From positions 480,001 through 544,000 of the forward strand of contig CAXXWS020000003.1 in NCBI GenBank assembly GCA_963665325.3: a stretch of 64,000 bases of DNA, read 5' to 3'. Under the pieces are notes generated by a model. That model had not been told where the DNA came from. It did not search any database and saw nothing but the letters and a program-made list of their open reading frames with translations. How positions within the stretch are numbered: the first letter of the stretch is position 1; each line of letters opens with the position of its first letter. The translations under genes and the position numbers were made by a program. Shown here in pieces: positions 1-64,000 of this stretch. This DNA is from Alphaproteobacteria bacterium (GTDB lineage: Bacteria; Pseudomonadota; Alphaproteobacteria; Bin95).

Positions 1-1330
1 GCGCCGTCTCCAACTGCCCGATCTGCACCCGTTTCGCAGCCCGGTCGGCTTCCACTTCCGCCAGACGCGCCGAAAGACGCTCGATTTCCAACTGTGCGGC
101 CGCAATCTCCGAGCGCGCCGTCTCCGCCTCCGAGGCCCGGCCCGCCTCGACCTGCTTCAGCCGCTCGGCGAGGCGCCCGATTTCCGTCTCCGCCGCCGCC
201 AGCGCCCGCTCCAGCGCCGCGATGTCCGACTGCGCCGCGGCGGCTTCCCCGGCGCGCGCGGCCGCCAGCCGGGCGATTTCCTCCTGCCCGGCCGTCCGCG
301 CCGCCTCGGTTTCCGACAGCCGCGCCGAGAGGCGCCCGATCTCGATTTCGGCCGCTGCCAGCGCATTCTTGAGCGCGGTGACATCGGCTTCCGCCGCTTC
401 GGTCTTGTCCGCCAGCGCCGTCTTGAGCCGCGCTGCCTCGTCATTCGCCTGGGCGAGCGCGCGACGGGCTTCGCCCAGCGCTGCCTTGAGTCGCTCGGCC
501 TCGGCGGCCTGAGCATCGCCCTCGGTCCTGAGGGCGGCCAAATCTTCCTCCAGCGCCGCGCGCGCTGCCAGGAGGCCGCGAATCATCCGGTTGAGTTCGG
601 TCAGCTTCTCCGCCTGTGCAGCGACATCCTCCCGGCTCGCCAGCAACGCGGTGTCGAGACGCGCGATCTCCTCGGCTCTATCCGCCGATTCCACCTGCAC
701 CGTCTCGATCCGGGCCCTGAGGGTCTTCGCCTCCCGGTCACGCTCGGCAAGGCGCTCGAGATTTGCGGCGAGCAGGCGTTGCGCTTCGGCGAGCGCCTTG
801 TCGGCGTCGCTTTTCTGCTGGCGCGATTCGGAGAGCGCGGCTTCCAGCGCGTCCCGGCTGCGCTGGAGCGCGACCAGGTTGCGCTCCAGGCGTTCGATCT
901 CGCTCGCCTGGACCTGCACCCTGTCCCGGTCGGCGGCGGCACTGTCCGTCAGGCGGGCGAAGTCCTCTCGCAGCAGTTCGACCGTGCCGGCGGCCTGCTC
1001 CGCCTCCGCTGTCAGCACCTCCAGTCGGCCGGCATAGTCGTCCCGCGCATCGGAGGTGATGCGCAGCTCGGCTGTCAGCGCCTCCAGGTCTTCACGCAGG
1101 TCGGCATTGGTCGTCTGTTCGAGTGCCAGCATCTCGGCAAGCTCGGCGAGCTCGCGGTTGAGCCTCGTCAGCGCTGCATCGCGTCCGGAGAGTGCCTCGT
1201 TCAGGAAGAACTGCGCCAGCACGAAGACCATGACGAGGAAGACGACGACCATCAGCAGGCTCGCCAGCGCATCCACGAAGCCCGGCCAGGTGTTGATGTC
1301 CCGTCTGCGTCTGCTCGTCCTGCCCGCCAT
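1..1330 (-). CDS. MotB/OmpA-family peptidoglycan-binding membrane protein with long coiled coil (3' end runs off the window)
   Basis: Read manually from ATG at 1330: MAGRTSRRRRDINTWPGFVDALASLLMVVVFLVMVFVLAQFFL... (MotB-plug-like WPGFVDAL plus TM helix), then an Ala/Glu/Arg-rich coiled coil; absent from the ORF track, presumably because it is truncated. Confidence 0.8.
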   Translation of the reverse strand, partial: MAGRTSRRRRDINTWPGFVDALASLLMVVVFLVMVFVLAQFFLNEALSGRDAALTRLNRELAELAEMLALEQTTNADLREDLEALTAELRITSDARDDYAGRLEVLTAEAEQAAGTVELLREDFARLTDSAAADRDRVQVQASEIERLERNLVALQRSRDALEAALSESRQQKSDADKALAEAQRLLAANLERLAERDREAKTLRARIETVQVESADRAEEIARLDTALLASREDVAAQAEKLTELNRMIRGLLAARAALEEDLAALRTEGDAQAAEAERLKAALGEARRALAQANDEAARLKTALADKTEAAEADVTALKNALAAAEIEIGRLSARLSETEAARTAGQEEIARLAAARAGEAAAAQSDIAALERALAAAETEIGRLAERLKQVEAGRASEAETARSEIAAAQLEIERLSARLAEVEADRAAKRVQIGQLETA

Positions 1331-1360
1331 GTCGGTGCCGGTTGTCGGGAGCCTCCCGGA

Positions 1361-2137
1361 TCAGAGGCCCAGGATATCGCGCATGGAGTAGAGGCCCGGC
1401 GGCTTGCCCGCCGACCAGCGCACCGCCCGAAGCGCGCCGCGCGCAAAGAGCGAGCGGTCCATGCAGCGGTGCGTGAATTCGAGCCGCTCGCCCTCGCTCA
1501 CGAACATCACCGTGTGCTCGCCCACCACATTGCCGCCGCGCAGCGTCGCAAAGCCGATATCGCCGTCCCGCCGCGCGCCGGTATGGCCCTCGCGGCTCCA
1601 TTGCGCGACCCCGTCCAGATCGACGCCGCGCCCCGCTGCCGCAGCCCGGCCGAGGCCGACCGCCGTGCCGGACGGCGCATCGACCTTGTGCTTGTGGTGA
1701 ATCTCCATGATCTCGATGTCGTACTCGTCACCCAGCATCGCGGCGACGCGCTCGACCGTGGCGAACAGCGCGTTCACGGTGACGCTCATATTGGGCGCAT
1801 AGACGATGGGCAGGTTTTCCGCCGCCTTCGCGAGCGCCGCCTCCTGCCCGGCGTCGAGGCCGGTGGTGCCGATGACATGGCGCGTGCCGGCCGCGGCTGC
1901 CATCGCGGCATGCTCGACTGTCGGGCCGGGCAGGGTGAATTCGATCGCTGCGTCGGCAGCCTCGAAGACCGCCGCCGCGTCACCGCCTACGGAGACGCCG
2001 CCGCCGAGGTCGCGCCCGATGGCCGGATGGCCCGGCACCTCGCAGGCTGCAGCAAGCTCCAGATCGTCCGCCGACTGCACGAGTTCCACCAGCAGTCCGC
2101 CCATCCGTCCGCCGGCTCCGATGATGCCAATCCGCAT
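1361..2137 (-). CDS. dapB: 4-hydroxy-tetrahydrodipicolinate reductase
   Basis: MRIGIIGAGGRMG Rossmann start, IGTTG, EIHHKHKVDAPSGTA signature; true start lies inside the 637-aa ORF. Confidence 0.97.
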   Translation of the reverse strand: MRIGIIGAGGRMGGLLVELVQSADDLELAAACEVPGHPAIGRDLGGGVSVGGDAAAVFEAADAAIEFTLPGPTVEHAAMAAAAGTRHVIGTTGLDAGQEAALAKAAENLPIVYAPNMSVTVNALFATVERVAAMLGDEYDIEIMEIHHKHKVDAPSGTAVGLGRAAAAGRGVDLDGVAQWSREGHTGARRDGDIGFATLRGGNVVGEHTVMFVSEGERLEFTHRCMDRSLFARGALRAVRWSAGKPPGLYSMRDILGL

Positions 2138-2194
2138 TTCCTTGCCTCCGGCTCTTGCGGCAACAGGGCTGCATGTAGCATGAAACGGCCCGAA

Positions 2195-2962
2195 ATGACC
2201 GAAACTCGTATCTATGTCCTCGGCAATGAGAAGGGCGGCACCGGTAAATCCACGGTGGCGTTCAATCTCGCCGTCGGGCTGTTGCGCGCCGGCAAATCCG
2301 TCGGCTGCATCGATCTCGATCCTCGCCAGGCGACGCTTGCGCGCCAGGTCGAGAACCGCCGCGCCTTCGCCGGGCGCACCGGAACCGCGCTGCCGGAGCC
2401 GGAGGTCGAAATCGCTGACGGGCCGGAGGCGCTGGACGGGGCGCTGGATGCGCTTTCCGGCCGCCACGATGCGGTGGTGGTCGATACGCCGGGCCGGCCG
2501 GACCCGGCGGCCCAGCGCGCCCATGCCCGTGCGGATGTGCTGATCACGCCGGTGAACGACAGCCATGTCGATCTCGACCTGATCGGGCGGCTGGACCCCG
2601 GCACGCGGTCCTCGGCGCGTCCCGGTGTCTATGCGGAGATGGTCTGGAAGCAGCGCATGGTCCGAGCGGGGTCCGGGCGCAAGGCGCTCGACTGGATCGT
2701 GATGCTGAACCGGGTGCGCCAGGTCGATTCTCACAATACGCGGGAAGTCCGGGGACTCTTGCGGGACCTTGCCAAGCGCTTCGCCTTCGAGATCGCGCCC
2801 GGCTTCGGCGAGCGCACGATCTTCCGCGAGATGTTCCCGGACGGGCTCGGGCTGATGGACCTGCGCCAGCCGGGCATCGACCGGGTGCTCTCCATGAGCC
2901 ATGTCGCAGCGCGCAACGAGGTGCGCCGGCTGCTCGACATGCTGGGCGTGCCGCCCGTCTAG
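2195..2962 (+). CDS. mipZ: Division plane positioning ATPase MipZ (ParA family)
   Basis: GNEKGGTGKST deviant Walker A, DLDPRQ, DTPG, TPVNDSHVDLD, C-terminal SMSHVAARNEVR typical of MipZ; alternative start 2180. Confidence 0.88.
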   Translation: MTETRIYVLGNEKGGTGKSTVAFNLAVGLLRAGKSVGCIDLDPRQATLARQVENRRAFAGRTGTALPEPEVEIADGPEALDGALDALSGRHDAVVVDTPGRPDPAAQRAHARADVLITPVNDSHVDLDLIGRLDPGTRSSARPGVYAEMVWKQRMVRAGSGRKALDWIVMLNRVRQVDSHNTREVRGLLRDLAKRFAFEIAPGFGERTIFREMFPDGLGLMDLRQPGIDRVLSMSHVAARNEVRRLLDMLGVPPV

Positions 2963-3056
2963 CCGGGGCCTTCGCGCTTGGCGCAACTGCATCCTGCTCC
3001 GCATATGCGGGTGATATCTTGCTACGATAATGCTTTCCGCGGCGGCGCAAGTTGAC

Positions 3057-4235
3057 ATGGCGGATAAACCGGAAATTCCAGAAAGCGGCAAGGCGATCGA
3101 CGCCGGCTGGCTGCAGCGGGCGCTGGCCGCCGGCGGCGCACCGGACCTCCCGGCCATCCGGAATGTCGCCGTAGAGGACATTGGCGACGGGATCGGCCTG
3201 ATGGGGGAAATCCTGCGCTGCCATGTGATCTGGGAGGAGAAAACGACGACGGCGCCCGAGAGCGTCGTCGTCAAGCTGCCTTCACAGAACCGGAAGAGCC
3301 TGCGCCTGGATCGACGCCTGTCGCTCTACAAGCGGGAATACGACTACTACCGGCATATAGGCGGACAGGCGCCGGTCCGTTCGCCGGCACTGCTGTACGG
3401 CGACTATGAGGAGGAGAGCCGGCGGTTCGTCCTGGTGCTCGAAGACCTGCGCGGCATGACCTCGTCGGACCAGATCGTCGGCGCCACCGCGGCGCAGGCA
3501 AGAAGCGTCGTAAGGGCGCTGGCGCGGCTCCACGGCTTCTATTGGAACACGACCGATCGCCCCCCGGCGTCGGAGCTCTACGACGGCTCCAGCCCCAAAT
3601 CGATCAAACTCATGCAACTCGCTTACCTGGCGAACCTTGCGCCGGCTCTCGACCGCCTTGGAGGCCTCTTCACCGGTGAAATGCGGCGGCTTGCCAGAGC
3701 CTATTGCCCGCTGCTGGCCGAACCTCCCAGCGGGATTGCTGCGCCCATGACTGTCATTCACGGCGATGTCCGCCTCGACAACATGTTTTTCGATTCCAGC
3801 GGCGGGGACGATGTCGCCCTGGTCGACTGGCAGGCCTGCTGCGTCGGCTACGGACTCTACGATGTCGCCTATTTTCTCGGCGGAAGCGTCCCTGTCGAAA
3901 TTCGCCGTGAAATCGAGCGAGAGGCCCTCAGCGAGTATCGGGACATCGTCTGTGGCATGGGCGTGCGCGACTTTGCGTTCGAGGACTGCTGGTGGCTCTA
4001 TCGGCAGAGCGTGCTCTCGCTCTTGCTGCCGATGGTTGTCGTATGCGGGGGACTGGACGTCGGTGACGACCGGACACGGCGATTGATGACAATCGCCGCG
4101 CAGCGAACCCTCGCCGCCATCGAGGACCTCAACGCCGCCGAATTACTGCCGGCGCGCCGGCCGTTCTTCAGCGTCGCGAACGGCGTTTCCGCTCTCTTCG
4201 GGGCCGCCTACCGGGTCCGCCGGGCGTTGCGCTAG
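3057..4235 (+). CDS. Phosphotransferase of the APH/choline/ecdysteroid kinase-like family
   Basis: VVVKLP, LVLEDL, HGDVRLDNMFF (Brenner-type motif) and LVDWQ. Confidence 0.85.
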   Translation: MADKPEIPESGKAIDAGWLQRALAAGGAPDLPAIRNVAVEDIGDGIGLMGEILRCHVIWEEKTTTAPESVVVKLPSQNRKSLRLDRRLSLYKREYDYYRHIGGQAPVRSPALLYGDYEEESRRFVLVLEDLRGMTSSDQIVGATAAQARSVVRALARLHGFYWNTTDRPPASELYDGSSPKSIKLMQLAYLANLAPALDRLGGLFTGEMRRLARAYCPLLAEPPSGIAAPMTVIHGDVRLDNMFFDSSGGDDVALVDWQACCVGYGLYDVAYFLGGSVPVEIRREIEREALSEYRDIVCGMGVRDFAFEDCWWLYRQSVLSLLLPMVVVCGGLDVGDDRTRRLMTIAAQRTLAAIEDLNAAELLPARRPFFSVANGVSALFGAAYRVRRALR

Positions 4236-5128
4236 GCGGAAGTTCCTGCGCCGTCGCGGTGCCAGGCCTCCCTGTCGAAAGCCACATGGTCGCCGAAGAA
4301 ATGGACTGCCCGGTCGAGATGCCGGATGTCCGAGGCGGAATAGGCCCGGCAAGGGCCGTCGAGCTTCTCCGCCGTCTCGCGCCCGTCCACCCAAGGCTCG
4401 GCAGATTGCAGCGTGCTCTGACGCTGCACCACATCCCAGATGTAGTAGTGGTGCGGGATGACGACATGGGGCCTGAGCGTGTCGATGATGTGCTCGACCA
4501 TGGCAAAGCCCATGACATGCTGCGAGCCGTCCACGGGCAGGAGCGCGATGTCTATGCGCCCGAGCGCCTCCCAGACCTCAGGCGGCGGGTTGTGTCGGTT
4601 GTCGCCCCAATGGAGGATGCGCAGCCCGCCGGTCTCGACCGTAAGGAGGCAATTATCCCAGGAACGCGGATTATCCGGCGGCTCGATGTTCGCGCCGCCG
4701 AACGCTGCATGGATTTTCTTGAAGTCGTAGAGCGCCGCACTCGAGTCCGTCGCGTGCTTGTCGGCAATGCCGCGAATGGCGACATCGGCGAACTCGTAGC
4801 GGCCGATGGGCCTGTCGAGCAGCACGTGCGCATCCAGCCGGTGCAGCGCGTCGTGGTCGAAATGCGCATGGGTGGACGCGCCGATGTCGACGGCCGTCAC
4901 CGGGAAATCGTGGAAATACCAGTCCCAATGGCGCGAGGGGTGGTTGCGCCAGGGATCGACCATGACGCTCACCCCCTTGGGCGAGGTGATCCGGAAGGCC
5001 GAACTGCCGAAATAGGCGATCTCGACCGGCCCCTCGCCCGCCGGCAACCGGTCGGCCTGCAGCTCCATCATCCGGTTGTGGTTGCTGGTCATCTGCCAGG
5101 CCGTCAGGCCCGTGTCTATCGCTGTCAT
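4232..5128 (-). CDS. MBL-fold metallo-hydrolase
   Basis: STHAHFDHD metal motif, LHWGD, IPHHY. Confidence 0.85.
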   Translation of the reverse strand: MTAIDTGLTAWQMTSNHNRMMELQADRLPAGEGPVEIAYFGSSAFRITSPKGVSVMVDPWRNHPSRHWDWYFHDFPVTAVDIGASTHAHFDHDALHRLDAHVLLDRPIGRYEFADVAIRGIADKHATDSSAALYDFKKIHAAFGGANIEPPDNPRSWDNCLLTVETGGLRILHWGDNRHNPPPEVWEALGRIDIALLPVDGSQHVMGFAMVEHIIDTLRPHVVIPHHYYIWDVVQRQSTLQSAEPWVDGRETAEKLDGPCRAYSASDIRHLDRAVHFFGDHVAFDREAWHRDGAGTSA

Positions 5129-5164
5129 CGTCTGTCCATTGCTGGGGAATCGGGCGCCGCCCGC

Positions 5165-6190
5165 TCAGGCGTTGCCGCGGTCTTCACGCCACAGGCCGAG
5201 CTTTTCCTGGACGACGCGGTCGGAGAAGCTGAACAGCACCGCATCGGTCCCGGCAGTGTGCCGCACCGCCTGCCAGCTCGGCACGACGAAAATGTCGCGC
5301 GGTCCCCATGAGAAGACCGTCTCTGCGCCGATGCGGGTTTCGCCGCTGCCCTCGACCACCGCGAAGACCGAAGCGTCCGTCGCGCGGTAGCTTGCGGTCT
5401 CGAACCCGGCGGGAAGCAATTGCAGATGCGCGGCGATGGTGGGCATGGCGTAGCTGCCGTCCACCGGGTTGGCATAGCGAAGCTTCAGGCCGTGGCAGGG
5501 GTCCCAGGCATCGCGCCGGCGCATCGCCTCCAGCGCCTCGCGCGAGCGGGCGTATGGGTAGTTGAACACCGGCGAGGCCAGAGAGCCGGGCTCCTGGTCT
5601 ACCGGCAGCAGACCCTGACCGTAGCGTGCGAGGCTGTCGCCCTCGGGACGCGAAAGCGGTTGGCGGCTTTCTCCGAGCCGCTCCGCGAAGGAGGCGTCGA
5701 AGAACTGCACCATCGGAATGTCCAGACCGTCGAGCCAGATCATCGGGCGGTCGGAGTCGTTGCCGTGGTCGTGCCAGGTCCAGTGCGGGGTGATGACGAA
5801 ATCGCCCTCCGCCATGGTCATGCGTTCGCCGTCCACCGCCGTGTAGGCGCCTTCGCCCTCGACCACGAAGCGTAGCGCCGACTGGCTGTGGCGGTGGGCG
5901 GGTGCGACCTCGCCGGGCAACACCAATTGCAGGCCGGCATAGAGCGAGGTAGTGATGCGCGAGGTGCCCCGGAGGCCCGGATTCTCCAGCACCAGAACCC
6001 GGCGCTCGGCCTCCTCGGCGCTGATGATGCCGCCGGACTGCATGACAGGGTCGCGCACCTCGTCCCAACGCCAGAGTGCGGGACGGCAGGCGCTGACTGG
6101 CTCGGGCGTAATCAGGCCGGCCATGACCTCCCAGAGCGGCGCCAGGTTCCGCGCCCCGATCTCCTCGTAGAACGCCGCCCTGTCCGTCAT
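5165..6190 (-). CDS. gtdA: Gentisate 1,2-dioxygenase
   Basis: AERRVLVLENPGL, PAHRHSQSALRF, WHDHGN, WLDGLDIP, FSFSDR..QEKLGLWRE; start MTDRAAFY. Confidence 0.93.
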   Translation of the reverse strand: MTDRAAFYEEIGARNLAPLWEVMAGLITPEPVSACRPALWRWDEVRDPVMQSGGIISAEEAERRVLVLENPGLRGTSRITTSLYAGLQLVLPGEVAPAHRHSQSALRFVVEGEGAYTAVDGERMTMAEGDFVITPHWTWHDHGNDSDRPMIWLDGLDIPMVQFFDASFAERLGESRQPLSRPEGDSLARYGQGLLPVDQEPGSLASPVFNYPYARSREALEAMRRRDAWDPCHGLKLRYANPVDGSYAMPTIAAHLQLLPAGFETASYRATDASVFAVVEGSGETRIGAETVFSWGPRDIFVVPSWQAVRHTAGTDAVLFSFSDRVVQEKLGLWREDRGNA

Positions 6191-6598
6191 CGCCGCCTCC
6201 GCCGCAATCGCCGCGCCACCATAGCCTGCGCGGCGGCGATTCCGAAGGATGCCTTCCGGGCACAGCAACCCCCCTGGAAAAAGGAAATTGCAATTGACCG
6301 CTGCACCGGGGACGCCTATTGACGAATCGTCAGACCCATTTGGCCAGTATGCATTATCGGCCTGGTCGATTGCCGGACGGCGCAGTATGCATTCCCGTTC
6401 GGCCGGCGTGCGAACGGACGCCGCGAGAAGGGAGACAATCGCGTGTCTCGAACGCCCCGCGGACTCAGGACCGAAAGCGCGTACAGCCGTTCCCGAGCCG
6501 GAAGGCCAGCTGCCGGCGCCGCGACGGGAGTCATTATCCGGAATTTTGCCGGCACAATGTCATCGATGTCCACAGGACCAGTCGAGTTGGGAGGAATC

Positions 6599-8020
6599 AT
6601 GAAGCACGCAAAACAAGCAGCCGGGTTTTGCCCAACGCGGAAGTTATCTGCGGGTTCGCCTGCCGTCCTGTCCCGGATCGCGGCTACCCTTGCCGTCCTT
6701 CTGGGGCTTGTATTCCTGCTCTACCCCGATGCCGCGGAGGCGGCGGCCGAGGTGGAGACGAAGTTCGTCCTCGACAGTTTCGCCTTCCTCGTCTGGGGCG
6801 CGCTGGTCATGTGGATGTGCGCCGGCTTCACCATGCTCGAATCGGGCTCCGTGCGCACCAAGAACGCCTCGGTCATCTGCCTGAAGAATATCGGCCTCTA
6901 TTCGATCGCCGGGCTCACCTTCTATTTCCTCGGCTACAACCTCATGTATGTCGGCGTCGAGGAGGGCGGCTGGATCGGGACCTTCTCGTTCCTCTACGGC
7001 ACGTCCGCCGACGAGATCGCCCTGCTGGGCGGCGATGCATCGAAGGCGGAGGCCGTTATCGGGAACGGCTATGCCGTCATGTCGGACTGGTTCTTCCAGA
7101 TGGTCTTTGTGGCGACGACGGCCTCCATCGTCTCCGGCGCGCTGGCGGAGCGGGTCCAGCTGTTCTCGTTCTTCGTCTTCATCGCGATCCTGACTGCAAT
7201 TATCTATCCAATCGTCGGCGCCTGGACCTGGGGCGGCGGCTGGCTCGCCCAGATGGGCTTCCAGGATTTCGCCGGCTCCACCATCGTCCACTCGACCGGC
7301 GGCTGGGCGGCGCTGGCGGGCGCCGTGATCGTCGGACCCCGGAGACATAAATTTCGCGCGGACGGCAGCGCGAGGGCCACGCCGCCGTCGAACGTGCCGG
7401 TCGTCACCCTCGGCGTCTTCATCCTCTGGCTCGGCTGGTTCGGCTTCAACGGCGGCTCGCAGCTGGCCCTCGGCAGCGCCGTGGATGTCGTGGCGCTCGC
7501 CAACATCCTCGCCAACACCAATCTCGCCGCCGCCGCCGGGGTGCTGGCCGCGCTCGCGCTCGCGAGGCCGCTGTTCGGGCGCATCGACCTGCTGGCGGGC
7601 CTGAACGGCGCCATTGGCGGCCTGGTCGCGATCACCGCCGGGCCGGACATCATCGAGCATTACTGGGCGGTCGTGATCGGCCTGATCGGCGGCGCGGTCA
7701 CGGTGGCCGGCCTGAAGCTGCTGGAGGTCCTGCGGATCGACGATGTCGTGGGCGCGATCCCGGCGCATCTCTTCGCCGGCGTCTGGGGCACGATGGCGGT
7801 GTGCATCGCCGCGGGCGGAGACGTGCTGGTCCAGTTGACCGGCGTGCTCGCCGTCGGCGCGTTCGTGTTCGGCGCCTCGCTGCTCATCTGGCTCGGCCTC
7901 AAACACACGATCGGCGCGCGCGTGTCCGACACCGTGGAGCAACTCGGTCAGGACACGGCCGAACTCGGCATCGAGGCCTATCCGGAGTTCGTGCTGATGC
8001 CGGAGGTGGACGACGACTAG
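6599..8020 (+). CDS. amtB: Ammonium transporter
   Basis: WFFQMVF, DFAGSTIVHSTGG, LGWFGFNGGS, IDDVVGAIPAH; GGAGG RBS before ATG 6599. Confidence 0.95.
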   Translation: MKHAKQAAGFCPTRKLSAGSPAVLSRIAATLAVLLGLVFLLYPDAAEAAAEVETKFVLDSFAFLVWGALVMWMCAGFTMLESGSVRTKNASVICLKNIGLYSIAGLTFYFLGYNLMYVGVEEGGWIGTFSFLYGTSADEIALLGGDASKAEAVIGNGYAVMSDWFFQMVFVATTASIVSGALAERVQLFSFFVFIAILTAIIYPIVGAWTWGGGWLAQMGFQDFAGSTIVHSTGGWAALAGAVIVGPRRHKFRADGSARATPPSNVPVVTLGVFILWLGWFGFNGGSQLALGSAVDVVALANILANTNLAAAAGVLAALALARPLFGRIDLLAGLNGAIGGLVAITAGPDIIEHYWAVVIGLIGGAVTVAGLKLLEVLRIDDVVGAIPAHLFAGVWGTMAVCIAAGGDVLVQLTGVLAVGAFVFGASLLIWLGLKHTIGARVSDTVEQLGQDTAELGIEAYPEFVLMPEVDDD

Positions 8021-8865
8021 GGTCGGGACTCAATTGGCCCACCAGGCGAGAGTTGCGGCGATGAAGACGGCCGACAAGAATGTATCGGCGCGTTTGTCGT
8101 AGCGGGTTGCGATACGGCGAAAGTCTTTGAGGCGACAGAACATACGCTCGATGCGGTTACGGAGCTTGTAGGCTGTGGCGTCGAAGGAGTGCGGGTTCTT
8201 CCGCGTGGACTGGGGCGGTATCACCGGTTCGCAGCCGCGGTCGGTGAGCCAGTTACGGAACTTGCGGGCATCGTAGGCCCTGTCGGCGATCAATCGCTTT
8301 GGTGCGGGGACCTGCTTCAGGAGAGCCCCGACCCCGGCAAGATCGTGGGCCTGGCCGGGCGCAAGGGTGAATGCCACGGGCCGGCCGGCCTCATCGGTCA
8401 GGGCGTGAATCTTGGTCGTCCGTCCGCCGCGAGATCGTCCGATCGCGTGTTCATATTCCCCCCTTTTGCGCCGGCAGCCGAACGGTGAGCCTTTACGTGG
8501 GTGGAATCGACAGCGGTCGTGCTGATCACGCCACTTGAGCCCGACAGGGCGTAGAACACATCCTCCCACACACCCTGTTTGCTCCACCGGTTGAACCGAT
8601 TGTAGATCGTCGTATAGGGGCCATACTCCGCCGGACAATCCCGCCAGCGCGCTCCGGTCTTCAACATGTGGACAATCCCAGAGATCACCCGGCGGTCATC
8701 AACCCGGTGTGCGCCGCGACGACCATGAGGAAGCCAAGGTTCGATCCGTGTCCATTCCTCCTCGCTCAACCAAAACAGCGTCCGCGCCATTCAAACCTCC
8801 ATATCGTTTGGAAACTTGAATCACATTCCAGACTCTGTCGGAATCCCCTAATCGAGTACAGACCC
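8020..8865 (-). mobile_element. IS5-family (IS427-like) insertion sequence
   Basis: Imperfect terminal IRs GGGTCGGGACTCAAT / GGGTCTGTACTCGAT; TA duplicated at 8018-8019 and 8866-8867; two overlapping transposase ORFs. Confidence 0.92.
8030..8790 (-). CDS. IS5 transposase, orfA (8398-8790) and orfB joined by a probable programmed frameshift
   Basis: orfA LSEEEW..IEPWLP, DDRRVISGI, WRDCPAEYG, VDST; orfB GRSRGGRTTKIH, ADRAYD, RNRIERMFCRLKDFRRIATRYDK; slippery AAAAGGGGGG on the minus strand at about 8458-8467. Confidence 0.9.
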
Positions 8866-8894
8866 TAAGCGGACGTCCGAACGCCGTCCCCGCG

Positions 8895-9743
8895 TCAGGC
8901 CATTCCGGCTTCGACGCGGGGGTCGGCGTCGGCGCGGTCTTCGGCGGCGTCTGCGAGCGCCGGGTCCGGGTCGCGCGGAAGCTGGATCATGACACGCAGG
9001 ATCTGGTCGCCGCGCGCGCCTCCCGCAGGGTCGGGCACACCCTTGCCCTTCAGCCTGAGCCGCGCGCCGGAACTCGTCATCGGCGCGATCCGCACCGTCA
9101 CCGGGCCATCGAGCGTCGGCGCGCGCACCTTGCCGCCCCGGACGGCCTCGGCAAGCGAGACGGGCAGATCGACCAGGATCGTGCGTCCCTCGCGGCGGAA
9201 CCAGCCATGCGGCTCGACTGCGATCTCGACCTCCGCATCGCCCGGCGGGCCACCGGAAGCGCCGGGCTCGCCCCGACCGGCGAGGCGCAGCCGTGCGCCG
9301 TCTTCGGTTGCCGGCGGCACGCTGAGTGCGATGCTCCGCCCCGATTTCAGTGAGAGTCGCACCGTGCCGCCCTTCACGGCGTCGAGGAAGGGCACCGAAA
9401 CCCGGTAGCGTGTATCGGCGCCGCGCCGCGGACGGTTGCGAAAACCGGAGAAGATGTCGCCGAACAGATCACCCGGATCGAACCCGGCATTTCTGCCGAA
9501 GCCGCCAAAAGGCGCCCGCTCGCGGCCCTCGGCGTCGATCTCACCGCGATCGAAGCGGGCGCGCTTGTCCGGGTCGCCCAGCAGGTCCCACGCGGCGGCG
9601 GCCTCCTTGAACCGCGCCTCGGCCCTCGCATCCCCCGGATTACGGTCCGGATGGTTCTCCTTGACGATGCGCCGGTATGCCCGCTTCAGCCTCTCGGCGT
9701 CGGCATCGCGCGGGCAATCGAGAGCCGCATAGGGATCGCGCAT
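8895..9743 (-). CDS. DnaJ-class chaperone (CbpA-like, J domain plus DnaJ C-terminal domain)
   Basis: HPDRNPGD J motif, C-terminal LRLKGKG..GDQ; no zinc finger. Confidence 0.9.
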   Translation of the reverse strand: MRDPYAALDCPRDADAERLKRAYRRIVKENHPDRNPGDARAEARFKEAAAAWDLLGDPDKRARFDRGEIDAEGRERAPFGGFGRNAGFDPGDLFGDIFSGFRNRPRRGADTRYRVSVPFLDAVKGGTVRLSLKSGRSIALSVPPATEDGARLRLAGRGEPGASGGPPGDAEVEIAVEPHGWFRREGRTILVDLPVSLAEAVRGGKVRAPTLDGPVTVRIAPMTSSGARLRLKGKGVPDPAGGARGDQILRVMIQLPRDPDPALADAAEDRADADPRVEAGMA

Positions 9744-10219
9744 CAGGCCGCGGGCTGGACGATCTTCCAGCTACCGTCCGGCTGGCGGCAGGCCGTGCCA
9801 TAGGCAGTCTGCTCCTCGCCGCCGACGATGATGCCCGTCTGGAATTCGCGGCAATACTGGCCCGAATCCTCCTGCCAGGTGCGCGTCGGCACGACCCAGC
9901 CGGAATTGCCGCTGTCGGGGTTCTCCCACTCCGTCCGGCTGCCGACGCGCCCGCGTTCCAGCGCGCCCTGCGTCGTCTGCTCGGCGGTGATACGGTCGGC
10001 TTCGTCCAGGTCCCTGCCCAGCCTGCTGCCGAGCATGGCCCCGAGCAGCGTGCCGGCGGCGATGGCCACCTTGCGTCCGCGGCCCTTGCCGACCTCGTTG
10101 CCGAGGACCGCGCCGCCGACGCCGCCGATAATGGTGCCGAGAGTCTGCTTTGGGCCCTGGTCGGGGCTGCAGGCGGCCAGCAGGAAGACGGCTGCCGCAA
10201 CGGCGATAACTTGTTTCAT
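9743..10219 (-). CDS. RT0821/Lpp0805-family (17 kDa surface antigen-like) glycine-zipper lipoprotein
   Basis: Lipobox LAAC, glycine zipper, WENPDSG, YCREFQ, YGTACRQPDGSW. Confidence 0.9.
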   Translation of the reverse strand: MKQVIAVAAAVFLLAACSPDQGPKQTLGTIIGGVGGAVLGNEVGKGRGRKVAIAAGTLLGAMLGSRLGRDLDEADRITAEQTTQGALERGRVGSRTEWENPDSGNSGWVVPTRTWQEDSGQYCREFQTGIIVGGEEQTAYGTACRQPDGSWKIVQPAA

Positions 10220-10331
10220 CGATAGACCGCCCCTTGTTCCGACCGGAACCGCGCGCTTGCCTCGGCGGCAGCCCGGCCTATTGTGGATATCCACTCATCA
10301 ATAAGGTGCGCCGGGGGCGTTTCGTCAAGAG

Positions 10332-10934
10332 ATGCATGGAGCGGCTGAGGACGAAATCGGCGGGAATCCGGTGCTCGCCGTCCGGCGCTGGATCGAGGAA
10401 GCCGAGGCCTGCGAGCCGGTGGACGCCAACGCCGCGGCGCTTGCCACTGTGGGCGCGGACGGCATGCCGTCCTGCCGCATCGTGCTGGTGAAGGCGGTCG
10501 AGCCGGAAGGGCTCGTCTTCTACACCAACTATGAGAGCCGGAAGGGCCGCGAACTCGCGGCCCGGCCGCTCGCGGCGCTGACCTTCCACTGGCGCGTGCT
10601 GGACCGGCAATTGCGGGTCGAAGGGCAGGTCTCCCGGGTGGAAGACGCCGTCTCCGACGCCTATTTCGCGAGCCGGGAGCGCGGCAGCCGGATCGGCGCC
10701 TGGGCGTCGCGCCAATCGGAGCCGGTGGCCGACCGCGCGGCGCTCGAGGCCCGCATTGCCGAAATCGAGGCGCGGTTCGGCGAGGCCGACATTCCGAGGC
10801 CGGTATTCTGGGGCGGCTTCCGGCTCCGGCCGTCCCGCATCGAGTTCTGGCGGCGGGGAGAGCACCGCCTGCATGACCGAATCGTCTGCCGCGCCGAAGG
10901 GGGGGCGTGGACGAGAGAGAGGCTCCAGCCGTGA
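10332..10934 (+). CDS. pdxH: Pyridoxamine 5'-phosphate oxidase
   Basis: RIVLVK, FYTNYESRKG, WASRQS, WGGFRL, EFW..HRLHDR, RLQP. Confidence 0.95.
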   Translation: MHGAAEDEIGGNPVLAVRRWIEEAEACEPVDANAAALATVGADGMPSCRIVLVKAVEPEGLVFYTNYESRKGRELAARPLAALTFHWRVLDRQLRVEGQVSRVEDAVSDAYFASRERGSRIGAWASRQSEPVADRAALEARIAEIEARFGEADIPRPVFWGGFRLRPSRIEFWRRGEHRLHDRIVCRAEGGAWTRERLQP

Positions 10935-11064
10935 TTACCCAACGCGCGCTGGACCGTTGCCGCCGTTGCTCTCCCGCCCGACAGGCGGGGTCCCAATATT
11001 GATCTCATAGACTTTTTGTTCATTATCTGGACAGGACTAGGCGTTTGTGTTCTATTCATGCGCC

Positions 11065-11391
11065 ATGACCGCCGTTGATCCACCAGAAAGCCCCCCGTCA
11101 TCCGCGGCGGAACTCCTGCCCCAGCCGCTGCTTTCCAAACTCGGTCCGCTAAAGCACCAACTGCTCGTGTACGCCCTGATCGCCGGCATTATCCTGCTGA
11201 TCTTTGGGCGATATTCCCCCACCCCGTTTCGCTACGTCCTGGGCGCCAGCGGTATCGCAATGCTCTTCTGCGGTCCCGGTTTCTGGCTCTTCGCCTACCT
11301 GAAACTGCCCAACAGCGCCCAGGAACGGGCCTTCTTGAACACCACCGCCACCATGGTCACCCACGACAGGCTGGAGCGCGAGCAACCATGA
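11065..11391 (+). CDS. Small 2-TM membrane protein, apparently translationally coupled to the next gene
   Basis: Two hydrophobic segments; stop overlaps the ATG of 11388 (ATGA); start uncertain. Confidence 0.5.
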   Translation: MTAVDPPESPPSSAAELLPQPLLSKLGPLKHQLLVYALIAGIILLIFGRYSPTPFRYVLGASGIAMLFCGPGFWLFAYLKLPNSAQERAFLNTTATMVTHDRLEREQP

Positions 11392-13181
11392 CCCCTTCGC
11401 CTTCCACCGCTCCTACCGTACTTGCTTTCTTGAGCGGCAAAGGCGGTGTTGGCAAGACCATGCTGGCCGCCGCCACAGCCTACGAGCTTTCCCGCTTGCA
11501 GCCTACCTTGATTCTTGACCTCGACTTCTTCAACCGTGGCCTCTCCGGTTTACTCCTCGAAAACGATTCTGGCGCCATTGTCTCCCAACCGCCATTCATT
11601 CCCGGGGCGTCCAATTCCGATTGGACCGTCTCCGAAGTGTCCAACAACCTCTACACAATCTCCTTCCCCGATATACCCGATGCCGTCTTTTCCTGCCTCA
11701 ACTCCGTGCCAGTTCAACAACTTGCTGTGAGCCTTAGGGACTGGATAATCCACTTGACTCACGCTACCGGTTGTCGTGCTATCGTCCTGGATTGCCACGG
11801 CGGCCCGGATTCGCTTTCTTTCGCCGCCGCCACGATTGCAACGAAGTCCCTCCTAGTTTCTGAGCCCGACCGGATAACAATGTATGGGACGCTTCATTTT
11901 CTGAGGAAAATTTCCGAGTTGTCGTTGGATGTTTCCAATGTTCATCTGGTCTTCAACAAGATTATTGATTCGTTTACTTCCAGATTCTTGCTAAACATCT
12001 ATAATCAATATTTGCGGGATAAATTCGGCAATAAGCCCTTGCTTGCTATGTTCCCTTTGGAAAACTACCTTACAAAGCACTTTGAACATCGTCCATTTGT
12101 GACAGAAGATTTTCCAGAGTCAATGCTGACACGAAAGACACAAGTGATGCTGGGTGACCTGCTGATCGAGGAGGCGCCTCAACTGGTTTCCGAACGGCAA
12201 CGGCACATGCCTCGTCCGATCGCATTCTTTTGGCGACGATACTTGGGAAGAACACCCAGAATATTTCAGGTGGACTTCGCGATGGCCTTGGGATTCATCG
12301 CACTCTTGGTATTGATTGGCGCGGGAATAGCGGAAAAATTCATTCCTCTCAGGGTCGATGTGGATTCGGTTTCCTTGCCTTTGATCGTGGGGGTACCGAT
12401 CTGGGCTCTGTTCGCCGGACTTCTGTCTTGGACCAAGCAATTTGACCAGAGAATGACGCTGTATTCCAGAAGAGGAAATAAATTTCTGTTCTTGTGTTGT
12501 TCAAGTGCGGTTTTTCTGATGTGGGCGATACCCATAGAGTTGGCGGCCTATGTGCTCGCTAGCATGGGCCTTGTTGAAGAAGTCCTCCGACCACTGAAGT
12601 ATCTTTGGTATACAATATACGCGGTCGTGCTGTTTGTTTGGGGCGCTCAAGTAGTAAGAGCTGCGCAGGACATAAGATACAGTCGCCGGCAGGCCGAACC
12701 GATGGTGAGAGCAGTGTTGGCGGTGATTATTCTTGCGGGTGCGACAAATGTTGCGACAGACAGGGGGTTCGTCACGAATATTCTACTGACGGACCCGTCC
12801 TATAGCAACTATCTGGATTATTGGTTTGAGGAGTTGACGGAGGAACAGGTCGAGGAAGGCGCCATGGATGCGATGGAGTTGAATGTCGGGGACCGGCCGG
12901 TCTTCGGGGAGGTCGATGGTTCGGTCCAGTGGTATCAAGTGAGGATCGTGCGCGACGGTGAGTATACGATCAACGTCAAGGCGGATTCCGGAGACCCGGC
13001 AGTTGGCCTGTTCGGACCGGACGGGTTTGGCTATATCGCCGAGAACGACGATGGTGGCCAGCATTTCGATGCGCGATTGGAACGGCCGTTGATGGCGGGG
13101 AGATATTATCTCGGGGTCCGGGGGTTTCTCGGGGGCTCGGCGCAGTACTGGATCGGCGTGGCGGAAGGAGGCACGCGATGA
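11388..13181 (+). CDS. MinD/ParA-like ATPase fused to a multi-TM region and a C-terminal PPC-like beta-sandwich
   Basis: SGKGGVGKT, LDLD, LDCHGG; about 5 hydrophobic helices; C-terminal WYQVRI..GEYTI..DPAVGLFG..ENDDGG..ARL..L.AGRYYLGV. Confidence 0.75.
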   Translation: MTPSPSTAPTVLAFLSGKGGVGKTMLAAATAYELSRLQPTLILDLDFFNRGLSGLLLENDSGAIVSQPPFIPGASNSDWTVSEVSNNLYTISFPDIPDAVFSCLNSVPVQQLAVSLRDWIIHLTHATGCRAIVLDCHGGPDSLSFAAATIATKSLLVSEPDRITMYGTLHFLRKISELSLDVSNVHLVFNKIIDSFTSRFLLNIYNQYLRDKFGNKPLLAMFPLENYLTKHFEHRPFVTEDFPESMLTRKTQVMLGDLLIEEAPQLVSERQRHMPRPIAFFWRRYLGRTPRIFQVDFAMALGFIALLVLIGAGIAEKFIPLRVDVDSVSLPLIVGVPIWALFAGLLSWTKQFDQRMTLYSRRGNKFLFLCCSSAVFLMWAIPIELAAYVLASMGLVEEVLRPLKYLWYTIYAVVLFVWGAQVVRAAQDIRYSRRQAEPMVRAVLAVIILAGATNVATDRGFVTNILLTDPSYSNYLDYWFEELTEEQVEEGAMDAMELNVGDRPVFGEVDGSVQWYQVRIVRDGEYTINVKADSGDPAVGLFGPDGFGYIAENDDGGQHFDARLERPLMAGRYYLGVRGFLGGSAQYWIGVAEGGTR

Positions 13182-13423
13182 CGGAGCCAGGGGACGCCAT
13201 CCGCGCGGCCACGCTCGCGCGGATAAGTCGGACATACCGGGCCGGAGAGGCGTCGAGGCGGGTCGCCCAATCTTCGACAGGCGGTGTTGGGCGAATTGTC
13301 CCGTTGGACCGTTTCCGCGTATTGTTGTCCGGGCGGTAGGCGCAAACGGGAATTCCGCGGAATCGGCAGCCGCATAGTACGCCGCGCCGGGAACAGGGCA
13401 TGGACAAAGGAGCGGCTCCAGCC

Positions 13424-14257
13424 ATGATCGGCCGGTGCGAGTTCGACCACTATCGCGACTTCGGTTTCATCCGTCCGCAACCCCTGCTGGCGGCCGCCGA
13501 GGCCGCCCGTTATCGCGAGGCGTGCGAAGGCTCCTGCGTCGAGGCGGGGCGCAAGCCCTCCAGGCGCCAGCAGGACGCCCGCGTAAAGCCCTACCTGCTG
13601 TTTCCCTGGGCGGCGGAGCTTGTGCGCCATCGGGCGCTGCTGGACATGGTGGAGGCAGTCATCGGCCCTGACATCCTGGTGTTCCATACCACCGTCTGGA
13701 TCAAGGAAGGCGGGAGCGAGACCTTCGTGCCCTGGCACCAGGACGGGACCTATTTCGGCCTCGAGCCGCTGGAGCAGGTCACCGCCTGGATTGCGCTCAC
13801 CGAGTCGACCAGGGAAATGGGATGCCTGCGCTTCCTGCCCGGCTCCCACCGCGAAGGACAGGTGCAGCACCGCGACCGTGAGGACGAGGAGCTCATGCTC
13901 TCGCGCGGCCAGACCGTCCAGCGCAGCGTGGACGAGGCCGACGCCGCCTATCTGGAATTCGCGCCGGGTGAAGTTTCCTTCCACCACACGATGACCATGC
14001 ACAGCTCCGGCCCGAACCGCTCGAGCCGGCGGCGCATCGGCATCGGCATCAGCTATATCCCGGCCCATGTCCGCCATGTGTCGCCCGTGCGGCTCTCCGC
14101 CTCGCTGGTGCGCGGAGAGGACCGCTGGGGCCATTTCGACCTTGAGCCGCGCCCGGAACCGGGCGGTGAGGAAGCCGCCGCCGCCGTCCATACCGACAGC
14201 CTGGACCGCTTCTGGCGCGCCTCGGAGAGCATTCCGGAGATGCGGGGCATCCACTGA
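13424..14257 (+). CDS. Phytanoyl-CoA dioxygenase family (Fe/2OG) protein
   Basis: WIKE, PWHQDGTY, GCLRFLPGSH, HSSGPNRS..RR; alternative start 13400. Confidence 0.9.
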   Translation: MIGRCEFDHYRDFGFIRPQPLLAAAEAARYREACEGSCVEAGRKPSRRQQDARVKPYLLFPWAAELVRHRALLDMVEAVIGPDILVFHTTVWIKEGGSETFVPWHQDGTYFGLEPLEQVTAWIALTESTREMGCLRFLPGSHREGQVQHRDREDEELMLSRGQTVQRSVDEADAAYLEFAPGEVSFHHTMTMHSSGPNRSSRRRIGIGISYIPAHVRHVSPVRLSASLVRGEDRWGHFDLEPRPEPGGEEAAAAVHTDSLDRFWRASESIPEMRGIH

Positions 14258-14301
14258 AGGCGGACGCCGGCCCGGCGTTTCGCGGGGCGGGAGGGCAGAA
14301 G

Positions 14302-16539
14302 ATGAACCGGGATGCACTGCGCTATCACGAAGCGGGCAGGCCGGGAAAACTGGCCATCCGCCCGACCAAGCCGCTGGCTAACCAGCGCGACCTGTCGCTG
14401 GCCTACACGCCGGGCGTCGCCGAGGCGAGCAGGGCGGTTGCCGAACGGCCGGATGATGCGGCGCGCTACACGGCGCGGTCCAACCTGGTGGCGGTGGTGA
14501 CGAACGGCTCCGCGGTGCTCGGGCTCGGCAATATCGGCGCGTTGGCCGCCAAGCCGGTCATGGAGGGCAAGGCCGTCCTGTTCAAGAAATTTGCCGACAT
14601 CGACGTGTTCGACATCGAGATCGACGAAAGCGATCCCGACGCGTTGGCCGACACGATCCGGCGGCTGGAGCCGACATTCGGCGCCATCAACCTGGAGGAC
14701 ATCAAGGCGCCGGACTGCTTCCTGGTCGAGGACCGGCTGAAGGCGGAGATGAACATTCCCGTCTTCCACGACGACCAGCACCGCACCGCCATCGTCGTGG
14801 CGGCCGCCATCGTCAACGGCATGCATCTGCTCGGCAAGAACCTGGGGCGGGTCAAGCTGGTCTCGACCGGCGGCGGGGCGGCCGGCATAGCCTGCCTGAA
14901 CATGCTGCTCGACCTGGGCGTGAAGCGGGAGAATGTATGGCTGGTGGATATCGACGGGCTGGTCTGCAAGGGGCGCGCCGCCGAACCGCACAAGGCCGCC
15001 TTCGCGCAGGACAGCGACGCCCGTACGCTGGACGAGGTCATCGACGGCGCAGAGATTTTCCTTGGCCTGTCCGGGCCCGGTGTGCTGAACGCGGAGCAGG
15101 TCCGGCGCATGGGCCCCGACCCGATGGTGATGGCGCTTGCCAATCCGGTGCCGGAGATCATGCCGGAAGAGGTCCGCGCTGTGCGCCCGGACGCAATCGT
15201 CCTCACCGGCCGGAGCGATTATCCCAATCAGGTCAACAATGTGCTCTGTTTTCCGTTCATCTTCCGCGGGGCGCTCGATGTCGGCGCGACCGGGATCGAC
15301 CGCAATATGGAGCTCGCCAGCGTCCGGGCGCTGGCGGAGCTGGCGCGCGAGGGCATCACCGACGAGGTCGCGCGCGCCTATGGCGACCGGCGGCTGCAGT
15401 TCGGCCGCGACTATCTGCTGCCGAGGCCGTTCGATCCGCGGCTCCTCGGCGCCATTGCGCCGGCGGTCGCCGGGGCCGCTATGGAGAACGGCCTCGCGTC
15501 GCGGCCGCTGGCCGACGTCGAGGCCTACCGCGCGCGGCTTTCCAGCTTCGTTTACCGCACCGGTTTCCTGATGCGGCCGATCTTCGACAGTGCGCGGGCG
15601 GCGCCGCGCAGGGTGGTCTTCGCCGAGGGCGAGGACGACCGCGTGCTGCGGGCGATCCGGAACGTGCTCGACGAGGGCGTTGCGGTTCCCGTCGCCACCG
15701 GGCGTCCCGACCGGATTGCGGCGCGCTGCGCGGAAATGGGCCTGGGCATCGCGCCCGGACGGGACTTCGAGGTGTTCGACCACGGGTGCGAGGAAACGGT
15801 CGAGGAATACGGTGCGAGGCTCCACAGCCTTCGCGCTCGTGAGGGTATAGGGCCGGACGACGCCCGCAAGCTCTTCCGCTCCAGCGACACGCTGGCTTCG
15901 GCGATGTATGTCCGCGAGGGCGGTGCGGCCAGCACGATCTGCGGCACCGACGGACACTTCCCGACCCATCTGGAACGCATCCAGCGGGTTCTCGGCACCG
16001 GCGCCGAGACGGTCTCCACCCTGGTGCCGCTCATCATGGATGCCGGCACGATCTTCATCGCCGACGGCTATGTGAACTACGAGCCGAACGCCGAGGAGGT
16101 CGCCGGGATTTGCCACATGGCAGCGGCGCAGGTGCGCGCCCTCGGCCTGACGCCGCGGGTTGCGCTGGTCAGCCACACCAATTTCGGCGCCCATTCCAGC
16201 CTGAGCTCGGACCGGATGCGCCGGGCGACGGAGATTCTCGCGGAGACCGCAGCGGATTTCGAGTTCGAGGGCGAAATGCAGCTGAACCTCGCCTTCGACA
16301 AGGCGGCGCGAGACCGCTTCCTGCCCTGCGCAAGGCTCACCGACCGGGCGAACGTCCTGGTCTTTCCCGGCATGGATGCCGCCAACGCGGCCATCGATGC
16401 GCTGACCACGCTCGGCAATGCGCAGCCGATCGGCCCCCTGCTGCTCGGCTATGGCGGGGCGGCGCATATCGTGACGCCGGCCGTCACGGTGCGCGGCCTG
16501 CTCAATGTCGCCGCCATCGCAAGCGCCGGCAGGGTCTGA
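14302..16539 (+). CDS. maeB: NADP-dependent malic enzyme with C-terminal PTA-like domain
   Basis: LSLAYTPGVA, KPVMEGKAVLFK, NLEDIKAP, GRSDYPNQVNNVLCFP, followed by a VVFAEGED PTA domain. Confidence 0.93.
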   Translation: MNRDALRYHEAGRPGKLAIRPTKPLANQRDLSLAYTPGVAEASRAVAERPDDAARYTARSNLVAVVTNGSAVLGLGNIGALAAKPVMEGKAVLFKKFADIDVFDIEIDESDPDALADTIRRLEPTFGAINLEDIKAPDCFLVEDRLKAEMNIPVFHDDQHRTAIVVAAAIVNGMHLLGKNLGRVKLVSTGGGAAGIACLNMLLDLGVKRENVWLVDIDGLVCKGRAAEPHKAAFAQDSDARTLDEVIDGAEIFLGLSGPGVLNAEQVRRMGPDPMVMALANPVPEIMPEEVRAVRPDAIVLTGRSDYPNQVNNVLCFPFIFRGALDVGATGIDRNMELASVRALAELAREGITDEVARAYGDRRLQFGRDYLLPRPFDPRLLGAIAPAVAGAAMENGLASRPLADVEAYRARLSSFVYRTGFLMRPIFDSARAAPRRVVFAEGEDDRVLRAIRNVLDEGVAVPVATGRPDRIAARCAEMGLGIAPGRDFEVFDHGCEETVEEYGARLHSLRAREGIGPDDARKLFRSSDTLASAMYVREGGAASTICGTDGHFPTHLERIQRVLGTGAETVSTLVPLIMDAGTIFIADGYVNYEPNAEEVAGICHMAAAQVRALGLTPRVALVSHTNFGAHSSLSSDRMRRATEILAETAADFEFEGEMQLNLAFDKAARDRFLPCARLTDRANVLVFPGMDAANAAIDALTTLGNAQPIGPLLLGYGGAAHIVTPAVTVRGLLNVAAIASAGRV

Positions 16540-16662
16540 GGCATTCGACGAAGCGGGTCCGCTGCCTCGAGTCCGCTGCATTGACGGCGTTTCGCGGCGG
16601 GGGGCAGAAGGGAAAGCGGCAACGCATTGGAGACGCGCAGACGAGCGACCGGGGAGGACGAA

Positions 16663-17958
16663 ATGCCTGAGGATTCGCACGGAAACAAAGGGCTTTACGC
16701 CTGGTTCGCGGAAAATCCGGACGAGGCCCACCGGCAATTTTTCAAGCCGGCACCGGGATTGAGCCGTCGCGGCTTCTTCGCTGGCGCGGGGCTGGCGGCT
16801 GCGGGCGGACTGCTCGGCATGACGATCCCGTTCTACGCCAACATGCCGCGGGGCCTTGTGCCCGCCGCCTTCGCGGATGAGGACATTCTGGTCGGCAAGG
16901 ACGGCCTGACGCTGCTGAACGACCGGCCGATCAATGCCGAGACGCCGGCGCACCTGCTCGACGATGCGATCACGCCCACCGCCCGGCATTTCATCCGCAA
17001 TAACGGCCTGCCGCCGGAAGATGTCGATGCCGACGGCTGGACGCTCACCGTGGACGGGCTGGTGGAAAACCCGACGACCTTCACCATCGCGGACCTGAAG
17101 GCGCAATTCGAGGTGGTGACCATGGCGCTCACCATCGAATGCGGCGGCAACGGCCGGGCGTTCTTCGACCCGCCGGCCAGGGGCAACCAGTGGACGGTGG
17201 GCGCCGTCGGCTGCTCCGAGTGGACCGGCGTCAGGCTCGCCGACGTCCTGAAGAAGGTCGGGCCGAAGGCGGACGCGGTCTATACCGCCCACTACGGCGC
17301 GGACACCCATCTCTCCGGCAAGGAGGGCAAACTTGCGCTCTCGCGCGGCGTGCCGATCGCCAAGGCCATGACCGACAATGTGCTGATCGCCTTCGCGATG
17401 AACGGCAGACCGCTGCACAGGCAGAACGGTGCGCCACTGCGTCTCGTCGTGCCGGGCTGGACGGGCTCCTGCTCGCAGAAATGGCTGACGCGCATCCGGC
17501 TTCGCGACCGGGTGCATGACGGGCCGAAGATGACGGGCAAGTCCTACCGGGTGCCGCGCTACCCGGTCGCGCCCGGCGACGAGGTGCCGAAGGAGAATTT
17601 CGAGATCGTCGAGCGGATGCCGGTGAAATCCCTCGTGACCTTCCCGGAAAACGCCAGTGCGGCCGGGCGCGAAGTCGAGGTGCGCGGCCACGCATGGTCC
17701 GGCGACCGGGTCGTCGCTGCCGTCGATCTCTCGATCGATTTCGGCGCGACCTGGCTGGCTGCTGCGCTCGACGAGCCGGTAAATCCCGGCGCGTGGCAGA
17801 ACTGGCGCCACACGGTGTCCTTCCCCGAGGCCGGCTATTACGAGGTCTGGGCGCGCGCGACCGACAGCAGGGGCGAGATGCAGCCTTTCGCCATAAGCTG
17901 GAACCCGAAAGGCTATCTCAACAACAGCATGCACCGGGTGGCGCTGCGCGTCGCGTAG
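16663..17958 (+). CDS. Tat-exported sulfite oxidase-family molybdoenzyme (SorT/SoxC-like)
   Basis: SRRGFF Tat motif, NAETP, FIRNNG, IECGGNGR, WTGVRL, NGAPLRLVVPGW, WNPKGYLNN. Confidence 0.9.
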   Translation: MPEDSHGNKGLYAWFAENPDEAHRQFFKPAPGLSRRGFFAGAGLAAAGGLLGMTIPFYANMPRGLVPAAFADEDILVGKDGLTLLNDRPINAETPAHLLDDAITPTARHFIRNNGLPPEDVDADGWTLTVDGLVENPTTFTIADLKAQFEVVTMALTIECGGNGRAFFDPPARGNQWTVGAVGCSEWTGVRLADVLKKVGPKADAVYTAHYGADTHLSGKEGKLALSRGVPIAKAMTDNVLIAFAMNGRPLHRQNGAPLRLVVPGWTGSCSQKWLTRIRLRDRVHDGPKMTGKSYRVPRYPVAPGDEVPKENFEIVERMPVKSLVTFPENASAAGREVEVRGHAWSGDRVVAAVDLSIDFGATWLAAALDEPVNPGAWQNWRHTVSFPEAGYYEVWARATDSRGEMQPFAISWNPKGYLNNSMHRVALRVA

Positions 17959-18110
17959 GGCAGGGCTCCCATGCGAACCGCTTTCCGCGTTGCCGCGCTG
18001 GGCGCCGAGGCCGTCGAACGCATAGACCCGGTGGTGCGCATCCGGTAGGACGCTGCAGACAGGGCGTTCCGAGCCGGAGCAGCGGCGTTTCCGAACAAGA
18101 GGCATTTCCC

Positions 18111-19460
18111 ATGCACGAGGACCGCCAGGGTGCCCCCATGCGTCGCGCGCTGGCATGGGACAGGCCGGAATTCGACGACCCGGCCGCCATCGACGCCGAG
18201 CTCCGGCGGACGTTCGGCGTCTGTCACGGCTGCCGGCGCTGTTCCGACCTTTGCGACGCCTTCCCGAGATTGTTCGCCCTGGTCGACAAGGCTCCGTCAG
18301 CGGCGCTCGACACGGTCGATTCGGCGGGTTTCAAGTCAGTCGCGGATGCCTGCACGCTCTGCGACATGTGCTTCAAGACCGAATGCCCCTATGTGCCGCC
18401 GCATCCCCTGGAGGTGGACTTTCCGCACCTGATGCTGCGTTACCGGGCGGCCGAGTTCCGGCGCGGCGAGCGACGCTTCGAGGACCGCGAGATCGCGGCG
18501 ACCGACCGCAACGGCCGCCTCGCCGGCATGGCGGCGCCGCTTGCCAACTGGGCGCTGGATGCGGCCAACGAGCCGGTGCGGACACTGATCGAGGGCCTGG
18601 CGGGCGTCCATCGCGAGGCCGCCCTGCCGCGCTTCCACCATCGAAGCCTGCAGCAGCGCGCTATGGCGGGCGCGCCGGCGCTCAACGAGGCCGCCCCCGC
18701 GTTCGGGCGCAGGGCCGCGCTCTACGCCACCTGCCTCGGCAACTACAACGAACCGGAGACCGGGCTCGCCGCCCGCGCCGTCCTGGCCTGGAACGGCGTC
18801 GAGACGCACATCGTCCATCCCGGCTGCTGCGGCATGCCGCAACTGGAGCTGGGCGATATCGAAACGGTGGCCCGGCGCGCCGGGCGGATCGCTGCGGAGC
18901 TGCTGGCGGTCTCCGACGCCGGCTACGATATCGTGGCGCTGATGCCGTCCTGCGCGCTGATGCTGAAACATGAGTGGCCGTTGCTGCTGCCCGACAATGA
19001 CGACGTGGCGCGGCTGGCGCGCTCGGTGTTCGACCTCAGCGAGTATGTCGTCGACATCGCCCGGCGGGAGGGGCTGGCGAAGGGGCTGAAACCGCTGGAC
19101 GGTCCGGTCGCGATCCATATCGCCTGCCATGCCCGCGCCCAGAGCATGGGCCGCAAGGCGGCAGACCTGCTGGCGCTCATTCCCGACACGGTCGTAGAGG
19201 TAATCGAGCGCTGCTCCGGCCACGGCGGCGCCTGGGGTTGCCTGAGGGGGAATTTCGAGACGGCGCTGCGGCTCGGGCGCCCGACAGCCAAGCGCGCGCT
19301 TGAGTCCGGCGGCCATGTCGCGTCCGAATGCCCGCTTGCCGGCCTGCATATCGCGCAGGGCATGGGGCGGCTCGCTCCCGACGGCGCGGCCCGGACGGTG
19401 GAGCACCCGATCCGGCTTCTCGCCCGCGCCTATGGTCTCGGGGAAGGCGCCGCACCTTGA
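18111..19460 (+). CDS. Fe-S oxidoreductase (GlpC/heterodisulfide-reductase-related, CCG domains)
   Basis: CHGCRRC..LC, CTLCDMC..CPYVPPH, CCGMP, HIACH, RCSGHGG, SECPLA. Confidence 0.88.
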   Translation: MHEDRQGAPMRRALAWDRPEFDDPAAIDAELRRTFGVCHGCRRCSDLCDAFPRLFALVDKAPSAALDTVDSAGFKSVADACTLCDMCFKTECPYVPPHPLEVDFPHLMLRYRAAEFRRGERRFEDREIAATDRNGRLAGMAAPLANWALDAANEPVRTLIEGLAGVHREAALPRFHHRSLQQRAMAGAPALNEAAPAFGRRAALYATCLGNYNEPETGLAARAVLAWNGVETHIVHPGCCGMPQLELGDIETVARRAGRIAAELLAVSDAGYDIVALMPSCALMLKHEWPLLLPDNDDVARLARSVFDLSEYVVDIARREGLAKGLKPLDGPVAIHIACHARAQSMGRKAADLLALIPDTVVEVIERCSGHGGAWGCLRGNFETALRLGRPTAKRALESGGHVASECPLAGLHIAQGMGRLAPDGAARTVEHPIRLLARAYGLGEGAAP

Positions 19461-20113
19461 TCGCCGATCTCTTCAGAGCCTTTGCGCAGCTTTCGGACAG
19501 CCGCTTCCGGCGGGTCGTGCTGTTTTCCTGCCTGCTGGCCGCACTCTTGCTGGCTGCGCTGGCGGCAGGCGCCGGCTGGGCGCTTGGCGGGCTCACCGGC
19601 ATTGGCTGGCTGGACATTGCGGCGGGCCTCGCCGGCGGAGTCGCCGCATTCGCGGCCGCAGCGATGCTGTTCCCGGCGGCCGCCGCTGCGCTGCAGGGGC
19701 TTTTCCTGGAAAGCGCCGTGCGCGCCGTCGAGGCCCGGCACTATCCGAATCTCGGGGCGCCCAATGCGCAGGCCTGGAGCGAGACGCTCCGCCAGACGCT
19801 CTTCTTCGTCGGCGCGGCGCTCGGTCTGAACCTCTTGCTGCTGCCGGTGTGGCTTTTCGCGCCGCCGCTGGGCCTGCTGCTCTTCTGGCTCCTGAACGGC
19901 TGGCTCTGCGGACGGGAATATTTCGAGGCCGCCGCGCTGCGCCGTCTCGATGCGGAGGCCGCGCGCGTGCTCCGCCGCCGCCACGCTTTTCGGATATGGC
20001 TCTCGGGCATCTTCGTCGCCTGGCTGATGACCGTGCCGTTCGTCAATCTGGCCGCGCCTGCGCTCGGCACGGCTTTCATGCTGCACCGCTTCGAGCGCCT
20101 GCGGACGCTGTGA
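19457..20113 (+). CDS. EI24/CysZ-like membrane protein
   Basis: VEARHYP, LNGWLCGREYFE, VPFVNL; TTG start overlaps the upstream stop. Confidence 0.8.
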   Translation: MIADLFRAFAQLSDSRFRRVVLFSCLLAALLLAALAAGAGWALGGLTGIGWLDIAAGLAGGVAAFAAAAMLFPAAAAALQGLFLESAVRAVEARHYPNLGAPNAQAWSETLRQTLFFVGAALGLNLLLLPVWLFAPPLGLLLFWLLNGWLCGREYFEAAALRRLDAEAARVLRRRHAFRIWLSGIFVAWLMTVPFVNLAAPALGTAFMLHRFERLRTL

Positions 20114-20139
20114 ACGGCCGGCCGGGCCCTCAACGTCCC

Positions 20140-21216
20140 TCAGATATGCCGCACGTTCTCCGGGGCGGGGGCGATTTCCTTGCGTTCGACGCGTTTTACC
20201 ACCTCGACGATGGCGCGATTGGCGTCGGCGGGAAGGCCCAGGCGTTCGCCGTAATCCACCACCAGCCCGTTGAGATAGTCGATCTCCGTGCGCCGGCCCT
20301 TCTGGATGTCCTGGCCCATGGAGGGGCGCTGGCCGCCCGAGCGGCCCTGGGCGTTGCGCTCCAGAACCTCCTCGATCTCCGTCATCGCCTCATTGCTGCC
20401 TTCGGCCGCCTCGGCGACGCGCTCCGGCTCCATGCCGTAGAGTTTCTCCAGGGTGAAACCGTGCGCGAGCCCGATGCGGATCGCCTCGCCGGCAATGCGG
20501 ATCGCAAGGCGGCGCGTGTAATCGAGCCGGTCCGCGTCGTTGCCGCCGAGGCCGGTCGCCGCCGACATCGGGTTGCGCATGGAGTTGATGACCAGCTTCG
20601 ACCAGCGCTCGCCCCAGAGGTTGGGGGTGGCTATGGCGCTGTCTACATGGGAGAGCATCTCGGCGATCGACCGCGCGCGGTTCGTGACCCGGCCGTGCGG
20701 TTCGCCCACGCGGAAGACGGTATGCCGCTCGCCGCCGAGCTGCACATTGCGGCGCACTTCGCCCGGCGCATGCAGTTCCACCGCGATCAGGCTCGCAATG
20801 GCGCCCAGAGTCTTGCCCCAGCCGACCACGCTGGCGACCCGCTCCTCGTTGATGCCGTTCTGGAGCGAGACGACGAAACCGGCCGGCGCCAGATATTGCC
20901 GGATCATCTCCGTCGCCCAGACCGTGTCGTAGGATTTGGCGCAGATGAACGCGATATCCACCGGGCGCTCGCGTGAAAGCCTTTCCAGTTCGGTGATGTG
21001 CCAGGCCTCGACCGGCTGCACGAAACATTCGGGTTCGGTCATGCCGGTGAGCTTCAGCCCGTCTCGGCGCATCGTCTCGACATGCTCGGGCCAGAAATCG
21101 ACCAGGATCGGCGCATATCCCGCTCGCGTCAGATGGCCGCCGACATGGGAGCCGACGGCCCCGGCGCAGACAATCGCGATCTTGGGCGCGCCGTCGGGCG
21201 CGGTCTTGCTGTTCAT
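20140..21216 (-). CDS. Ketopantoate reductase-family protein
   Basis: AGAVGS, AKSYDT, SLQNGINE, WSKLVIN, SMGQDI..GRRTEIDYLNG. Confidence 0.9.
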   Translation of the reverse strand: MNSKTAPDGAPKIAIVCAGAVGSHVGGHLTRAGYAPILVDFWPEHVETMRRDGLKLTGMTEPECFVQPVEAWHITELERLSRERPVDIAFICAKSYDTVWATEMIRQYLAPAGFVVSLQNGINEERVASVVGWGKTLGAIASLIAVELHAPGEVRRNVQLGGERHTVFRVGEPHGRVTNRARSIAEMLSHVDSAIATPNLWGERWSKLVINSMRNPMSAATGLGGNDADRLDYTRRLAIRIAGEAIRIGLAHGFTLEKLYGMEPERVAEAAEGSNEAMTEIEEVLERNAQGRSGGQRPSMGQDIQKGRRTEIDYLNGLVVDYGERLGLPADANRAIVEVVKRVERKEIAPAPENVRHI

Positions 21217-21248
21217 GGAAACTCCGGAAATTTGCGGGGGGCCACGCG

Positions 21249-22106
21249 TCAGGAGGGCCGGTCGCCCTCTATCGTGCAGCGGTGCATGCGGCGGCGGTAG
21301 CCGTGATAGTCGTTGAGCGCAAAATGGTGCGTGCAGCGATTGTCCCAGAGCGCGACGGAGCCCGGCTCCCAGCGGAACCGGCAGGTGAATTCGGGCCGCG
21401 CGATATGCTCGCACAGCCAGTCTATCCAGGGCCGGCTCTCGGCCTCGGTCCAGCCCTCGAAGCGCATCGTGTGGGCGCGGTTGAGATAGAGCGCCTTCTC
21501 GCCAGTGTCGGGATGGGTGCGGACCACCGGATGCCAGGCTTCCAGCGTTTCCTCCTCGTCGAGGCCGGTTGCGGCCATCGCACCCTTGAACTTGCTGAAC
21601 TGCCCGGACCGCCCGCCGTCGGCATAGCGGATTTTCGCGCTGGAAAGCCCCCGAAGCCCCGCAAGCGCCGCCTTCATGCCGTCCGAGAGCGCGTCATAGG
21701 CGAGCGTGGTGTTGGCGAACAGCGTATCGCCGCCCTGCGGCGGCGTCTCGACGGCGTAGAGCAGGGTGCCGAGCGGCGGCTTCTCCAGATAGGTGGTGTC
21801 GGAATGCCAGAGGCCGCCGAAATTGAAGGTCTCCTCCGGCTCCTTGACGATCGGGATCACCTCCGGGCATTCCTCCAGCCCGGCAACGAACGGATAGCGG
21901 TTGCAGGGGCCGAACCGGGCGGCGAAGTCGCGCTGGCTGCGCGGCGCGAGCGGCTGGGCGCGGAAGAAGATCACCTGGTATTCGAGGAAGGCGCGGCGAA
22001 TTTCGTCGAAAACGCTGTCCGCCAGCGGCCCGGATATATCCACGCCGGCGATTTCGGCCCCGAGCGCGCCTGCGACCGGCGCAACCTCGATTTCGCGATA
22101 TTCCAT
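21249..22106 (-). CDS. TauD/TfdA family dioxygenase
   Basis: WHSDTTY, GGDTLF, HPVVRTHP, WDNRCTHH. Confidence 0.93.
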   Translation of the reverse strand: MEYREIEVAPVAGALGAEIAGVDISGPLADSVFDEIRRAFLEYQVIFFRAQPLAPRSQRDFAARFGPCNRYPFVAGLEECPEVIPIVKEPEETFNFGGLWHSDTTYLEKPPLGTLLYAVETPPQGGDTLFANTTLAYDALSDGMKAALAGLRGLSSAKIRYADGGRSGQFSKFKGAMAATGLDEEETLEAWHPVVRTHPDTGEKALYLNRAHTMRFEGWTEAESRPWIDWLCEHIARPEFTCRFRWEPGSVALWDNRCTHHFALNDYHGYRRRMHRCTIEGDRPS

Positions 22107-22131
22107 CGCCTCCCCCGGGCGGGCGCGAAGC

Positions 22132-22206
22132 TGGAGCGGGCGATGGGGATCGAACCCACGGCACTCGGCTTGGGAAGCCGATGCTCTACCACTGAGCTAC
22201 GCCCGC
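22132..22206 (-). tRNA. tRNA-Gly (CCC)
   Basis: Reverse complement GCGGGCGTAGCTCAGTGGTAGAGCATCGGCTTCCCAAGCCGAGTGCCGTGGGTTCGATCCCCATCGCCCGCTCCA; anticodon CCC, encoded CCA. Confidence 0.96.
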
Positions 22207-22315
22207 TTCCGTCCGCCATTCTGCCGGGGCTGCCCTGCCTGTCAACCGGGCGCTTCCCCTCGCCTCCTTCTCTCATATAGTCTTCATCCTATCGTTGAAC
22301 CGACGCCCGGCTGGC

Positions 22316-23059
22316 ATGCTCGCCACCTCATTCAGGACTGCAATTGTGGTTGCGTTGGTTGCCGCGCTGACGGCGCTCCCGGCTGCGGCCGGTCCACTGG
22401 ATGCTGCCCGCGCCGCGTGGACCGAGGGCCGGTTCCTCGAAGCCGCCGATATGGGCGAGGCGGCCGGCGGCGCGAAGGGCTTTGCGCTCGCGGCAGAGGC
22501 ATTGGCGGTACAAGCTATATTCCGGTCTGCGGAGGCGGACCGGCCGGCCCTGTTCGAACGCGGGCTCGGGCTTGTGGCCCGCGCCGTGGAGGCTGGCCCG
22601 GACGCGGCCTTTGCCCATATTGCCGCCGCCCGCGTGATGGGCCGACATGGTCAGACGCTGACCGGGGGAGAGGCCAAGGAACGGGGCTATGCGGAGAAGA
22701 TCCGCGATGCGCTGGAACGCGCGCTGGAGCTGGAGCCGGATTCGGTGGCCGCGCTCACGGGGCTGGCAGGCTGGAACGCGGGAGTAGTGGAGGCCGCAGG
22801 TTCCTTTCTGGCCAGGATCGCCTTCGGTGCGCGCGAGAAGACCGTCCACGAACTGTTCGACCGGGTCTTTGCGCTCGCGCCCGGGGGGAAAGTCCCCCTC
22901 TTCGAGTATGCGCTTGCGCTGCGGAAGCTGGACGGCGACATGGGCCGCGTCCGAAGCCTGCTCCGACAGGCCATGGCGGTGCCGGCGAAAAACGCCTATC
23001 AGCGCATCGTCGATGAGCGCGCGGCCGCCCTTCTCGCCGAAATCGAAGCCGACGGCTGA
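22316..23059 (+). CDS. Secreted TPR-like helical repeat protein
   Basis: Signal peptide (..ALPAAA), helical repeats such as ALERALELEPDS. Confidence 0.7.
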   Translation: MLATSFRTAIVVALVAALTALPAAAGPLDAARAAWTEGRFLEAADMGEAAGGAKGFALAAEALAVQAIFRSAEADRPALFERGLGLVARAVEAGPDAAFAHIAAARVMGRHGQTLTGGEAKERGYAEKIRDALERALELEPDSVAALTGLAGWNAGVVEAAGSFLARIAFGAREKTVHELFDRVFALAPGGKVPLFEYALALRKLDGDMGRVRSLLRQAMAVPAKNAYQRIVDERAAALLAEIEADG

Positions 23060-23077
23060 CGGTCCCGGGCTGCGCGA

Positions 23078-23533
23078 TCAGCCTTCGATCACTTGACGGT
23101 AGCGGGCGAGCCACCCGGCAGCGAGCGCGGCCCCGTCTGCGCCCATGTCATAGGCGGGCGACACCACCATTTCCGCGGCGGTGACGGCGATCTCGAACAC
23201 CCCGCACATCCGGGGCTGCAGGTCCGGCCATTCGGTGAAATGCGGCAGGAGGGCGTCGAACTCCGGCGCGCCGCGCGCATGGTAGGAGCCCCGGCCGCGC
23301 GCCCGCACCGCCTTGCGGCGGAACACATCGACGAAGCAGAGCTCGCAGGCCGGATTGGCGGCGAGGTTGCGCCGTGTGCCGGGCGAGCGCAGGTCCGAGA
23401 AGACAAGCCGCGCCGGGTCGAGCACGACGACGGTCGCCTTGGGAGAGACCGCAGGCTCGCCCTCCGGCGTCACCGTCGCCACCAGCGCCAGCGTGTTCTC
23501 CCGGACCAGTGCCGTCATTTCGGGCGTGAGCAT
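23078..23533 (-). CDS. Pyridoxamine 5'-phosphate oxidase-like FMN-binding protein
   Basis: VATVTPEGEPAVSPK, TRRNLAANP, SPAYD. Confidence 0.85.
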   Translation of the reverse strand: MLTPEMTALVRENTLALVATVTPEGEPAVSPKATVVVLDPARLVFSDLRSPGTRRNLAANPACELCFVDVFRRKAVRARGRGSYHARGAPEFDALLPHFTEWPDLQPRMCGVFEIAVTAAEMVVSPAYDMGADGAALAAGWLARYRQVIEG

Positions 23534-23634
23534 GGAAACCGGTCTCCTTCGGGGCGCCGCAGCGCGCGGCGGGCTTGGACCGCGGCCGGAATTGGATATA
23601 GGCTCGCGCCGTCATCGTGGGAAGGAGAGGATAT

Positions 23635-24489
23635 ATGAGCGGCTTCCAGCGCATCGAGGTCAAGCCGGTTGCAGGCGCCCTCGGCGCCGAGGTGGGCGGC
23701 GTCGACCTGGCGGATGTCGATGAAGAGACCTTCGGCGAGATCCGCCGTGCGCTGCACGAAAACCTGGTGATCTTCTTTCGCGACCAGGACATCGCGCCGG
23801 ACCAGCAGCTCGCCTTCGCGCGGCGCTGGGGAGACATCCACCTGCATCCTTTCATGAAGGGCATGGACGACTACCCGGAACTTCTCGAAATCAAGAAGAC
23901 GCCGGCAGACTCGCGGAATTTCGGCGGCGCCTGGCATTCGGACCAGATGTTCTCGCCGCAGCCCGCCATGGGCACCATCCTCTACGCCAAGCAGGTGCCG
24001 TCAAAAGGCGGCGACACGCTGTTCACCAACCAGTATCTCGCCTACGAGACGCTCTCGGACGGCCTCAAGGAGGCGCTTGCGGGTCTGCGGGCCATCTCGG
24101 TCGGCGACCGGTTCAAGAGTGCCGGCGGCAAGACGCGCAAGGAAATGTATGCCGGCCGCACCTCGATGCAGGTCAAGGACCCCGGCAATGTGCAGACCAC
24201 TTCCTCCCATCCGGTGGTGCGCACCCACCCCGAGACCGGACGCAAGGCGCTTTATGTCGGCGGCCACTGCCAGCATTTCGACGGGCTGACGGATGCCGAG
24301 AGCGAGCCGCTGCTCGACTATCTGCGCAGCCATTCCATAAAGCCGGAATTCCAGTGCCGTTTCCGCTGGGAGAAGGGGTCGATCGCCTTCTGGGACAATC
24401 GTTGCACCCAGCACTATGCGCTCGACGACTATCCGGGCGAGACCCGCATCATGCACCGCGTCACCATCTGCGGCGACGCGCCGGTCTGA
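23635..24489 (+). CDS. TauD/TfdA family dioxygenase
   Basis: WHSDQMF, GGDTLF, HPVVRTHPETGRKALY, WDNRCTQH; GGAGAGG RBS. Confidence 0.93.
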   Translation: MSGFQRIEVKPVAGALGAEVGGVDLADVDEETFGEIRRALHENLVIFFRDQDIAPDQQLAFARRWGDIHLHPFMKGMDDYPELLEIKKTPADSRNFGGAWHSDQMFSPQPAMGTILYAKQVPSKGGDTLFTNQYLAYETLSDGLKEALAGLRAISVGDRFKSAGGKTRKEMYAGRTSMQVKDPGNVQTTSSHPVVRTHPETGRKALYVGGHCQHFDGLTDAESEPLLDYLRSHSIKPEFQCRFRWEKGSIAFWDNRCTQHYALDDYPGETRIMHRVTICGDAPV

Positions 24490-24518
24490 CCGGGCCGGCG
24501 ACACGTCGGGAGCATCTC

Positions 24519-24923
24519 ATGATCCAGCGCATCGACCTCGGCCGCGATCTCGACGATCTGGTCCGGCTGAAAGGCCGCGGCCCTCACACCACCGAGAAGG
24601 AGGCTCAGGCGTCCTTCAGGAAGCTCGCCGATTTTCGCGACGGCGGTCTTTTCGCCGCGAATTTCAGCGGTTGCAGCGGTTGGGAACGGCACCTAAAGGG
24701 CGACGAGATCGTCCAGATCCTCGAGGGCTCGACCCGTTTCGACATCATCGTCGACGACAAGATCGAGACGTACGAGCTCAGCGTCGGGGCGCTTGTGGTC
24801 GTGCCGCAGGGCTGCTGGCACAGATTCACGTCGGAAGACGGTGTCAAGGTGATGACCGCAACCCCGCAGCCGACCCAGCACCTGCACGTCGACGATCCGA
24901 GGACCGTGTCGGAGGCGGGCTGA
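24519..24923 (+). CDS. Cupin domain protein
   Basis: WERHLKGDEIV..LEG, VVPQGCWHR. Confidence 0.85.
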   Translation: MIQRIDLGRDLDDLVRLKGRGPHTTEKEAQASFRKLADFRDGGLFAANFSGCSGWERHLKGDEIVQILEGSTRFDIIVDDKIETYELSVGALVVVPQGCWHRFTSEDGVKVMTATPQPTQHLHVDDPRTVSEAG

Positions 24924-24981
24924 CGGCACTGCCGCCTCCGGCGACGGTCGTATCGCGGCGCCCTGCAGAATCTTCCCACTC

Positions 24982-24996
24982 TGCGATTGACTTGCA
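24982..24996 (+). promoter_or_regulatory. Putative iron-regulator (alphaproteobacterial Fur-type) box upstream of bfd
   Basis: TGCGA-TTGAC-TTGCA near-palindrome about 45 bp upstream of bfd, overlapping a TTGAC -35-like element. Confidence 0.5.
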
Positions 24997-25041
24997 ATTG
25001 CACATAAGTCAGGCTCCCCGGAGTCAACCGGGGGCGGCGGC

Positions 25042-25260
25042 ATGTATGTCTGCATCTGCAATGCCTATCGCGACGCCGAGATCCGCGAGGCGGCGCGCAC
25101 CGGCCTGCGTTGCGCATACAAGGCCTATGCAGCGCTCGGCGGCGGTCCGCGGTGCGGGCGCTGCCTGCCGACCGCCCAGGAACTGATCGACCGGGAGCAT
25201 GACGCGCCCGCAGCCCTTGCGGTCCCCGCCGCGGAGCCGCCCGGCGCGCGGGCCGGCTGA
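25042..25260 (+). CDS. bfd: Bacterioferritin-associated ferredoxin
   Basis: MYVCICN..CGRC; adjacent to bfr. Confidence 0.92.
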   Translation: MYVCICNAYRDAEIREAARTGLRCAYKAYAALGGGPRCGRCLPTAQELIDREHDAPAALAVPAAEPPGARAG

Positions 25261-25284
25261 CCGGCCGCCGTCCGGACCCGCTTC

Positions 25285-25764
25285 TCAGTCGTCGGCCGGT
25301 TTGCTCTGGAGCTGGACGTAATTTTCCATCCCCATCCGGGCGATGAGTTCGCCCTGGGTCTCAAGCCAGTCCACATGCGCTTCCTCGCCTTCGAGGATTT
25401 CGCGCAGCAGGTTGCGGGTCACATAGTCGGAAACGTCTTCGCAATGGGCAATGCCGTCGCGGAGCGCGGGGATGGCCTCGTGCTCCAGCGCAAGGTCGGC
25501 GTCGAGGATTTCCTGCACCGTCTCGCCGATGCGCAGCCCGCCGATGTCCTGAAGGTTCGGCAGCCCTTCGAGGAACAGGATGCGCTCGACGAGCGCGTCG
25601 GCGTGGCGCATCTCATCGACCGATTCCTCATATTCATGTTTGGCCAGCCTTGCGATTCCCCAGTTCTTCAGCATCCGGGAATGAAGGAAATACTGGTTGA
25701 TGGCTGTCAGCTCGTTCTTCAGCACATCGTTGAGTATTGCGATGACCTTCTTGTCGCCCTTCAT
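25285..25764 (-). CDS. bfr: Bacterioferritin
   Basis: [38 protein letters not shown]. Confidence 0.97.
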
Positions 25765-25873
25765 TTATCTCTCCAATCGCTTGTGTACAAGCGTGTCCCT
25801 GAGGATTCCCGAAGGATTATATTGTCCAGGAATCCAGGAAAACAAGGGATAAAATTCAACTAAATCCGCGTGT

Positions 25874-25908
25874 TATTTGCGAAGAAATATCGTTTTCATT
25901 CGCAAATA
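25874..25908. promoter_or_regulatory. AT-rich inverted repeat upstream of bfr (operator or terminator)
   Basis: TATTTGCGAA-N15-TTCGCAAATA perfect 10-bp IR. Confidence 0.4.
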
Positions 25909-25927
25909 CTCCTGCGAGAGCTTCGCA

Positions 25928-26974
25928 TTATCCGAGCGCGGGCATGACCTCCTCGGCGATGCGCTGTACGCTGGCGGCGGCCTGTTCCTCGGTCAGCCCG
26001 TTGCCGGCATTGGTCTCGACCATGATGCCGTCGATATCGAGTATTCCGCGCCAGCGGCCGAGCGTCTCCACCAGCTGCGCGGAGGAACCGACGGCGACAT
26101 AATGGGCCTGGATGTCGTCCCAGGTAAGCGCGGAAAGCCGGGCCGCGGTCGCCGACGCGCCGCCCCTGCCGATGCCCTTCTTGGCCCCCTGGCTCGCCAC
26201 CAGCCGCGCCTGGCGCTCGAAATAGTGGACGAGCGTCGCCCGCGCCTCCGCGACCGCGGACTCCGGCGTCGCGCCCGCATAGACCGGCACGCGCAGATGC
26301 ACCGTCGGCCGGCCTGGATGGCCCGCCGCCGCCCAGGTCTCGCGATAGACGCGGATATTGGCGGCGAGCGGCTCCAGCCCGTCGCCGCGCAGCCCGACGA
26401 ACAGCGGCAGGCCGAGCTCGCCCACCTTGGCGAAGGTGGCCGGCGAGGTCGCTGCCATGAACATTGGCGGGTGCGGCTTCTGGTGGACGGGCGGCATCAG
26501 CACGGAATCGCGCACCCGGTAATAGCGGCCCTCATAGGAGAACCGCCCGCCGGCGAAGACGCCGCGCAGCACCTCCAGCGCCTCGTCGAAGCGCGCCTCG
26601 CTCTCTCCATAGTCGATGTCGTAGCCGCGATATTGCGCGATGAAGCCGCTGCGCCCGATGCCGAAATCGAAGCGCCCGCCGCTGATCTGGTCCACCGTTG
26701 CCACCTCTTCCGCGATGCGCAGCGGATGGGCGAGGGGCAGCACATAGACCGCCATGCCGATCCGGAGCCGCTTCGTGCGCGCGGCGAGCGCGGCCGCCAC
26801 GGCAATGGGCGAGGAAAGCACCGAACGGTCCGGCATGAAGTGGAACTCCGCCAGCCAGACCGAGTGCATGCCGAGGCGCTCGGCGAGATCGGCCAGCGCG
26901 AAGCCCTCGCGGAATATGTCGTCCGGCGCCCGCCCGTTGCGAACCCCGAATTCGAGGAACAGCCCGAATTCCAT
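25928..26974 (-). CDS. LLM-class flavin-dependent oxidoreductase
   Basis: WLAEFHF, HPLRIAEEVATVDQISGGRFDFGIGR. Confidence 0.92.
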   Translation of the reverse strand: MEFGLFLEFGVRNGRAPDDIFREGFALADLAERLGMHSVWLAEFHFMPDRSVLSSPIAVAAALAARTKRLRIGMAVYVLPLAHPLRIAEEVATVDQISGGRFDFGIGRSGFIAQYRGYDIDYGESEARFDEALEVLRGVFAGGRFSYEGRYYRVRDSVLMPPVHQKPHPPMFMAATSPATFAKVGELGLPLFVGLRGDGLEPLAANIRVYRETWAAAGHPGRPTVHLRVPVYAGATPESAVAEARATLVHYFERQARLVASQGAKKGIGRGGASATAARLSALTWDDIQAHYVAVGSSAQLVETLGRWRGILDIDGIMVETNAGNGLTEEQAAASVQRIAEEVMPALG

Positions 26975-26980
26975 GACCCC

Positions 26981-28111
26981 TCAGCCTTCCAGGAAGGCGG
27001 CGCTGCGGGTGCGGAGCACGGCCCCGGCGTCTGCGACGAGACCGGCCATGATCTCCGCGGCCGGGCGCACGGCGCGGATCATGCCGATGCCCTGGCCGGC
27101 GAAGCCCGGGTTTACATCCGCGCGGCCGGCCAGATTGGCGGCGACCATGACGGGGCGCGAGATGCGGCCCTGGTGCGGCATGGGCAGCGGCTCGCGCTCC
27201 GCATCGTTTGCCCAGAGCTCGGTCCAGCGCGAGCGGATGATGCGGGCGGGCTTGCCGGTGACGGAACGGGAAACTGTCGTGCCTTCCTCGGTCGCATCGA
27301 CGATGGCCTGCTTCTGGCCGGGCTCGATGCCGGACTCGGCCGAGGCGAGAAAGGCGGAGCCGACCCAGGCGCCGTCTGCGCCCAGCATCATTGCCGCTGC
27401 CACGCCGCGCCCGTCGGAAATGCCGCCGGCCCCGATCACCGGCACCCGGCCTTCCACCGCATCGACGACCTGTGGGATCAGCGCCATGGTGCCGATGGGC
27501 GAGTTGTGCCCGCCGCCGTCATGGCCCTGGGCGACGAGCGCATCGAGCCCGACCGGCAGCAATTGCCTCGCGTGGCGCACCGTGCCTATCACGGCCAGCA
27601 CCTTGGTGCCCCGGTCGCGCAGCCGGTCGAGCCAGGCGGCCGGACTGCCGAGCCCGGAGGCATAGACCGGCACTCCTTCCTCGATCACCACTTCCATCTG
27701 CGCCTCGAAGAACTCCCTCGACAGCAGCGGCGGCCCGTCCTGCTGCGGCCAGATCGCCTCTTCGGGGGCTTCGGGAATGCCCTGTTCCGCCAGGAAGCTG
27801 CGCGCAAAGTCGCGGTATTCGGGCACCAGGTCCTCCGGCGACGGGCCGTTGGCGGGCCAACCCTTCTGCGCGCCCCGCCTGACGGAGGCCGGCAGCAGCG
27901 TATCGACGCCGAAGGGCTTGTCCGTCAGGTCGCGGCAGCGCGCAATCCACTCCCGCAACTGGCCGGGCCCGAGCGAGGCCGCGCCCATGATGCCGAGGCC
28001 GCCCGCATTGGACACCGCGGCGGCAAGTTCCGGCGTGCTCGCCCCGCCCATGCCCGCGAGCAGGATCGGGTGTTCGATTCCGAACAGCTCGCAAATCGGC
28101 GATTTCAGCAT
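26981..28111 (-). CDS. Nitronate monooxygenase-family flavoprotein
   Basis: FGIEHPILLAGMGG, AVSNAGGLG, QGHDGGGH, AGGISDGRG. Confidence 0.9.
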   Translation of the reverse strand: MLKSPICELFGIEHPILLAGMGGASTPELAAAVSNAGGLGIMGAASLGPGQLREWIARCRDLTDKPFGVDTLLPASVRRGAQKGWPANGPSPEDLVPEYRDFARSFLAEQGIPEAPEEAIWPQQDGPPLLSREFFEAQMEVVIEEGVPVYASGLGSPAAWLDRLRDRGTKVLAVIGTVRHARQLLPVGLDALVAQGHDGGGHNSPIGTMALIPQVVDAVEGRVPVIGAGGISDGRGVAAAMMLGADGAWVGSAFLASAESGIEPGQKQAIVDATEEGTTVSRSVTGKPARIIRSRWTELWANDAEREPLPMPHQGRISRPVMVAANLAGRADVNPGFAGQGIGMIRAVRPAAEIMAGLVADAGAVLRTRSAAFLEG

Positions 28112-29787
28112 GCGGCGGCCTCTCCCGGTGTTTCGATACGTTCCTGCGCGTCGCCGCGCTGTCCAATACGTTCCTGCGCGTCGCCGCGCTGTCCGACACG
28201 TTTCTGCGCGTCGGCGCGCAGCTCGACCTTGCGGATCTTGCCCGACGCGGTCATCGGGAATTCGTCGATGAAGAAGACGTGCGCCGGAACCTTGAAGCTC
28301 GCAACCTTGCCCCGGCACCAGGCGATCACGGCCTCGGCGTCGAGCCGGCTGTCCGGCTCGCGCTCCACATAGGCGGCTGCAACCTCCGCCAGCCGCGCGT
28401 CCGGGGCGCCGACAACGGCGGTCTGGCGGATTTCCGGGTGGTCGAGCAGCAGCCCCTCGACCTCCATCGGATCGACATTCTCGCCGCCGACCTTGAGCAT
28501 GTCCTTGTAGCGCCCGAGGAAGCGCATGTAGCCGTCCTCGCGCCACACGCCCATATCGCCCGTGCGGAACCAGCCGTCCTCCGCATAGCTCTCGGCGGTC
28601 TCGGCGGGCTTCTTGTAGTAGCCCAGCATCAGGCTGAAGCCGCGCACCTGCAGCTCGCCCTCGGTGCCGGGCGGGCAGGGGGCGCCCGTCTCGGGATCGA
28701 CGATGCGCATCTCGTAGCCGGGCGCGGGATAGCCGGAGGTCTCGGTGCGGTGCTCGAGGTCGTCATCGACGGAGCAGACCGAGACGCCGAGCCAGACTTC
28801 CGTCATGCCGAAGCCGGAGACGGCGCGCATCGGCTTCAGCACTTCCGCGCCGCGCAGGCCGACGGGCGTTGCGCTCTTCATGCCGGCGGCGAACAGCCCG
28901 GTGCGCAGGCTGGAGAGGTCGCGCGGGCGGGCCTCCTGCGCCTCGCAAAGCCCCTGCATATGGGCCTCGAACCCGTGCATCACGGTCACGCCCTCGGCCT
29001 CGACCAGGTCCAGGCACTCGTCCGGGTCGAAGGTTGCGGTCAGGATTTGGCCGGTGCCGAACAGCGGCGACATCAGCGCGCCCTCGGAATAGCCGAAGGC
29101 GTGGAACAGCGGCAGGTAGTTCAGGATGGTGTCCCGGACCGTCAGGCCCATCTTGAAGCCGCGTTCCTCATTGTTGCGGATGAGCTTGTGGGTGTGCATC
29201 GCCCCCTTGGGGAAGCCGGTGGTGCCGGAGGTGTACATGATGAACGCCACCGCATCGGGATCGACCTCGGCCGCGCGCCGCGCGACTTCCTCCTCCGGCA
29301 CGGCGCGGCCCGCCTCCAGCGCCCGGCGCCAGTCCGCGAAGCCCTCATGCGCCCGCCCCTCGGCGACCAGCACGATCTCCCGCAGCTCCGGGAACTCCGC
29401 CCGGTCGAGCCCGCGCAGCATGGCGAGGTAATCGACCGGCCCGGAAACGTTGTGCGCCACAAGCATGACGCTGTCCGACTGCTTCAGCACATAGGCGAGG
29501 TCGCGGGGGCGGAAGCGCGTGTTCACCGGCACGGTGACCGCGCCTATCTTCGCCAGCGCGAAGTGGACGAACACCCATTCGTCGCAATTGGTGAGCCAGA
29601 GCGCGACATGCTCGCCCGGGCCGACGCCGAGCCCGATCAGCGCGCGCGCCGCCTCGTCCACCCTGGCGGCGGCTTCGGCGAAGGTGTAGCGCCGGTCCAT
29701 GTAAACCAGCGCCTCCCGGTCCGGCCAGCGCGCCGCCGCCTCATCGTACAGATCGCCGAAGCGGCGTTTCGGATACCAGTGCTCCAT
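28105..29787 (-). CDS. AMP-binding acyl-CoA synthetase
   Basis: YTSGTTGFPKG, GFGMTE, WFRTGD, GRYKDMLKVGGENV, TASGKIRK. Confidence 0.92.
   Translation of the reverse strand: MEHWYPKRRFGDLYDEAAARWPDREALVYMDRRYTFAEAAARVDEAARALIGLGVGPGEHVALWLTNCDEWVFVHFALAKIGAVTVPVNTRFRPRDLAYVLKQSDSVMLVAHNVSGPVDYLAMLRGLDRAEFPELREIVLVAEGRAHEGFADWRRALEAGRAVPEEEVARRAAEVDPDAVAFIMYTSGTTGFPKGAMHTHKLIRNNEERGFKMGLTVRDTILNYLPLFHAFGYSEGALMSPLFGTGQILTATFDPDECLDLVEAEGVTVMHGFEAHMQGLCEAQEARPRDLSSLRTGLFAAGMKSATPVGLRGAEVLKPMRAVSGFGMTEVWLGVSVCSVDDDLEHRTETSGYPAPGYEMRIVDPETGAPCPPGTEGELQVRGFSLMLGYYKKPAETAESYAEDGWFRTGDMGVWREDGYMRFLGRYKDMLKVGGENVDPMEVEGLLLDHPEIRQTAVVGAPDARLAEVAAAYVEREPDSRLDAEAVIAWCRGKVASFKVPAHVFFIDEFPMTASGKIRKVELRADAQKRVGQRGDAQERIGQRGDAQERIETPGEAAAC
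28136..28220. repeat. 30-bp tandem repeat (about 2.7 copies) in the ligase 3' end
   Basis: ATACGTTCCTGCGCGTCGCCGCGCTGTCC(A/G) x2 plus a degenerate third copy; encodes GQRGDAQERI. Confidence 0.85.
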
Positions 29788-29812
29788 GCCCGCTGTTCCC
29801 CCGCTCCCGCAG

Positions 29813-30180
29813 AGTGTCACGATATGTCATGATATGTCATGTTTTGTCATGTTCCGCCGTTGCGGCGGCCTTTCCTCCAGCGCGTTTCGTTGCCTCGGCG
29901 TTCCCGCCCGCCGGGCCGGGAGCGCGGACCCTAGTTTCGCGCGTATCGCGCGGGCGGGCGGGCGCCCGACACGCGCCGGCGCGGTTCGCGCTCCTGATTG
30001 CGCGCACACGCGAGCCGGGCGCCGGACGCACCTCGCCTGTCCGTTCCATCGGGGTTTTTTTCGCGCCGGCGCGAAACGGAACGGCGCCGCGGACGCCGCT
30101 TCCTCCTGGCCCCATTCTAGCACAATTTCCCGGAGGTCAAGCCTCATTCCGGAATTATTTCGTGTATTGCGAACAAATCC
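29813..30180. other. Structured non-coding intergenic element (MITE/REP-like?)
   Basis: 10-bp periodic repeats TGTCAC/TGATA and TGTCATGTTT at the left end, perfect palindrome TTTCGCGCCGGCGCGAAA near 30060, no credible ORF. Confidence 0.4.
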
Positions 30181-30210
30181 GGGCATGACGGGAAACGGCC
30201 CCGCCCTCCG

Positions 30211-32166
30211 TCAGGCCTGCAGTTCCGGCCGGTTCCGGAAGAGGTCGAGCGCACCGGGGTTCTCCAGCGCCTCGACATTGGCGACAGGCCGCCCGTGCAC
30301 GGCGTCGCGCACCGCAAGCTCGACGATCTTGCCCGACCGCGTGCGCGGAATGTCGGCGACCTCCGCGATCACCGCCGGCACATGGCGCGGCGAGGCGTGC
30401 TCGCGGATGCGCCGGCGGATGCGGTCCCGGAGCCCGTCGTCGAGCGCCGCGCCGTCCGCAAGCCGCACGAACAGCACGATGCGCGTGTCCCCGTCCCATT
30501 CCTGGCCGATCGCCAGCGCCTCCTCCACCTCGCCCATCGACTCGGCCTCGCGGTAGATCTCCGCCGTGCCGATGCGCACCCCGCCCGGATTGAGCGTGGC
30601 GTCGGAGCGCCCGTAAATCACCATGCCGCCCGTCTCCGACGAGATCGAGGCGAAGTCGCCCTGGCACCAGATATCGGCGTAACGCGCGAAATAGGCCTCG
30701 CGGTAGCGCGCGCCGTCCGGGTCGTTCCAGAACATGACCGGCATGGAAGGGAAGGGCCGGGCGCAGACCAGCTCGCCCTTCTCGTCCAGCACGTCGCGCC
30801 CCGCGCCGTCGAACACGCGCACATCCATGCCGAGCTGCGGGGCCTGGATTTCGCCCCGGTGGACGGCGCCCAGCGGGTTGGCGCCGACGAAGCAGCCGCA
30901 AAGGTCGGTGCCGCCCGACATGGAGCCTAGAGCCAGGTCCGCCTTCACCCTGGCGTAGATATAGTCGTAGCTCTCCGGCGCGAGCGGCGAACCCGTTGTG
31001 AGGATCGTGCGCAGCCCGGCAAGCCGCCGCCCGTCCGCCGGCTCCACGCCCGCCTTGCGGACCGCGTCCACATATTTCGCCGACAGGCCGAGATGGGTGA
31101 TGCCCTCCTCCTCCGCGAAGTCCCAGAGCGCGTCCGGCCCGGGATGGAATGGCGAGCCGTCGTAGAGCATCAGCGCCGCGCCGAAGGCGAGGCCGCCCAG
31201 CAGCCAGTTCCACATCATCCAGCCGAGCGTGGTGAAGTAGAACACGCGGTCGCCGTCGCGGATATCGGCGTGCAGGCGGTGCTCCTTCAGGTTCATCGTC
31301 AGCGCGCCGCCCTGGCCGTGGACGATGCATTTCGGCTTCCCCGTCGTGCCCGAGGAATAGAGGATGAAGAGCGGGCGCTCGAAGGCCCCGCGGTTCCAGG
31401 CGATCGGGCCCGGCGCGAAGCCGCCCGCGAATTCCTCCAGCGACACTGCCTTCGGAACGGAGGAAATACCCGGTTTTTCAGCAAGATAGGGGATGACGAC
31501 GACCCGCTCGACCGTCGGCAGGCCGGCCGCGACCTCGGCCAGCTTCGCGCGTATGTCGTGGTCGCGCCCGGCATATTTGTAGCCGTCCACCGCGAACAGG
31601 ATGCGCGGCCCGATCTGGCCGAAGCGGTCGAGCACGCCCTCCGCGCCGAAATCGGGCGAGCAGGAGGAGAACGCCGCGCCCAGCGCCGCCGCCGCCGCCA
31701 TGACCGCCACCGATTCCGGCATGTTCGGCAGGAAGGCCGCCACCCGGTCGCCTTCGCCGATACCCGCCGCCGCCAGCGCCTGCGCGACGCGGGAGGTCTC
31801 CCCGTGGAGCCGGTCCCGCGACCAGGTGCGCCGCAGCCCGTCCTCGCGCCGGAAGACGATCGCCGCGGCCCCGCCGCGAAGCCGCAACAGGTTCTCGGCA
31901 TAGTTGAGCCGTGCGCGGGGAAAGAAGCGCGCCCCCGGCATCCGGTCCCCGTCCTCGATGAAGGGAGCGGTGCCCTTTTCGCCGACGATGCCGGCATCGT
32001 CCCAGACGAGGTCCCAGAAGGCGTCCGGCTCCTCGACCGACCAGCGGTGCAGCGCGGCGTAGCCGTTGGCGCCCGCGCCCTTCTCTTCATTGGCGCGGGC
32101 CATGAAGGCCGCAAGATTGCTCGCCGCCTTGCGCTCCGCGGACGGTTCCCACAGCAGGTTCGACAT
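30211..32166 (-). CDS. Acetoacetate--CoA ligase
   Basis: LWEPS, LNYAENLL, SSCSPDFG, YSSGTTGKPKCIVH, GWMMWNWL, GRSDATLNPGGVRIGTAEIY. Confidence 0.95.
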   Translation of the reverse strand: MSNLLWEPSAERKAASNLAAFMARANEEKGAGANGYAALHRWSVEEPDAFWDLVWDDAGIVGEKGTAPFIEDGDRMPGARFFPRARLNYAENLLRLRGGAAAIVFRREDGLRRTWSRDRLHGETSRVAQALAAAGIGEGDRVAAFLPNMPESVAVMAAAAALGAAFSSCSPDFGAEGVLDRFGQIGPRILFAVDGYKYAGRDHDIRAKLAEVAAGLPTVERVVVIPYLAEKPGISSVPKAVSLEEFAGGFAPGPIAWNRGAFERPLFILYSSGTTGKPKCIVHGQGGALTMNLKEHRLHADIRDGDRVFYFTTLGWMMWNWLLGGLAFGAALMLYDGSPFHPGPDALWDFAEEEGITHLGLSAKYVDAVRKAGVEPADGRRLAGLRTILTTGSPLAPESYDYIYARVKADLALGSMSGGTDLCGCFVGANPLGAVHRGEIQAPQLGMDVRVFDGAGRDVLDEKGELVCARPFPSMPVMFWNDPDGARYREAYFARYADIWCQGDFASISSETGGMVIYGRSDATLNPGGVRIGTAEIYREAESMGEVEEALAIGQEWDGDTRIVLFVRLADGAALDDGLRDRIRRRIREHASPRHVPAVIAEVADIPRTRSGKIVELAVRDAVHGRPVANVEALENPGALDLFRNRPELQA

Positions 32167-32329
32167 GCCTCGCGCGCCTCGGTGACGGGACAGGGGGCCG
32201 GAGCAAACGATAGCCGCTCGCGCCGGAGGGCGAAACCTCGCCGGGCTGGCCCTCTCCCATCCTCTCCCGCAAGCGGACTACCGGATTCACACATCTGCCT
32301 GCGGTGGCTGCGCGTTGCATGTCCCCCAA

Positions 32330-32464
32330 ATCGTCACCCCGGACTTGATCCGGGGTCCATCCCTGACTGTTAGCGCCCGCCGCAGCCGTTCGAGGCAGGA
32401 TTTAGCCGCTTGCGGCCGCCGAAAGAGCCGGAGCTGGACCCCGGATCAAGTCCGGGGTGACGAT
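32330..32464. repeat. REP/RPE-like palindromic element
   Basis: 30-bp perfect IR ATCGTCACCCCGGACTTGATCCGGGGTCCA ... TGGACCCCGGATCAAGTCCGGGGTGACGAT, each arm itself a hairpin; a related remnant lies at about 32531-32556. Confidence 0.85.
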
Positions 32465-32585
32465 CTTGGAGCAGACCGCGGCCGTTCGCCGTCGGAAGGG
32501 CAGCGTAAAACCCGACAAATCCGATTTCGTCACACGCGCCTTCGCGGGGGTGACGGTTGCGCGGCCGGGCGGCCGGGCTTCGCCG

Positions 32586-33215
32586 CTACTGGCTGGCCCA
32601 GACGATGCGGGCGATCCAGTCCAGATCGGAGCGGGCCATGCTGCGGTCCTCGTGCGCGGGGTTGAAGGAGCGCAGCTCCACCCGGCGCGCGGTCAGCCGC
32701 GCGAGCCATTTCGCCAGCACCTCGCCCTCGCGGGTGCGCGCCACCACGCGGTCGCCCCGGCGCAGGCTCGCCGCCGGCGACACCACCACGATGTCCCCGT
32801 CGCGGTAGACCGGCTCGATGCTGTCGCCCGCGATCTCCAGCGCATAGGCGTTCGGGTCGCCCAGGCCCGGGAAGGCCACCTCGTCCCAGCCCGCGCCCAC
32901 CGGGTAGCCGGCATCGTCGAAAAAGCCGTTGCCGCCCGCCTGGGCATGGCCGATCACCGGGATGGTGTGCGCCGGCGCCCCCTCGCGGCGAAGCTGATCG
33001 GCAAAGAGGCCCGACACGCCGGAGCCGGTCGCCGCCATCGCCTTGGAGATGCTCTCCGTGCTGGGCCAGCGCGGGCGTCCGCCCCTGGTGGTGCGCTTGC
33101 TGCGGTTGAAGGTGGTCGGGTCCAGTCCCGAGCGCCTGGCGAGGCCGGATGCGGACAGACCGTTACGATCCGCCAGGGCGTCGAGGGCGGCCCAGACGTC
33201 GGAATGAGTCAGCAT
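32586..33215 (-). CDS. HTH + S24 peptidase (CI/LexA-like) repressor
   Basis: MLTHSDVWAALDALA..SGLARRSGLDPTTFNRSKR..RWPSTESI HTH; Ala-Gly site (HAQAGG), Ser (GDSIEP) and Lys (LAKWL) of S24 retained; divergent from the phage-like genes. Confidence 0.92.
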   Translation of the reverse strand: MLTHSDVWAALDALADRNGLSASGLARRSGLDPTTFNRSKRTTRGGRPRWPSTESISKAMAATGSGVSGLFADQLRREGAPAHTIPVIGHAQAGGNGFFDDAGYPVGAGWDEVAFPGLGDPNAYALEIAGDSIEPVYRDGDIVVVSPAASLRRGDRVVARTREGEVLAKWLARLTARRVELRSFNPAHEDRSMARSDLDWIARIVWASQ

Positions 33216-33279
33216 GATGCTCATTTACGCATAATTCCGCTTGACATGCACTAGGAATATGACCATATCCTCGTGCGTA

Positions 33280-33294
33280 GAACAAATCTCGAAC
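33280..33294 (+). promoter_or_regulatory. LexA (SOS) box, alphaproteobacterial type
   Basis: GAAC-AAATCTC-GAAC (GAAC-N7-GAAC) between TTGACA (33241) and ATG 33309. Confidence 0.75.
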
Positions 33295-33308
33295 ATGAAG
33301 AGGGATTC

Positions 33309-33662
33309 ATGCCTGTTTCCAGTCATTCACCTAATTCTCCCGCCGGCGAGGCGCCGTTCCGCAGTGCCGAGGAAGCCTGGTTCTGGTTCATGTCATGGCG
33401 TCTCATGGTCGAGGACGGCGGCACGCCCGGCTATGACGGCCGGGGCCGGCCGTGCATGCCGCTCGACATGTTGGCCTGCCTGCGCCGGCTCGTAAAGCCC
33501 GGCGGGCTCACCCGGCTCCAATTGAAGGTGCTGGCCAGGTTCGGCCGCCGTCTCGAAGCCCCCGGACACGGGCCGCTCGCCCGGCTCTGGGAGGACGCCA
33601 TGGCGCGGCTCGACGAGCTGTTGCGCGACAAGGGCATCGTCAGCAGGAGGCACGCAGCATGA
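33309..33662 (+). CDS. Hypothetical protein heading the phage-like operon (possible regulator)
   Basis: PFRSAEEAWFWF..RPC.PLD..LW.DAM.RL..LL..KGIV; stop overlaps the next ATG. Confidence 0.75.
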   Translation: MPVSSHSPNSPAGEAPFRSAEEAWFWFMSWRLMVEDGGTPGYDGRGRPCMPLDMLACLRRLVKPGGLTRLQLKVLARFGRRLEAPGHGPLARLWEDAMARLDELLRDKGIVSRRHAA

Positions 33663-34180
33663 CCGCCGCGCCGAACGCGGCGAATGGTGACGATGGCGCG
33701 CGCAACGCGGCGAACAGCAACGACGCCGCGCGCAACGCGGCGAACGGTAACGCCGCCGCGCCGAACGCGGCGAACAGTGACGCCGCCGCGCACAACGCGG
33801 CGAACAACAACGATAACGGCGGACGGGCGCTCGCCGTGTTCTCCGGCAGGGCGGACCTCTGCTGGCTCAGGCTGCTCCGGCCCGGCTTCCGTCATTGCTT
33901 CGTTGCGCTGGAGGAAGCCGGGCGGTGGATCACGGTCGATCCGCTGGCCGGCTACACCGATGTCGCCGTGCAGCCCGTACCGGCGGCCTTCGACCTCGCC
34001 GGCTTCTACCGCGAGCAGGGCTTCACGGTGGTGGAAACGCGCCGCCGCCGGCGCATCCGGCCCGCGCCGCTGCTGCCCGCCACCTGCGTCGAGGTGGCCA
34101 AGCGGGTGCTCGGAATCGCCTCCTGGCGCGTGATGACGCCGGGCCAGCTTCACGATTTCCTGCTCCGAAAGAGGAAATAA
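33659..34180 (+). CDS. Putative permuted papain/NlpC-P60-like protein with N-terminal repeats
   Basis: His-before-Cys order: GFRHCF ... TCVEVAKRVLG ... TPGQLH; five N-terminal 10-aa NAAN repeats. Confidence 0.65.
   Translation: MTAAPNAANGDDGARNAANSNDAARNAANGNAAAPNAANSDAAAHNAANNNDNGGRALAVFSGRADLCWLRLLRPGFRHCFVALEEAGRWITVDPLAGYTDVAVQPVPAAFDLAGFYREQGFTVVETRRRRRIRPAPLLPATCVEVAKRVLGIASWRVMTPGQLHDFLLRKRK
33661..33810. repeat. 30-bp tandem repeat x5 (palindromic core)
   Basis: Core CGCCGCG(C)NNAACGCGGCGAA every 30 bp, in frame. Confidence 0.9.
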
Positions 34181-34227
34181 ATCTCCTAATATCTCGACAA
34201 ACGAGAAACATGGCGTAAGATGCACTT

Positions 34228-34242
34228 GAACATGGAGAGAAC
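34228..34242 (+). promoter_or_regulatory. Second LexA (SOS) box, immediately upstream of the portal gene
   Basis: GAAC-ATGGAGA-GAAC overlapping the GGAG RBS, ending 4 bp before ATG 34247. Confidence 0.7.
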
Positions 34243-34246
34243 AAGC

Positions 34247-35848
34247 ATGAGCCTGGAAACACCCGACCCGGAAGCGCTGCTCGAAGGCTACCGCCGCGCG
34301 GAGGCCCGGCGGCGGCCCTGGGAGGCGCTGTGGCGCGATTGCGCCACCCATGCACTGCCGGGCGGAACGGCGGTCGCGGCACGGACCTACGACGCGACGG
34401 CCGCCGACGCCGCCGAACAGCTTGCCGCCAGCCTGCTCGCGGAACTGACGCCGCCCTTCGAGCGCTGGGTCGGTTTCGAGCCGGGGGGCGAGGCGGGCCC
34501 GGACGCGGTCGATGCGCTGGAGGAAGCCGCGGCCGCCGTGCAGGGCCATCTCGACCGCTCCGCCTTCGCGGTCGAGATGCACCAGGCGCTGCTCGACCTC
34601 GTGGTGTTCGGCACGGGCTGCCTGCTGTTCGAGGAGAGCGCGCTCGGCCGGGCCTCGGCCTTCCGCTTCACCGCGGTGCCGCTCGCGGAGACGGTGCTGG
34701 AGGAGGGGGCGGAAGGCCGGCTCGTCCGGGTCTGGCGGCGGCGGGAGCTTGGCCCGGCCGCGCTGAGGGAACGCTTTCCCCGCGTGCCCGTCCTGAATGG
34801 AGAGGGGCCGTTCGGCGTGGTCGAGCGCGTCGCGCCGGAGGCAGGAGGCGGCGCCGACGCCGCCAGTTCGATGAATCGCCGCGTTATGCGCGGCGGCGCC
34901 GACGCCGCCAGTTCGATGAATCGCCGCGTTATGCGCGGCGGCGCCGACGCCGCCAGTTCGATGAATCGCCGCGTTATGCGCGGCGGCGCCGACGCCGCCA
35001 GTTCGATGAATCGCCGCGTTATGCGCGGCGGCTACCGCTACCTCGCCGTGCTGGAAGGCGGCGGCGGGCGGGCGGCGCAGGTGCTGGCCGAGGGCCGGTT
35101 CGCCGTCTCGCCCTTCGTGTGCTTCCGCTGGCTAAAGGCGCCGGGGGAGATCTATGGACGCTCGCCGGTGATGAAGGCGCTGCCCGACATCAAGACCGCC
35201 GACAAGGTGGTGGAACTCATCCTGAAGAACGCCTCGATCGCCGCGACCGGCATCTGGCAGGCGGACGATGACGGCGTGCTCGACCCGACGGCGGTGGAGC
35301 TGGTGCCGGGCGCGGTGATGCCCAAGGCGGTCGGCTCGGCGGGCCTCACGCCGCTCGCCGCGCCGGGGCGCTTCGACGTTTCGCAGCTCGTGCTGGAGGA
35401 TTTGCGCAAGCGTATCCGCCACGCGCTGCTCGCCGACCGGCTGGCCGAGCCCGCGAGCCCGGCCATGACCGCGACCGAGGTGCTGGAGCGCGCGGCGGAA
35501 ACGGCAAGGCTGCTGGGCGCGACATACGGGCGGCTGGAGGCCGAACTGCTGACGCCGCTGATCGAGCGCGCGCTGGCGATCCTCGCCCGGCGCGGCGAGG
35601 TGCCGGCCTTCGCGCTGGACGGGCGCGACGCGGGACTTCGCCTTCGCTCGCCGCTGGCCCAGGCGGCCGGGCGGCGCGAGGCGGGGGCAGCGCTCACCTG
35701 GCTCGGCGCGGTGGCGGGGCTCGGGCCGCAGGCGCTGGCGGCGGTCGATACCGCGCGGGCCGCGCGCTGGCTCGGCGCCCGCCTCGGTGTGCCGCCCGCC
35801 CTGCTGGAGCCGCCGGACCTGCTGCCGGAAACGCCTCTCCTGGAGTAG
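34247..35848 (+). CDS. Phage portal / head-tail connector (T7 gp8-like)
   Basis: YDATAADAAEQLAASL..LTPP..RW, LLDLVVFGTG, FRW.KAPGEIYGRSP..KALPDIK, MTATEVLER, GATYGRLEAELL.PLI.R. Confidence 0.93.
   Translation: MSLETPDPEALLEGYRRAEARRRPWEALWRDCATHALPGGTAVAARTYDATAADAAEQLAASLLAELTPPFERWVGFEPGGEAGPDAVDALEEAAAAVQGHLDRSAFAVEMHQALLDLVVFGTGCLLFEESALGRASAFRFTAVPLAETVLEEGAEGRLVRVWRRRELGPAALRERFPRVPVLNGEGPFGVVERVAPEAGGGADAASSMNRRVMRGGADAASSMNRRVMRGGADAASSMNRRVMRGGADAASSMNRRVMRGGYRYLAVLEGGGGRAAQVLAEGRFAVSPFVCFRWLKAPGEIYGRSPVMKALPDIKTADKVVELILKNASIAATGIWQADDDGVLDPTAVELVPGAVMPKAVGSAGLTPLAAPGRFDVSQLVLEDLRKRIRHALLADRLAEPASPAMTATEVLERAAETARLLGATYGRLEAELLTPLIERALAILARRGEVPAFALDGRDAGLRLRSPLAQAAGRREAGAALTWLGAVAGLGPQALAAVDTARAARWLGARLGVPPALLEPPDLLPETPLLE
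34847..35032. repeat. 45-bp perfect tandem repeat x4 inside the portal gene
   Basis: GGCGGCGCCGACGCCGCCAGTTCGATGAATCGCCGCGTTATGCGC x4, encoding GGADAASSMNRRVMR. Confidence 0.95.
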
Positions 35849-35882
35849 CCGGCGAACTATACGACTGGCGGCGTCGGCGCCG

Positions 35883-36128
35883 CTATTCGGCCGGGGCGGC
35901 GGGCTGTTCGTTGCGCCGCACGATATAGCCTTCGAGGAAGTCCATCTTGCCTTCGATCCGGCTCAGGCGGTCGCGGATCTCCCGAAGTTCCGCCTCGATG
36001 CGGTCCATGCGGGCGCTGAGGCTGTTTTCCACGCCGTCGATGCGGGCGCCGAGACTGCGCTGGCCCTGAAGTATCAGGCCGGCGAGCGCGATGCCGACGG
36101 CAAGGGTCGCGATGAGTTCCGGAGTCAA
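35883..36128 (-). CDS. Small TM + coiled-coil protein inserted antisense in the phage-like operon
   Basis: GGAGGAG RBS plus TTG; TPELIATLAVGIALAGLIL (TM) then heptads RIDGVE..RMDRIEAELREIRDRLSRIEGKM. Confidence 0.7.
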   Translation of the reverse strand: MTPELIATLAVGIALAGLILQGQRSLGARIDGVENSLSARMDRIEAELREIRDRLSRIEGKMDFLEGYIVRRNEQPAAPAE

Positions 36129-36249
36129 GGGGCTCCTCCCCAACCGGCCGGGCAGGCCCGGCAACACTTTCGCCCGAGCGGGCGGCTCCTCCGGGGGCCG
36201 CCCGTTTTCTTTCAACCCTTTCTTCCGACGAAACTGGAGACAGACACAA

Positions 36250-36924
36250 GTGGAAACGGAGACCGAAACCGAAATGGAGGCACCGGCCCGGCCGGACGGC
36301 CTTCCGGACGAATTCTGGGACGCGGAGGCCGGCAGCGTCCGGCTCGACGAGCTGGTCGGCGCCTACGGGACGCTGGCTTCTGCGGAGCGCGCACCCGCAA
36401 GCCCGGAGGACTATGCGCTCGAACTGGACGGGCTGCTCGGCGGCCCGGACGCCGAGGCCAACCGGCGGATGCACGAAGCCGGCTTCACCAACGCGCAGGC
36501 GCAGCTTGTCTACGACATGGCGTCCTCGCTGCTGCTGCCGCTGGCGGGCGAGGTCGCGGGCGAGCTGGAGCGGGGCGAGCGCCAAGCCCGGCTGGCGGAC
36601 CGCTATGGCGGCGAGGACGGATGGCGGCGCGCGAAGGGCCAGATGGAGGCCTGGGCGGCCGCCAACCTGCCCGCCGGCGTGGCCGGGGCGCTTACCGGCT
36701 CGGTCGAGGGCGCGGCCGCGCTCGAACGGCTGATGGATGCGGGCGAGCCCGGCCTCGGCGGTCATGGCGGCGAAAGGCCGGGCGGCGCGGTGACGCTCGA
36801 CGGCCTGCGCCGGCTCCAGGGCGATCCCCGTTACTGGCGCGACCGCGACCCCGCCCTCGTCCGGCAGGTCATGGAGGGCTACCGGCGCCTCTACCCCGAC
36901 GCCGGCGAGGACGCCGGAATCTGA
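36250..36924 (+). CDS. Capsid assembly scaffolding protein (T7 gp9-like position)
   Basis: RPDGLPDEFWDAEAG, acidic helical body, C-terminal DPRYWRDRDPALVRQV.EGY.RLYP; lies between portal and capsid; start uncertain (36250 GTG or 36274 ATG). Confidence 0.8.
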   Translation: METETETEMEAPARPDGLPDEFWDAEAGSVRLDELVGAYGTLASAERAPASPEDYALELDGLLGGPDAEANRRMHEAGFTNAQAQLVYDMASSLLLPLAGEVAGELERGERQARLADRYGGEDGWRRAKGQMEAWAAANLPAGVAGALTGSVEGAAALERLMDAGEPGLGGHGGERPGGAVTLDGLRRLQGDPRYWRDRDPALVRQVMEGYRRLYPDAGEDAGI

Positions 36925-36997
36925 CAATTCGCCGCGTTCTGCGCGGCGACGGCGAGGACGCCGGAATCTGACAATTCGCCGCGTTCTGCGCGGCGAC
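36904..36997. repeat. 47-bp direct duplication spanning the scaffold stop codon
   Basis: GGCGAGGACGCCGGAATCTGACAATTCGCCGCGTTCTGCGCGGCGAC x2. Confidence 0.9.
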
Positions 36998-37068
36998 GGC
37001 GACGACGGGTCCTGATGCGGACCCGGCACACACGCAAACCCTGAAACCGCAACAGGAGGACAGGCAAC

Positions 37069-37887
37069 ATGCCCGTCGATCTTTCCCCTTCCTTCATCAA
37101 GGCGTTCGAGGGCGAAGTCCACAGCGCCTACCAGCGCCAGGGCTCGAAGCTCCGCGACACGGTGCGCACCCGGCGCGGCGTCATGGGCTCCAGCGTCACC
37201 TTCCGCAAGGTCGGGCGCGGCGCCGCATCCACCAAGGCCCGGCACGGCCAGATCCCGGTGATGAATGTCGATCACGCCGCCATCGAATGCCAGCTCAGGG
37301 ACTATTACGCCGGTGAATGGGTTGACCGGCTCGACGACCTGAAGATCGGCGGCGGCGAGCGCGACACGGTCGCCAAGGCAGGCGCCTATGCGCTCGGCCG
37401 CAAGACCGACCGGCTCGTCGCCGCGGCGCTCGACGGCTCGACGAACTTCGCCGGCGCCGACACGGACGGGCTGACGAAGGCAAAGGTGCTCACCGCCTTC
37501 GAGATGCTCGGCCAGGCCGACGTGCCGGACGACGGCGAGCGCACGTCCGTCATCGGCTGGAAGCAGTGGTCGGACCTCATGAAGATCGAGGAGTTCGCCA
37601 ATGCCGATTATGTGGGGGCGGAAGACCTGCCCTGGCGCGGCACCCAGGCGAAGCGCTGGCTCGGCACGCTCTGGCTGCCGCATTCGGGGCTGACGCTCGA
37701 TGGCTCGGTCCGGCTCTGCCACTGGTACCACAAGAGCGCGGTCGGCCACGCCGCCGGCGCGGAAGTCACCACCGACATCACCTGGCACGGCGACCGCGCC
37801 GCCTGGTTCGTCGCCAACTGGATGAGCCAGGGCGCCGTGTCGATCGACGCCGAGGGCGTCGTGACCATGCGCTGCCTCGAAGACTGA
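37069..37887 (+). CDS. Major capsid protein
   Basis: SFIKAFEGEVHSAYQRQGSKLR.TV, DYYAGEWVDRLD, AGAYALGRKTD, WLGTLW.PHSGL, MSQGAVSID..GV; strong AGGAG RBS. Confidence 0.92.
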   Translation: MPVDLSPSFIKAFEGEVHSAYQRQGSKLRDTVRTRRGVMGSSVTFRKVGRGAASTKARHGQIPVMNVDHAAIECQLRDYYAGEWVDRLDDLKIGGGERDTVAKAGAYALGRKTDRLVAAALDGSTNFAGADTDGLTKAKVLTAFEMLGQADVPDDGERTSVIGWKQWSDLMKIEEFANADYVGAEDLPWRGTQAKRWLGTLWLPHSGLTLDGSVRLCHWYHKSAVGHAAGAEVTTDITWHGDRAAWFVANWMSQGAVSIDAEGVVTMRCLED

Positions 37888-37916
37888 CCGCAACGACAGG
37901 GAGACAACGCCAGGCA

Positions 37917-38276
37917 ATGGCTTTCAAATCCGCAAACCTCTCCGTGCTGGCCTATGCCAACGGATTCACCTTCTGGCACTACAAGTCCGCCGGAGACACG
38001 AACGGCGACATGACCGGCGCCGGCTATTTCGACGCCGCCGCGGACCTGCTGCGCCCGGGCGACATGCTGGCGCTCAACAGCGCGGACGACGACGCGGCGC
38101 TGGTCCGCGTGTCGTCCAACCGCAACGGCCGGGTCGCGGTTGGCTTCACCACCGACTGGGAGACCCAGGCGGCGGTCGCCGATGCCGACGGCGGCTCCAC
38201 CATCGATGCCGAGGCGCGCGCGGCGGTCAACGCCATCATCCGCGCGCTCGAACGGGTGGGTGTGCTCGCCGCCTGA
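37917..38276 (+). CDS. Putative capsid decoration / head-fibre protein
   Basis: NLSVLAYANGFTFWHY..GYFDAAADLLRPGD; C-terminal TIDAEARAAVNAIIRALERVGVL helix; directly after the capsid gene. Confidence 0.6.
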   Translation: MAFKSANLSVLAYANGFTFWHYKSAGDTNGDMTGAGYFDAAADLLRPGDMLALNSADDDAALVRVSSNRNGRVAVGFTTDWETQAAVADADGGSTIDAEARAAVNAIIRALERVGVLAA

Positions 38277-38367
38277 CGCCAGCCGGGGGTTCGCCCCCGG
38301 TCCCCGACCTTCCCCGCCCCCTCTCCCTCGCGGAGAGGGGGCTTTTGCCTGAAAGGAGGCTGCCTTC

Positions 38368-38928
38368 ATGGCATTGACCGCCATCCAGATCGCGAGCCAG
38401 GCGCTCGTCCGGCTGGGCGCGCTGCCGATTTCCGATTTCGCGGAGCCAGTGCTCGAGGCGCGCACCGCCGCCGCGCTCTACCCGACGCTCCGCGACACGC
38501 TGATCGCCGGCCATGCCTGGCGCTTCGCCACGGCGGAGGCCGAGCTCGATCCGGCGGACGAGGCGCCGTTGCCCGGTTTCGCGCATGTCTTCCGGCTGCC
38601 GGCCGATTTCCTGAACGTGCTGGCCGTGGAGGGCGGGCGCGAGACCGGCTGGCGCATTGCCGGCGGAAAGCTGCACGCCCATCCGGCGGCGGTGCGGCTC
38701 GCCTATCTCTTCCGCGCCGACGAGGCCGAGTTCCCGCCCTGGTTCGCGGACGCGCTTGCCGCCGCCCTTGCCGCCGCCTTCTGCCTGCCGGTGACGGAGA
38801 ATGCGTCGCGCGCCGAGGCGCTGGCGCGTCTTGCCGAAACGGCGCTCCGCCGCGCCCGGCGCATCGACGCGCTGCACGACCCGGCGCCCGCGCCCGCGCA
38901 CTTCCCGCTGATCGAGGTGCGGGCATGA
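38368..38928 (+). CDS. Tail tubular protein A / adaptor (T7 gp11-like)
   Basis: IASQALVRLGALPI, HAWRFA, FRLPADFL.VL, FPPWFADAL.AALAA. Confidence 0.85.
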   Translation: MALTAIQIASQALVRLGALPISDFAEPVLEARTAAALYPTLRDTLIAGHAWRFATAEAELDPADEAPLPGFAHVFRLPADFLNVLAVEGGRETGWRIAGGKLHAHPAAVRLAYLFRADEAEFPPWFADALAAALAAAFCLPVTENASRAEALARLAETALRRARRIDALHDPAPAPAHFPLIEVRA

Positions 38929-40802
38929 CGCGGATCAACACGCTCAAGACCTCGTTCGGCGCGGGCGAGCTCGCGCCGCGCCTCGCGGGGCGTCCGGACC
39001 TCGCCGCCTATCGCGACGGCGCGCGCCGGCTCCGCAATGTTGCGGTCCATGCGACGGGCGGTCTGTCGCGGCGGCCGGGGCTCGCCTTCGTCGAGGCCGC
39101 GCCCGGACCCGGCCGGCTCGCCGCCTTCGAGTTCAACACGGAGGAGAGCTACCTGCTGCTGTTCACCGACCGGGCGCTGCGCATCTACAGAAACGGCAAC
39201 CGGACCGCTCTCATTGCCGCACCCTGGCGGGAAGCGGACCTGGCGCAGATCAACTGGACGCAGACGGCGGACACGCTGCTGGTCGTCCATCCCGACTACC
39301 CGCCGCAGACCGTGACGCGCCGGGCGGGGGAGGACTGGCGGATCGCGCCCTGGGAATGGGCCGGGCGCGCCGGCAGGTCGGGGCAGCCCTACCACCGCTA
39401 CGCTCCGCCTTCGGTCACGCTCGCGCCGTCCGGGGCCTCGGGACGCATCCGCTTGACGGCGTCGGCGGATGTCTTCGCGGCCGAGGATACGGGCCAGGTC
39501 TTCCGGATCGGCGCAGACGAGGTTCGGATCGTGCAGGTCGTGTCGGCCACGGAGGTGGAAGCGGATGCGGTCGGCACGCTTTCGGGCGGAACGGCAGCGA
39601 CAGCGGACTGGCGCGAGCCCGCCTTCTCGCCCCGGCGCGGCTGGCCGGTCTCGGTCGTGTTCCACCAGAACCGGCTGGTCATCGGCGGCGCGCGCTCCCT
39701 GCCGGACCGGATCTGGCTCTCGCGCACAGGGGCCTTCTTCGACTTCGACACCGGCACGGGGCTCGACGACGAGGCCATCGCCTTCCCGCTGCTCGCGGAC
39801 CAGGCGAATGCGGTGCGCGCGGTCGTCTCCGGGCGGCATCTGCAGGTTTTCACCTCAGGCGCGGAATGGGCCGTCTACGGCGACCCGCTGACCCCCGCCT
39901 CGATCCAGCTTCGCCGGCAGACGCGCATCGGCTCGCCGGCCGACCGCGCCGTCCGCCCGGTCGATGTCGAGGGGGCGGTGCTTTTCCTTGCCCGCAACGG
40001 GCGGGAGCTGCGCGAGTTCCTGTTTGCCGATGCCGAGCTCGCCTACCGGGCGCAGGACCTGGCGTTGCTCGCGAGCCATCTGTTCGCAGCACCGGCGGAG
40101 CTGGCCTGGGACGGCGCATCCCGGCGCCTGCTGGTCGTCATGGGCGACGGTTCGATCGCCGCGCTTACCGCCTGGCGGGCGGAGGGCATCCATGCCTGGA
40201 CACGGTTCGAGACCGACGGGGCGTTCCGGTCGGCCGCGGTTGCGGGCGGCGCGGCCTGGGCGCTGGTCGAGCGCGAGGGCCGGTTCTCGGTAGAGCGTTT
40301 CGACGAGGTGCTCGGCGTGGACGCGGCGGTCTCCGGGACGGCGCCGAACCCCACCCGCGCCTGGGGCGGCCTCGCCCATCTGGAAGGGCGGACGGTCGCG
40401 GCCGTCGCGGACGGACGGGCGCTCCCGGGGCTCCGGGTCTCGGGCGGACGCATCCTGCTCGACGCTCCGGCGGGCCATGTGCAGGCCGGCCTCGCCTTTG
40501 CGCACAGGGTCGAACCGCTCGTTCCCGGCGTCCAGCTTGCGCGCGGCGCGATGCAGGGCGTGGCGCACCGGGCCGTGCGGGTGGTGCTGCGCCTCGAGAG
40601 CACCGAGGCGCTTCGGTGCGACACGGGCTTCGGATTTCGCCGGGCCGCGCTCGGCGACGACCCTTTCACGGGCGACATCTCCCTCGGCGCGGGCGGCTGG
40701 CGGCGCGACGGCGCGGCGCCGCTCTGGCGAATCGAGGACGAGAGCCCGCTTCCCTTCCACCTCCTTTCCGCTTCAACCGAACTCAAGGTGACCGACATAT
40801 GA
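38925..40802 (+). CDS. Tail tubular protein B / nozzle (T7 gp12-like)
   Basis: TSFGAGELAPRL.GR.DL, NV...TGGLSRRPGL, QTADTLLVVHPD, GWP.SV.FHQNRL, IWLSRTG.FFDF, LQVFTSGAEW, HAWTR. Confidence 0.88.
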   Translation: MTRINTLKTSFGAGELAPRLAGRPDLAAYRDGARRLRNVAVHATGGLSRRPGLAFVEAAPGPGRLAAFEFNTEESYLLLFTDRALRIYRNGNRTALIAAPWREADLAQINWTQTADTLLVVHPDYPPQTVTRRAGEDWRIAPWEWAGRAGRSGQPYHRYAPPSVTLAPSGASGRIRLTASADVFAAEDTGQVFRIGADEVRIVQVVSATEVEADAVGTLSGGTAATADWREPAFSPRRGWPVSVVFHQNRLVIGGARSLPDRIWLSRTGAFFDFDTGTGLDDEAIAFPLLADQANAVRAVVSGRHLQVFTSGAEWAVYGDPLTPASIQLRRQTRIGSPADRAVRPVDVEGAVLFLARNGRELREFLFADAELAYRAQDLALLASHLFAAPAELAWDGASRRLLVVMGDGSIAALTAWRAEGIHAWTRFETDGAFRSAAVAGGAAWALVEREGRFSVERFDEVLGVDAAVSGTAPNPTRAWGGLAHLEGRTVAAVADGRALPGLRVSGGRILLDAPAGHVQAGLAFAHRVEPLVPGVQLARGAMQGVAHRAVRVVLRLESTEALRCDTGFGFRRAALGDDPFTGDISLGAGGWRRDGAAPLWRIEDESPLPFHLLSASTELKVTDI

Positions 40803-41215
40803 GCGCACTTCTTCCCGTAGCCCTGGCGGCGGGCAATGCCCTGCTCGCCGAAGCCTCCGCCGCCGAGACGGCCTCCCGGCGCCGCGCCGCCGCGAATGCC
40901 CAGGCGGCCGACCTCCGCGCCCGCACGGACGAACGGGAACGCCTGCGCCGCCGCCGGCTGAAGCAGGCGCTCGCCCGGGCCCGGGCGCGGTTCGGCGCGG
41001 CCGGCACCGGCTCCGCCGGCGGGTCCGCCGCCGCCCTGCTCGGAGGGCTTGCGGCCGAAAGCGAGCGGGAGGGCCGCCATGCCGGGAATGCGGCCTCCCG
41101 CCGGCTCGCCGCGCTCGGGGCCGACCGGGCCCATGCGGGCCGGCTCGACCGGCTGGGCCTCCTGCGCCGCGCGGGCGGGCTGCTCGCGCCGCGTCCCGCG
41201 GGGCGGCGCGGCTGA
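40799..41215 (+). CDS. Putative internal virion/ejection protein (T7 gp14-like)
   Basis: Ala-rich helical protein with ARARFGAAGTGSAGGSA motif; ATG overlaps the tail B stop. Confidence 0.55.
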   Translation: MSALLPVALAAGNALLAEASAAETASRRRAAANAQAADLRARTDERERLRRRRLKQALARARARFGAAGTGSAGGSAAALLGGLAAESEREGRHAGNAASRRLAALGADRAHAGRLDRLGLLRRAGGLLAPRPAGRRG

Positions 41216-41227
41216 CGGGCGGCGGCC

Positions 41228-41407
41228 TTGGATGCGCTCTCACTCCGGGTCTTCGCCGAATACGGGCCGCTCGCCCTCGGCTGGGGGCTCGCGGCCTGGC
41301 TGCTGCACCGCGATGCCCGCGGCCGCCAGCAAGTGCTCGATGTCATCGTCGCCAACACGCGCGCGCTCGCCGTGCTGGCCGAGAAGATCGACGCGCTCAG
41401 GCGGTAG
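41228..41407 (+). CDS. Small holin-like membrane protein
   Basis: 59 aa read manually: (M)DALSLRVFAEYGPLALGWGLAAWLLHRD..VIVANTRALAVLAEKIDALRR (TM plus coiled coil). Confidence 0.5.
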   Translation: MDALSLRVFAEYGPLALGWGLAAWLLHRDARGRQQVLDVIVANTRALAVLAEKIDALRR

Positions 41408-41417
41408 CGGGGGCCGC

Positions 41418-41461
41418 CCTTCGATACGCGCCCGCTTGCGCGGTCGCTACTCAGGGTGAGG
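41418..41461. repeat. Half copy of a REP-like repeat
   Basis: CCTTCGATACGC..GCTACTCAGGGTGAGG, near-identical to 45833-45876. Confidence 0.7.
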
Positions 41462-41676
41462 GAAAAGCCGGGAGTGGCGGTCCGGGCCCTCCCTCTTCGC
41501 GAGTAGCGGCGCTCCCCGGCTACCGGCCGCTGCTTACGATCCGCTATCCAATCCAACGGAGGTTCGATGAACCCCACCTTCCCTGCTTTTCTCGATGCCT
41601 GGAACCGCAGCCAGAATCTGGCGACGCCCGCGCTTCACCGGAACATCGCCGAATGGTTCGGCCGCCGGATCGCTAG

Positions 41677-43746
41677 CCCAAGTTTAACAGAGCATTTTGA
41701 AGATCATTGATTATCAATGCCTTACGGAGCAATAATTTCGCGTCTGGCACTACATTTCGGTTATTTCGCCCGGTTCGGGATCAGACGATCATTTTCCTGA
41801 TGCCTCCAGGGGCGGGGTCGATGCCGAGCGCGCGATAGATTTCTTGCTGTTCGGGCTCGGCCCGTGTGGCCTTGCGGACATGCAAGGTGCGTCCGTCCTT
41901 GCGCCTGAAGGTCGCGGTGACCCGCTGCTGGCCTTCGAGGATGGCTCGCAGGCTGGCCCAGCTGGCGTGTTCGCCGTGCTCGGCGAGGCGCCGGCGGATG
42001 GTCTGCACCATCTGGTAGGCGATCACGGTGATGAACAGGTGGCCGTCGGAGCGCCTCTGGGTCTGGTGGAAGATGGGGCGCAGGCCGAGTTCCGACTTGA
42101 GCGATCGGAACACCGCCTCCACATCGGTGAGCGAGGTATAGGTCCGCCACAGCGCCTCCTCGTCCCAGTCCTCGACGTTGGTGCGCAGGCAGTAAACGCC
42201 GGGATGGGTGGCCATGGTGCCGGCGAGCGGGCGGCGCTCCCATGTGACGGCCCGGGCCTTCTCGCCGCTTTCGTCGGCGATGACGTCGATGTCGTAGTGG
42301 GCCGCGGCGCCGCGGCTCTTCTCCCTGATCCGGCCGATCCGCTGCCAGACATGGTCGAGCCGCTTGCGGGTGCGCGGCCGCTTGAGGCCGTCGTGGAGCT
42401 TCTGCATCTCGCCCTCGAAGCGCGCGGCGAAGCGGTTTGCGATGCCCTGTTCCTTCTTCGCCCGCGCCTCGGAGTAGCAGTAGAGCCGCGCCTCTCCAGC
42501 TTCGGCGTCGACCGCCTTGTGGACATGGACCGTCTGGCGCGACCGGGTCTCGATGGCCAGCGCCAGCTCGGGATCGAAGCGGCGGGTGCGTTCCCGGCTG
42601 ACCGCGAGATAGCGGTAGCCGTTCGCGCGCAGCCAGGCGATGTTGGCCTCGGTGGCGATCCCCGCATCCATCACCACCAGCGCGTCCGCCGGCGCGCCCA
42701 GGGCGCCGAGCATCGACGCCAGGGTCCTGTCTTCGTTGACCGCGCCCGAGAACACCTCGGAGCGGCGCACGAAGCCCGAGCCGTCGAGCACCAGCCCCAG
42801 GGTCAAGAGCGGGCAATCCGAGCGCTTCTCCTTGGAATGGCCGCGTTCGGCCTTGGCCTGGGCCGCCGCCGCGCCCTCGAAGAAGGTGTTGGTCAGGTCG
42901 TACAGCGTCACCGTGTGGCGCAGGCCGAACAGATCCGTCGCCCGATCGAACAGATGCGCCTCGATCGCCGCGCGCTGCGCCATCAGGGCGTCGGAGGCGC
43001 GGTACAGGCGCATCATGCTCATGCGCTCGAAGTCCACCCCCAGCAACTCGCCGAGCGCCGAACGCTCGCACAGCCAGCGCCAGGAGGCGCGCTCCGAGCC
43101 CGGCGCCGCCATGCGCGCGATCACGGTGGCCATGGCGAGCGCGCGCTGCGTGCCGTTGAAGCCCAGGCGCTCCAGCAAAGCCTCCAGGCCGAGCCGCTCC
43201 ATGGCCCACAGCCCGACATGCTCGACGCCGACCGAACGCGGGCGGATCAGCTCCAGGGAGCCGACATCCACCGTCTGCAGGTCAGGGCGCCCGGTCCCGC
43301 CGGACGGCGCGCTGTTGAGCAATTGCGCGGCGATGCGCTGGGCGTGCCGCTCGACCTCCTCCGGACAGGACAGCGAAACCAGCTCGGCCTGGCGGTCGAG
43401 CTGCTGCTGGATCCGGCTGCACAGCACCGCCCAGTGCCGCCGCTCGACAGGGAAGTCGCTCCCCAGGTTGAGCAGGGTGCGCTGGCGGATCTTCCCGCCG
43501 TCGCGCTCCGAGCGAACAAGGCGATGGGAATAATAGACCTCGCCGCGCTCGCCGGTTCCGGTCCTGGTGCGGCGAATGAACATGGCGCACAGCATAGGAG
43601 CGGGCGCAAGGTCTCGAAATCCCCAAGTGAAAATATTATGGCACTACATTGCGCCCCCGGAAACCTCAATCCAGCAATATCAATGGCTTGATGACACCGC
43701 GCCGGCCAACCTCGACAAAATCGGCCACCAAAACGTTAAACTTGGG
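41677..43746 (-). mobile_element. IS1634-family insertion sequence
   Basis: Terminal IRs CCCAAGTTTAAC / GTTAAACTTGGG; CTAG duplicated at 41673-41676 and 43747-43750. Confidence 0.93.
41781..43583 (-). CDS. IS1634 transposase
   Basis: RQRTLLNLG, YDLTNTFFEG, GHSKEKRSD, VMDAGI, VEAVFRSLKSELGLRPIFHQ. Confidence 0.94.
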   Translation of the reverse strand: MFIRRTRTGTGERGEVYYSHRLVRSERDGGKIRQRTLLNLGSDFPVERRHWAVLCSRIQQQLDRQAELVSLSCPEEVERHAQRIAAQLLNSAPSGGTGRPDLQTVDVGSLELIRPRSVGVEHVGLWAMERLGLEALLERLGFNGTQRALAMATVIARMAAPGSERASWRWLCERSALGELLGVDFERMSMMRLYRASDALMAQRAAIEAHLFDRATDLFGLRHTVTLYDLTNTFFEGAAAAQAKAERGHSKEKRSDCPLLTLGLVLDGSGFVRRSEVFSGAVNEDRTLASMLGALGAPADALVVMDAGIATEANIAWLRANGYRYLAVSRERTRRFDPELALAIETRSRQTVHVHKAVDAEAGEARLYCYSEARAKKEQGIANRFAARFEGEMQKLHDGLKRPRTRKRLDHVWQRIGRIREKSRGAAAHYDIDVIADESGEKARAVTWERRPLAGTMATHPGVYCLRTNVEDWDEEALWRTYTSLTDVEAVFRSLKSELGLRPIFHQTQRRSDGHLFITVIAYQMVQTIRRRLAEHGEHASWASLRAILEGQQRVTATFRRKDGRTLHVRKATRAEPEQQEIYRALGIDPAPGGIRKMIV

Positions 43747-45123
43747 CTAGGGGTACGCGGCGCATGCTGCTGCTGGCCTTCCGGGGCTCCGGCAAATCGA
43801 CCCTGCTCGGCCTGCTTGCGGCCTGGATGCTCAGGCGCGACCCGGACCGGCGCATCCTGGTGCTGGCGGCGGAGGCGGCGCTGGCGTCCAAGACGGTGCG
43901 CACGGTGCGCCGCATCCTGGAGCGCCATCCGCTGACGGAAGCGCTCCGGCCCGACCGGCCCGAGGAATGGGCGGCCGACCGGCTGACCGTGCCGCGCCGG
44001 CTCGTCTCGCGCGACCCCTCGCTGCTGGCGCGCGGCATCGGTGCCAATATCACCGGAAGCCATGCCGATATTGCGATCTGCGACGATGTCGAGGTGCCCA
44101 ACACCTGCGGCACGCCGGCGAAGCGGGCCGACCTGCGCGCCCGGCTCTCGGAGATCGACTATGTGCTGAGCCCCGGCGGCTTCCAGATCTACAGCGGCAC
44201 GCCGCACAGCTACTACTCCATCTATGCCGGGGACCCGCGGCCGGAGGAAGGCGACAAACGGCCGTTCCTGCACGACTTCCGACGGAAGGAGAAGAAACTC
44301 ACGAAGAATGCGTGGCCGGAACGCTTTCCGGCGAAAACGATCCGTGCGATCCGCAAGCGCGCGGGCCCGGCGCGCTTTGCGAGCCAGATGCTGCTCGAGC
44401 CCGTGCAGTCGGAGGACGGACGGCTGAACGCCGAATGGCTGCGCCGCTACGAGGAGGCGATCGACTACAGCGAGGTGAACGGCAAGCCCGTGCTGCGACT
44501 GGCCGGCCGGCGGCTGGTCTCCGCCTCGGCCTGGCTGGACCCCTCCTTCGGCAGGCGGGACAAGGGCGACGCCTGCGTTCTCGCCGCGGTGTTCACCGAC
44601 GAGGACGGCCGGCGCCTGCTGCACCGGGTGGCCTATCTCTATTACGACCCGAAGAACGACCGCGACGGCGCGGCGAAGCAGTTGTGCCGGCAGGCGGCCG
44701 CCCATGCGCGCAAGCTGCTGCTGCCGGTCGTCCATGTGGAGTCCAACGGCATGGGGGCATGGATCCCGAAAATCCTGGAACGGGAACTGGCGCGCGAGGG
44801 GCACGGCGCCACGGTCATCGGCATCCCCAACAGCCGGCCGAAGCATGAGCGCATCCTGGAGGCATTCGATGCGCCGCTCGCCGCCAATGCGCTGTGGGCC
44901 CATGCCAGCGTGTTCAAGTCCTCCTTCCTGCGCGAACTGAGGGAATGGCGGCCGGAGAACCGGAACGGCCCTGACGACGGGCTGGACGCAGCCGCCTGCG
45001 CGTTGCTGGCGGAGCCGGACCGCATCCGCCGGCTCGGCCGCGCGCCGCGCCTGGAATGGCGGGAGCACGCAAGCCCCGGCCGGGCCCGCACCGATTTCCG
45101 CATCTGACGAAGGAGGAAACCCC

Positions 45124-45672
45124 ATGATTCCCGCACTTCTCGCCCGGATCGGGCTGCCGCTGATCGCGCGCCTCGCCGGCGCCGGCCTGGAGGCGCTCGA
45201 CAACCCGGCGGCCGACGCCGCCGCAAAGGCGCTCCGCGAGGTGGACGGCGTGCTTCGCAGCGGCGGCGTCGCCCCGGAGGCGCTCGAGGCCGCGAACCGG
45301 CGCATCGAGGTGAAGGCGCGCTCGCGTGAGGCGCAGACCGCCTGGCGCGAGGTCAACGCCACCATGCGCGCCGAGACCCGTGCCGAGGATGCCTATGTGC
45401 GCCGCTGGCGGCCGACCTTCGGCTATGCGGTGACGGCCGCCTGGGCGCTGCAGATGGCCGCCATCGCCTGGGCGGTGGTCGCCCACCCGCCGGACGCGCC
45501 GGCGATCCTGGCGGCCGCAGCCTCGCTCAGCGCCATGTGGGGCGTGGCGCTGGCGGTGCTGGGCGTGGCCGTGCATGAACGCTCGCGCGACAAGGCGCTC
45601 GCCGCCGGCCAGCCTGCTTCCGGTCTCGCGAGCCTGGCCGCCGCCCTGCTGGACCGCCGGAAGGCGGAGTAA
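45124..45672 (+). CDS. 3TM-type holin (family described for gene-transfer release)
   Basis: VNATMRAE..EDAYVRRWRPTFGY plus TM helices and RSRDK; AGGAGG RBS. Confidence 0.85.
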   Translation: MIPALLARIGLPLIARLAGAGLEALDNPAADAAAKALREVDGVLRSGGVAPEALEAANRRIEVKARSREAQTAWREVNATMRAETRAEDAYVRRWRPTFGYAVTAAWALQMAAIAWAVVAHPPDAPAILAAAASLSAMWGVALAVLGVAVHERSRDKALAAGQPASGLASLAAALLDRRKAE

Positions 45673-45737
45673 TACCAGCGGCGGTTGCTCGGAACCGATA
45701 GCGAGGGCGCCCCTGCCGTCGGCCCGGTGCTCTTCCA

Positions 45738-45876
45738 CCTCATCCCGAGTAGCGGTGTCAGCCGTTTTCCCCTCATCCCGAGTAGCGGCGCCAGCCGCGT
45801 ATCGAGGGAGGCGTTTCCACCGGCGGGACGGTCCTTCGATACGCACCCGCTGGCGCGGGCGCTACTCAGGATGAGG
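45738..45876. repeat. REP-like palindromic element closing the phage-like cluster
   Basis: CCTCATCCCGAGTAGC (x2)..CGTATCGA ... TCGATACG..GCTACTCAGGATGAGG nested IRs. Confidence 0.8.
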
Positions 45877-45903
45877 AGAGGGCCGGGACGCCGGCGCCCC
45901 TGC

Positions 45904-46698
45904 TCAGTAGGGGCTGCCGGAGATGTTGCTGTCGGCCATCTTGCCCTTGAGGGCCGCGACCGCGGCCATGGCGCTCATGGCCATCAGGCGGCTGTCATTG
46001 GCGATGGTCGCGAGCTGGAAGCCCTTTTCGAACATCCGCGCGGCGTATTCGGGCGAGCCGCAATGCAGGCCGGCCGGCACGCCGTGCTTCTTCGCGCCTG
46101 CGAGGATGGTGTCGATGGCTGCGACCACCTCCGGCACCTCGGTGTCGAGCTGCGGCGCATGGCCGAGCGAGAGCGAGAGGTCCGACGGGCCGACATAGAT
46201 GCCGTCGAGGCCCGGCGTGGACAGGATGGCGTCCAGATTGTCGATTGCCTGCTGCGTCTCGATCATCGCGATCGCCAGCACCGTGTCGTTGGCATGCTCG
46301 CCGTAGTCCGCGCCGGCATACATGACCGCGCGGATCGGCCCGAAGCTGCGCGAGCCCTTGGGCGCGTAGTTGCAGCAGGCGACCAGCAGCTCGCATTCCG
46401 AGCGGGTGTTGATCATCGGGCAGATGATGCCGTAGCTGCCGGCGTCGAGCAGCTTCTGGATGATGCCCGGCTCCAGCCACGGCACGCGCGCCATGGGCGT
46501 CGCGTCGGAAAGCGAGATCGCCTGCAGCATGGGCACGGCGGCGGTGTAATCGACCATGCCGTGCTGAAGGTCGATGGTGACGCTGTCCCAGCCGCAGCTG
46601 GCCATGACCTCGGCCGAGTAGCCGTTCGGGATCGCGAGCCAGCCATTGACGACCGCGCCGCCGGCTTTCCAGGTTTCGAGGACGTTGTTCTTGCGCAT
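45904..46698 (-). CDS. HpcH/HpaI aldolase family protein
   Basis: IDLQHG, RVPW, GSRSFGP, MIET, YVGPSDL. Confidence 0.92.
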   Translation of the reverse strand: MRKNNVLETWKAGGAVVNGWLAIPNGYSAEVMASCGWDSVTIDLQHGMVDYTAAVPMLQAISLSDATPMARVPWLEPGIIQKLLDAGSYGIICPMINTRSECELLVACCNYAPKGSRSFGPIRAVMYAGADYGEHANDTVLAIAMIETQQAIDNLDAILSTPGLDGIYVGPSDLSLSLGHAPQLDTEVPEVVAAIDTILAGAKKHGVPAGLHCGSPEYAARMFEKGFQLATIANDSRLMAMSAMAAVAALKGKMADSNISGSPY

Positions 46699-46712
46699 GT
46701 TTCTTGCGTTCC

Positions 46713-47693
46713 TTAGCCGAGGACTTCCTTGTTGATCACATGGGCGGGGACGGGCTTGCCGTCGAAGACGTCGATGACGTTCTGGCAGGTGACCATAGCC
46801 ATGCGGTCCATCGATTCCTGCGTCACGCCCGCCGAATGGGGCGAGAGCAGCACATTGTCCATGGTGAAGAGCGGGTTGCCGGGGAGCGGCGGCTCCGGGT
46901 CGAACACGTCGATGCCGGCCGCCAGGATGGTCCGGTTCTGCAGCGCCTCGATCAGCGCGGCCTCGTTCACGATGCCGCCGCGCGCGGTGGTGACGACGAT
47001 CGCGGTGGGCTTCATCCGCGCGAGCTGCGCCGCGCCGATCATGCCGTAGGTTTCCTCGTTGCGCGGGCAGTGCACGGTGACGAAATCCGCCTCCGCCAAT
47101 GCCGCGTCGAGATCGTCCACCGGCTCCGCGTCCGCCGCGCGCACCGCCGCTGCATCCGCATAGGGGTCATAGACCTGCACATCCATCTCGAAGCCGACCG
47201 CGCGCTTCACCGTGCGCGAGCCGATGCGACCGAAGCCCACGACCAGAAGCCGCTTTTCGTAGAGATCGAGGGCCGAATACTCGTTCCGGACCCCGAAATT
47301 CCCGGCCGCCACGCCCGCATGGTATTGGCGCGCCATCTTGGCGAGGTCGAGCATCATGAACATGGCGTGCTCGGCCACGGTCACCGAATTGGCGGTGCCG
47401 GCGACCATCAACGGCACGCCGCGCTCGGTCAGCGCCGGCACGTCCACAGAGTCGAAGCCGACGCCGAAGCGCGAGCAGACTTCGAGATTGGGCGTGGCCG
47501 CGATCAGCTCGCGGGTATAGCGCGTGCCGAACAGCGTGATCCCGTGGATATCGCCCAGATGCGCGACCAGATCCAGATCCGGTCCCTCATGGACGATCTC
47601 GACCTCGATGTCGTCGCGCGCCGCAAACAGGTCGAGTCCCGCTTTCGGCATGCCCTGCACGCAGAGCACCTTGCGCATGTTCGTTGCGTTCAT
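46713..47693 (-). CDS. D-2-hydroxyacid dehydrogenase (SerA-like)
   Basis: RFGVGFD, VGFGRIG, TARGGIV, DVFDPEP, SPHSAG. Confidence 0.92.
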   Translation of the reverse strand: MNATNMRKVLCVQGMPKAGLDLFAARDDIEVEIVHEGPDLDLVAHLGDIHGITLFGTRYTRELIAATPNLEVCSRFGVGFDSVDVPALTERGVPLMVAGTANSVTVAEHAMFMMLDLAKMARQYHAGVAAGNFGVRNEYSALDLYEKRLLVVGFGRIGSRTVKRAVGFEMDVQVYDPYADAAAVRAADAEPVDDLDAALAEADFVTVHCPRNEETYGMIGAAQLARMKPTAIVVTTARGGIVNEAALIEALQNRTILAAGIDVFDPEPPLPGNPLFTMDNVLLSPHSAGVTQESMDRMAMVTCQNVIDVFDGKPVPAHVINKEVLG

Positions 47694-47860
47694 GGGGAAA
47701 CGCCCCCTCCCGTTCCCTCGCGGCGGCGTATAACGCCGCCACCCGAATAATTCGCCGCGTTCCGCGCGGCGGCTGCCCCTGCCATAATCCAGCCGGCCGC
47801 GAAATGCAAAGGCGCGCGGGCCGCACTTGGGGGGAGACGGTCTATGACGGAGCCGGCAGC

Positions 47861-48922
47861 GTGAAATTCGGCTGGCTGACGCTTTCGGCCTCGCCGGCGC
47901 CGGAAGCCGACCGGGAGCGTATCGCCGACCAGATCGCGCTCGTGGAGGCCGCGGAGGCGGCGGGCTTCTCCGATGTCTGGCTGACCGAGCATTATTTCAC
48001 CGGCGAGAGCGTCTATTGCGACGCGCTTACCTTCGCCGCCGCGCTTGCCATGCGCACGACGCGCTTGCGCATCGGCTTCGCCGTGGTGCAGGCGCCGTTC
48101 CACCATCCGGTGCGGCTTGCCACACAGCTCTCCCTGCTCGACAACCTCTCCGGCGGGCGCATCGACATCGGCATCGGCAAGGGCACGGTCTACAACGAAT
48201 ACGAGTTCATCGGCTACGGCCTGCGCAGCGGCGATTCCCGCGCGCGCATGGCCGAGACCGTCTCCATCCTCGAGCGGGTGTGGACCGAGGCGCCGTTCCG
48301 CCACAAGGGCGCGTTCCACGAGTTCGAGATGCCGGAGCTTCGCCCGCGGCCGGTGCAGCAGCCGGGGCCGCCGCTCTGGCGCTCGGCGATCTCGCCCGCG
48401 TCGTTCCGGGAATGCGGCGAGGCCGGGCTGCCGCTGCTGACCACGCGCCTGCCGCTGGAGGGAATCCCGGCGCGCTGGAAACTCTACGGCGAGGGGCTGG
48501 AGGCCGGCGGCCATGCGCCTGCAAAGCGCGCCCGCCTGCTGGGCGACGCGGCGGTCTGGCGCAATGTCTATGTGGCGGGTTCGGACGCCGAGGCCGAAGA
48601 CCGGCTGTACGAACATCTGGTGGCGACCCGCGCCCATATCATGCATCTGCGCGCGGCGCTCAACCCGCCGGATTTCGAGATCGACCCGGCCATGCTCAAC
48701 GCGATGAGCGACCCCTCGGTCTCCGACGGCGAGGCCGTCGCTCAGGCGATGGATACCGGCTCGATCTGGGGCTCGCCCGCCCGGGTGCGCGAGCAGGTGG
48801 CGGCCCTCGGCGATGCCGGCGTCGGCCATCTGCTGTGCCAGACCGCGTTTGGCGCCATGGAGCGCGAGGAGGCGCTCGCCAACATGCGCGCCTTCTCCGA
48901 GGCGGTGATCTCCCGGCCTTGA
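47861..48922 (+). CDS. LLM-class flavin-dependent oxidoreductase
   Basis: WLTEHYF, HHPVRLA..LDNLSGGRIDIGIG; GTG start inferred. Confidence 0.88.
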   Translation: MKFGWLTLSASPAPEADRERIADQIALVEAAEAAGFSDVWLTEHYFTGESVYCDALTFAAALAMRTTRLRIGFAVVQAPFHHPVRLATQLSLLDNLSGGRIDIGIGKGTVYNEYEFIGYGLRSGDSRARMAETVSILERVWTEAPFRHKGAFHEFEMPELRPRPVQQPGPPLWRSAISPASFRECGEAGLPLLTTRLPLEGIPARWKLYGEGLEAGGHAPAKRARLLGDAAVWRNVYVAGSDAEAEDRLYEHLVATRAHIMHLRAALNPPDFEIDPAMLNAMSDPSVSDGEAVAQAMDTGSIWGSPARVREQVAALGDAGVGHLLCQTAFGAMEREEALANMRAFSEAVISRP

Positions 48923-48937
48923 GTCTGGCGCGAAGGC

Positions 48938-50179
48938 CTACTCGGCTGCGGCTGCGGGGGCTTTCAGGTCGGTCGAATATTTGATCGAGACCGGGGCTTC
49001 GGCCTCGAAGGGGCTCTTGAGGTCGAGCTCCTTCGCGATCTCGCGGATCGCCGGGAAGACCTCCGTGCCGATCATGCGGATGCAGGTCATCGAGTCCTCC
49101 TGGCTGACGGTCCCGTCATTGCCCCAGAGCGCCAGGATGCCGGGCCGCGTCTCCTCCAGGATGCGCCGCAGCTTCGGCACCACCGTGTCCGGCGTGCCGG
49201 CAATGATGCGCAGATCCTCCATCTGCTGCTCGAAGCTCGTCTGGCCGCGCGGATTGGCCCGGCGCCCGGCGGCGAACTCCACGAAAGCGCGGCGGTTGCG
49301 CGGCGAGGAATAGCCGGACGGCGTTGACCAGACGGGGTGTGCCAGGCCCGTGAACTCGCCCTGCATCCAGCGGAACTGGCGCGCGTTCTCGATCGCCTTC
49401 TCCTCATTGTCCGAGACATGCACCTGGATCAGGTAGCCCCGGTTGTCCGGGCCGGCCTCGTAGCCGGCTTCCAGCGCCACTTCGTCATAGACGTCCCAGA
49501 TCTTCTTGGTGTCGGCGATGGAGGTGTTGAGCGCGATGTAGGGGTAGCGCTGCTGCGCCGCCCACACGATGGTCTCGCGGCTGATCACGCCCGGCACCCA
49601 GACGCGCGGATAGGGCTTCTGCAGCGGCACCGCCCAGGGGTTCACCACCCGGTTCTGGTAGTGCTTGCCCTCGAAGCGGAACGGACCGGTTTCGGTCCAT
49701 GCGCGGACGACGAGGTCGTGCGCCTCCTCGAAGCGCTCGCGGTTGTAGGCGGGGTTGACGCCGGCGGCGAGCTGCTCCTGGCCGCCGCCGCGCACGAAGC
49801 CGGAGACGAGGCGGCCCTTCGAGATCATGTCGATCATCGCCAGCTCTTCCGCCAGCCGGACCGGGTTCTCCGACAGCGGCAGCGGGTTGCCGAGCATGAC
49901 GATCTTCACCTTCTCGGTCATGCCCGCCAGGATCGCCGCGAAGATATTGGCCTTGGCCTGCATGCAGAACGGCGCATTGTGGTGCTCGTTCAGCATGATG
50001 CCATCCACGCCGACTTCCTCGGCGTAGAGATATTGCTCCAGGAACTCGTTGTAGAGCCGGCTGCCGTCCACCGGGTCGAAATAGCGGTTGGAGAACATCA
50101 GCGCCGTCGCGCCGAACTCCAGGCCCTTGTCCGCCGGGTAGGTGGCCATGGGCTGCTCGGTGAAATACATGAGGTGCAT
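48938..50179 (-). CDS. LLM-class flavin-dependent oxidoreductase
   Basis: LNEHH, NPVRLAEELAMIDMISKGRLVSGFVRG. Confidence 0.9.
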   Translation of the reverse strand: MHLMYFTEQPMATYPADKGLEFGATALMFSNRYFDPVDGSRLYNEFLEQYLYAEEVGVDGIMLNEHHNAPFCMQAKANIFAAILAGMTEKVKIVMLGNPLPLSENPVRLAEELAMIDMISKGRLVSGFVRGGGQEQLAAGVNPAYNRERFEEAHDLVVRAWTETGPFRFEGKHYQNRVVNPWAVPLQKPYPRVWVPGVISRETIVWAAQQRYPYIALNTSIADTKKIWDVYDEVALEAGYEAGPDNRGYLIQVHVSDNEEKAIENARQFRWMQGEFTGLAHPVWSTPSGYSSPRNRRAFVEFAAGRRANPRGQTSFEQQMEDLRIIAGTPDTVVPKLRRILEETRPGILALWGNDGTVSQEDSMTCIRMIGTEVFPAIREIAKELDLKSPFEAEAPVSIKYSTDLKAPAAAAE

Positions 50180-50185
50180 CGGTCG

Positions 50186-50974
50186 TTACTCCCCGATGAA
50201 GTCCTGAACGAGCCGCGCCAGCGCGTCCGGGCGCTCCAGCGCGACGGCATGGCCGCAATCCGCGACGGTTTCGAGCCGGGCGTTCGGCAGGGCGGCGGCA
50301 TACTGTTCCGCGCAGTCCGCAGGCACCACCTCGTCATCCGCACCGTGCACGACCAGCGCCGGCGCGGTGACGCTGCCCAGCAGCGGCGCGAGCGTCTGGC
50401 TGTACATGTAGGGCTTCCAGGCGATGCGGAAGCACATCTCGCGGCAGATGTCCCAAGCCTCCAGCTGGTCGGTCGTGGGCTCGCGCCCATAGACGGCGTC
50501 GAAGGCGGCGGGATCCTTGAAGAACGCCTCGGCGTAGTCGATATAGCCGATCAGCGCCTGGTCGAGGATGAAGCCCTCGCGCGGCTGGAGGCCCATGGCG
50601 CCGACCAGCACCAGCCGGTCCACGTCCGCGGGCGCCATGCTCGCCATCTCGGCCGCCACCCAGCCGCCGAAGCCGAGCCCGACCAGGCTCGCGCGCCCGA
50701 TTCCGAGCCCGGCGAGCAGGCCGCGATAGAGCACGGCCAGGTCGCGCACGCTGCGCATCCACTCCGCCCGCTCGCTGCCGAGGCCGAAACCGGGGTGGAC
50801 CGGCATCAGCACGTCATGTGCGCCCGAAAGCGCCTGGGCGAAGTCCGCGCGGTCGGGGCAGCCGATATCGTGGTGCAGGATCACGACCGGGCTGCCCGTG
50901 CCGCACCGGCAATAGCGCACCGGCACCCCCGCCACGCTCGTTTCCCGCCAATTGTCACCGCAACCCCCGGCCAT
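50186..50974 (-). CDS. Alpha/beta hydrolase-fold protein (nucleophile elbow reads GLGFGG)
   Basis: HPGFG.S, LVGLGFGGWVA, HGADD, CGH. Confidence 0.85.
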   Translation of the reverse strand: MAGGCGDNWRETSVAGVPVRYCRCGTGSPVVILHHDIGCPDRADFAQALSGAHDVLMPVHPGFGLGSERAEWMRSVRDLAVLYRGLLAGLGIGRASLVGLGFGGWVAAEMASMAPADVDRLVLVGAMGLQPREGFILDQALIGYIDYAEAFFKDPAAFDAVYGREPTTDQLEAWDICREMCFRIAWKPYMYSQTLAPLLGSVTAPALVVHGADDEVVPADCAEQYAAALPNARLETVADCGHAVALERPDALARLVQDFIGE

Positions 50975-51047
50975 CCGGCTTCCCCCTCTCTCGCGACTTG
51001 AGTGCAAAGCTAACACGCCCGGCAGGGCCAGCAAGCGGCAATAGCGG

Positions 51048-52118
51048 CTACATTCCGGCGGACTGCAATCGTTCCAGCGCGATGCCCAACACGCGGTCGT
51101 CGAAAATCCTGCGCTTGCGCTGTCCCCACTCGGGCCCGGCCGGCCATGCGGCAATGGCGTCCGCGATTGCAGGAACCTCCGGGGCGCAGCCTTCCCGATG
51201 CAGGAGCCAATCGACCGTGGCCAGCAATTCCATGCCGAAGGGTGACTGAAAACCGTCTATCAACTCGTCGGTCTTCTCGACAACCGCCCCGTAGCCGTTT
51301 GTCTCAGATGTTCGGAGAAATGCTTCGACTCGGTCGGAACGGTCGTAACGGCACCGCACGACATCGAAGGGCTTGGCGTCCGGGATACGGACGTCGGAAT
51401 GGAGATAGCTGCCGTCCAGCCCGTCAAGCAGATGCGTCAGCCGGTGCGAATAAGGACCGTAGCGCCCGGCTTCGAATCGCAATTCCATGCAGTCGTGCAG
51501 CTCCATGACGGCTGCGGACCGCTCGGCGAACCAGGCAAGCTTCTGCATTTCAAGCAGGCTGCATTCGAAGCCCAGCACCTCGTACCGGCGCAACAGGCCG
51601 GCCATAGTAGCTCGCGCCGGAGTGAGCGTTTCGACACCGGCGCGCTTGCTCACATTGCGGTATTCGTCCGTCGGCTCGAAGACAATGACCCGGACGCCCT
51701 CAAGTTCGCCAAGATGCTCGTCGATGCGCGGCCGCACGTCATTCCAGTCAAGCCCGCCATTGCCGGCTCCGAGAGGCGGCAGGGCGATGGAACGGACACC
51801 CTCCTCCCGCACCAGCGTGGCCAATTCCGCAAGGCCGCTCTCGATCCACTCCATGCGCGACTTGCCGCGCCAGTGGTCCTTGGTCGCGAAGTTCACGATC
51901 AACCGGGGGCCGACCAACTCGTTTGTGCGATGAACGAACAGGCCGCCGGGCCGGAGTTCGCCGGCCTTGCACGCTGCCCGGTACGAGCGGTAGTTCTCCG
52001 GGAACGCCTCGCGAAACATCAGCGCGACGCCCTTGCCCATCACACCGACACAGTTGACGGTGTTGACCAGCGCCTCGGCTTCGGCGTCGAGGAGATTCCC
52101 CGTCCCGCTTTCGATCAC
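51048..52118 (-). CDS. darG: DarG-like macrodomain DNA ADP-ribosyl glycohydrolase
   Basis: EALVNTVNCVGVMGKGVA, NFATKDHWR, PPLGAGNGGLDW, C-terminal QKLAWF, YGPYS, GFQSPFGMELLATVDW. Confidence 0.88.
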   Translation of the reverse strand: MIESGTGNLLDAEAEALVNTVNCVGVMGKGVALMFREAFPENYRSYRAACKAGELRPGGLFVHRTNELVGPRLIVNFATKDHWRGKSRMEWIESGLAELATLVREEGVRSIALPPLGAGNGGLDWNDVRPRIDEHLGELEGVRVIVFEPTDEYRNVSKRAGVETLTPARATMAGLLRRYEVLGFECSLLEMQKLAWFAERSAAVMELHDCMELRFEAGRYGPYSHRLTHLLDGLDGSYLHSDVRIPDAKPFDVVRCRYDRSDRVEAFLRTSETNGYGAVVEKTDELIDGFQSPFGMELLATVDWLLHREGCAPEVPAIADAIAAWPAGPEWGQRKRRIFDDRVLGIALERLQSAGM

Positions 52119-52152
52119 AGGAAGCCTTGAGAAAGCTGTTCCATGTTATATC

Positions 52153-52953
52153 TCACTCCTCTCCCAAGTTTTGCGGGTGTTTGATCTCCAATCCAAGTAT
52201 TATCGCCAATTGATCCAACGCATATATATCGGTCAAGAACCACTCCTGTCCAGCACCGCGCTCATTCGGTCTCTTGTTCCTGAAGTGGCCGAACTTAATC
52301 AAGGTTTCATGGAATTGTTCCTCGATGGTCCCCCACTTATCTTTAGAATTTTCAAAATCATCTCGACCATAAATTCTTAGCAGAACTGGTATTTCAGGAA
52401 GTCCCGTTACATTTTGCTCCGCAGCTCTCTTTTTTGCATCTACATTGCTTTTGCCAACCTTCAACAAGGTCCGATTACTTTCTCGATCATCATCAGATAC
52501 TCGGACCGGATATTTTTGATAGTGAGGAAGAGTATATACGTATATCCCGGGAATCGTCAGCTCTTCCGCCTTCGCAGTTTCATCTTCCTGTTGAGCTTGC
52601 TCTTGCTCAATCTTTGTTTGATTCCTTGCAATTTCATGACATTTATTCCATAAAGATTCCAAATAGTATTTCGCTTCATGATTTAGTGTTTTCTCATGCA
52701 TGTCCAAAAATCCCCTAATTCTACCGCGAACAATTAAGGCAATTGATGGGCTTCCCGGAATTTTCTCCTCTTCAATTGCACTCAATGTCCTCAATATATC
52801 ATAGACTGTTCCTACACTAATGCCTAGTTGATCTGCTAATTGTGCTGCTCTAATCGTTTGGTCATTCTTTCTCAATTTCCAAAGTTTCTCGACGAAGTGA
52901 GCCTGTGTGTTCAAGCACTCTTCAATGTTTCGTCTGATGGCCTCATTAAGCAT
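52153..52953 (-). CDS. HTH + GIY-YIG/T5orf172-like nuclease, low GC
   Basis: AQLADQLGISVGTVYDIL (HTH); GIYVYT..LLKVGKS..RAAEQ..TGLPE..IEEQFH..GQEWF; markedly AT-rich. Confidence 0.75.
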   Translation of the reverse strand: MLNEAIRRNIEECLNTQAHFVEKLWKLRKNDQTIRAAQLADQLGISVGTVYDILRTLSAIEEEKIPGSPSIALIVRGRIRGFLDMHEKTLNHEAKYYLESLWNKCHEIARNQTKIEQEQAQQEDETAKAEELTIPGIYVYTLPHYQKYPVRVSDDDRESNRTLLKVGKSNVDAKKRAAEQNVTGLPEIPVLLRIYGRDDFENSKDKWGTIEEQFHETLIKFGHFRNKRPNERGAGQEWFLTDIYALDQLAIILGLEIKHPQNLGEE

Positions 52954-53014
52954 CGCGAACGATTCCTTACCAGTCTTGCGGCACTTCAACGGCGAATAAC
53001 GTACACCCCCGCAC

Positions 53015-54751
53015 TCATGCAATCCTGTCGCCCTGTTCGATCTTGGGGGTGGCAGTTCGGTTGTCCATGCCGGGGAGCATCTGGGCGGGGTCTCGGGTGA
53101 CGACGACATCGACGACGCTCGGGCGGTCGCGTTCGGCGATGGCCTCGGCGAAGGCGGCGTCGAGGTCGGCCGGGTCCTCGACGCGCACGCCGTGGCAGCC
53201 GAGCGCGCGCGCCGCCTCGGCATAGTTCGTTTCGGAAAGGTCGGAGGACTGGTAGCGCGCGCCGTACATGGCGTGCTGGAGCGCCTTCACATAGCCCGAC
53301 GCGGCATTGTTGACGACCGCGACCGTGACGCCGAGGCCGAGGCGGCGTGCGGTCTCGATCTCGCCGAGGGTCATGTTGAAGCCGCCGTCGCCGGAGAGCG
53401 CGACCACCGGCCGGTCGCCGGCGGCGAGCGCCGCGCCCATGCCGCCCGGCAGGCCGTAGCCGATGGAGGCGAAGCCGCGGTCGGCGATATAGGTGCGGCC
53501 CGCCTGCCGCGTGTCATAGAGCAGTCCCGTCCAGTGGCCGGCGAAGCCGCCGTCGGCGACCAGAATGCCGTCGTCGGGGAGCGCGGTGCGGATGGCGTGG
53601 ACCAGCCGGGCCATGTTGACCGGGCTTTCCGCGCTCTCATAGCGCGCGCGGGCTTCCTCGCGCCAGGCGGCATGGCGGCGGGCGGCCTCGCCGGTCCAGG
53701 CGCTGCGGTCGATGCGCGCGTCGCAGGCCGCCGCCAGATCGTCGAGACCGGCCGCGGCATCCCCCCATAGGCCGACATGCGTGCGCGCCGCGCGCCCGAT
53801 CTCGCCCGCCTCGATTTCCAGGTGGATGAGCGGGATATGCGCGGGCGGCAGCGTGTAGCGCTTCGTTGCGATCTCGCCGAGCTTGCAGCCGACCGCGACG
53901 ATGGCGTCGGCCTCGTCGATCAGGCCGTTGGCGATGCGGTCATAGCGCCCGAACAGGCCCATGGAGAGCGGGTGCGTGCAGGCGAGCGCGCCCTTGCCGG
54001 ACATGGTGTGTGCGACCGGCACGCCGTGCGTCTCGGCGAAATGCCGGAGCGCCTCCCAGGCCTCGGAGAGGTGGATGCCGCCGCCGGCGAGCAGCAAGGG
54101 CCGCTCGGCACGGTCGAGGATTGCCGCCGCTCGCTCCACCGCGGCCGCGTCGGGGCGGCAGCGAAGCGAGGGGATGCGCTTGCACGCCTCGTCCACATGG
54201 AGCGCTTCCTCGCGGAAATCGAACTCGCCATGCGCGATGTCTTCCGGCACGTCGAGGATAACCGGGCCCGGCCGGCCGCTCGTCGCCACCGCAAAGGCGC
54301 GCCGCACATGCTCCGGGATGCGCTCGCCCACCTCGACCCGGATCACCTCCTTCACCGCCGGTGCCAGCATCTCGATCTGGCGGGTCTCCTGGGTCATGTT
54401 CTTCCAGGCATGCGTCCGGTTGGCGTCGCCCACGACCGCGATCATCGGCACGCCGGCATTCAGCGATTCCACAAGCCCGGTCAGCAGGTTGGTCGCGCCG
54501 GGGCCGAGCGTCGCATCGACCACGCCCGGCCGCCCGGTCACGCGCGCCCAGGCGTCGGCGGCGAAGGCTCCGCAGCGCTCGTCGTTGATGAGCGTGTGGG
54601 TCATGCCGAGTTCGCGCACGCCGTCATAGAAGGGCAAAAGCTGGAAGCCCGCCATGCCCCAGATCGGCGCGCCTCCGTATGCGTTCAGCATCTCGGCGAC
54701 GGCACGGCCTCCGTTCATTCGCCGCGTCGGGTCGTTGCGCCGGTCGGTCAT
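53015..54751 (-). CDS. Thiamine pyrophosphate-dependent enzyme (acetolactate synthase-like)
   Basis: DERCGAFAAD, GPGATN, SGRPGPV, SIGYGLP, GDGGFNM..NN. Confidence 0.92.
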   Translation of the reverse strand: MTDRRNDPTRRMNGGRAVAEMLNAYGGAPIWGMAGFQLLPFYDGVRELGMTHTLINDERCGAFAADAWARVTGRPGVVDATLGPGATNLLTGLVESLNAGVPMIAVVGDANRTHAWKNMTQETRQIEMLAPAVKEVIRVEVGERIPEHVRRAFAVATSGRPGPVILDVPEDIAHGEFDFREEALHVDEACKRIPSLRCRPDAAAVERAAAILDRAERPLLLAGGGIHLSEAWEALRHFAETHGVPVAHTMSGKGALACTHPLSMGLFGRYDRIANGLIDEADAIVAVGCKLGEIATKRYTLPPAHIPLIHLEIEAGEIGRAARTHVGLWGDAAAGLDDLAAACDARIDRSAWTGEAARRHAAWREEARARYESAESPVNMARLVHAIRTALPDDGILVADGGFAGHWTGLLYDTRQAGRTYIADRGFASIGYGLPGGMGAALAAGDRPVVALSGDGGFNMTLGEIETARRLGLGVTVAVVNNAASGYVKALQHAMYGARYQSSDLSETNYAEAARALGCHGVRVEDPADLDAAFAEAIAERDRPSVVDVVVTRDPAQMLPGMDNRTATPKIEQGDRIA

Positions 54752-55518
54752 GCGAAAAGCTCCGCGAATTCGGGAAGGGTCATGCCGGGCGCAGCACCCG
54801 CGGCGCGGGCCAGGCTGTTGGCGGCGGAAATCCGCCCGGTGTTCCAGAGCGAGCGGGCGTCGCCGATGCGCGCGGTCTCGCCCGCCACGGCCGCGGCCGG
54901 CACGCCCATATCCGCGCAGGGCTCCAGCCGGCCGATGCCGGCCTCGTCGCAGCCCATGCCGGCATCGTGGCAGACGACGGCCCGCACGACATGGTGGATG
55001 ACATAGCCTGGATTGCCGGGTAGCAGCGCGCCGTGGCTTCCGGAGACGACAACCATGTCGCCGTCCGAGGCTTGCAGCAGCGACAGCGAGTCGAGGCCGA
55101 CCACCCCCGGAGCAAGCTCCATTCTCGCCTCCTCCTGCGGCGGCAGGCTGCCCGAAGGCTCCGGGGCCTCCGCAAGCAGAGCGCCCGCTTCCGCCGCGCC
55201 CATGCCGATGCGGCAGCCGGCGCGGGAGGCGGCGTCGTTGACGGCGGAAAGCACGCCTCGCCGGGCCATGTCGGCGCCGTCGCCGATGCGCGCGCTCATA
55301 TAGTCGATGGCGGCCGCCGCCATGCCGATCGTGTCCAGCAGGGCCAGCGCCCCGACACCCGCCCGGTCCAGCCCGAAGCCCGCGTCGTTCAGCATCACGG
55401 CCCGCAGCCCCGCCTTTGCCGCCACGCCGGCGCAGTAGGCTCCGCCATGGCTGCCGGCCAGCACCACGCGGCCGCGATGGGCGGGTTCGACATGCGTGAT
55501 CGAGTCGATGACGATCAT
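54748..55518 (-). CDS. Hypothetical protein with two tandem homologous domains
   Basis: DSI..GSHGG..NDAG..ARIGDG repeated as DSL..GSHGA..HDAG..ARIGDA. Confidence 0.75.
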   Translation of the reverse strand: MIVIDSITHVEPAHRGRVVLAGSHGGAYCAGVAAKAGLRAVMLNDAGFGLDRAGVGALALLDTIGMAAAAIDYMSARIGDGADMARRGVLSAVNDAASRAGCRIGMGAAEAGALLAEAPEPSGSLPPQEEARMELAPGVVGLDSLSLLQASDGDMVVVSGSHGALLPGNPGYVIHHVVRAVVCHDAGMGCDEAGIGRLEPCADMGVPAAAVAGETARIGDARSLWNTGRISAANSLARAAGAAPGMTLPEFAELFA

Positions 55519-55541
55519 GGGGTCCCTCGCAGGCTGGCGGT

Positions 55542-56966
55542 TCAGGCGGTGAAGACGGGCTTGTCGCCGGGGGCGGGGGTGCCGGAGAAGGCGCCGGTGC
55601 GCATCACGGCCATGCGGCCGCCGTAAGACTCGACCAGCGCATCCTGGCTTGCCCGCGCGCGGCGGTGGACCTCGTCCGGGTCGCAGACCTCGCGCATGGC
55701 CGCCGTCAAGCGGGCGACCGTCTCCGGTTCGCTTGCAGCGAGGTTCCGGCGCTCCTCCGGGTCGGCCTCCAGGTCGAACAGTTCCGGCTCGAAGCCGGTG
55801 TAGCGGATGAGCTTCCACCGGCCCTGCCGCAGCATGAAGCAGCCAGACGCGGCGCCGGCCGCGTGGTACTCGCTGAACACGGCGCGTTCCGGCTCGTCGC
55901 CGAGCGTCCAGAGCGATCTGCCGGGGAGCGCGGGGTCGGGATCGAGGCCCGCGCATTCGAGGATCGCCGGATGGCAGTCCAGCAGCGAAGCCGGCGTGTT
56001 GCTGACCCGGCCGGCCGGCACGCCCGGTCCGGCGGCGATCAGCGGCACGCGGACCGCCTCCTCATACATGTTGGACTTGCCCCAGAGCCCGCGCACGCCG
56101 AGATTCTCGCCGTGGTCGCTGGTGTAGATCACGCGCGTGCTGCCGGCGAGCCCGGCATTCTCCAGCGCAGCGAGCACGCGGCCGATATTGTCGTCTAGGA
56201 AGGTGCACAGCCCGTAATAGGAGGCGATGGCGACCCGGCGCGCCTCATCATTGAAGAAACTGTCATAGGGCTGTGCCTCGGCATAGGCCTCGATCCAGGG
56301 ATGGCGCGGGCGGCGGCGATAGTCCTTCGGCAGCGGCATGTCGGCCGGGTCGTAGAGGGCGAAGAAGGGCTCCGGCGCGATCAGCGGGAAATGCGGGCAG
56401 ACGAAGGAGACGAACAGCGTCCAGGGGCCTTCCGCAGCCGGGGCTTCGTGCGCCAGCCAGCGCACCGCCTCGTCGGCAATCGCGCGGTCGTAGCGCGTAT
56501 AGCCGCTCTCGCCGGGGCCGATCTCGCGCGAAAACTTGGCCCCGCCGAAGCGGACCGGCATCGGGTCCTTGATGGCGCCATATACGTCGCCCTTGCCGTC
56601 CACCACGTGCATCGGGCGGATCTGGGTGTCGAAGCCGGTCGGGTCGGCCTCGTCGCGGTAATGCAGCTTGCCGATGGAGAGCACCGGGCGGCCCGCCGCC
56701 TGAAGCGCGTGGCCCCAGCCCGGCACGCTGCCGTCATAGGGGTGGCCGTTATCCCAGGCGCCGATCTCGTGGACATGGCGCCCGGTTGCGAAGGCGGCGC
56801 GGGCCGGCACGCAGATCGGCGAAGGGGTGTAGGCGCTGGAAAAGAGCGTGCCGCGCGCCGCCAGCGCGTCCAGGTGCGGCGTCTGCACGAAAGGGTGGCC
56901 GGAAACGCCCATGGCATTGGCGGAATGCTCGTCGGACATGATGAAGAGCAGGTTCTGAGGCTGCAT
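55542..56966 (-). CDS. Sulfatase (choline-sulfatase-like, Cys-type)
   Basis: NLLFIMSDEH, CVPAR, GKLH, SDHGE, WGKSNMYE. Confidence 0.93.
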   Translation of the reverse strand: MQPQNLLFIMSDEHSANAMGVSGHPFVQTPHLDALAARGTLFSSAYTPSPICVPARAAFATGRHVHEIGAWDNGHPYDGSVPGWGHALQAAGRPVLSIGKLHYRDEADPTGFDTQIRPMHVVDGKGDVYGAIKDPMPVRFGGAKFSREIGPGESGYTRYDRAIADEAVRWLAHEAPAAEGPWTLFVSFVCPHFPLIAPEPFFALYDPADMPLPKDYRRRPRHPWIEAYAEAQPYDSFFNDEARRVAIASYYGLCTFLDDNIGRVLAALENAGLAGSTRVIYTSDHGENLGVRGLWGKSNMYEEAVRVPLIAAGPGVPAGRVSNTPASLLDCHPAILECAGLDPDPALPGRSLWTLGDEPERAVFSEYHAAGAASGCFMLRQGRWKLIRYTGFEPELFDLEADPEERRNLAASEPETVARLTAAMREVCDPDEVHRRARASQDALVESYGGRMAVMRTGAFSGTPAPGDKPVFTA

Positions 56967-57109
56967 GGTGCGGCGTCTCTCCGCCCGGAGCGGGCGCGCG
57001 CGATTGAAGCCGATTGCCCCGCACTTTCCAAGACGGGCCTGCGCGCGGCCTGTCTTACTCTCCGGCGAAAGGATAGTCTGGCGCGGACCGGGGCGGGCAG
57101 GGGCAGCTA

Positions 57110-57892
57110 ATGGCCATATTCGGCAAGATCATGGGCGGTGTGCTTGGTTTTGCGCTCGGCGGGCCGCTGGGCGCGCTGCTCGGCGCGGCCGCCGGCCACG
57201 GCCTGATCGACCGGAACCGCAACCGCGCGGTCGAAGGCGGCAATGGGGCGCTGGAGGCCGACGCCGGGGTGGTGTTCGCGCTCGGCGTGATCGCGCTTTC
57301 CGCCAAGGTCGCGAAGGCGGACGGCACGGTCACGCGGGACGAAATCCGCACATTCCAGCGTATCTTCCCGTTCGACCCCGGCGAACGCGACCGGATTTCC
57401 GAGCTCTACAACGAGGCCCGGCGCAGCGCGGACGGCTACGAGGCCTATGCCGAGCAGGTGCGCGGCGCACTCGCCGGGAAGCCCGAACTGCTGGCCGAGG
57501 TGGTGGATGCGCTCTACGCCATCGCCGCGGCGGACGGCGAGCTGCATCCGGCGGAAGACGGCATGATCGCGCGCATCGGGGCGATCTTCGGGCTTAGCGA
57601 ATACGAGATGGCCTCGCTCCGGGCCCGCCATGCCCCCGGCTCGGGGGCCGGGGAAGGCGCCGCAGGCGACGGGGGCAGGGGCGCGGCGGATGCCTATGCC
57701 GTGCTCGGCGTGGAGCCCGGCGCCACGGACGACGAGCTGCGCACCGCACACCGCAAGCTCGTGCGCACCTACCATCCCGACCGTCTGGTCTCGAAGGGCC
57801 TGCCGGAGGAATTCATGACGCTCGCCAACGACCGCCTCGCCGCCATCAACGCCGCTTACGAGACGGTGCGGAAGGAGCGCCGGGCAAGTTGA
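57110..57892 (+). CDS. djlA: DjlA-like co-chaperone (TerB-like domain plus J domain)
   Basis: N-terminal Gly-rich TM, AKVAKADG.V, C-terminal YHPDRL..INAAYE. Confidence 0.85.
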   Translation: MAIFGKIMGGVLGFALGGPLGALLGAAAGHGLIDRNRNRAVEGGNGALEADAGVVFALGVIALSAKVAKADGTVTRDEIRTFQRIFPFDPGERDRISELYNEARRSADGYEAYAEQVRGALAGKPELLAEVVDALYAIAAADGELHPAEDGMIARIGAIFGLSEYEMASLRARHAPGSGAGEGAAGDGGRGAADAYAVLGVEPGATDDELRTAHRKLVRTYHPDRLVSKGLPEEFMTLANDRLAAINAAYETVRKERRAS

Positions 57893-57928
57893 CCCCGCAA
57901 GGCGGCTTTCGATGAGGTGTTGGAAGCG

Positions 57929-59176
57929 ATGAGCGACACAAGCGCCGCGCCTTCGCCGTCCGGACCGCTGCAGGGGCTGCGGGTCATCGAACTCGGCTCC
58001 ACCGTGGCGGCCCCCTTCTGCGCCCGGCTGCTGGCCGATTTCGGCGCCGATGTCATCAAGGTGGAGCAAGCCGAGGGCGATGCGGTGCGCTCCATGGGCC
58101 GCCGGCAGGACGGGCGCTCCCTCTACGCGGCCTCGATCCTGCGGGGCAAGCGGCTGGTGTCCATCGACCTCAGGAACGAAACCGGGCGGGAGCTTGTCCG
58201 GCGCCTTTGCGAGGGCGCCGACATCCTGGTCGAGAACTTTCGCGCCGGGACGCTGGAGCGCTGGGGACTGGGATACGAGGCGCTGAGCGCCGGCAATCCG
58301 GGGCTCGTCATGGTCCGGATCAGCGGCTTCGGCCAGAGCGGCCCCGCCAGCGGCCGGGGCGGCTACGGGGTCGTGTGCGAGGCGATGAGCGGGTTGCGCG
58401 ACCTGACCGGCGAGCCCGGCGCGCCGCCGCCGCGCATGAACACGTCGCTCACCGACTATATCGCCGGGCTCTACGCCGCCTTCGGCGCCATGATGGCCTT
58501 GCAGGAGCGCGCGCGCACCGGGCGCGGACAGGTGGTGGACTCGGCCCTCTACGAGGGCGCCTTCACCTTCATGGAGCCGCATGTGCCGGCTTACGACAAG
58601 CTCGGCGCCGTCGCCGCCAGAAGCGGCAGCCGCCTGGCCGGCAATACGCCGAACTCGCTCTACGAGACGAGCGACGGCCGCCATATCGTCATCGCTGCGG
58701 CCGCTGACGCCGTCTGGCGGCGGATGGCCGACGCCATGGGCCGCCCGGAGCTTGCGGCGGACCCGCGCTTCGCCACTGCCCGCGCCCGCACCGGCAATGC
58801 CGAAGAGTGCGAAGCGCTGGTGGCCGGCTGGGTGCGCGTGCACGGCCTCGACGATGCCGTCGCGGTGCTCGAGGCCCACAATGTGCCGGCCGCACCGATC
58901 TACAATGTGGCCGATATCTTCGCCGATCCGCACTACCGGGCGCGGGACATGCTGGTGGAGGCCCCCGATCCCGAATGGGGCGCGGTGACCGTCACCGGCG
59001 TGGTGCCGAAGCTCTCGGCCACCCCCGGCAGCATTCGCTGGGCGGGCCGGGAGGTCGGCGCCGATACGGCCTCCGTGCTGCGCGACGAGCTCGGGCTGGA
59101 CGAAGAGGAACTGGACCGCCTGGCGGCCGGCGGCGCGGTGGCCGGCGCGGGTTTGGCGAAACGGGACGACGGGTGA
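57929..59176 (+). CDS. CaiB/BaiF family III CoA-transferase
   Basis: PLQGLRVIE, DFGADVIKVE, ENFRAG, SGFGQSGP. Confidence 0.93.
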   Translation: MSDTSAAPSPSGPLQGLRVIELGSTVAAPFCARLLADFGADVIKVEQAEGDAVRSMGRRQDGRSLYAASILRGKRLVSIDLRNETGRELVRRLCEGADILVENFRAGTLERWGLGYEALSAGNPGLVMVRISGFGQSGPASGRGGYGVVCEAMSGLRDLTGEPGAPPPRMNTSLTDYIAGLYAAFGAMMALQERARTGRGQVVDSALYEGAFTFMEPHVPAYDKLGAVAARSGSRLAGNTPNSLYETSDGRHIVIAAAADAVWRRMADAMGRPELAADPRFATARARTGNAEECEALVAGWVRVHGLDDAVAVLEAHNVPAAPIYNVADIFADPHYRARDMLVEAPDPEWGAVTVTGVVPKLSATPGSIRWAGREVGADTASVLRDELGLDEEELDRLAAGGAVAGAGLAKRDDG

Positions 59177-59183
59177 GCCGCGA

Positions 59184-59972
59184 CTACTCTCCCGTAAATT
59201 TCGGCGGCCGCTTCTCGACCCACGCGGCATAGCCTTCCGCGCTGTCGCGCGTGCTGTCCAGCGGGTCCCTGAGAGCCCGCGAGAGCACCGTCGCCGAAGC
59301 CAGATCGACCTCGGCGCTCTGTCGGATCAGGCGCTTGGCCGCGCGCACGCCGAGCGGACTGCCGCTGGCGATCTCGCGCGCGATCTCCATGGTCTCGTCC
59401 ACGAGCCGGTCATGGGGAACGACCATTTCGACGAAACCCAGCGCGAACGCCTCCTCGGCGGAGAAGCGCCGTCCCGTCAGCACGATGAGGTTCGCGCGGC
59501 CGCGCCCGACCAGTTTGGGCAGGCGAACCAGTCCGCCGGCACCGGGGAAGGCCCCTGCATTGCGCACTTCGGTCAGTGCGAAGGAGGCGCGATCGGATGC
59601 GATCCTGATATCGCACCCCAGCGCGATCTCGAACCCGCCGGCGAATGCCGGTCCGTTGACCATGGCGATGACCGGGGCGGGAAGCGTCTCCATCAGCTCC
59701 ACGACCCGCAATACCGTCTCGCGCTGAAGCCGGATGCGTTCCGGTTCGAGCCCCGCGCGCTCCTTGAGGTCCGCTCCGGCGCCGAACGCCGTGCCCTCCC
59801 CCGTCAGGACCAGGACCCGAAAGTCCGCGGAGGCGTGAAGCTCGCGGAAACAGGCCTCGATTTCCCCGGCCATCTCGAAGTTAAGCGCATTGCGCCGCTC
59901 GGGCCGGTTGAAGGTGAGCGTGAGGATGTGTTCCCCGCTCCGCTCCAGCTTCAGGTATTTCCAGGTCTGCAT
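59184..59972 (-). CDS. Enoyl-CoA hydratase/isomerase
   Basis: NRPERRNAL, AGADLKE, GGFEIAL.CDIR, EKRPPKFTG. Confidence 0.93.
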   Translation of the reverse strand: MQTWKYLKLERSGEHILTLTFNRPERRNALNFEMAGEIEACFRELHASADFRVLVLTGEGTAFGAGADLKERAGLEPERIRLQRETVLRVVELMETLPAPVIAMVNGPAFAGGFEIALGCDIRIASDRASFALTEVRNAGAFPGAGGLVRLPKLVGRGRANLIVLTGRRFSAEEAFALGFVEMVVPHDRLVDETMEIAREIASGSPLGVRAAKRLIRQSAEVDLASATVLSRALRDPLDSTRDSAEGYAAWVEKRPPKFTGE

Positions 59973-60005
59973 CGCTTTCTCCAACCTCGCATCGCCGGGG
60001 CCCGC

Positions 60006-60836
60006 TCAGCCTGCCGGCAGCGCCTTCAGGATAAGGGTTCCGAAGCCGACCATCTGCGGGCTCGTGCCGCGATAGGTGCGGACCGCCGCAAGAACGGCAT
60101 CGGTCCCGGCAGGCGTCAGGGGCGGGGGGTCCGCCGGCGCCTCCAGCGCGGCCAGCACGGAGGGAGCCGCAGCGGCAATCCGGTCGGCGATCTCCTCGCA
60201 GGCGTTCAGCACGGCAGGATCGCGCAGCAGCGGCCCGAGCGAAGCGGCGAGGTGGGCAAGGAAGCCCGGCCAGCGGGCGAGGATGCGATAGAGGCCGGGC
60301 ACGAACGCCTCGCCGGCAAGGTCGGTCTCGAAGACCGCGAGCAGCCGCTGCGTCTCCGGCGTCATGGCCGCCGCCGGCGCCATGCCGGGCATGGCCGGCA
60401 GGGGCGGCGGCAGGGAGGCGGGTTCCAGCGCGACCATGGGTTCCGCGCCGGCCTCGCCCTGCCCGAGCAGCCGCGCGAGGCAGGCGGCGACGACGAGGTT
60501 GACCGGGCTCACCCGCGCGAAGCTCATGCAGACCGTGCGGATCGCCGCCAGGCCGGCATCGTCCACCCCGAGGCCGGCGAGCGCTCGGCCGGAAAGCGGC
60601 GGCAGCGCCGGCAGCCGGGAGACATCGACGCGCTGCCAGGCCAGGTGCTGCAGGGCGCCGGAGACGAGCGCCGGACGCAGCGCCTCCCAGGCCCAGGGCA
60701 GCAGGCCCGGATAGACGGCGAGGTGGCGGAACAGCGACGAGACGTAGGGGACCGCGTAAGTCCGGCGGATTTCCTCGAAGACGCGCGCGATGTCGCCCGC
60801 CGCTTCCGCTTCGCCGACCTCCCGGAATACCGTCAT
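60006..60836 (-). CDS. DehI (group I haloacid dehalogenase)-like duplicated-domain protein
   Basis: EAEAAGDIARVFEEIR..VPYVSSLFRHLAVYP..AW repeated as FVPGLYRILARWP. Confidence 0.6.
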   Translation of the reverse strand: MTVFREVGEAEAAGDIARVFEEIRRTYAVPYVSSLFRHLAVYPGLLPWAWEALRPALVSGALQHLAWQRVDVSRLPALPPLSGRALAGLGVDDAGLAAIRTVCMSFARVSPVNLVVAACLARLLGQGEAGAEPMVALEPASLPPPLPAMPGMAPAAAMTPETQRLLAVFETDLAGEAFVPGLYRILARWPGFLAHLAASLGPLLRDPAVLNACEEIADRIAAAAPSVLAALEAPADPPPLTPAGTDAVLAAVRTYRGTSPQMVGFGTLILKALPAG

Positions 60837-60885
60837 GGCCGGCGGCGCCCGTTCGTATCGGCCGCCGGCGACCGCGGTCCGGAAA

Positions 60886-62274
60886 TCAGGTCGCGGCTAC
60901 GGCCGGAGGCCGGGCGGCGAGCGAACTCGACGTCGCATAGTCCAGGTCCCTCGGATACCCTTCCACAGACCGCTGCAGCGCAACCTCCAGGCGGTGCAGG
61001 GTCTCGTCGATCTCCGCCTCGGTGATGATCAGCGCCGGGCAGACGCGGATGAAATTCTTGACCGCGATCGTGACCACGCCTTCGAGCAGGGCGTTGTAGC
61101 GGATGCGCTCCGCCATCGCCGGGTCCGGGCGCTTGCTTTCCGGCGTCTCGACGATGTCCAGCAGATAGTAGAGCCCGGTGCCGCGCACCTCGCCGACGAT
61201 GTCGAATTTGCGCGCGAGCGCTTCCAGCCCGGCGCGGAGCCTCGCGCCTTTGGAGACCGCCTGTTCCGCCAGATTGTCGCGCAGCACGATCTGGAGCTGT
61301 TTCAGCCCGACGGCGGCCGGCAGCGGGTCGCCGGAATAGGTGCCGCCCCATGGCAGGCCCGCCTTGCCGCGCGCCTCCTCGGCGATCTCTTGCGTCGTCA
61401 CGGTGCCGGCAATGCCCATGCCGGCAGTCATGCCTTTCCCGAAGGACACGATGTCCGGCATTACGTCATATTGCTCGAAGGCCCAGATGCTGCCCGTCTT
61501 GGCGGGCGCCAGCTGCGCCTCGTCCAGCATCAGCAGCGCCCCCCAGCGGTCGGCCATCTCGCGCAGGCGCGGCAGCCATTCGGGCGGCGGCACCACCATG
61601 CCGCCGGCCACCGGGATGGTCTCGGCCATGATGAGCGCGAGGTTGCGGCTGGTGATGTGCTCCATCAGCTCCTCGCTGTGGTCGAGGCAGGCGACATTGC
61701 AGCCGGGATATTCGAGGTTGATCGGGCAGCGGTAGCAGAGCGGGGCGTAGATCGCGTTGCGGTGGGACGGCATCATCAGCGGGCCCAGATGCGCCTTGCG
61801 CCCGCCGCCGACGCTGGTGACGGCCTCGGCCGCCAGGCTGCCGCCGTGCAGGCCGCGGATGACCGACACGATGTCGTAGCGCCCGGTGACGCCGAGCGCC
61901 ATGCGCATGGCGATCTCGTTGGCCTCCGAGCCGGTGACGGCGAAATTCACCACGTTCAGGTCGCCCGGAAGCGTGCCCGCGATCAGCTCCGCGAACTCGA
62001 TCAGCCAGGGGTTGGAATACCAGGAGGAGGTGTGGACCAGCTTGTCCGCCTGCTCCCGGATCGCCTCGGTCAGCTCCGGGTGGCTGTGGCCCAGCACCAT
62101 GCACATCATGCCGGCCGTGAGGTCGAAATACTCCTTGCCGTCCACGTCTTTCAGCACAATGCCGCTGCCGCTCTCGAAGATCACCCGGGGCTCGTAGCGC
62201 CAGCCGTAGATATAGGCCTCGTCGCGGGCCATCAGCTCGTGGTGCATGTTCGAGAACTGGAAGTATTTCTCCAT
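60886..62274 (-). CDS. Class III PLP aminotransferase
   Basis: TGSEANE, LHG, LDEAQ, PDIVSFGKG, VRGTGL. Confidence 0.93.
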   Translation of the reverse strand: MEKYFQFSNMHHELMARDEAYIYGWRYEPRVIFESGSGIVLKDVDGKEYFDLTAGMMCMVLGHSHPELTEAIREQADKLVHTSSWYSNPWLIEFAELIAGTLPGDLNVVNFAVTGSEANEIAMRMALGVTGRYDIVSVIRGLHGGSLAAEAVTSVGGGRKAHLGPLMMPSHRNAIYAPLCYRCPINLEYPGCNVACLDHSEELMEHITSRNLALIMAETIPVAGGMVVPPPEWLPRLREMADRWGALLMLDEAQLAPAKTGSIWAFEQYDVMPDIVSFGKGMTAGMGIAGTVTTQEIAEEARGKAGLPWGGTYSGDPLPAAVGLKQLQIVLRDNLAEQAVSKGARLRAGLEALARKFDIVGEVRGTGLYYLLDIVETPESKRPDPAMAERIRYNALLEGVVTIAVKNFIRVCPALIITEAEIDETLHRLEVALQRSVEGYPRDLDYATSSSLAARPPAVAAT

Positions 62275-62369
62275 GGTCCGGCCTCCTCCCGCCTGCCGCG
62301 CCCGGCCATCATGGCACAGCCGGCAGCAACTTGCGCGGCCGCCGGGCGGCTCTTATGTTCCGCGCCGCC

Positions 62370-62460
62370 GGGGAGGTGGCCGAGCGGTTGAAGGCGCACG
62401 CCTGGAACGCGTGTATACGGTAACCCCGTATCGTGGGTTCGAATCCCACCCTCTCCGCCA
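62370..62460 (+). tRNA. tRNA-Ser (GGA)
   Basis: GGGGAGGTGGCCGAGCGGTTGAAGGCGCACGCCTGGAACGCGTG...long variable arm...GTGGGTTCGAATCCCACCCTCTCCGCCA. Confidence 0.96.
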
Positions 62461-62819
62461 AATTTTGGGTTCCGAGAAGTTCCAAAAAGTTCGATTTATC
62501 CAATAAAAGCATAGAATTGCTGTGCCACTTTGTCTTGCTGAGTGCTACTGCGCGTCAACCGGATGCTGGAGCGGGCGGAGGACCTGGCCAACCGCCCGAC
62601 GATGCACGGATGGCAAGGGCCGAAATTCCGGGCGAGCCGCGTCACCGCACAACCGAAAGTTTACCCTTTTTGCCCGTGCGTCCGTGCGCCCTTGCACCCT
62701 CGCATTTTGTCATGCACGGTCATGGCGGTGGCTTGCGGCAACCCGGCAACCACCGGCAGAACATGGGGAATACGCCACCAGAAGCGCATAAGAACCGAAG
62801 ACTCTTGGAGGGAAATACA

Positions 62820-63983
62820 ATGGCAGACAAGCGGATCAAGACCCCGGCTGCGCCCGGGGATGCCAAGAACACGTCATCCGTTGGCGAAACGGTCGGCTCG
62901 AAGACGGCAATGAGCCGGCGCAACTATCTGAAGACCACGGCGATGGGCGTCGCAGGCGCCGGTGCGGCGGCGCTCGCCATGCCCGCGATCGCCAGGGCAG
63001 AGAACAAGACGTGGAAACTTAAGCTGCAGAGCAACTGGACGGGTATCGGCATCGAGTCGCAGGACCGCGCCGTGGGTCGGTTCGTCGATCGCGTCAACAA
63101 ATTGTCCGGCGGCCGCATTGAGGTGACGAACTTCGATGCCGAAGTGCTGCTCGGCATCGGCGAAACCTTCAACGGTATTGGCACCGGCGTGGCTGACCTG
63201 GCCGTCACGGCCTCGATCTACCACCGCGGCACCGTGCCGGTCGGTGAGTATCTCTGGTCCGTGCCGTTCTTTCCGGTCACGAACGTTGAGTTCTATGAGA
63301 CCATGTACCAGTTCATGGGGCTCAAGGAGCTCTGGCGCGAGGCTTATGCGCCGCACAACGTGATGCACCTGTCCTACACTTGCTCCGACGAATGGGGCGC
63401 CATGATGTCGACGCGGCCGGTCGAGAGTTACGCCGACTTCGAGGGCATGAAGGTGCGCGCGTTCGGCATCTGGGCCGAATGGCTCGTTAAGAACGGCGCG
63501 TCCATCGTCGTGTTACCGGGCGGTGAGATCTACACTGCCATCCAGACCAAGATCCTCGACGCCGCCGCGTTCGGCGCGCCGGATGCCTGGGCCGGTATGA
63601 AGATGCACGAGGTCTGCAAGTACTACATCAATCCCTCGGTGGCACCGTACGACATCACCGAGATCATCATGAACTTGAAGACCTACAACGAGATGCCGGC
63701 GGACTTGCAGGAAGTGCTGCTGTCAGCTGCCCGCGTCTATAACCTCGATATCACCGCCCTCACCATCCCGACGGATGCCAACGGCCGCAAGGAACTGGCG
63801 GACGGCGGCGTGGAGACGATCCTCATGCCGGACGAGGAATTGAGGGAAGCAGCGGACTGGTGCTGGAACAAGTTCACCAGCAAACGGGGTACGATGCCCC
63901 ACATCGACAAGATGATCGACATCTACACCGCGGCTCGGGAACTGTACAAGAACTACTACGGTCCGAAGCAGCTTCCTGTCTAG
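62820..63983 (+). CDS. TRAP transporter substrate-binding protein DctP (Tat-exported)
   Basis: SRRNYLK Tat motif, PAIARA, WKLKLQS, GMKVRAFG, PGGEIYTAIQT..LDA. Confidence 0.92.
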   Translation: MADKRIKTPAAPGDAKNTSSVGETVGSKTAMSRRNYLKTTAMGVAGAGAAALAMPAIARAENKTWKLKLQSNWTGIGIESQDRAVGRFVDRVNKLSGGRIEVTNFDAEVLLGIGETFNGIGTGVADLAVTASIYHRGTVPVGEYLWSVPFFPVTNVEFYETMYQFMGLKELWREAYAPHNVMHLSYTCSDEWGAMMSTRPVESYADFEGMKVRAFGIWAEWLVKNGASIVVLPGGEIYTAIQTKILDAAAFGAPDAWAGMKMHEVCKYYINPSVAPYDITEIIMNLKTYNEMPADLQEVLLSAARVYNLDITALTIPTDANGRKELADGGVETILMPDEELREAADWCWNKFTSKRGTMPHIDKMIDIYTAARELYKNYYGPKQLPV

Positions 63984-64000
63984 GGCCTGCCTGGCGGTTC

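What the first reader, a model, noticed from the sequence alone, without database searches (positions are those of the whole stretch)
32586..45672. Candidate podovirus-derived gene transfer agent: a T7-like virion module with no integrase or replication genes
Seen: about 11 kb (excluding the IS) with a divergent repressor, then 2 small ORFs, portal, scaffold, capsid, decoration-like protein, tail tubular A, tail tubular B, ejection-like protein, small holin-like protein, TerL and 3TM holin. It is flanked directly by metabolic genes (acetoacetate-CoA ligase, HpcH aldolase). No integrase, att repeat, polymerase, primase or helicase was recognised, GC is host-like and host REP elements lie inside. 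Established: RcGTA-type agents are siphovirus-derived head-tail clusters that lack replication and integration genes and are host-regulated; the portal-scaffold-capsid-tailA-tailB order is T7-like. Inference: a domesticated short-tailed particle system (GTA-like) unrelated to RcGTA. I recall similar clusters in other Rhodospirillales but have not verified this.
Basis: partly seen in the sequence, partly recalled or inferred. Interest (0 to 1): 0.9.

Follow-up and report, generated by a model that had tools for sequence, protein, structure and literature searches.

The report
Domesticated short-tailed phage particle cluster
This is an 11-kb set of short-tailed-phage head, tail and DNA-packaging genes with no replication or integration genes; many related bacteria have inherited it like an ordinary gene, so it is a strong candidate for a new kind of gene transfer agent, although this copy was recently broken by a jumping gene.

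Summary
Window 32586-45672 holds a divergent CI/LexA-like repressor, two small ORFs, T7-type portal, scaffold, capsid, tail tubular A and B, a small internal-virion-like protein, TerL and a 3TM holin. It is 11,010 bp without a 2,077-bp IS that splits TerL. There is no integrase, att repeat or replication gene.

- The collinear cluster is single-copy in 12/16 and 10/10 species of two sister genera, in 97/121 species of a second family, and in 69/401 sampled Alphaproteobacteria.
- Capsid and TerL trees follow host taxonomy.
- The same host neighbours (class I LysRS; DUF952/pyrD) flank it across many families.
- dN/dS is 0.07-0.41, with dS like that of host genes.
- In several genomes the cluster is split by up to 1.5 Mb and the ORFs stay intact.
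- No relative lay in a full-size phage, on a plasmid, or regularly beside an integrase.
- It never co-occurs with RcGTA-type genes (0 of 401).
- An alphaproteobacterial LexA box sits in its promoter.

Particle production and packaging of host DNA remain untested. This genus lacks the tailspike gene and shows more relaxed constraint. I found no published description.

The parts
32586..33224 (-). Divergent CI/LexA-like repressor (HTH + S24 autopeptidase). The Ala-Gly cleavage site (AQAG), the Ser of GDSIEP and the Lys are all intact.
   Evidence: Pfam PF00717 1.3e-20 and phrog_4. Alignment of 23 homologues. dN/dS 0.20.
33225..33308 (+). Regulatory region: TTGACA at 33241, TAGGAA half-site at 33252 (palindromic TAGGAA..TTCCTA in relatives), and a LexA-type box GAACAAATCTCGAAC at 33280-33294.
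   Evidence: The same GAAC-N7-GAAC motif lies at -69 of the host lexA gene. The box is exact in 29 of 84 loci. Genome background is 119 per 5.58 Mb.
33309..33662 (+). orfA: conserved four-helix protein of unknown function, first gene of the rightward operon.
   Evidence: GC3 frame. 39-sequence alignment A3 with invariant F, W, C, D, L, P, W. AF2 pLDDT 85, no PDB match. Atlas gives leads only.
33659..34180 (+). orfB: conserved alpha/beta protein with invariant H-C...C (GFRHC / TCVE), a possible permuted cysteine hydrolase. The N-terminus carries 30-nt tandem repeats (33661-33813).
   Evidence: Alignment A4 of 47 sequences. AF2 pLDDT 90.8, no PDB match with E<0.3. Atlas lead YiiX/NlpC-P60 at 0.76. 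Repeats.
34220..35848 (+). T7-type portal (head-to-tail connector), with four perfect 45-nt in-frame tandem repeats at 34847-35026 in its variable loop.
   Evidence: PF12236 2e-115 and phrog_332. Repeats.
35883..36215 (-). Inserted opposite-strand ORF (110 aa, one TM segment plus coiled coil). Not part of the ancestral cluster.
   Evidence: GC3 0.84. Homologue at the same place in G011, G009 and G012, and after the holin in G016 and G008. Weak DUF7310 match.
36091..36924 (+). Scaffolding protein (start codon uncertain).
   Evidence: Position and conservation. Homologues in two small genomes match PF05396, T7 capsid assembly protein, 3.9e-9. The window protein itself has no Pfam hit.
37069..37887 (+). 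Major capsid protein.
   Evidence: PF19821 3.7e-78 and phrog_3437. dN/dS 0.13. 44% identical to the capsid of Pelagibacter phage EXVC031P.
37917..38276 (+).
   Evidence: phrog_18004 2.8e-11 over residues 1-75. Conserved in most loci.
38368..38928 (+). Tail tubular protein A (adaptor).
   Evidence: phrog_394 7e-41.
38925..40802 (+). Tail tubular protein B (nozzle).
   Evidence: phrog_376 1.1e-130; weak PF25675 match.
40799..41215 (+). Small internal-virion-like protein.
   Evidence: phrog_418 1.2e-6. A homologue follows tubular B in all clades.
41228..41407 (+). 59-aa protein with one hydrophobic segment, unknown function (genus-specific).
   Evidence: GC3 0.90. dN/dS 0.13 in 10 species. No family hit.
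41408..41545 (.). REP-like host repeat inside the element.
   Evidence: 20 blastn hits in G000, this place included, one at window 45825-45888.
41567..41673 (+). TerL, first ~36 codons, cut off by the IS.
   Evidence: Translation matches the N-terminus of the intact 488-aa TerL of G011.
41674..43750 (-). IS (DDE transposase 41781-43595) inserted in TerL. Terminal inverted repeats CTAGCCCAAGTTTAAC.
   Evidence: PF01609. 12 full copies at 99.95-100% identity in G000. IS-free joints in contigs of runs X3 and X4.
43751..45107 (+). TerL, remainder (Walker A GSGKS onward).
   Evidence: phrog_38 3.3e-66. 98% identical to G011 TerL.
45124..45672 (+). 3TM holin; last gene of the element.
   Evidence: PF11351 GTA_holin_3TM 4.8e-11, above the cut-off. 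Homology to relatives ends at 45671.

Best explanation
The cluster is one copy of an old, chromosomally fixed, selection-maintained family of podovirus-derived particle genes. In other words, it is a GTA-like 'viriform' candidate. It derives from an HTVC010P/T7-type short-tailed phage that lost its replication, integration and large internal-core genes.

Proposed working; steps marked as inference are not shown.
- Induction. DNA damage activates RecA. Host LexA leaves the GAAC-N7-GAAC box in the promoter, and the CI-like repressor cleaves itself at Ala-Gly. This is inferred from motifs.
- Expression. The rightward operon is transcribed: orfA, orfB, portal, scaffold, capsid, tail tubular A/B, small internal protein, TerL, holin.
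- Assembly and packaging. Procapsids form on the T7-type portal and TerL fills them. The element can neither excise nor replicate, so the substrate must be chromosomal DNA (inference).
- Release. The stubby tail is added, with a tailspike in most lineages, and the 3TM holin releases the particles. A SleB-like hydrolase sits after TerL in some lineages, and orfB may be a hydrolase.
- Delivery. Without gp15/gp16-like core proteins, DNA entry into recipients may need the recipient's own uptake machinery, as for RcGTA (inference).

In this strain the system is off. An IS with 12 near-identical genomic copies splits TerL, while related strains in public runs keep the intact gene. The whole genus also lacks the tailspike gene, so its version may be altered or slowly decaying.
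For: Gene content is confirmed. There is no att repeat, and no integrase lies nearby.

Distribution, almost always as a single copy:
- 12/16 and 10/10 species in two genera of the order, and 0/10 in the third.
- 97/121 species in the family of G092.
- 69/401 genomes, or 56/307 genera, in a class-wide sample, including genomes of 0.9-1.4 Mb.

The layout is collinear; 48 loci held rep, capsid and TerL together.

Host groups are monophyletic in the capsid tree (11 changes against a minimum of 10) and the TerL tree (5 against 5).

The same host neighbours recur. Class I LysRS lies beside rep in 24 loci and DUF952 and/or pyrD lies beside the TerL end in 23 loci; 37 of 129 loci searched showed at least one of these host genes. 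They span many families.

Element distances track LysRS distances: rho 0.81-0.84, Mantel p<=0.0005, n=18. The capsid diverges at 0.48 times the LysRS rate.

dN/dS is 0.13-0.41 here and 0.07-0.30 in Roseomonadaceae. In Roseomonadaceae dS is 0.40-0.79 against 0.54 for host LysRS.

The cluster is split with intact ORFs:
- G316: the two halves are 1.5 Mb apart.
- G288: 73 kb apart.
- G134 and G078: 10-13 kb of other genes inserted.

Relatives are never full-size phages. The 39 IMG/VR contigs are at most 15.9 kb. The best phage capsid is 44% identical, and that phage carries 783-aa and 1247-aa proteins after tubular B which the elements lack. There are no hits in 72,556 plasmids.

Flank ORFs are housekeeping genes. 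Integrase is in at most 2 of 118 left-flank and at most 1 of 106 right-flank ORFs.

A LexA box lies in the promoter in 29/84 loci from at least 9 lineages, and the same motif sits upstream of the host lexA gene.

An IS-free TerL allele is present in runs X3 and X4.

Literature lead: in Azospirillum lipoferum-group strains, mitomycin-C-induced particles hold about 10 kb of DNA and are regarded as a GTA whose genes are unidentified (PMC3899980, passages read). This capsid family is present in several Azospirillum species.
Against: - No direct evidence exists for particles, for packaging of host DNA, or for transfer.
- The only RNA signal is a few 90-95% contigs in one metatranscriptome library, which may be DNA carry-over.
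- The window's TerL is broken.
- No tailspike homologue was found in any sister-genus or Geminicoccaceae locus, or anywhere in G000.
- No TerS or endolysin was recognised in this genus.
- Constraint is weaker here than in Roseomonadaceae: TerL dN/dS is 0.41 against 0.15.
- One sister species has a truncated copy (G009), and three to four sister species lack it.
- Some copies elsewhere are pseudogenes: G046, G420, G488 and others.
- The capsid is close to that of 34-kb phages. If T=7 is kept, a head could hold more than the element's own length, unlike classical GTAs.
- Retention of a phage-type repressor is unlike RcGTA.
- I recall, without having seen the paper, that the Azospirillum particles were described as siphovirus-like. 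That would break the literature link.
Confidence: 0.65

Rival explanations
1. It is a defective prophage kept for another host benefit, not for gene transfer. One option is a PBSX-like SOS-induced killing or altruistic-lysis particle. Another is a locus kept mainly for its repressor (superinfection immunity).
For: The SOS-type control elements, an S24 repressor plus a LexA box, resemble PBSX-like or prophage induction more than RcGTA regulation. The repressor is among the most conserved genes (dN/dS 0.07 in Roseomonadaceae). Two clades lack a tailspike, which argues against delivery to other cells.
Against: All structural genes and TerL are under purifying selection, not just rep. Conservation of TerL points to DNA-filled heads. 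Tailspikes with varied enzymatic domains are kept in most clades, which implies adsorption to cells. These rival functions are not exclusive of DNA transfer.
Confidence: 0.2
2. It is a decaying prophage remnant without function, at least in this genus. On this view the conservation elsewhere does not apply here.
For: In this genus the IS sits in TerL, no tailspike gene is present, G009 has a truncated copy, three to four species have none, and dN/dS is higher than in Roseomonadaceae. There are also in-frame repeat expansions in portal and orfB, and REP and ORF insertions.
Against: Nine sister species were compared. In these, 13 genes remain open with dN/dS 0.13-0.41, at a synonymous divergence of 0.2-0.6. 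Neutral decay over that distance would give frameshifts and dN/dS near 1. The IS copies are 99.95-100% identical, so the insertion is recent. IS-free alleles exist in related strains.
Confidence: 0.1
3. It is a still-mobile element: a miniature temperate phage, or a phage satellite that relies on a helper phage or on host recombinases for integration and replication.
For: The element has sharp borders and a phage-type repressor. The left flank differs among all sister species. IMG/VR pipelines call such regions viral.
Against: No integrase, att repeat or replication gene is present. It is single-copy. The same host neighbours recur across families. It co-diverges with host genes and has a matching dS. 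Clusters split by up to 1.5 Mb stay intact. It is never found on plasmids. No inter-clade transfer is seen in the TerL or capsid trees.
Confidence: 0.05

Closest known systems
RcGTA-type gene transfer agents (Rhodogtaviriformidae) of Alphaproteobacteria
   Same: Both are phage-derived head-tail-terminase clusters without replication or integration genes. Both are vertically inherited and under purifying selection, with capsid trees that follow the hosts. In both, genes may lie in more than one locus. Both have a 3TM holin of family PF11351.
   Different: The ancestry is unrelated: T7/HTVC010P-type portal PF12236, capsid PF19821 and tail tubular A/B, rather than an HK97-protease siphovirus module. 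PF13547 is not found in G000, and the two never co-occur in 401 genomes. This element keeps a phage-type S24 repressor and a LexA box, whereas RcGTA is under CckA-CtrA/GafA control (recalled). TerL lies at the end of the operon.
HTVC010P-type / T7-like podophages (e.g. Pelagibacter phage EXVC031P Hodr, Methylophilales phage MEP301)
   Same: The structural gene order is the same: portal, scaffold, capsid, small ORF, tubular A, tubular B, small internal protein. The capsid is 44% identical to Hodr's and tubular B is about 31-32% identical to those of MEP301 and Hodr.
   Different: Those are 32-37 kb replicating phages with large internal proteins (783 and 1247 aa in Hodr) and early or replication genes. 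This element is 10-16 kb, lacks all of these, and is fixed in the chromosome.
FpGTA of Faecalibacterium (PMC12946183, passages read)
   Same: It is a GTA-like element of about 10.5 kb plus a second locus. [quoted passage not shown]
   Different: It is from Firmicutes. Sequence relationship was not tested here because no sequences were at hand. FpGTA has experimental evidence of 8.4-8.9 kb host fragments; this element has none.
BaGTA of Bartonella (PMC3610622, passages read)
   Same: It is an alphaproteobacterial GTA cluster with terminase, portal, capsid and tail-fibre genes, vertically conserved within a genus.
   Different: The gene table there lists terminase directly beside portal, and an adjacent run-off replication region is described. 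Here TerL is at the far end and no replication origin is associated. Homology was not tested.
PBSX-type defective prophages of Bacillus
   Same: Both are SOS-inducible defective prophages conserved in a genus, with a repressor next to the late operon. PBSX packages 13 kb of random host DNA.
   Different: PBSX has a contractile tail and an unrelated gene set. It kills sensitive cells and does not transfer DNA.

Membership tests
Gene transfer agent / viriform (general definition) | Phage-derived particle genes in the host chromosome, without the means to replicate, excise or integrate | tested here: met
   No integrase, att repeat, polymerase, primase or helicase was found in the element. The nearest recombinase genes are >350 kb away. 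The flanks of 48 related loci are housekeeping genes.
Gene transfer agent / viriform (general definition) | Vertical inheritance with the host (fixed locus, congruent trees) | tested here: met
   Caveats: host groups were taken from record titles and coded genera, and only one host gene (LysRS) served as the clock, not a species tree.
Gene transfer agent / viriform (general definition) | Purifying selection on the particle genes | tested here: met
   Pairwise NG86 dN/dS is 0.13-0.41 (10 loci of this genus) and 0.07-0.30 (11 Roseomonadaceae).
Gene transfer agent / viriform (general definition) | Particles are produced and released | not testable with these tools
   Only a weak hint exists, from contigs of one RNA library, plus a literature lead from Azospirillum.
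Gene transfer agent / viriform (general definition) | Particles carry random host DNA, too little to encode the agent, and deliver it to recipients | not testable with these tools
   Capsid capacity cannot be read from the sequence. No TerS was recognised.
Gene transfer agent / viriform (general definition) | Control by host regulators | tested here: inconclusive
   A LexA-type box sits in the promoter; the same motif lies upstream of the host lexA gene. This is a motif only. The element also keeps its own repressor.
RcGTA-type (Rhodogtaviriformidae) | RcGTA gene set (HK97 capsid with prohead protease, siphovirus tail, g15 GTA_TIM domain) | tested here: not met
   PF13547 is absent from G000 and from all 69 carriers of this capsid. 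The portal and capsid families are different.
Functional T7-like / HTVC010P-type (pro)phage | Portal PF12236, scaffold, capsid, tail tubular A and B | tested here: met
Functional T7-like / HTVC010P-type (pro)phage | Large internal core/ejection proteins, replication genes, 30-40 kb genome | tested here: not met
   Only a 138-aa phrog_418-like protein follows tubular B. The element is 11.0 kb. All 39 IMG/VR relatives are on contigs of at most 15.9 kb.
Phage satellites (PICI, cf-PICI, P4-like) | Own integrase, att sites, replication module, patchy strain-level distribution | tested here: not met
   The element is near-universal and single-copy within genera.

The most novel reading that the evidence does not exclude
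This is a second major, ancient GTA lineage of the Alphaproteobacteria. It would be a podovirus-derived, SOS-triggered particle system. It became fixed between lysK and pyrD before the families that now carry it diverged, and it occupies the lineages that lack RcGTA-type clusters. It may also be the unidentified genetic basis of the mitomycin-C-inducible particles with about 10 kb of DNA reported from Azospirillum lipoferum-group strains.
Probability: 0.4. Interest if true: 0.9.

Novelty: new variant of a known kind. Interest (0 to 1): 0.8.

Why it matters
GTAs are known from few independent origins, and the alphaproteobacterial ones studied so far are siphovirus-like (RcGTA) or Bartonella-specific.

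A vertically inherited short-tailed particle cluster matters for four reasons:
- It is present in about one sixth of sampled alphaproteobacterial species, including Azospirillum, Magnetospirillum, Roseomonas, Tagaea and Geminicoccus, and in symbionts with 0.9-Mb genomes.
- It never co-occurs with RcGTA-type genes, so phage domestication for particle production would be far more general in this class than thought.
- It offers culturable models in which a simple trigger (DNA damage, or repressor deletion) can be tested.
- It could settle the open question of what encodes the Azospirillum 'GTA'.

It also gives a natural series of reduced forms for asking which parts such particles need: with or without tailspike, split clusters, and repressors that have lost their catalytic serine.

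Tried and rejected
Structure and function of the small ORFs:
- AF2 models were confident (pLDDT 85 for orfA, 90.8 for orfB). Foldseek against the PDB gave nothing below E 0.3.
- The protein atlas gave only weak named leads: Q antiterminator 0.81 and YiiX/NlpC-P60 0.76. I use these as leads, not results.
- NCBIfam named none of 10 element proteins, apart from a sub-threshold lexA hit for rep.

TerS:
- The 59-aa ORF before TerL does not align convincingly with the roughly 100-aa acidic ORF (phrog_31793) that precedes TerL in other clades. No TerS is assigned.

Tailspike in this genus:
- A g2 tailspike protein found nothing in G000.
- tblastn with six tailspikes found nothing in G000.
- An HMM of the conserved N-terminal anchor gave 57 hits. 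None was in G000, in the sister-genus loci or in Geminicoccaceae loci.
- A 786-aa pectate-lyase-like ORF lies left of rep in five Geminicoccaceae loci and lacks that anchor. Its role is left open.

Mosaic TerL:
- I first read the 98% versus about 75% TerL identities within the genus as allele exchange.
- The TerL tree puts all ten genus sequences in one clade, sister to the sister genus. It is fast divergence, not import.

The 35880-36145 'REP':
- It is single-copy in G000 and is really a small opposite-strand ORF.
- The true REP-like repeat is 41408-41545.

Expression:
- The RNA-library run X20 gave only a few contigs at 90-95% likeness. Most bins had depth under 10, and one bin (34904-35387) had no cover. 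DNA carry-over cannot be excluded.
- I draw no conclusion about transcription or about uncovered parts.

Literature:
- Seven full-text searches found no description of this cluster as a GTA or domesticated element.
- Boyer et al. 2008, the primary Azospirillum paper, is not held. What I say about it comes from PMC3899980 and from recollection.

Other limits:
- The Mantel script stopped with a division error after four genes. TerL and rep were not computed there.
- Geminicoccaceae dN/dS rests on saturated dS above 1 and is not used as evidence.

Full report
WHAT IS THERE.
- a leftward CI/LexA-like repressor with an S24 autopeptidase domain (32586-33224);
- then rightward: orfA (33309-33662), orfB (33659-34180), T7-type portal PF12236 (34220-35848), scaffold (36091-36924), capsid PF19821 (37069-37887);
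- a small conserved ORF (37917-38276), tail tubular A (38368-38928) and B (38925-40802);
- a 138-aa internal-virion-like protein (40799-41215) and a 59-aa hydrophobic ORF (41228-41407);
- TerL (41567-41673 plus 43751-45107), split by an IS;
- a PF11351 3TM holin (45124-45672).

The IS is 2,077 bp (41674-43750). It has 12 full copies at 99.95-100% identity in the genome, so the insertion is recent. The intact 488-aa TerL is seen in a sister species. Without the IS the element is 11,010 bp, with GC 0.720 against 0.680 for the window. The flanks are an AMP-binding ligase and an HpcH aldolase.

Homology to sister-species loci starts at the rep stop (32575-32585, in eight of nine loci) and ends at 45667-45671. 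No att-like direct repeat brackets the element. No tRNA lies within 10 kb. The genome has 63 tyrosine-recombinase and 12 serine-recombinase hits, yet the nearest on this contig are more than 350 kb away.

WHERE ELSE IT OCCURS. The capsid is single-copy in the window's genome.
- In the window's order (one family, three genera), a close homologue is present in 12 of 16 and 10 of 10 species of two genera, and in 0 of 10 of the third.
- In the first, looser search, 13 of 16 same-genus genomes matched, one of them only as a contig-end fragment.
- tblastn of all element proteins against 20-kb stretches from 15 relatives shows the whole cluster collinear.
- A scan of one genome per GTDB species found 112 relatives. 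The 80 loci kept include Tagaea, Ferrovibrio, Ferruginivarius, Roseospirillum, Caenispirillum, Terasakiella, Phaeospirillum, (Para)Magnetospirillum, many Geminicoccaceae, and many Roseomonas plus Muricoccus, Humitalea and Caldovatus. Capsid identity is 56-71%, with the same layout.
- In an even sample of 401 alphaproteobacterial genomes, 69 (56 of 307 genera) have a capsid at E<=1e-40. It is almost always a single copy, and carriers include genomes of 0.9-1.4 Mb.
- In the family around G092, 97 of 121 species carry it. One genus has 57/60, another 15/16, another 0/10. G092's capsid is 87% identical to that of Azospirillum endophyticum.
- The big protein collection holds 4,051 capsid clusters at E<=1e-30, named only 'phage capsid protein' or 'hypothetical'. 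Hosts include Azospirillum, Skermanella, Rhodocista, Telmatospirillum, Shumkonia, Oleisolibacter, Constrictibacter and Ferrovibrio.

IS IT A PROPHAGE, A SATELLITE OR A FIXED HOST LOCUS? Seven lines point to a fixed locus.

First, relatives never lie in phage-sized genomes.
- The best phage capsid is 44% identical (Pelagibacter phage EXVC031P, 34 kb). Others are about 30%.
- That phage has 783-aa and 1247-aa proteins after tubular B, which the elements lack.
- All 39 IMG/VR contigs with this capsid are at most 15.9 kb.
- 72,556 plasmids gave no hit.

Second, the flanks are host genes.
- Pfam scans covered the three nearest ORFs on each side of 48 loci: 118 left-flank and 106 right-flank ORFs.
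- They returned tRNA synthetase, LPG synthase, amino-acid and cofactor enzymes and transporters.
- Phage_integrase was not among the 25 commonest families. It therefore occurs in at most 2 of 118 left and at most 1 of 106 right ORFs.

Third, the same host neighbours recur across families.
- Class I LysRS lies next to rep in 24 loci.
- DUF952 and/or dihydroorotate dehydrogenase lies next to the TerL/holin end in 23 loci.
- These loci come from Tagaea, Roseomonadaceae, Ferruginivarius, Roseospirillum, the sister genus g2 and several coded families. In all, 37 of 129 loci searched showed at least one of these host genes.
- In the window's own genus the element sits elsewhere. Its right flank is shared by six species, while the left flank differs in every species and consists of metabolic genes.

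Fourth, the trees follow the hosts.
- In a 96-row capsid tree, Roseomonadaceae (15/15), Tagaea and the window's genus each form one clade, and Geminicoccaceae needs two label changes. All 11 labelled groups need 11 changes against a minimum of 10.
- In a 66-row TerL tree, all six host groups are monophyletic (5 changes, the minimum). The window's genus is sister to its sister genus.

Fifth, element divergence tracks the neighbouring host gene.
- Over 18 loci, Spearman rho is 0.81-0.84 for capsid, tubular A, tubular B and portal against LysRS (Mantel p<=0.0005).
- The capsid changes about half as fast as LysRS.
- Kin are not independent, so this mainly shows between-clade agreement.

Sixth, selection.
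- Pairwise NG86 dN/dS is 0.13 (capsid) to 0.41 (TerL) in ten loci of this genus, against 0.06-0.16 for four host genes on the right flank.
- dS is of the same order: 0.22-0.64 against 0.21-0.31.
- In 11 Roseomonadaceae all 13 genes give 0.07-0.30, with dS 0.40-0.79. Host LysRS there gives 0.17 and 0.54.

Seventh, split clusters.
- G316, a one-contig genome, has rep-orfA-orfB-portal-scaffold at 0.72 Mb and capsid-to-holin at 2.2 Mb.
- In G288 the halves are 73 kb apart.
- In G134 and G078, 10-13 kb of other genes separate scaffold and capsid.
- In G092 the portal itself is interrupted.
- Apart from that interrupted portal, the portal and capsid frames in these genomes are open (no stops inside).
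- In two 0.9-Mb genomes the genes are shuffled among housekeeping genes such as SHMT, DnaB, PlsX and FolD.

A unit that works when its halves are 1.5 Mb apart is not a mobile genome.

REGULATION.
- The repressor is highly conserved. In the window it keeps the AQAG cleavage site, the Ser of GDSIEP and the Lys.
- Geminicoccaceae, one Tagaea subclade, G075 and G316 have lost the Ser and/or the Ala-Gly.
- Between rep and orfA lies TTGACA (33241), then a TAGGAA half-site that is a perfect TAGGAA..TTCCTA palindrome in some relatives.
- Next comes GAACAAATCTCGAAC (33280-33294). GAAC-N7-GAAC is, from my knowledge of the literature, the alphaproteobacterial LexA box.
- The host's own lexA gene carries GAACTAATGTAGAAC at -69.
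- The motif or its complement is exact in 29 of 84 rep-proximal regions from at least nine lineages, with different spacers. The genome background is 119 per 5.58 Mb, or 0.003 per 150 bp.
- I infer dual SOS control by LexA and the cleavable repressor. This is motif evidence only.

WHAT IS MISSING OR ODD.
- Most clades carry, between the small internal protein and TerL, a 500-860-aa tailspike. It has a conserved N-terminal anchor and varied C-terminal domains: GDSL esterase in g2, pectate-lyase-like in Roseomonas, DUF7483 in Tagaea.
- An HMM of the anchor finds 57 hits. None is in the window's genus, in Geminicoccaceae loci or anywhere in G000.
- A SleB-like hydrolase follows TerL in Roseomonas and G033 but has no homologue in G000.
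- orfB has invariant His-Cys...Cys, a confident model without a PDB neighbour, and a weak atlas lead to permuted NlpC/P60 hydrolases. It might supply a lytic or processing activity.
- orfA is a four-helix protein without a match. No TerS was recognised.
- Constraint in this genus is weaker than in Roseomonadaceae. One sister species has a truncated copy (G009), three to four have none, and scattered pseudogenes occur elsewhere.

THE WINDOW'S COPY IN ITS POPULATION. Twenty public runs from 13 studies, among them sponge metagenomes, hold all or part of the stretch.
- Contigs of two runs from other studies join 41673 to 43749, so they carry TerL without the IS.
- The best holder also has an IS-free variant.
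- One metatranscriptome library has contigs of 90-95% likeness over scaffold-capsid, capsid-small ORF and the holin. This is a weak hint of transcription in a relative and no more.

COMPARISON WITH WHAT IS KNOWN.
- It works like a GTA on every criterion that sequence can test. It is not a member of the RcGTA family: the portal and capsid families differ and there is no GTA_TIM domain.
- Among the 401 sampled genomes, 69 carry this capsid, 32 carry GTA_TIM and none carries both. About 5.5 would be expected if the two were independent, though relatedness inflates this contrast.
- BaGTA has a different gene order according to its paper. Homology was not tested.
[quoted passage not shown] A short-tailed GTA-like element is therefore no longer without precedent, but that one is from Firmicutes.
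- Seven full-text searches found no description of the present family.
- A review-type passage states that mitomycin-C-induced particles of A. lipoferum strains and Azospirillum sp. B510 hold about 10 kb of DNA, are thought to be a GTA, and that their genes are hard to identify (PMC3899980). This capsid family is present in at least ten named Azospirillum species. The link is a lead. The primary paper was not available, and I recall that it described the particles as siphovirus-like.

VERDICT.
- The defining behaviour, particles carrying host DNA, is untested.
- The window's own copy is recently inactivated, and its genus carries a tailspike-less, less constrained version.
- I rate this a new variant of a known kind, with interest 0.8.

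Noticed in passing
window 34847-35026 (portal) and 36897-36990: There are four perfect 45-nt in-frame tandem repeats (15 aa each) inside the variable loop of the portal gene. They share a hairpin-like motif (CGCCGCGTT.TGCGCGGCG) with a 47-nt x2 repeat in the scaffold-capsid spacer. This looks like a REP-like hairpin amplified inside a coding region.
   Followed up: partly
window 33661-33813: Five 30-nt tandem repeats encode a low-complexity AAxNAANxxD stretch at the N-terminus of orfB. The conserved domain starts only after them.
   Followed up: no
window 35883-36215 (-): A 110-aa ORF (one TM segment plus coiled coil, weak DUF7310 match) lies on the opposite strand between portal and scaffold. 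It is at the same place in G011, G009 and G012, but after the holin in G016 and G008. G000 has six weaker paralogues.
   Followed up: partly
window 41408-41545 and 45825-45888: A REP-like repeat gives 20 blastn hits in the genome (78-87% identity outside its own place). One copy lies inside the element before TerL and one lies just outside its right border.
   Followed up: partly
G000 whole genome: The load of mobile DNA is heavy: 63 tyrosine-recombinase hits, 12 serine-recombinase hits, and 12 near-identical copies of the 2,077-bp IS. Near-identical sequence occurs in sponge metagenome runs, which suggests a sponge-associated organism.
   Followed up: partly
L157 (G281) and L158 (G406), genomes of 0.9 Mb: In tiny low-GC genomes the cluster genes are shuffled among housekeeping genes. 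TerL is only about 200 aa (ATPase part), yet capsid, portal, scaffold and tubular genes remain open.
   Followed up: partly
L066, L087 (Geminicoccaceae), L047 (Tagaea), L165 (G075), L184 (G316): rep homologues: The repressor has lost the catalytic Ser and/or the Ala-Gly cleavage site in several lineages but remains conserved. The Geminicoccaceae loci examined also mostly lack an exact LexA-type box. Regulation seems to have been rewired there.
   Followed up: partly
L087:3053-5413(-), with homologues in L095, L102, L110, L113: A 786-aa ORF with a pectate-lyase-like domain lies just left of rep, on rep's strand, in one Geminicoccaceae subclade that lacks the usual tailspike. It may be a relocated tailspike with a different anchor, or a host enzyme.
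   Followed up: no
L068, L105, L123 (Magnetospirillum group and one IMG/VR contig): Two or three ORFs matching the tailspike N-terminal anchor occur in one element, which suggests several receptor-binding proteins.
   Followed up: no
family of G092, genus g310: One genus of 6.3-7.5-Mb genomes lacks the capsid in all 10 species searched, while neighbouring genera have it in 57/60 and 15/16. This is a clean lineage-wide loss and worth comparing with RcGTA-type gene content.
   Followed up: no
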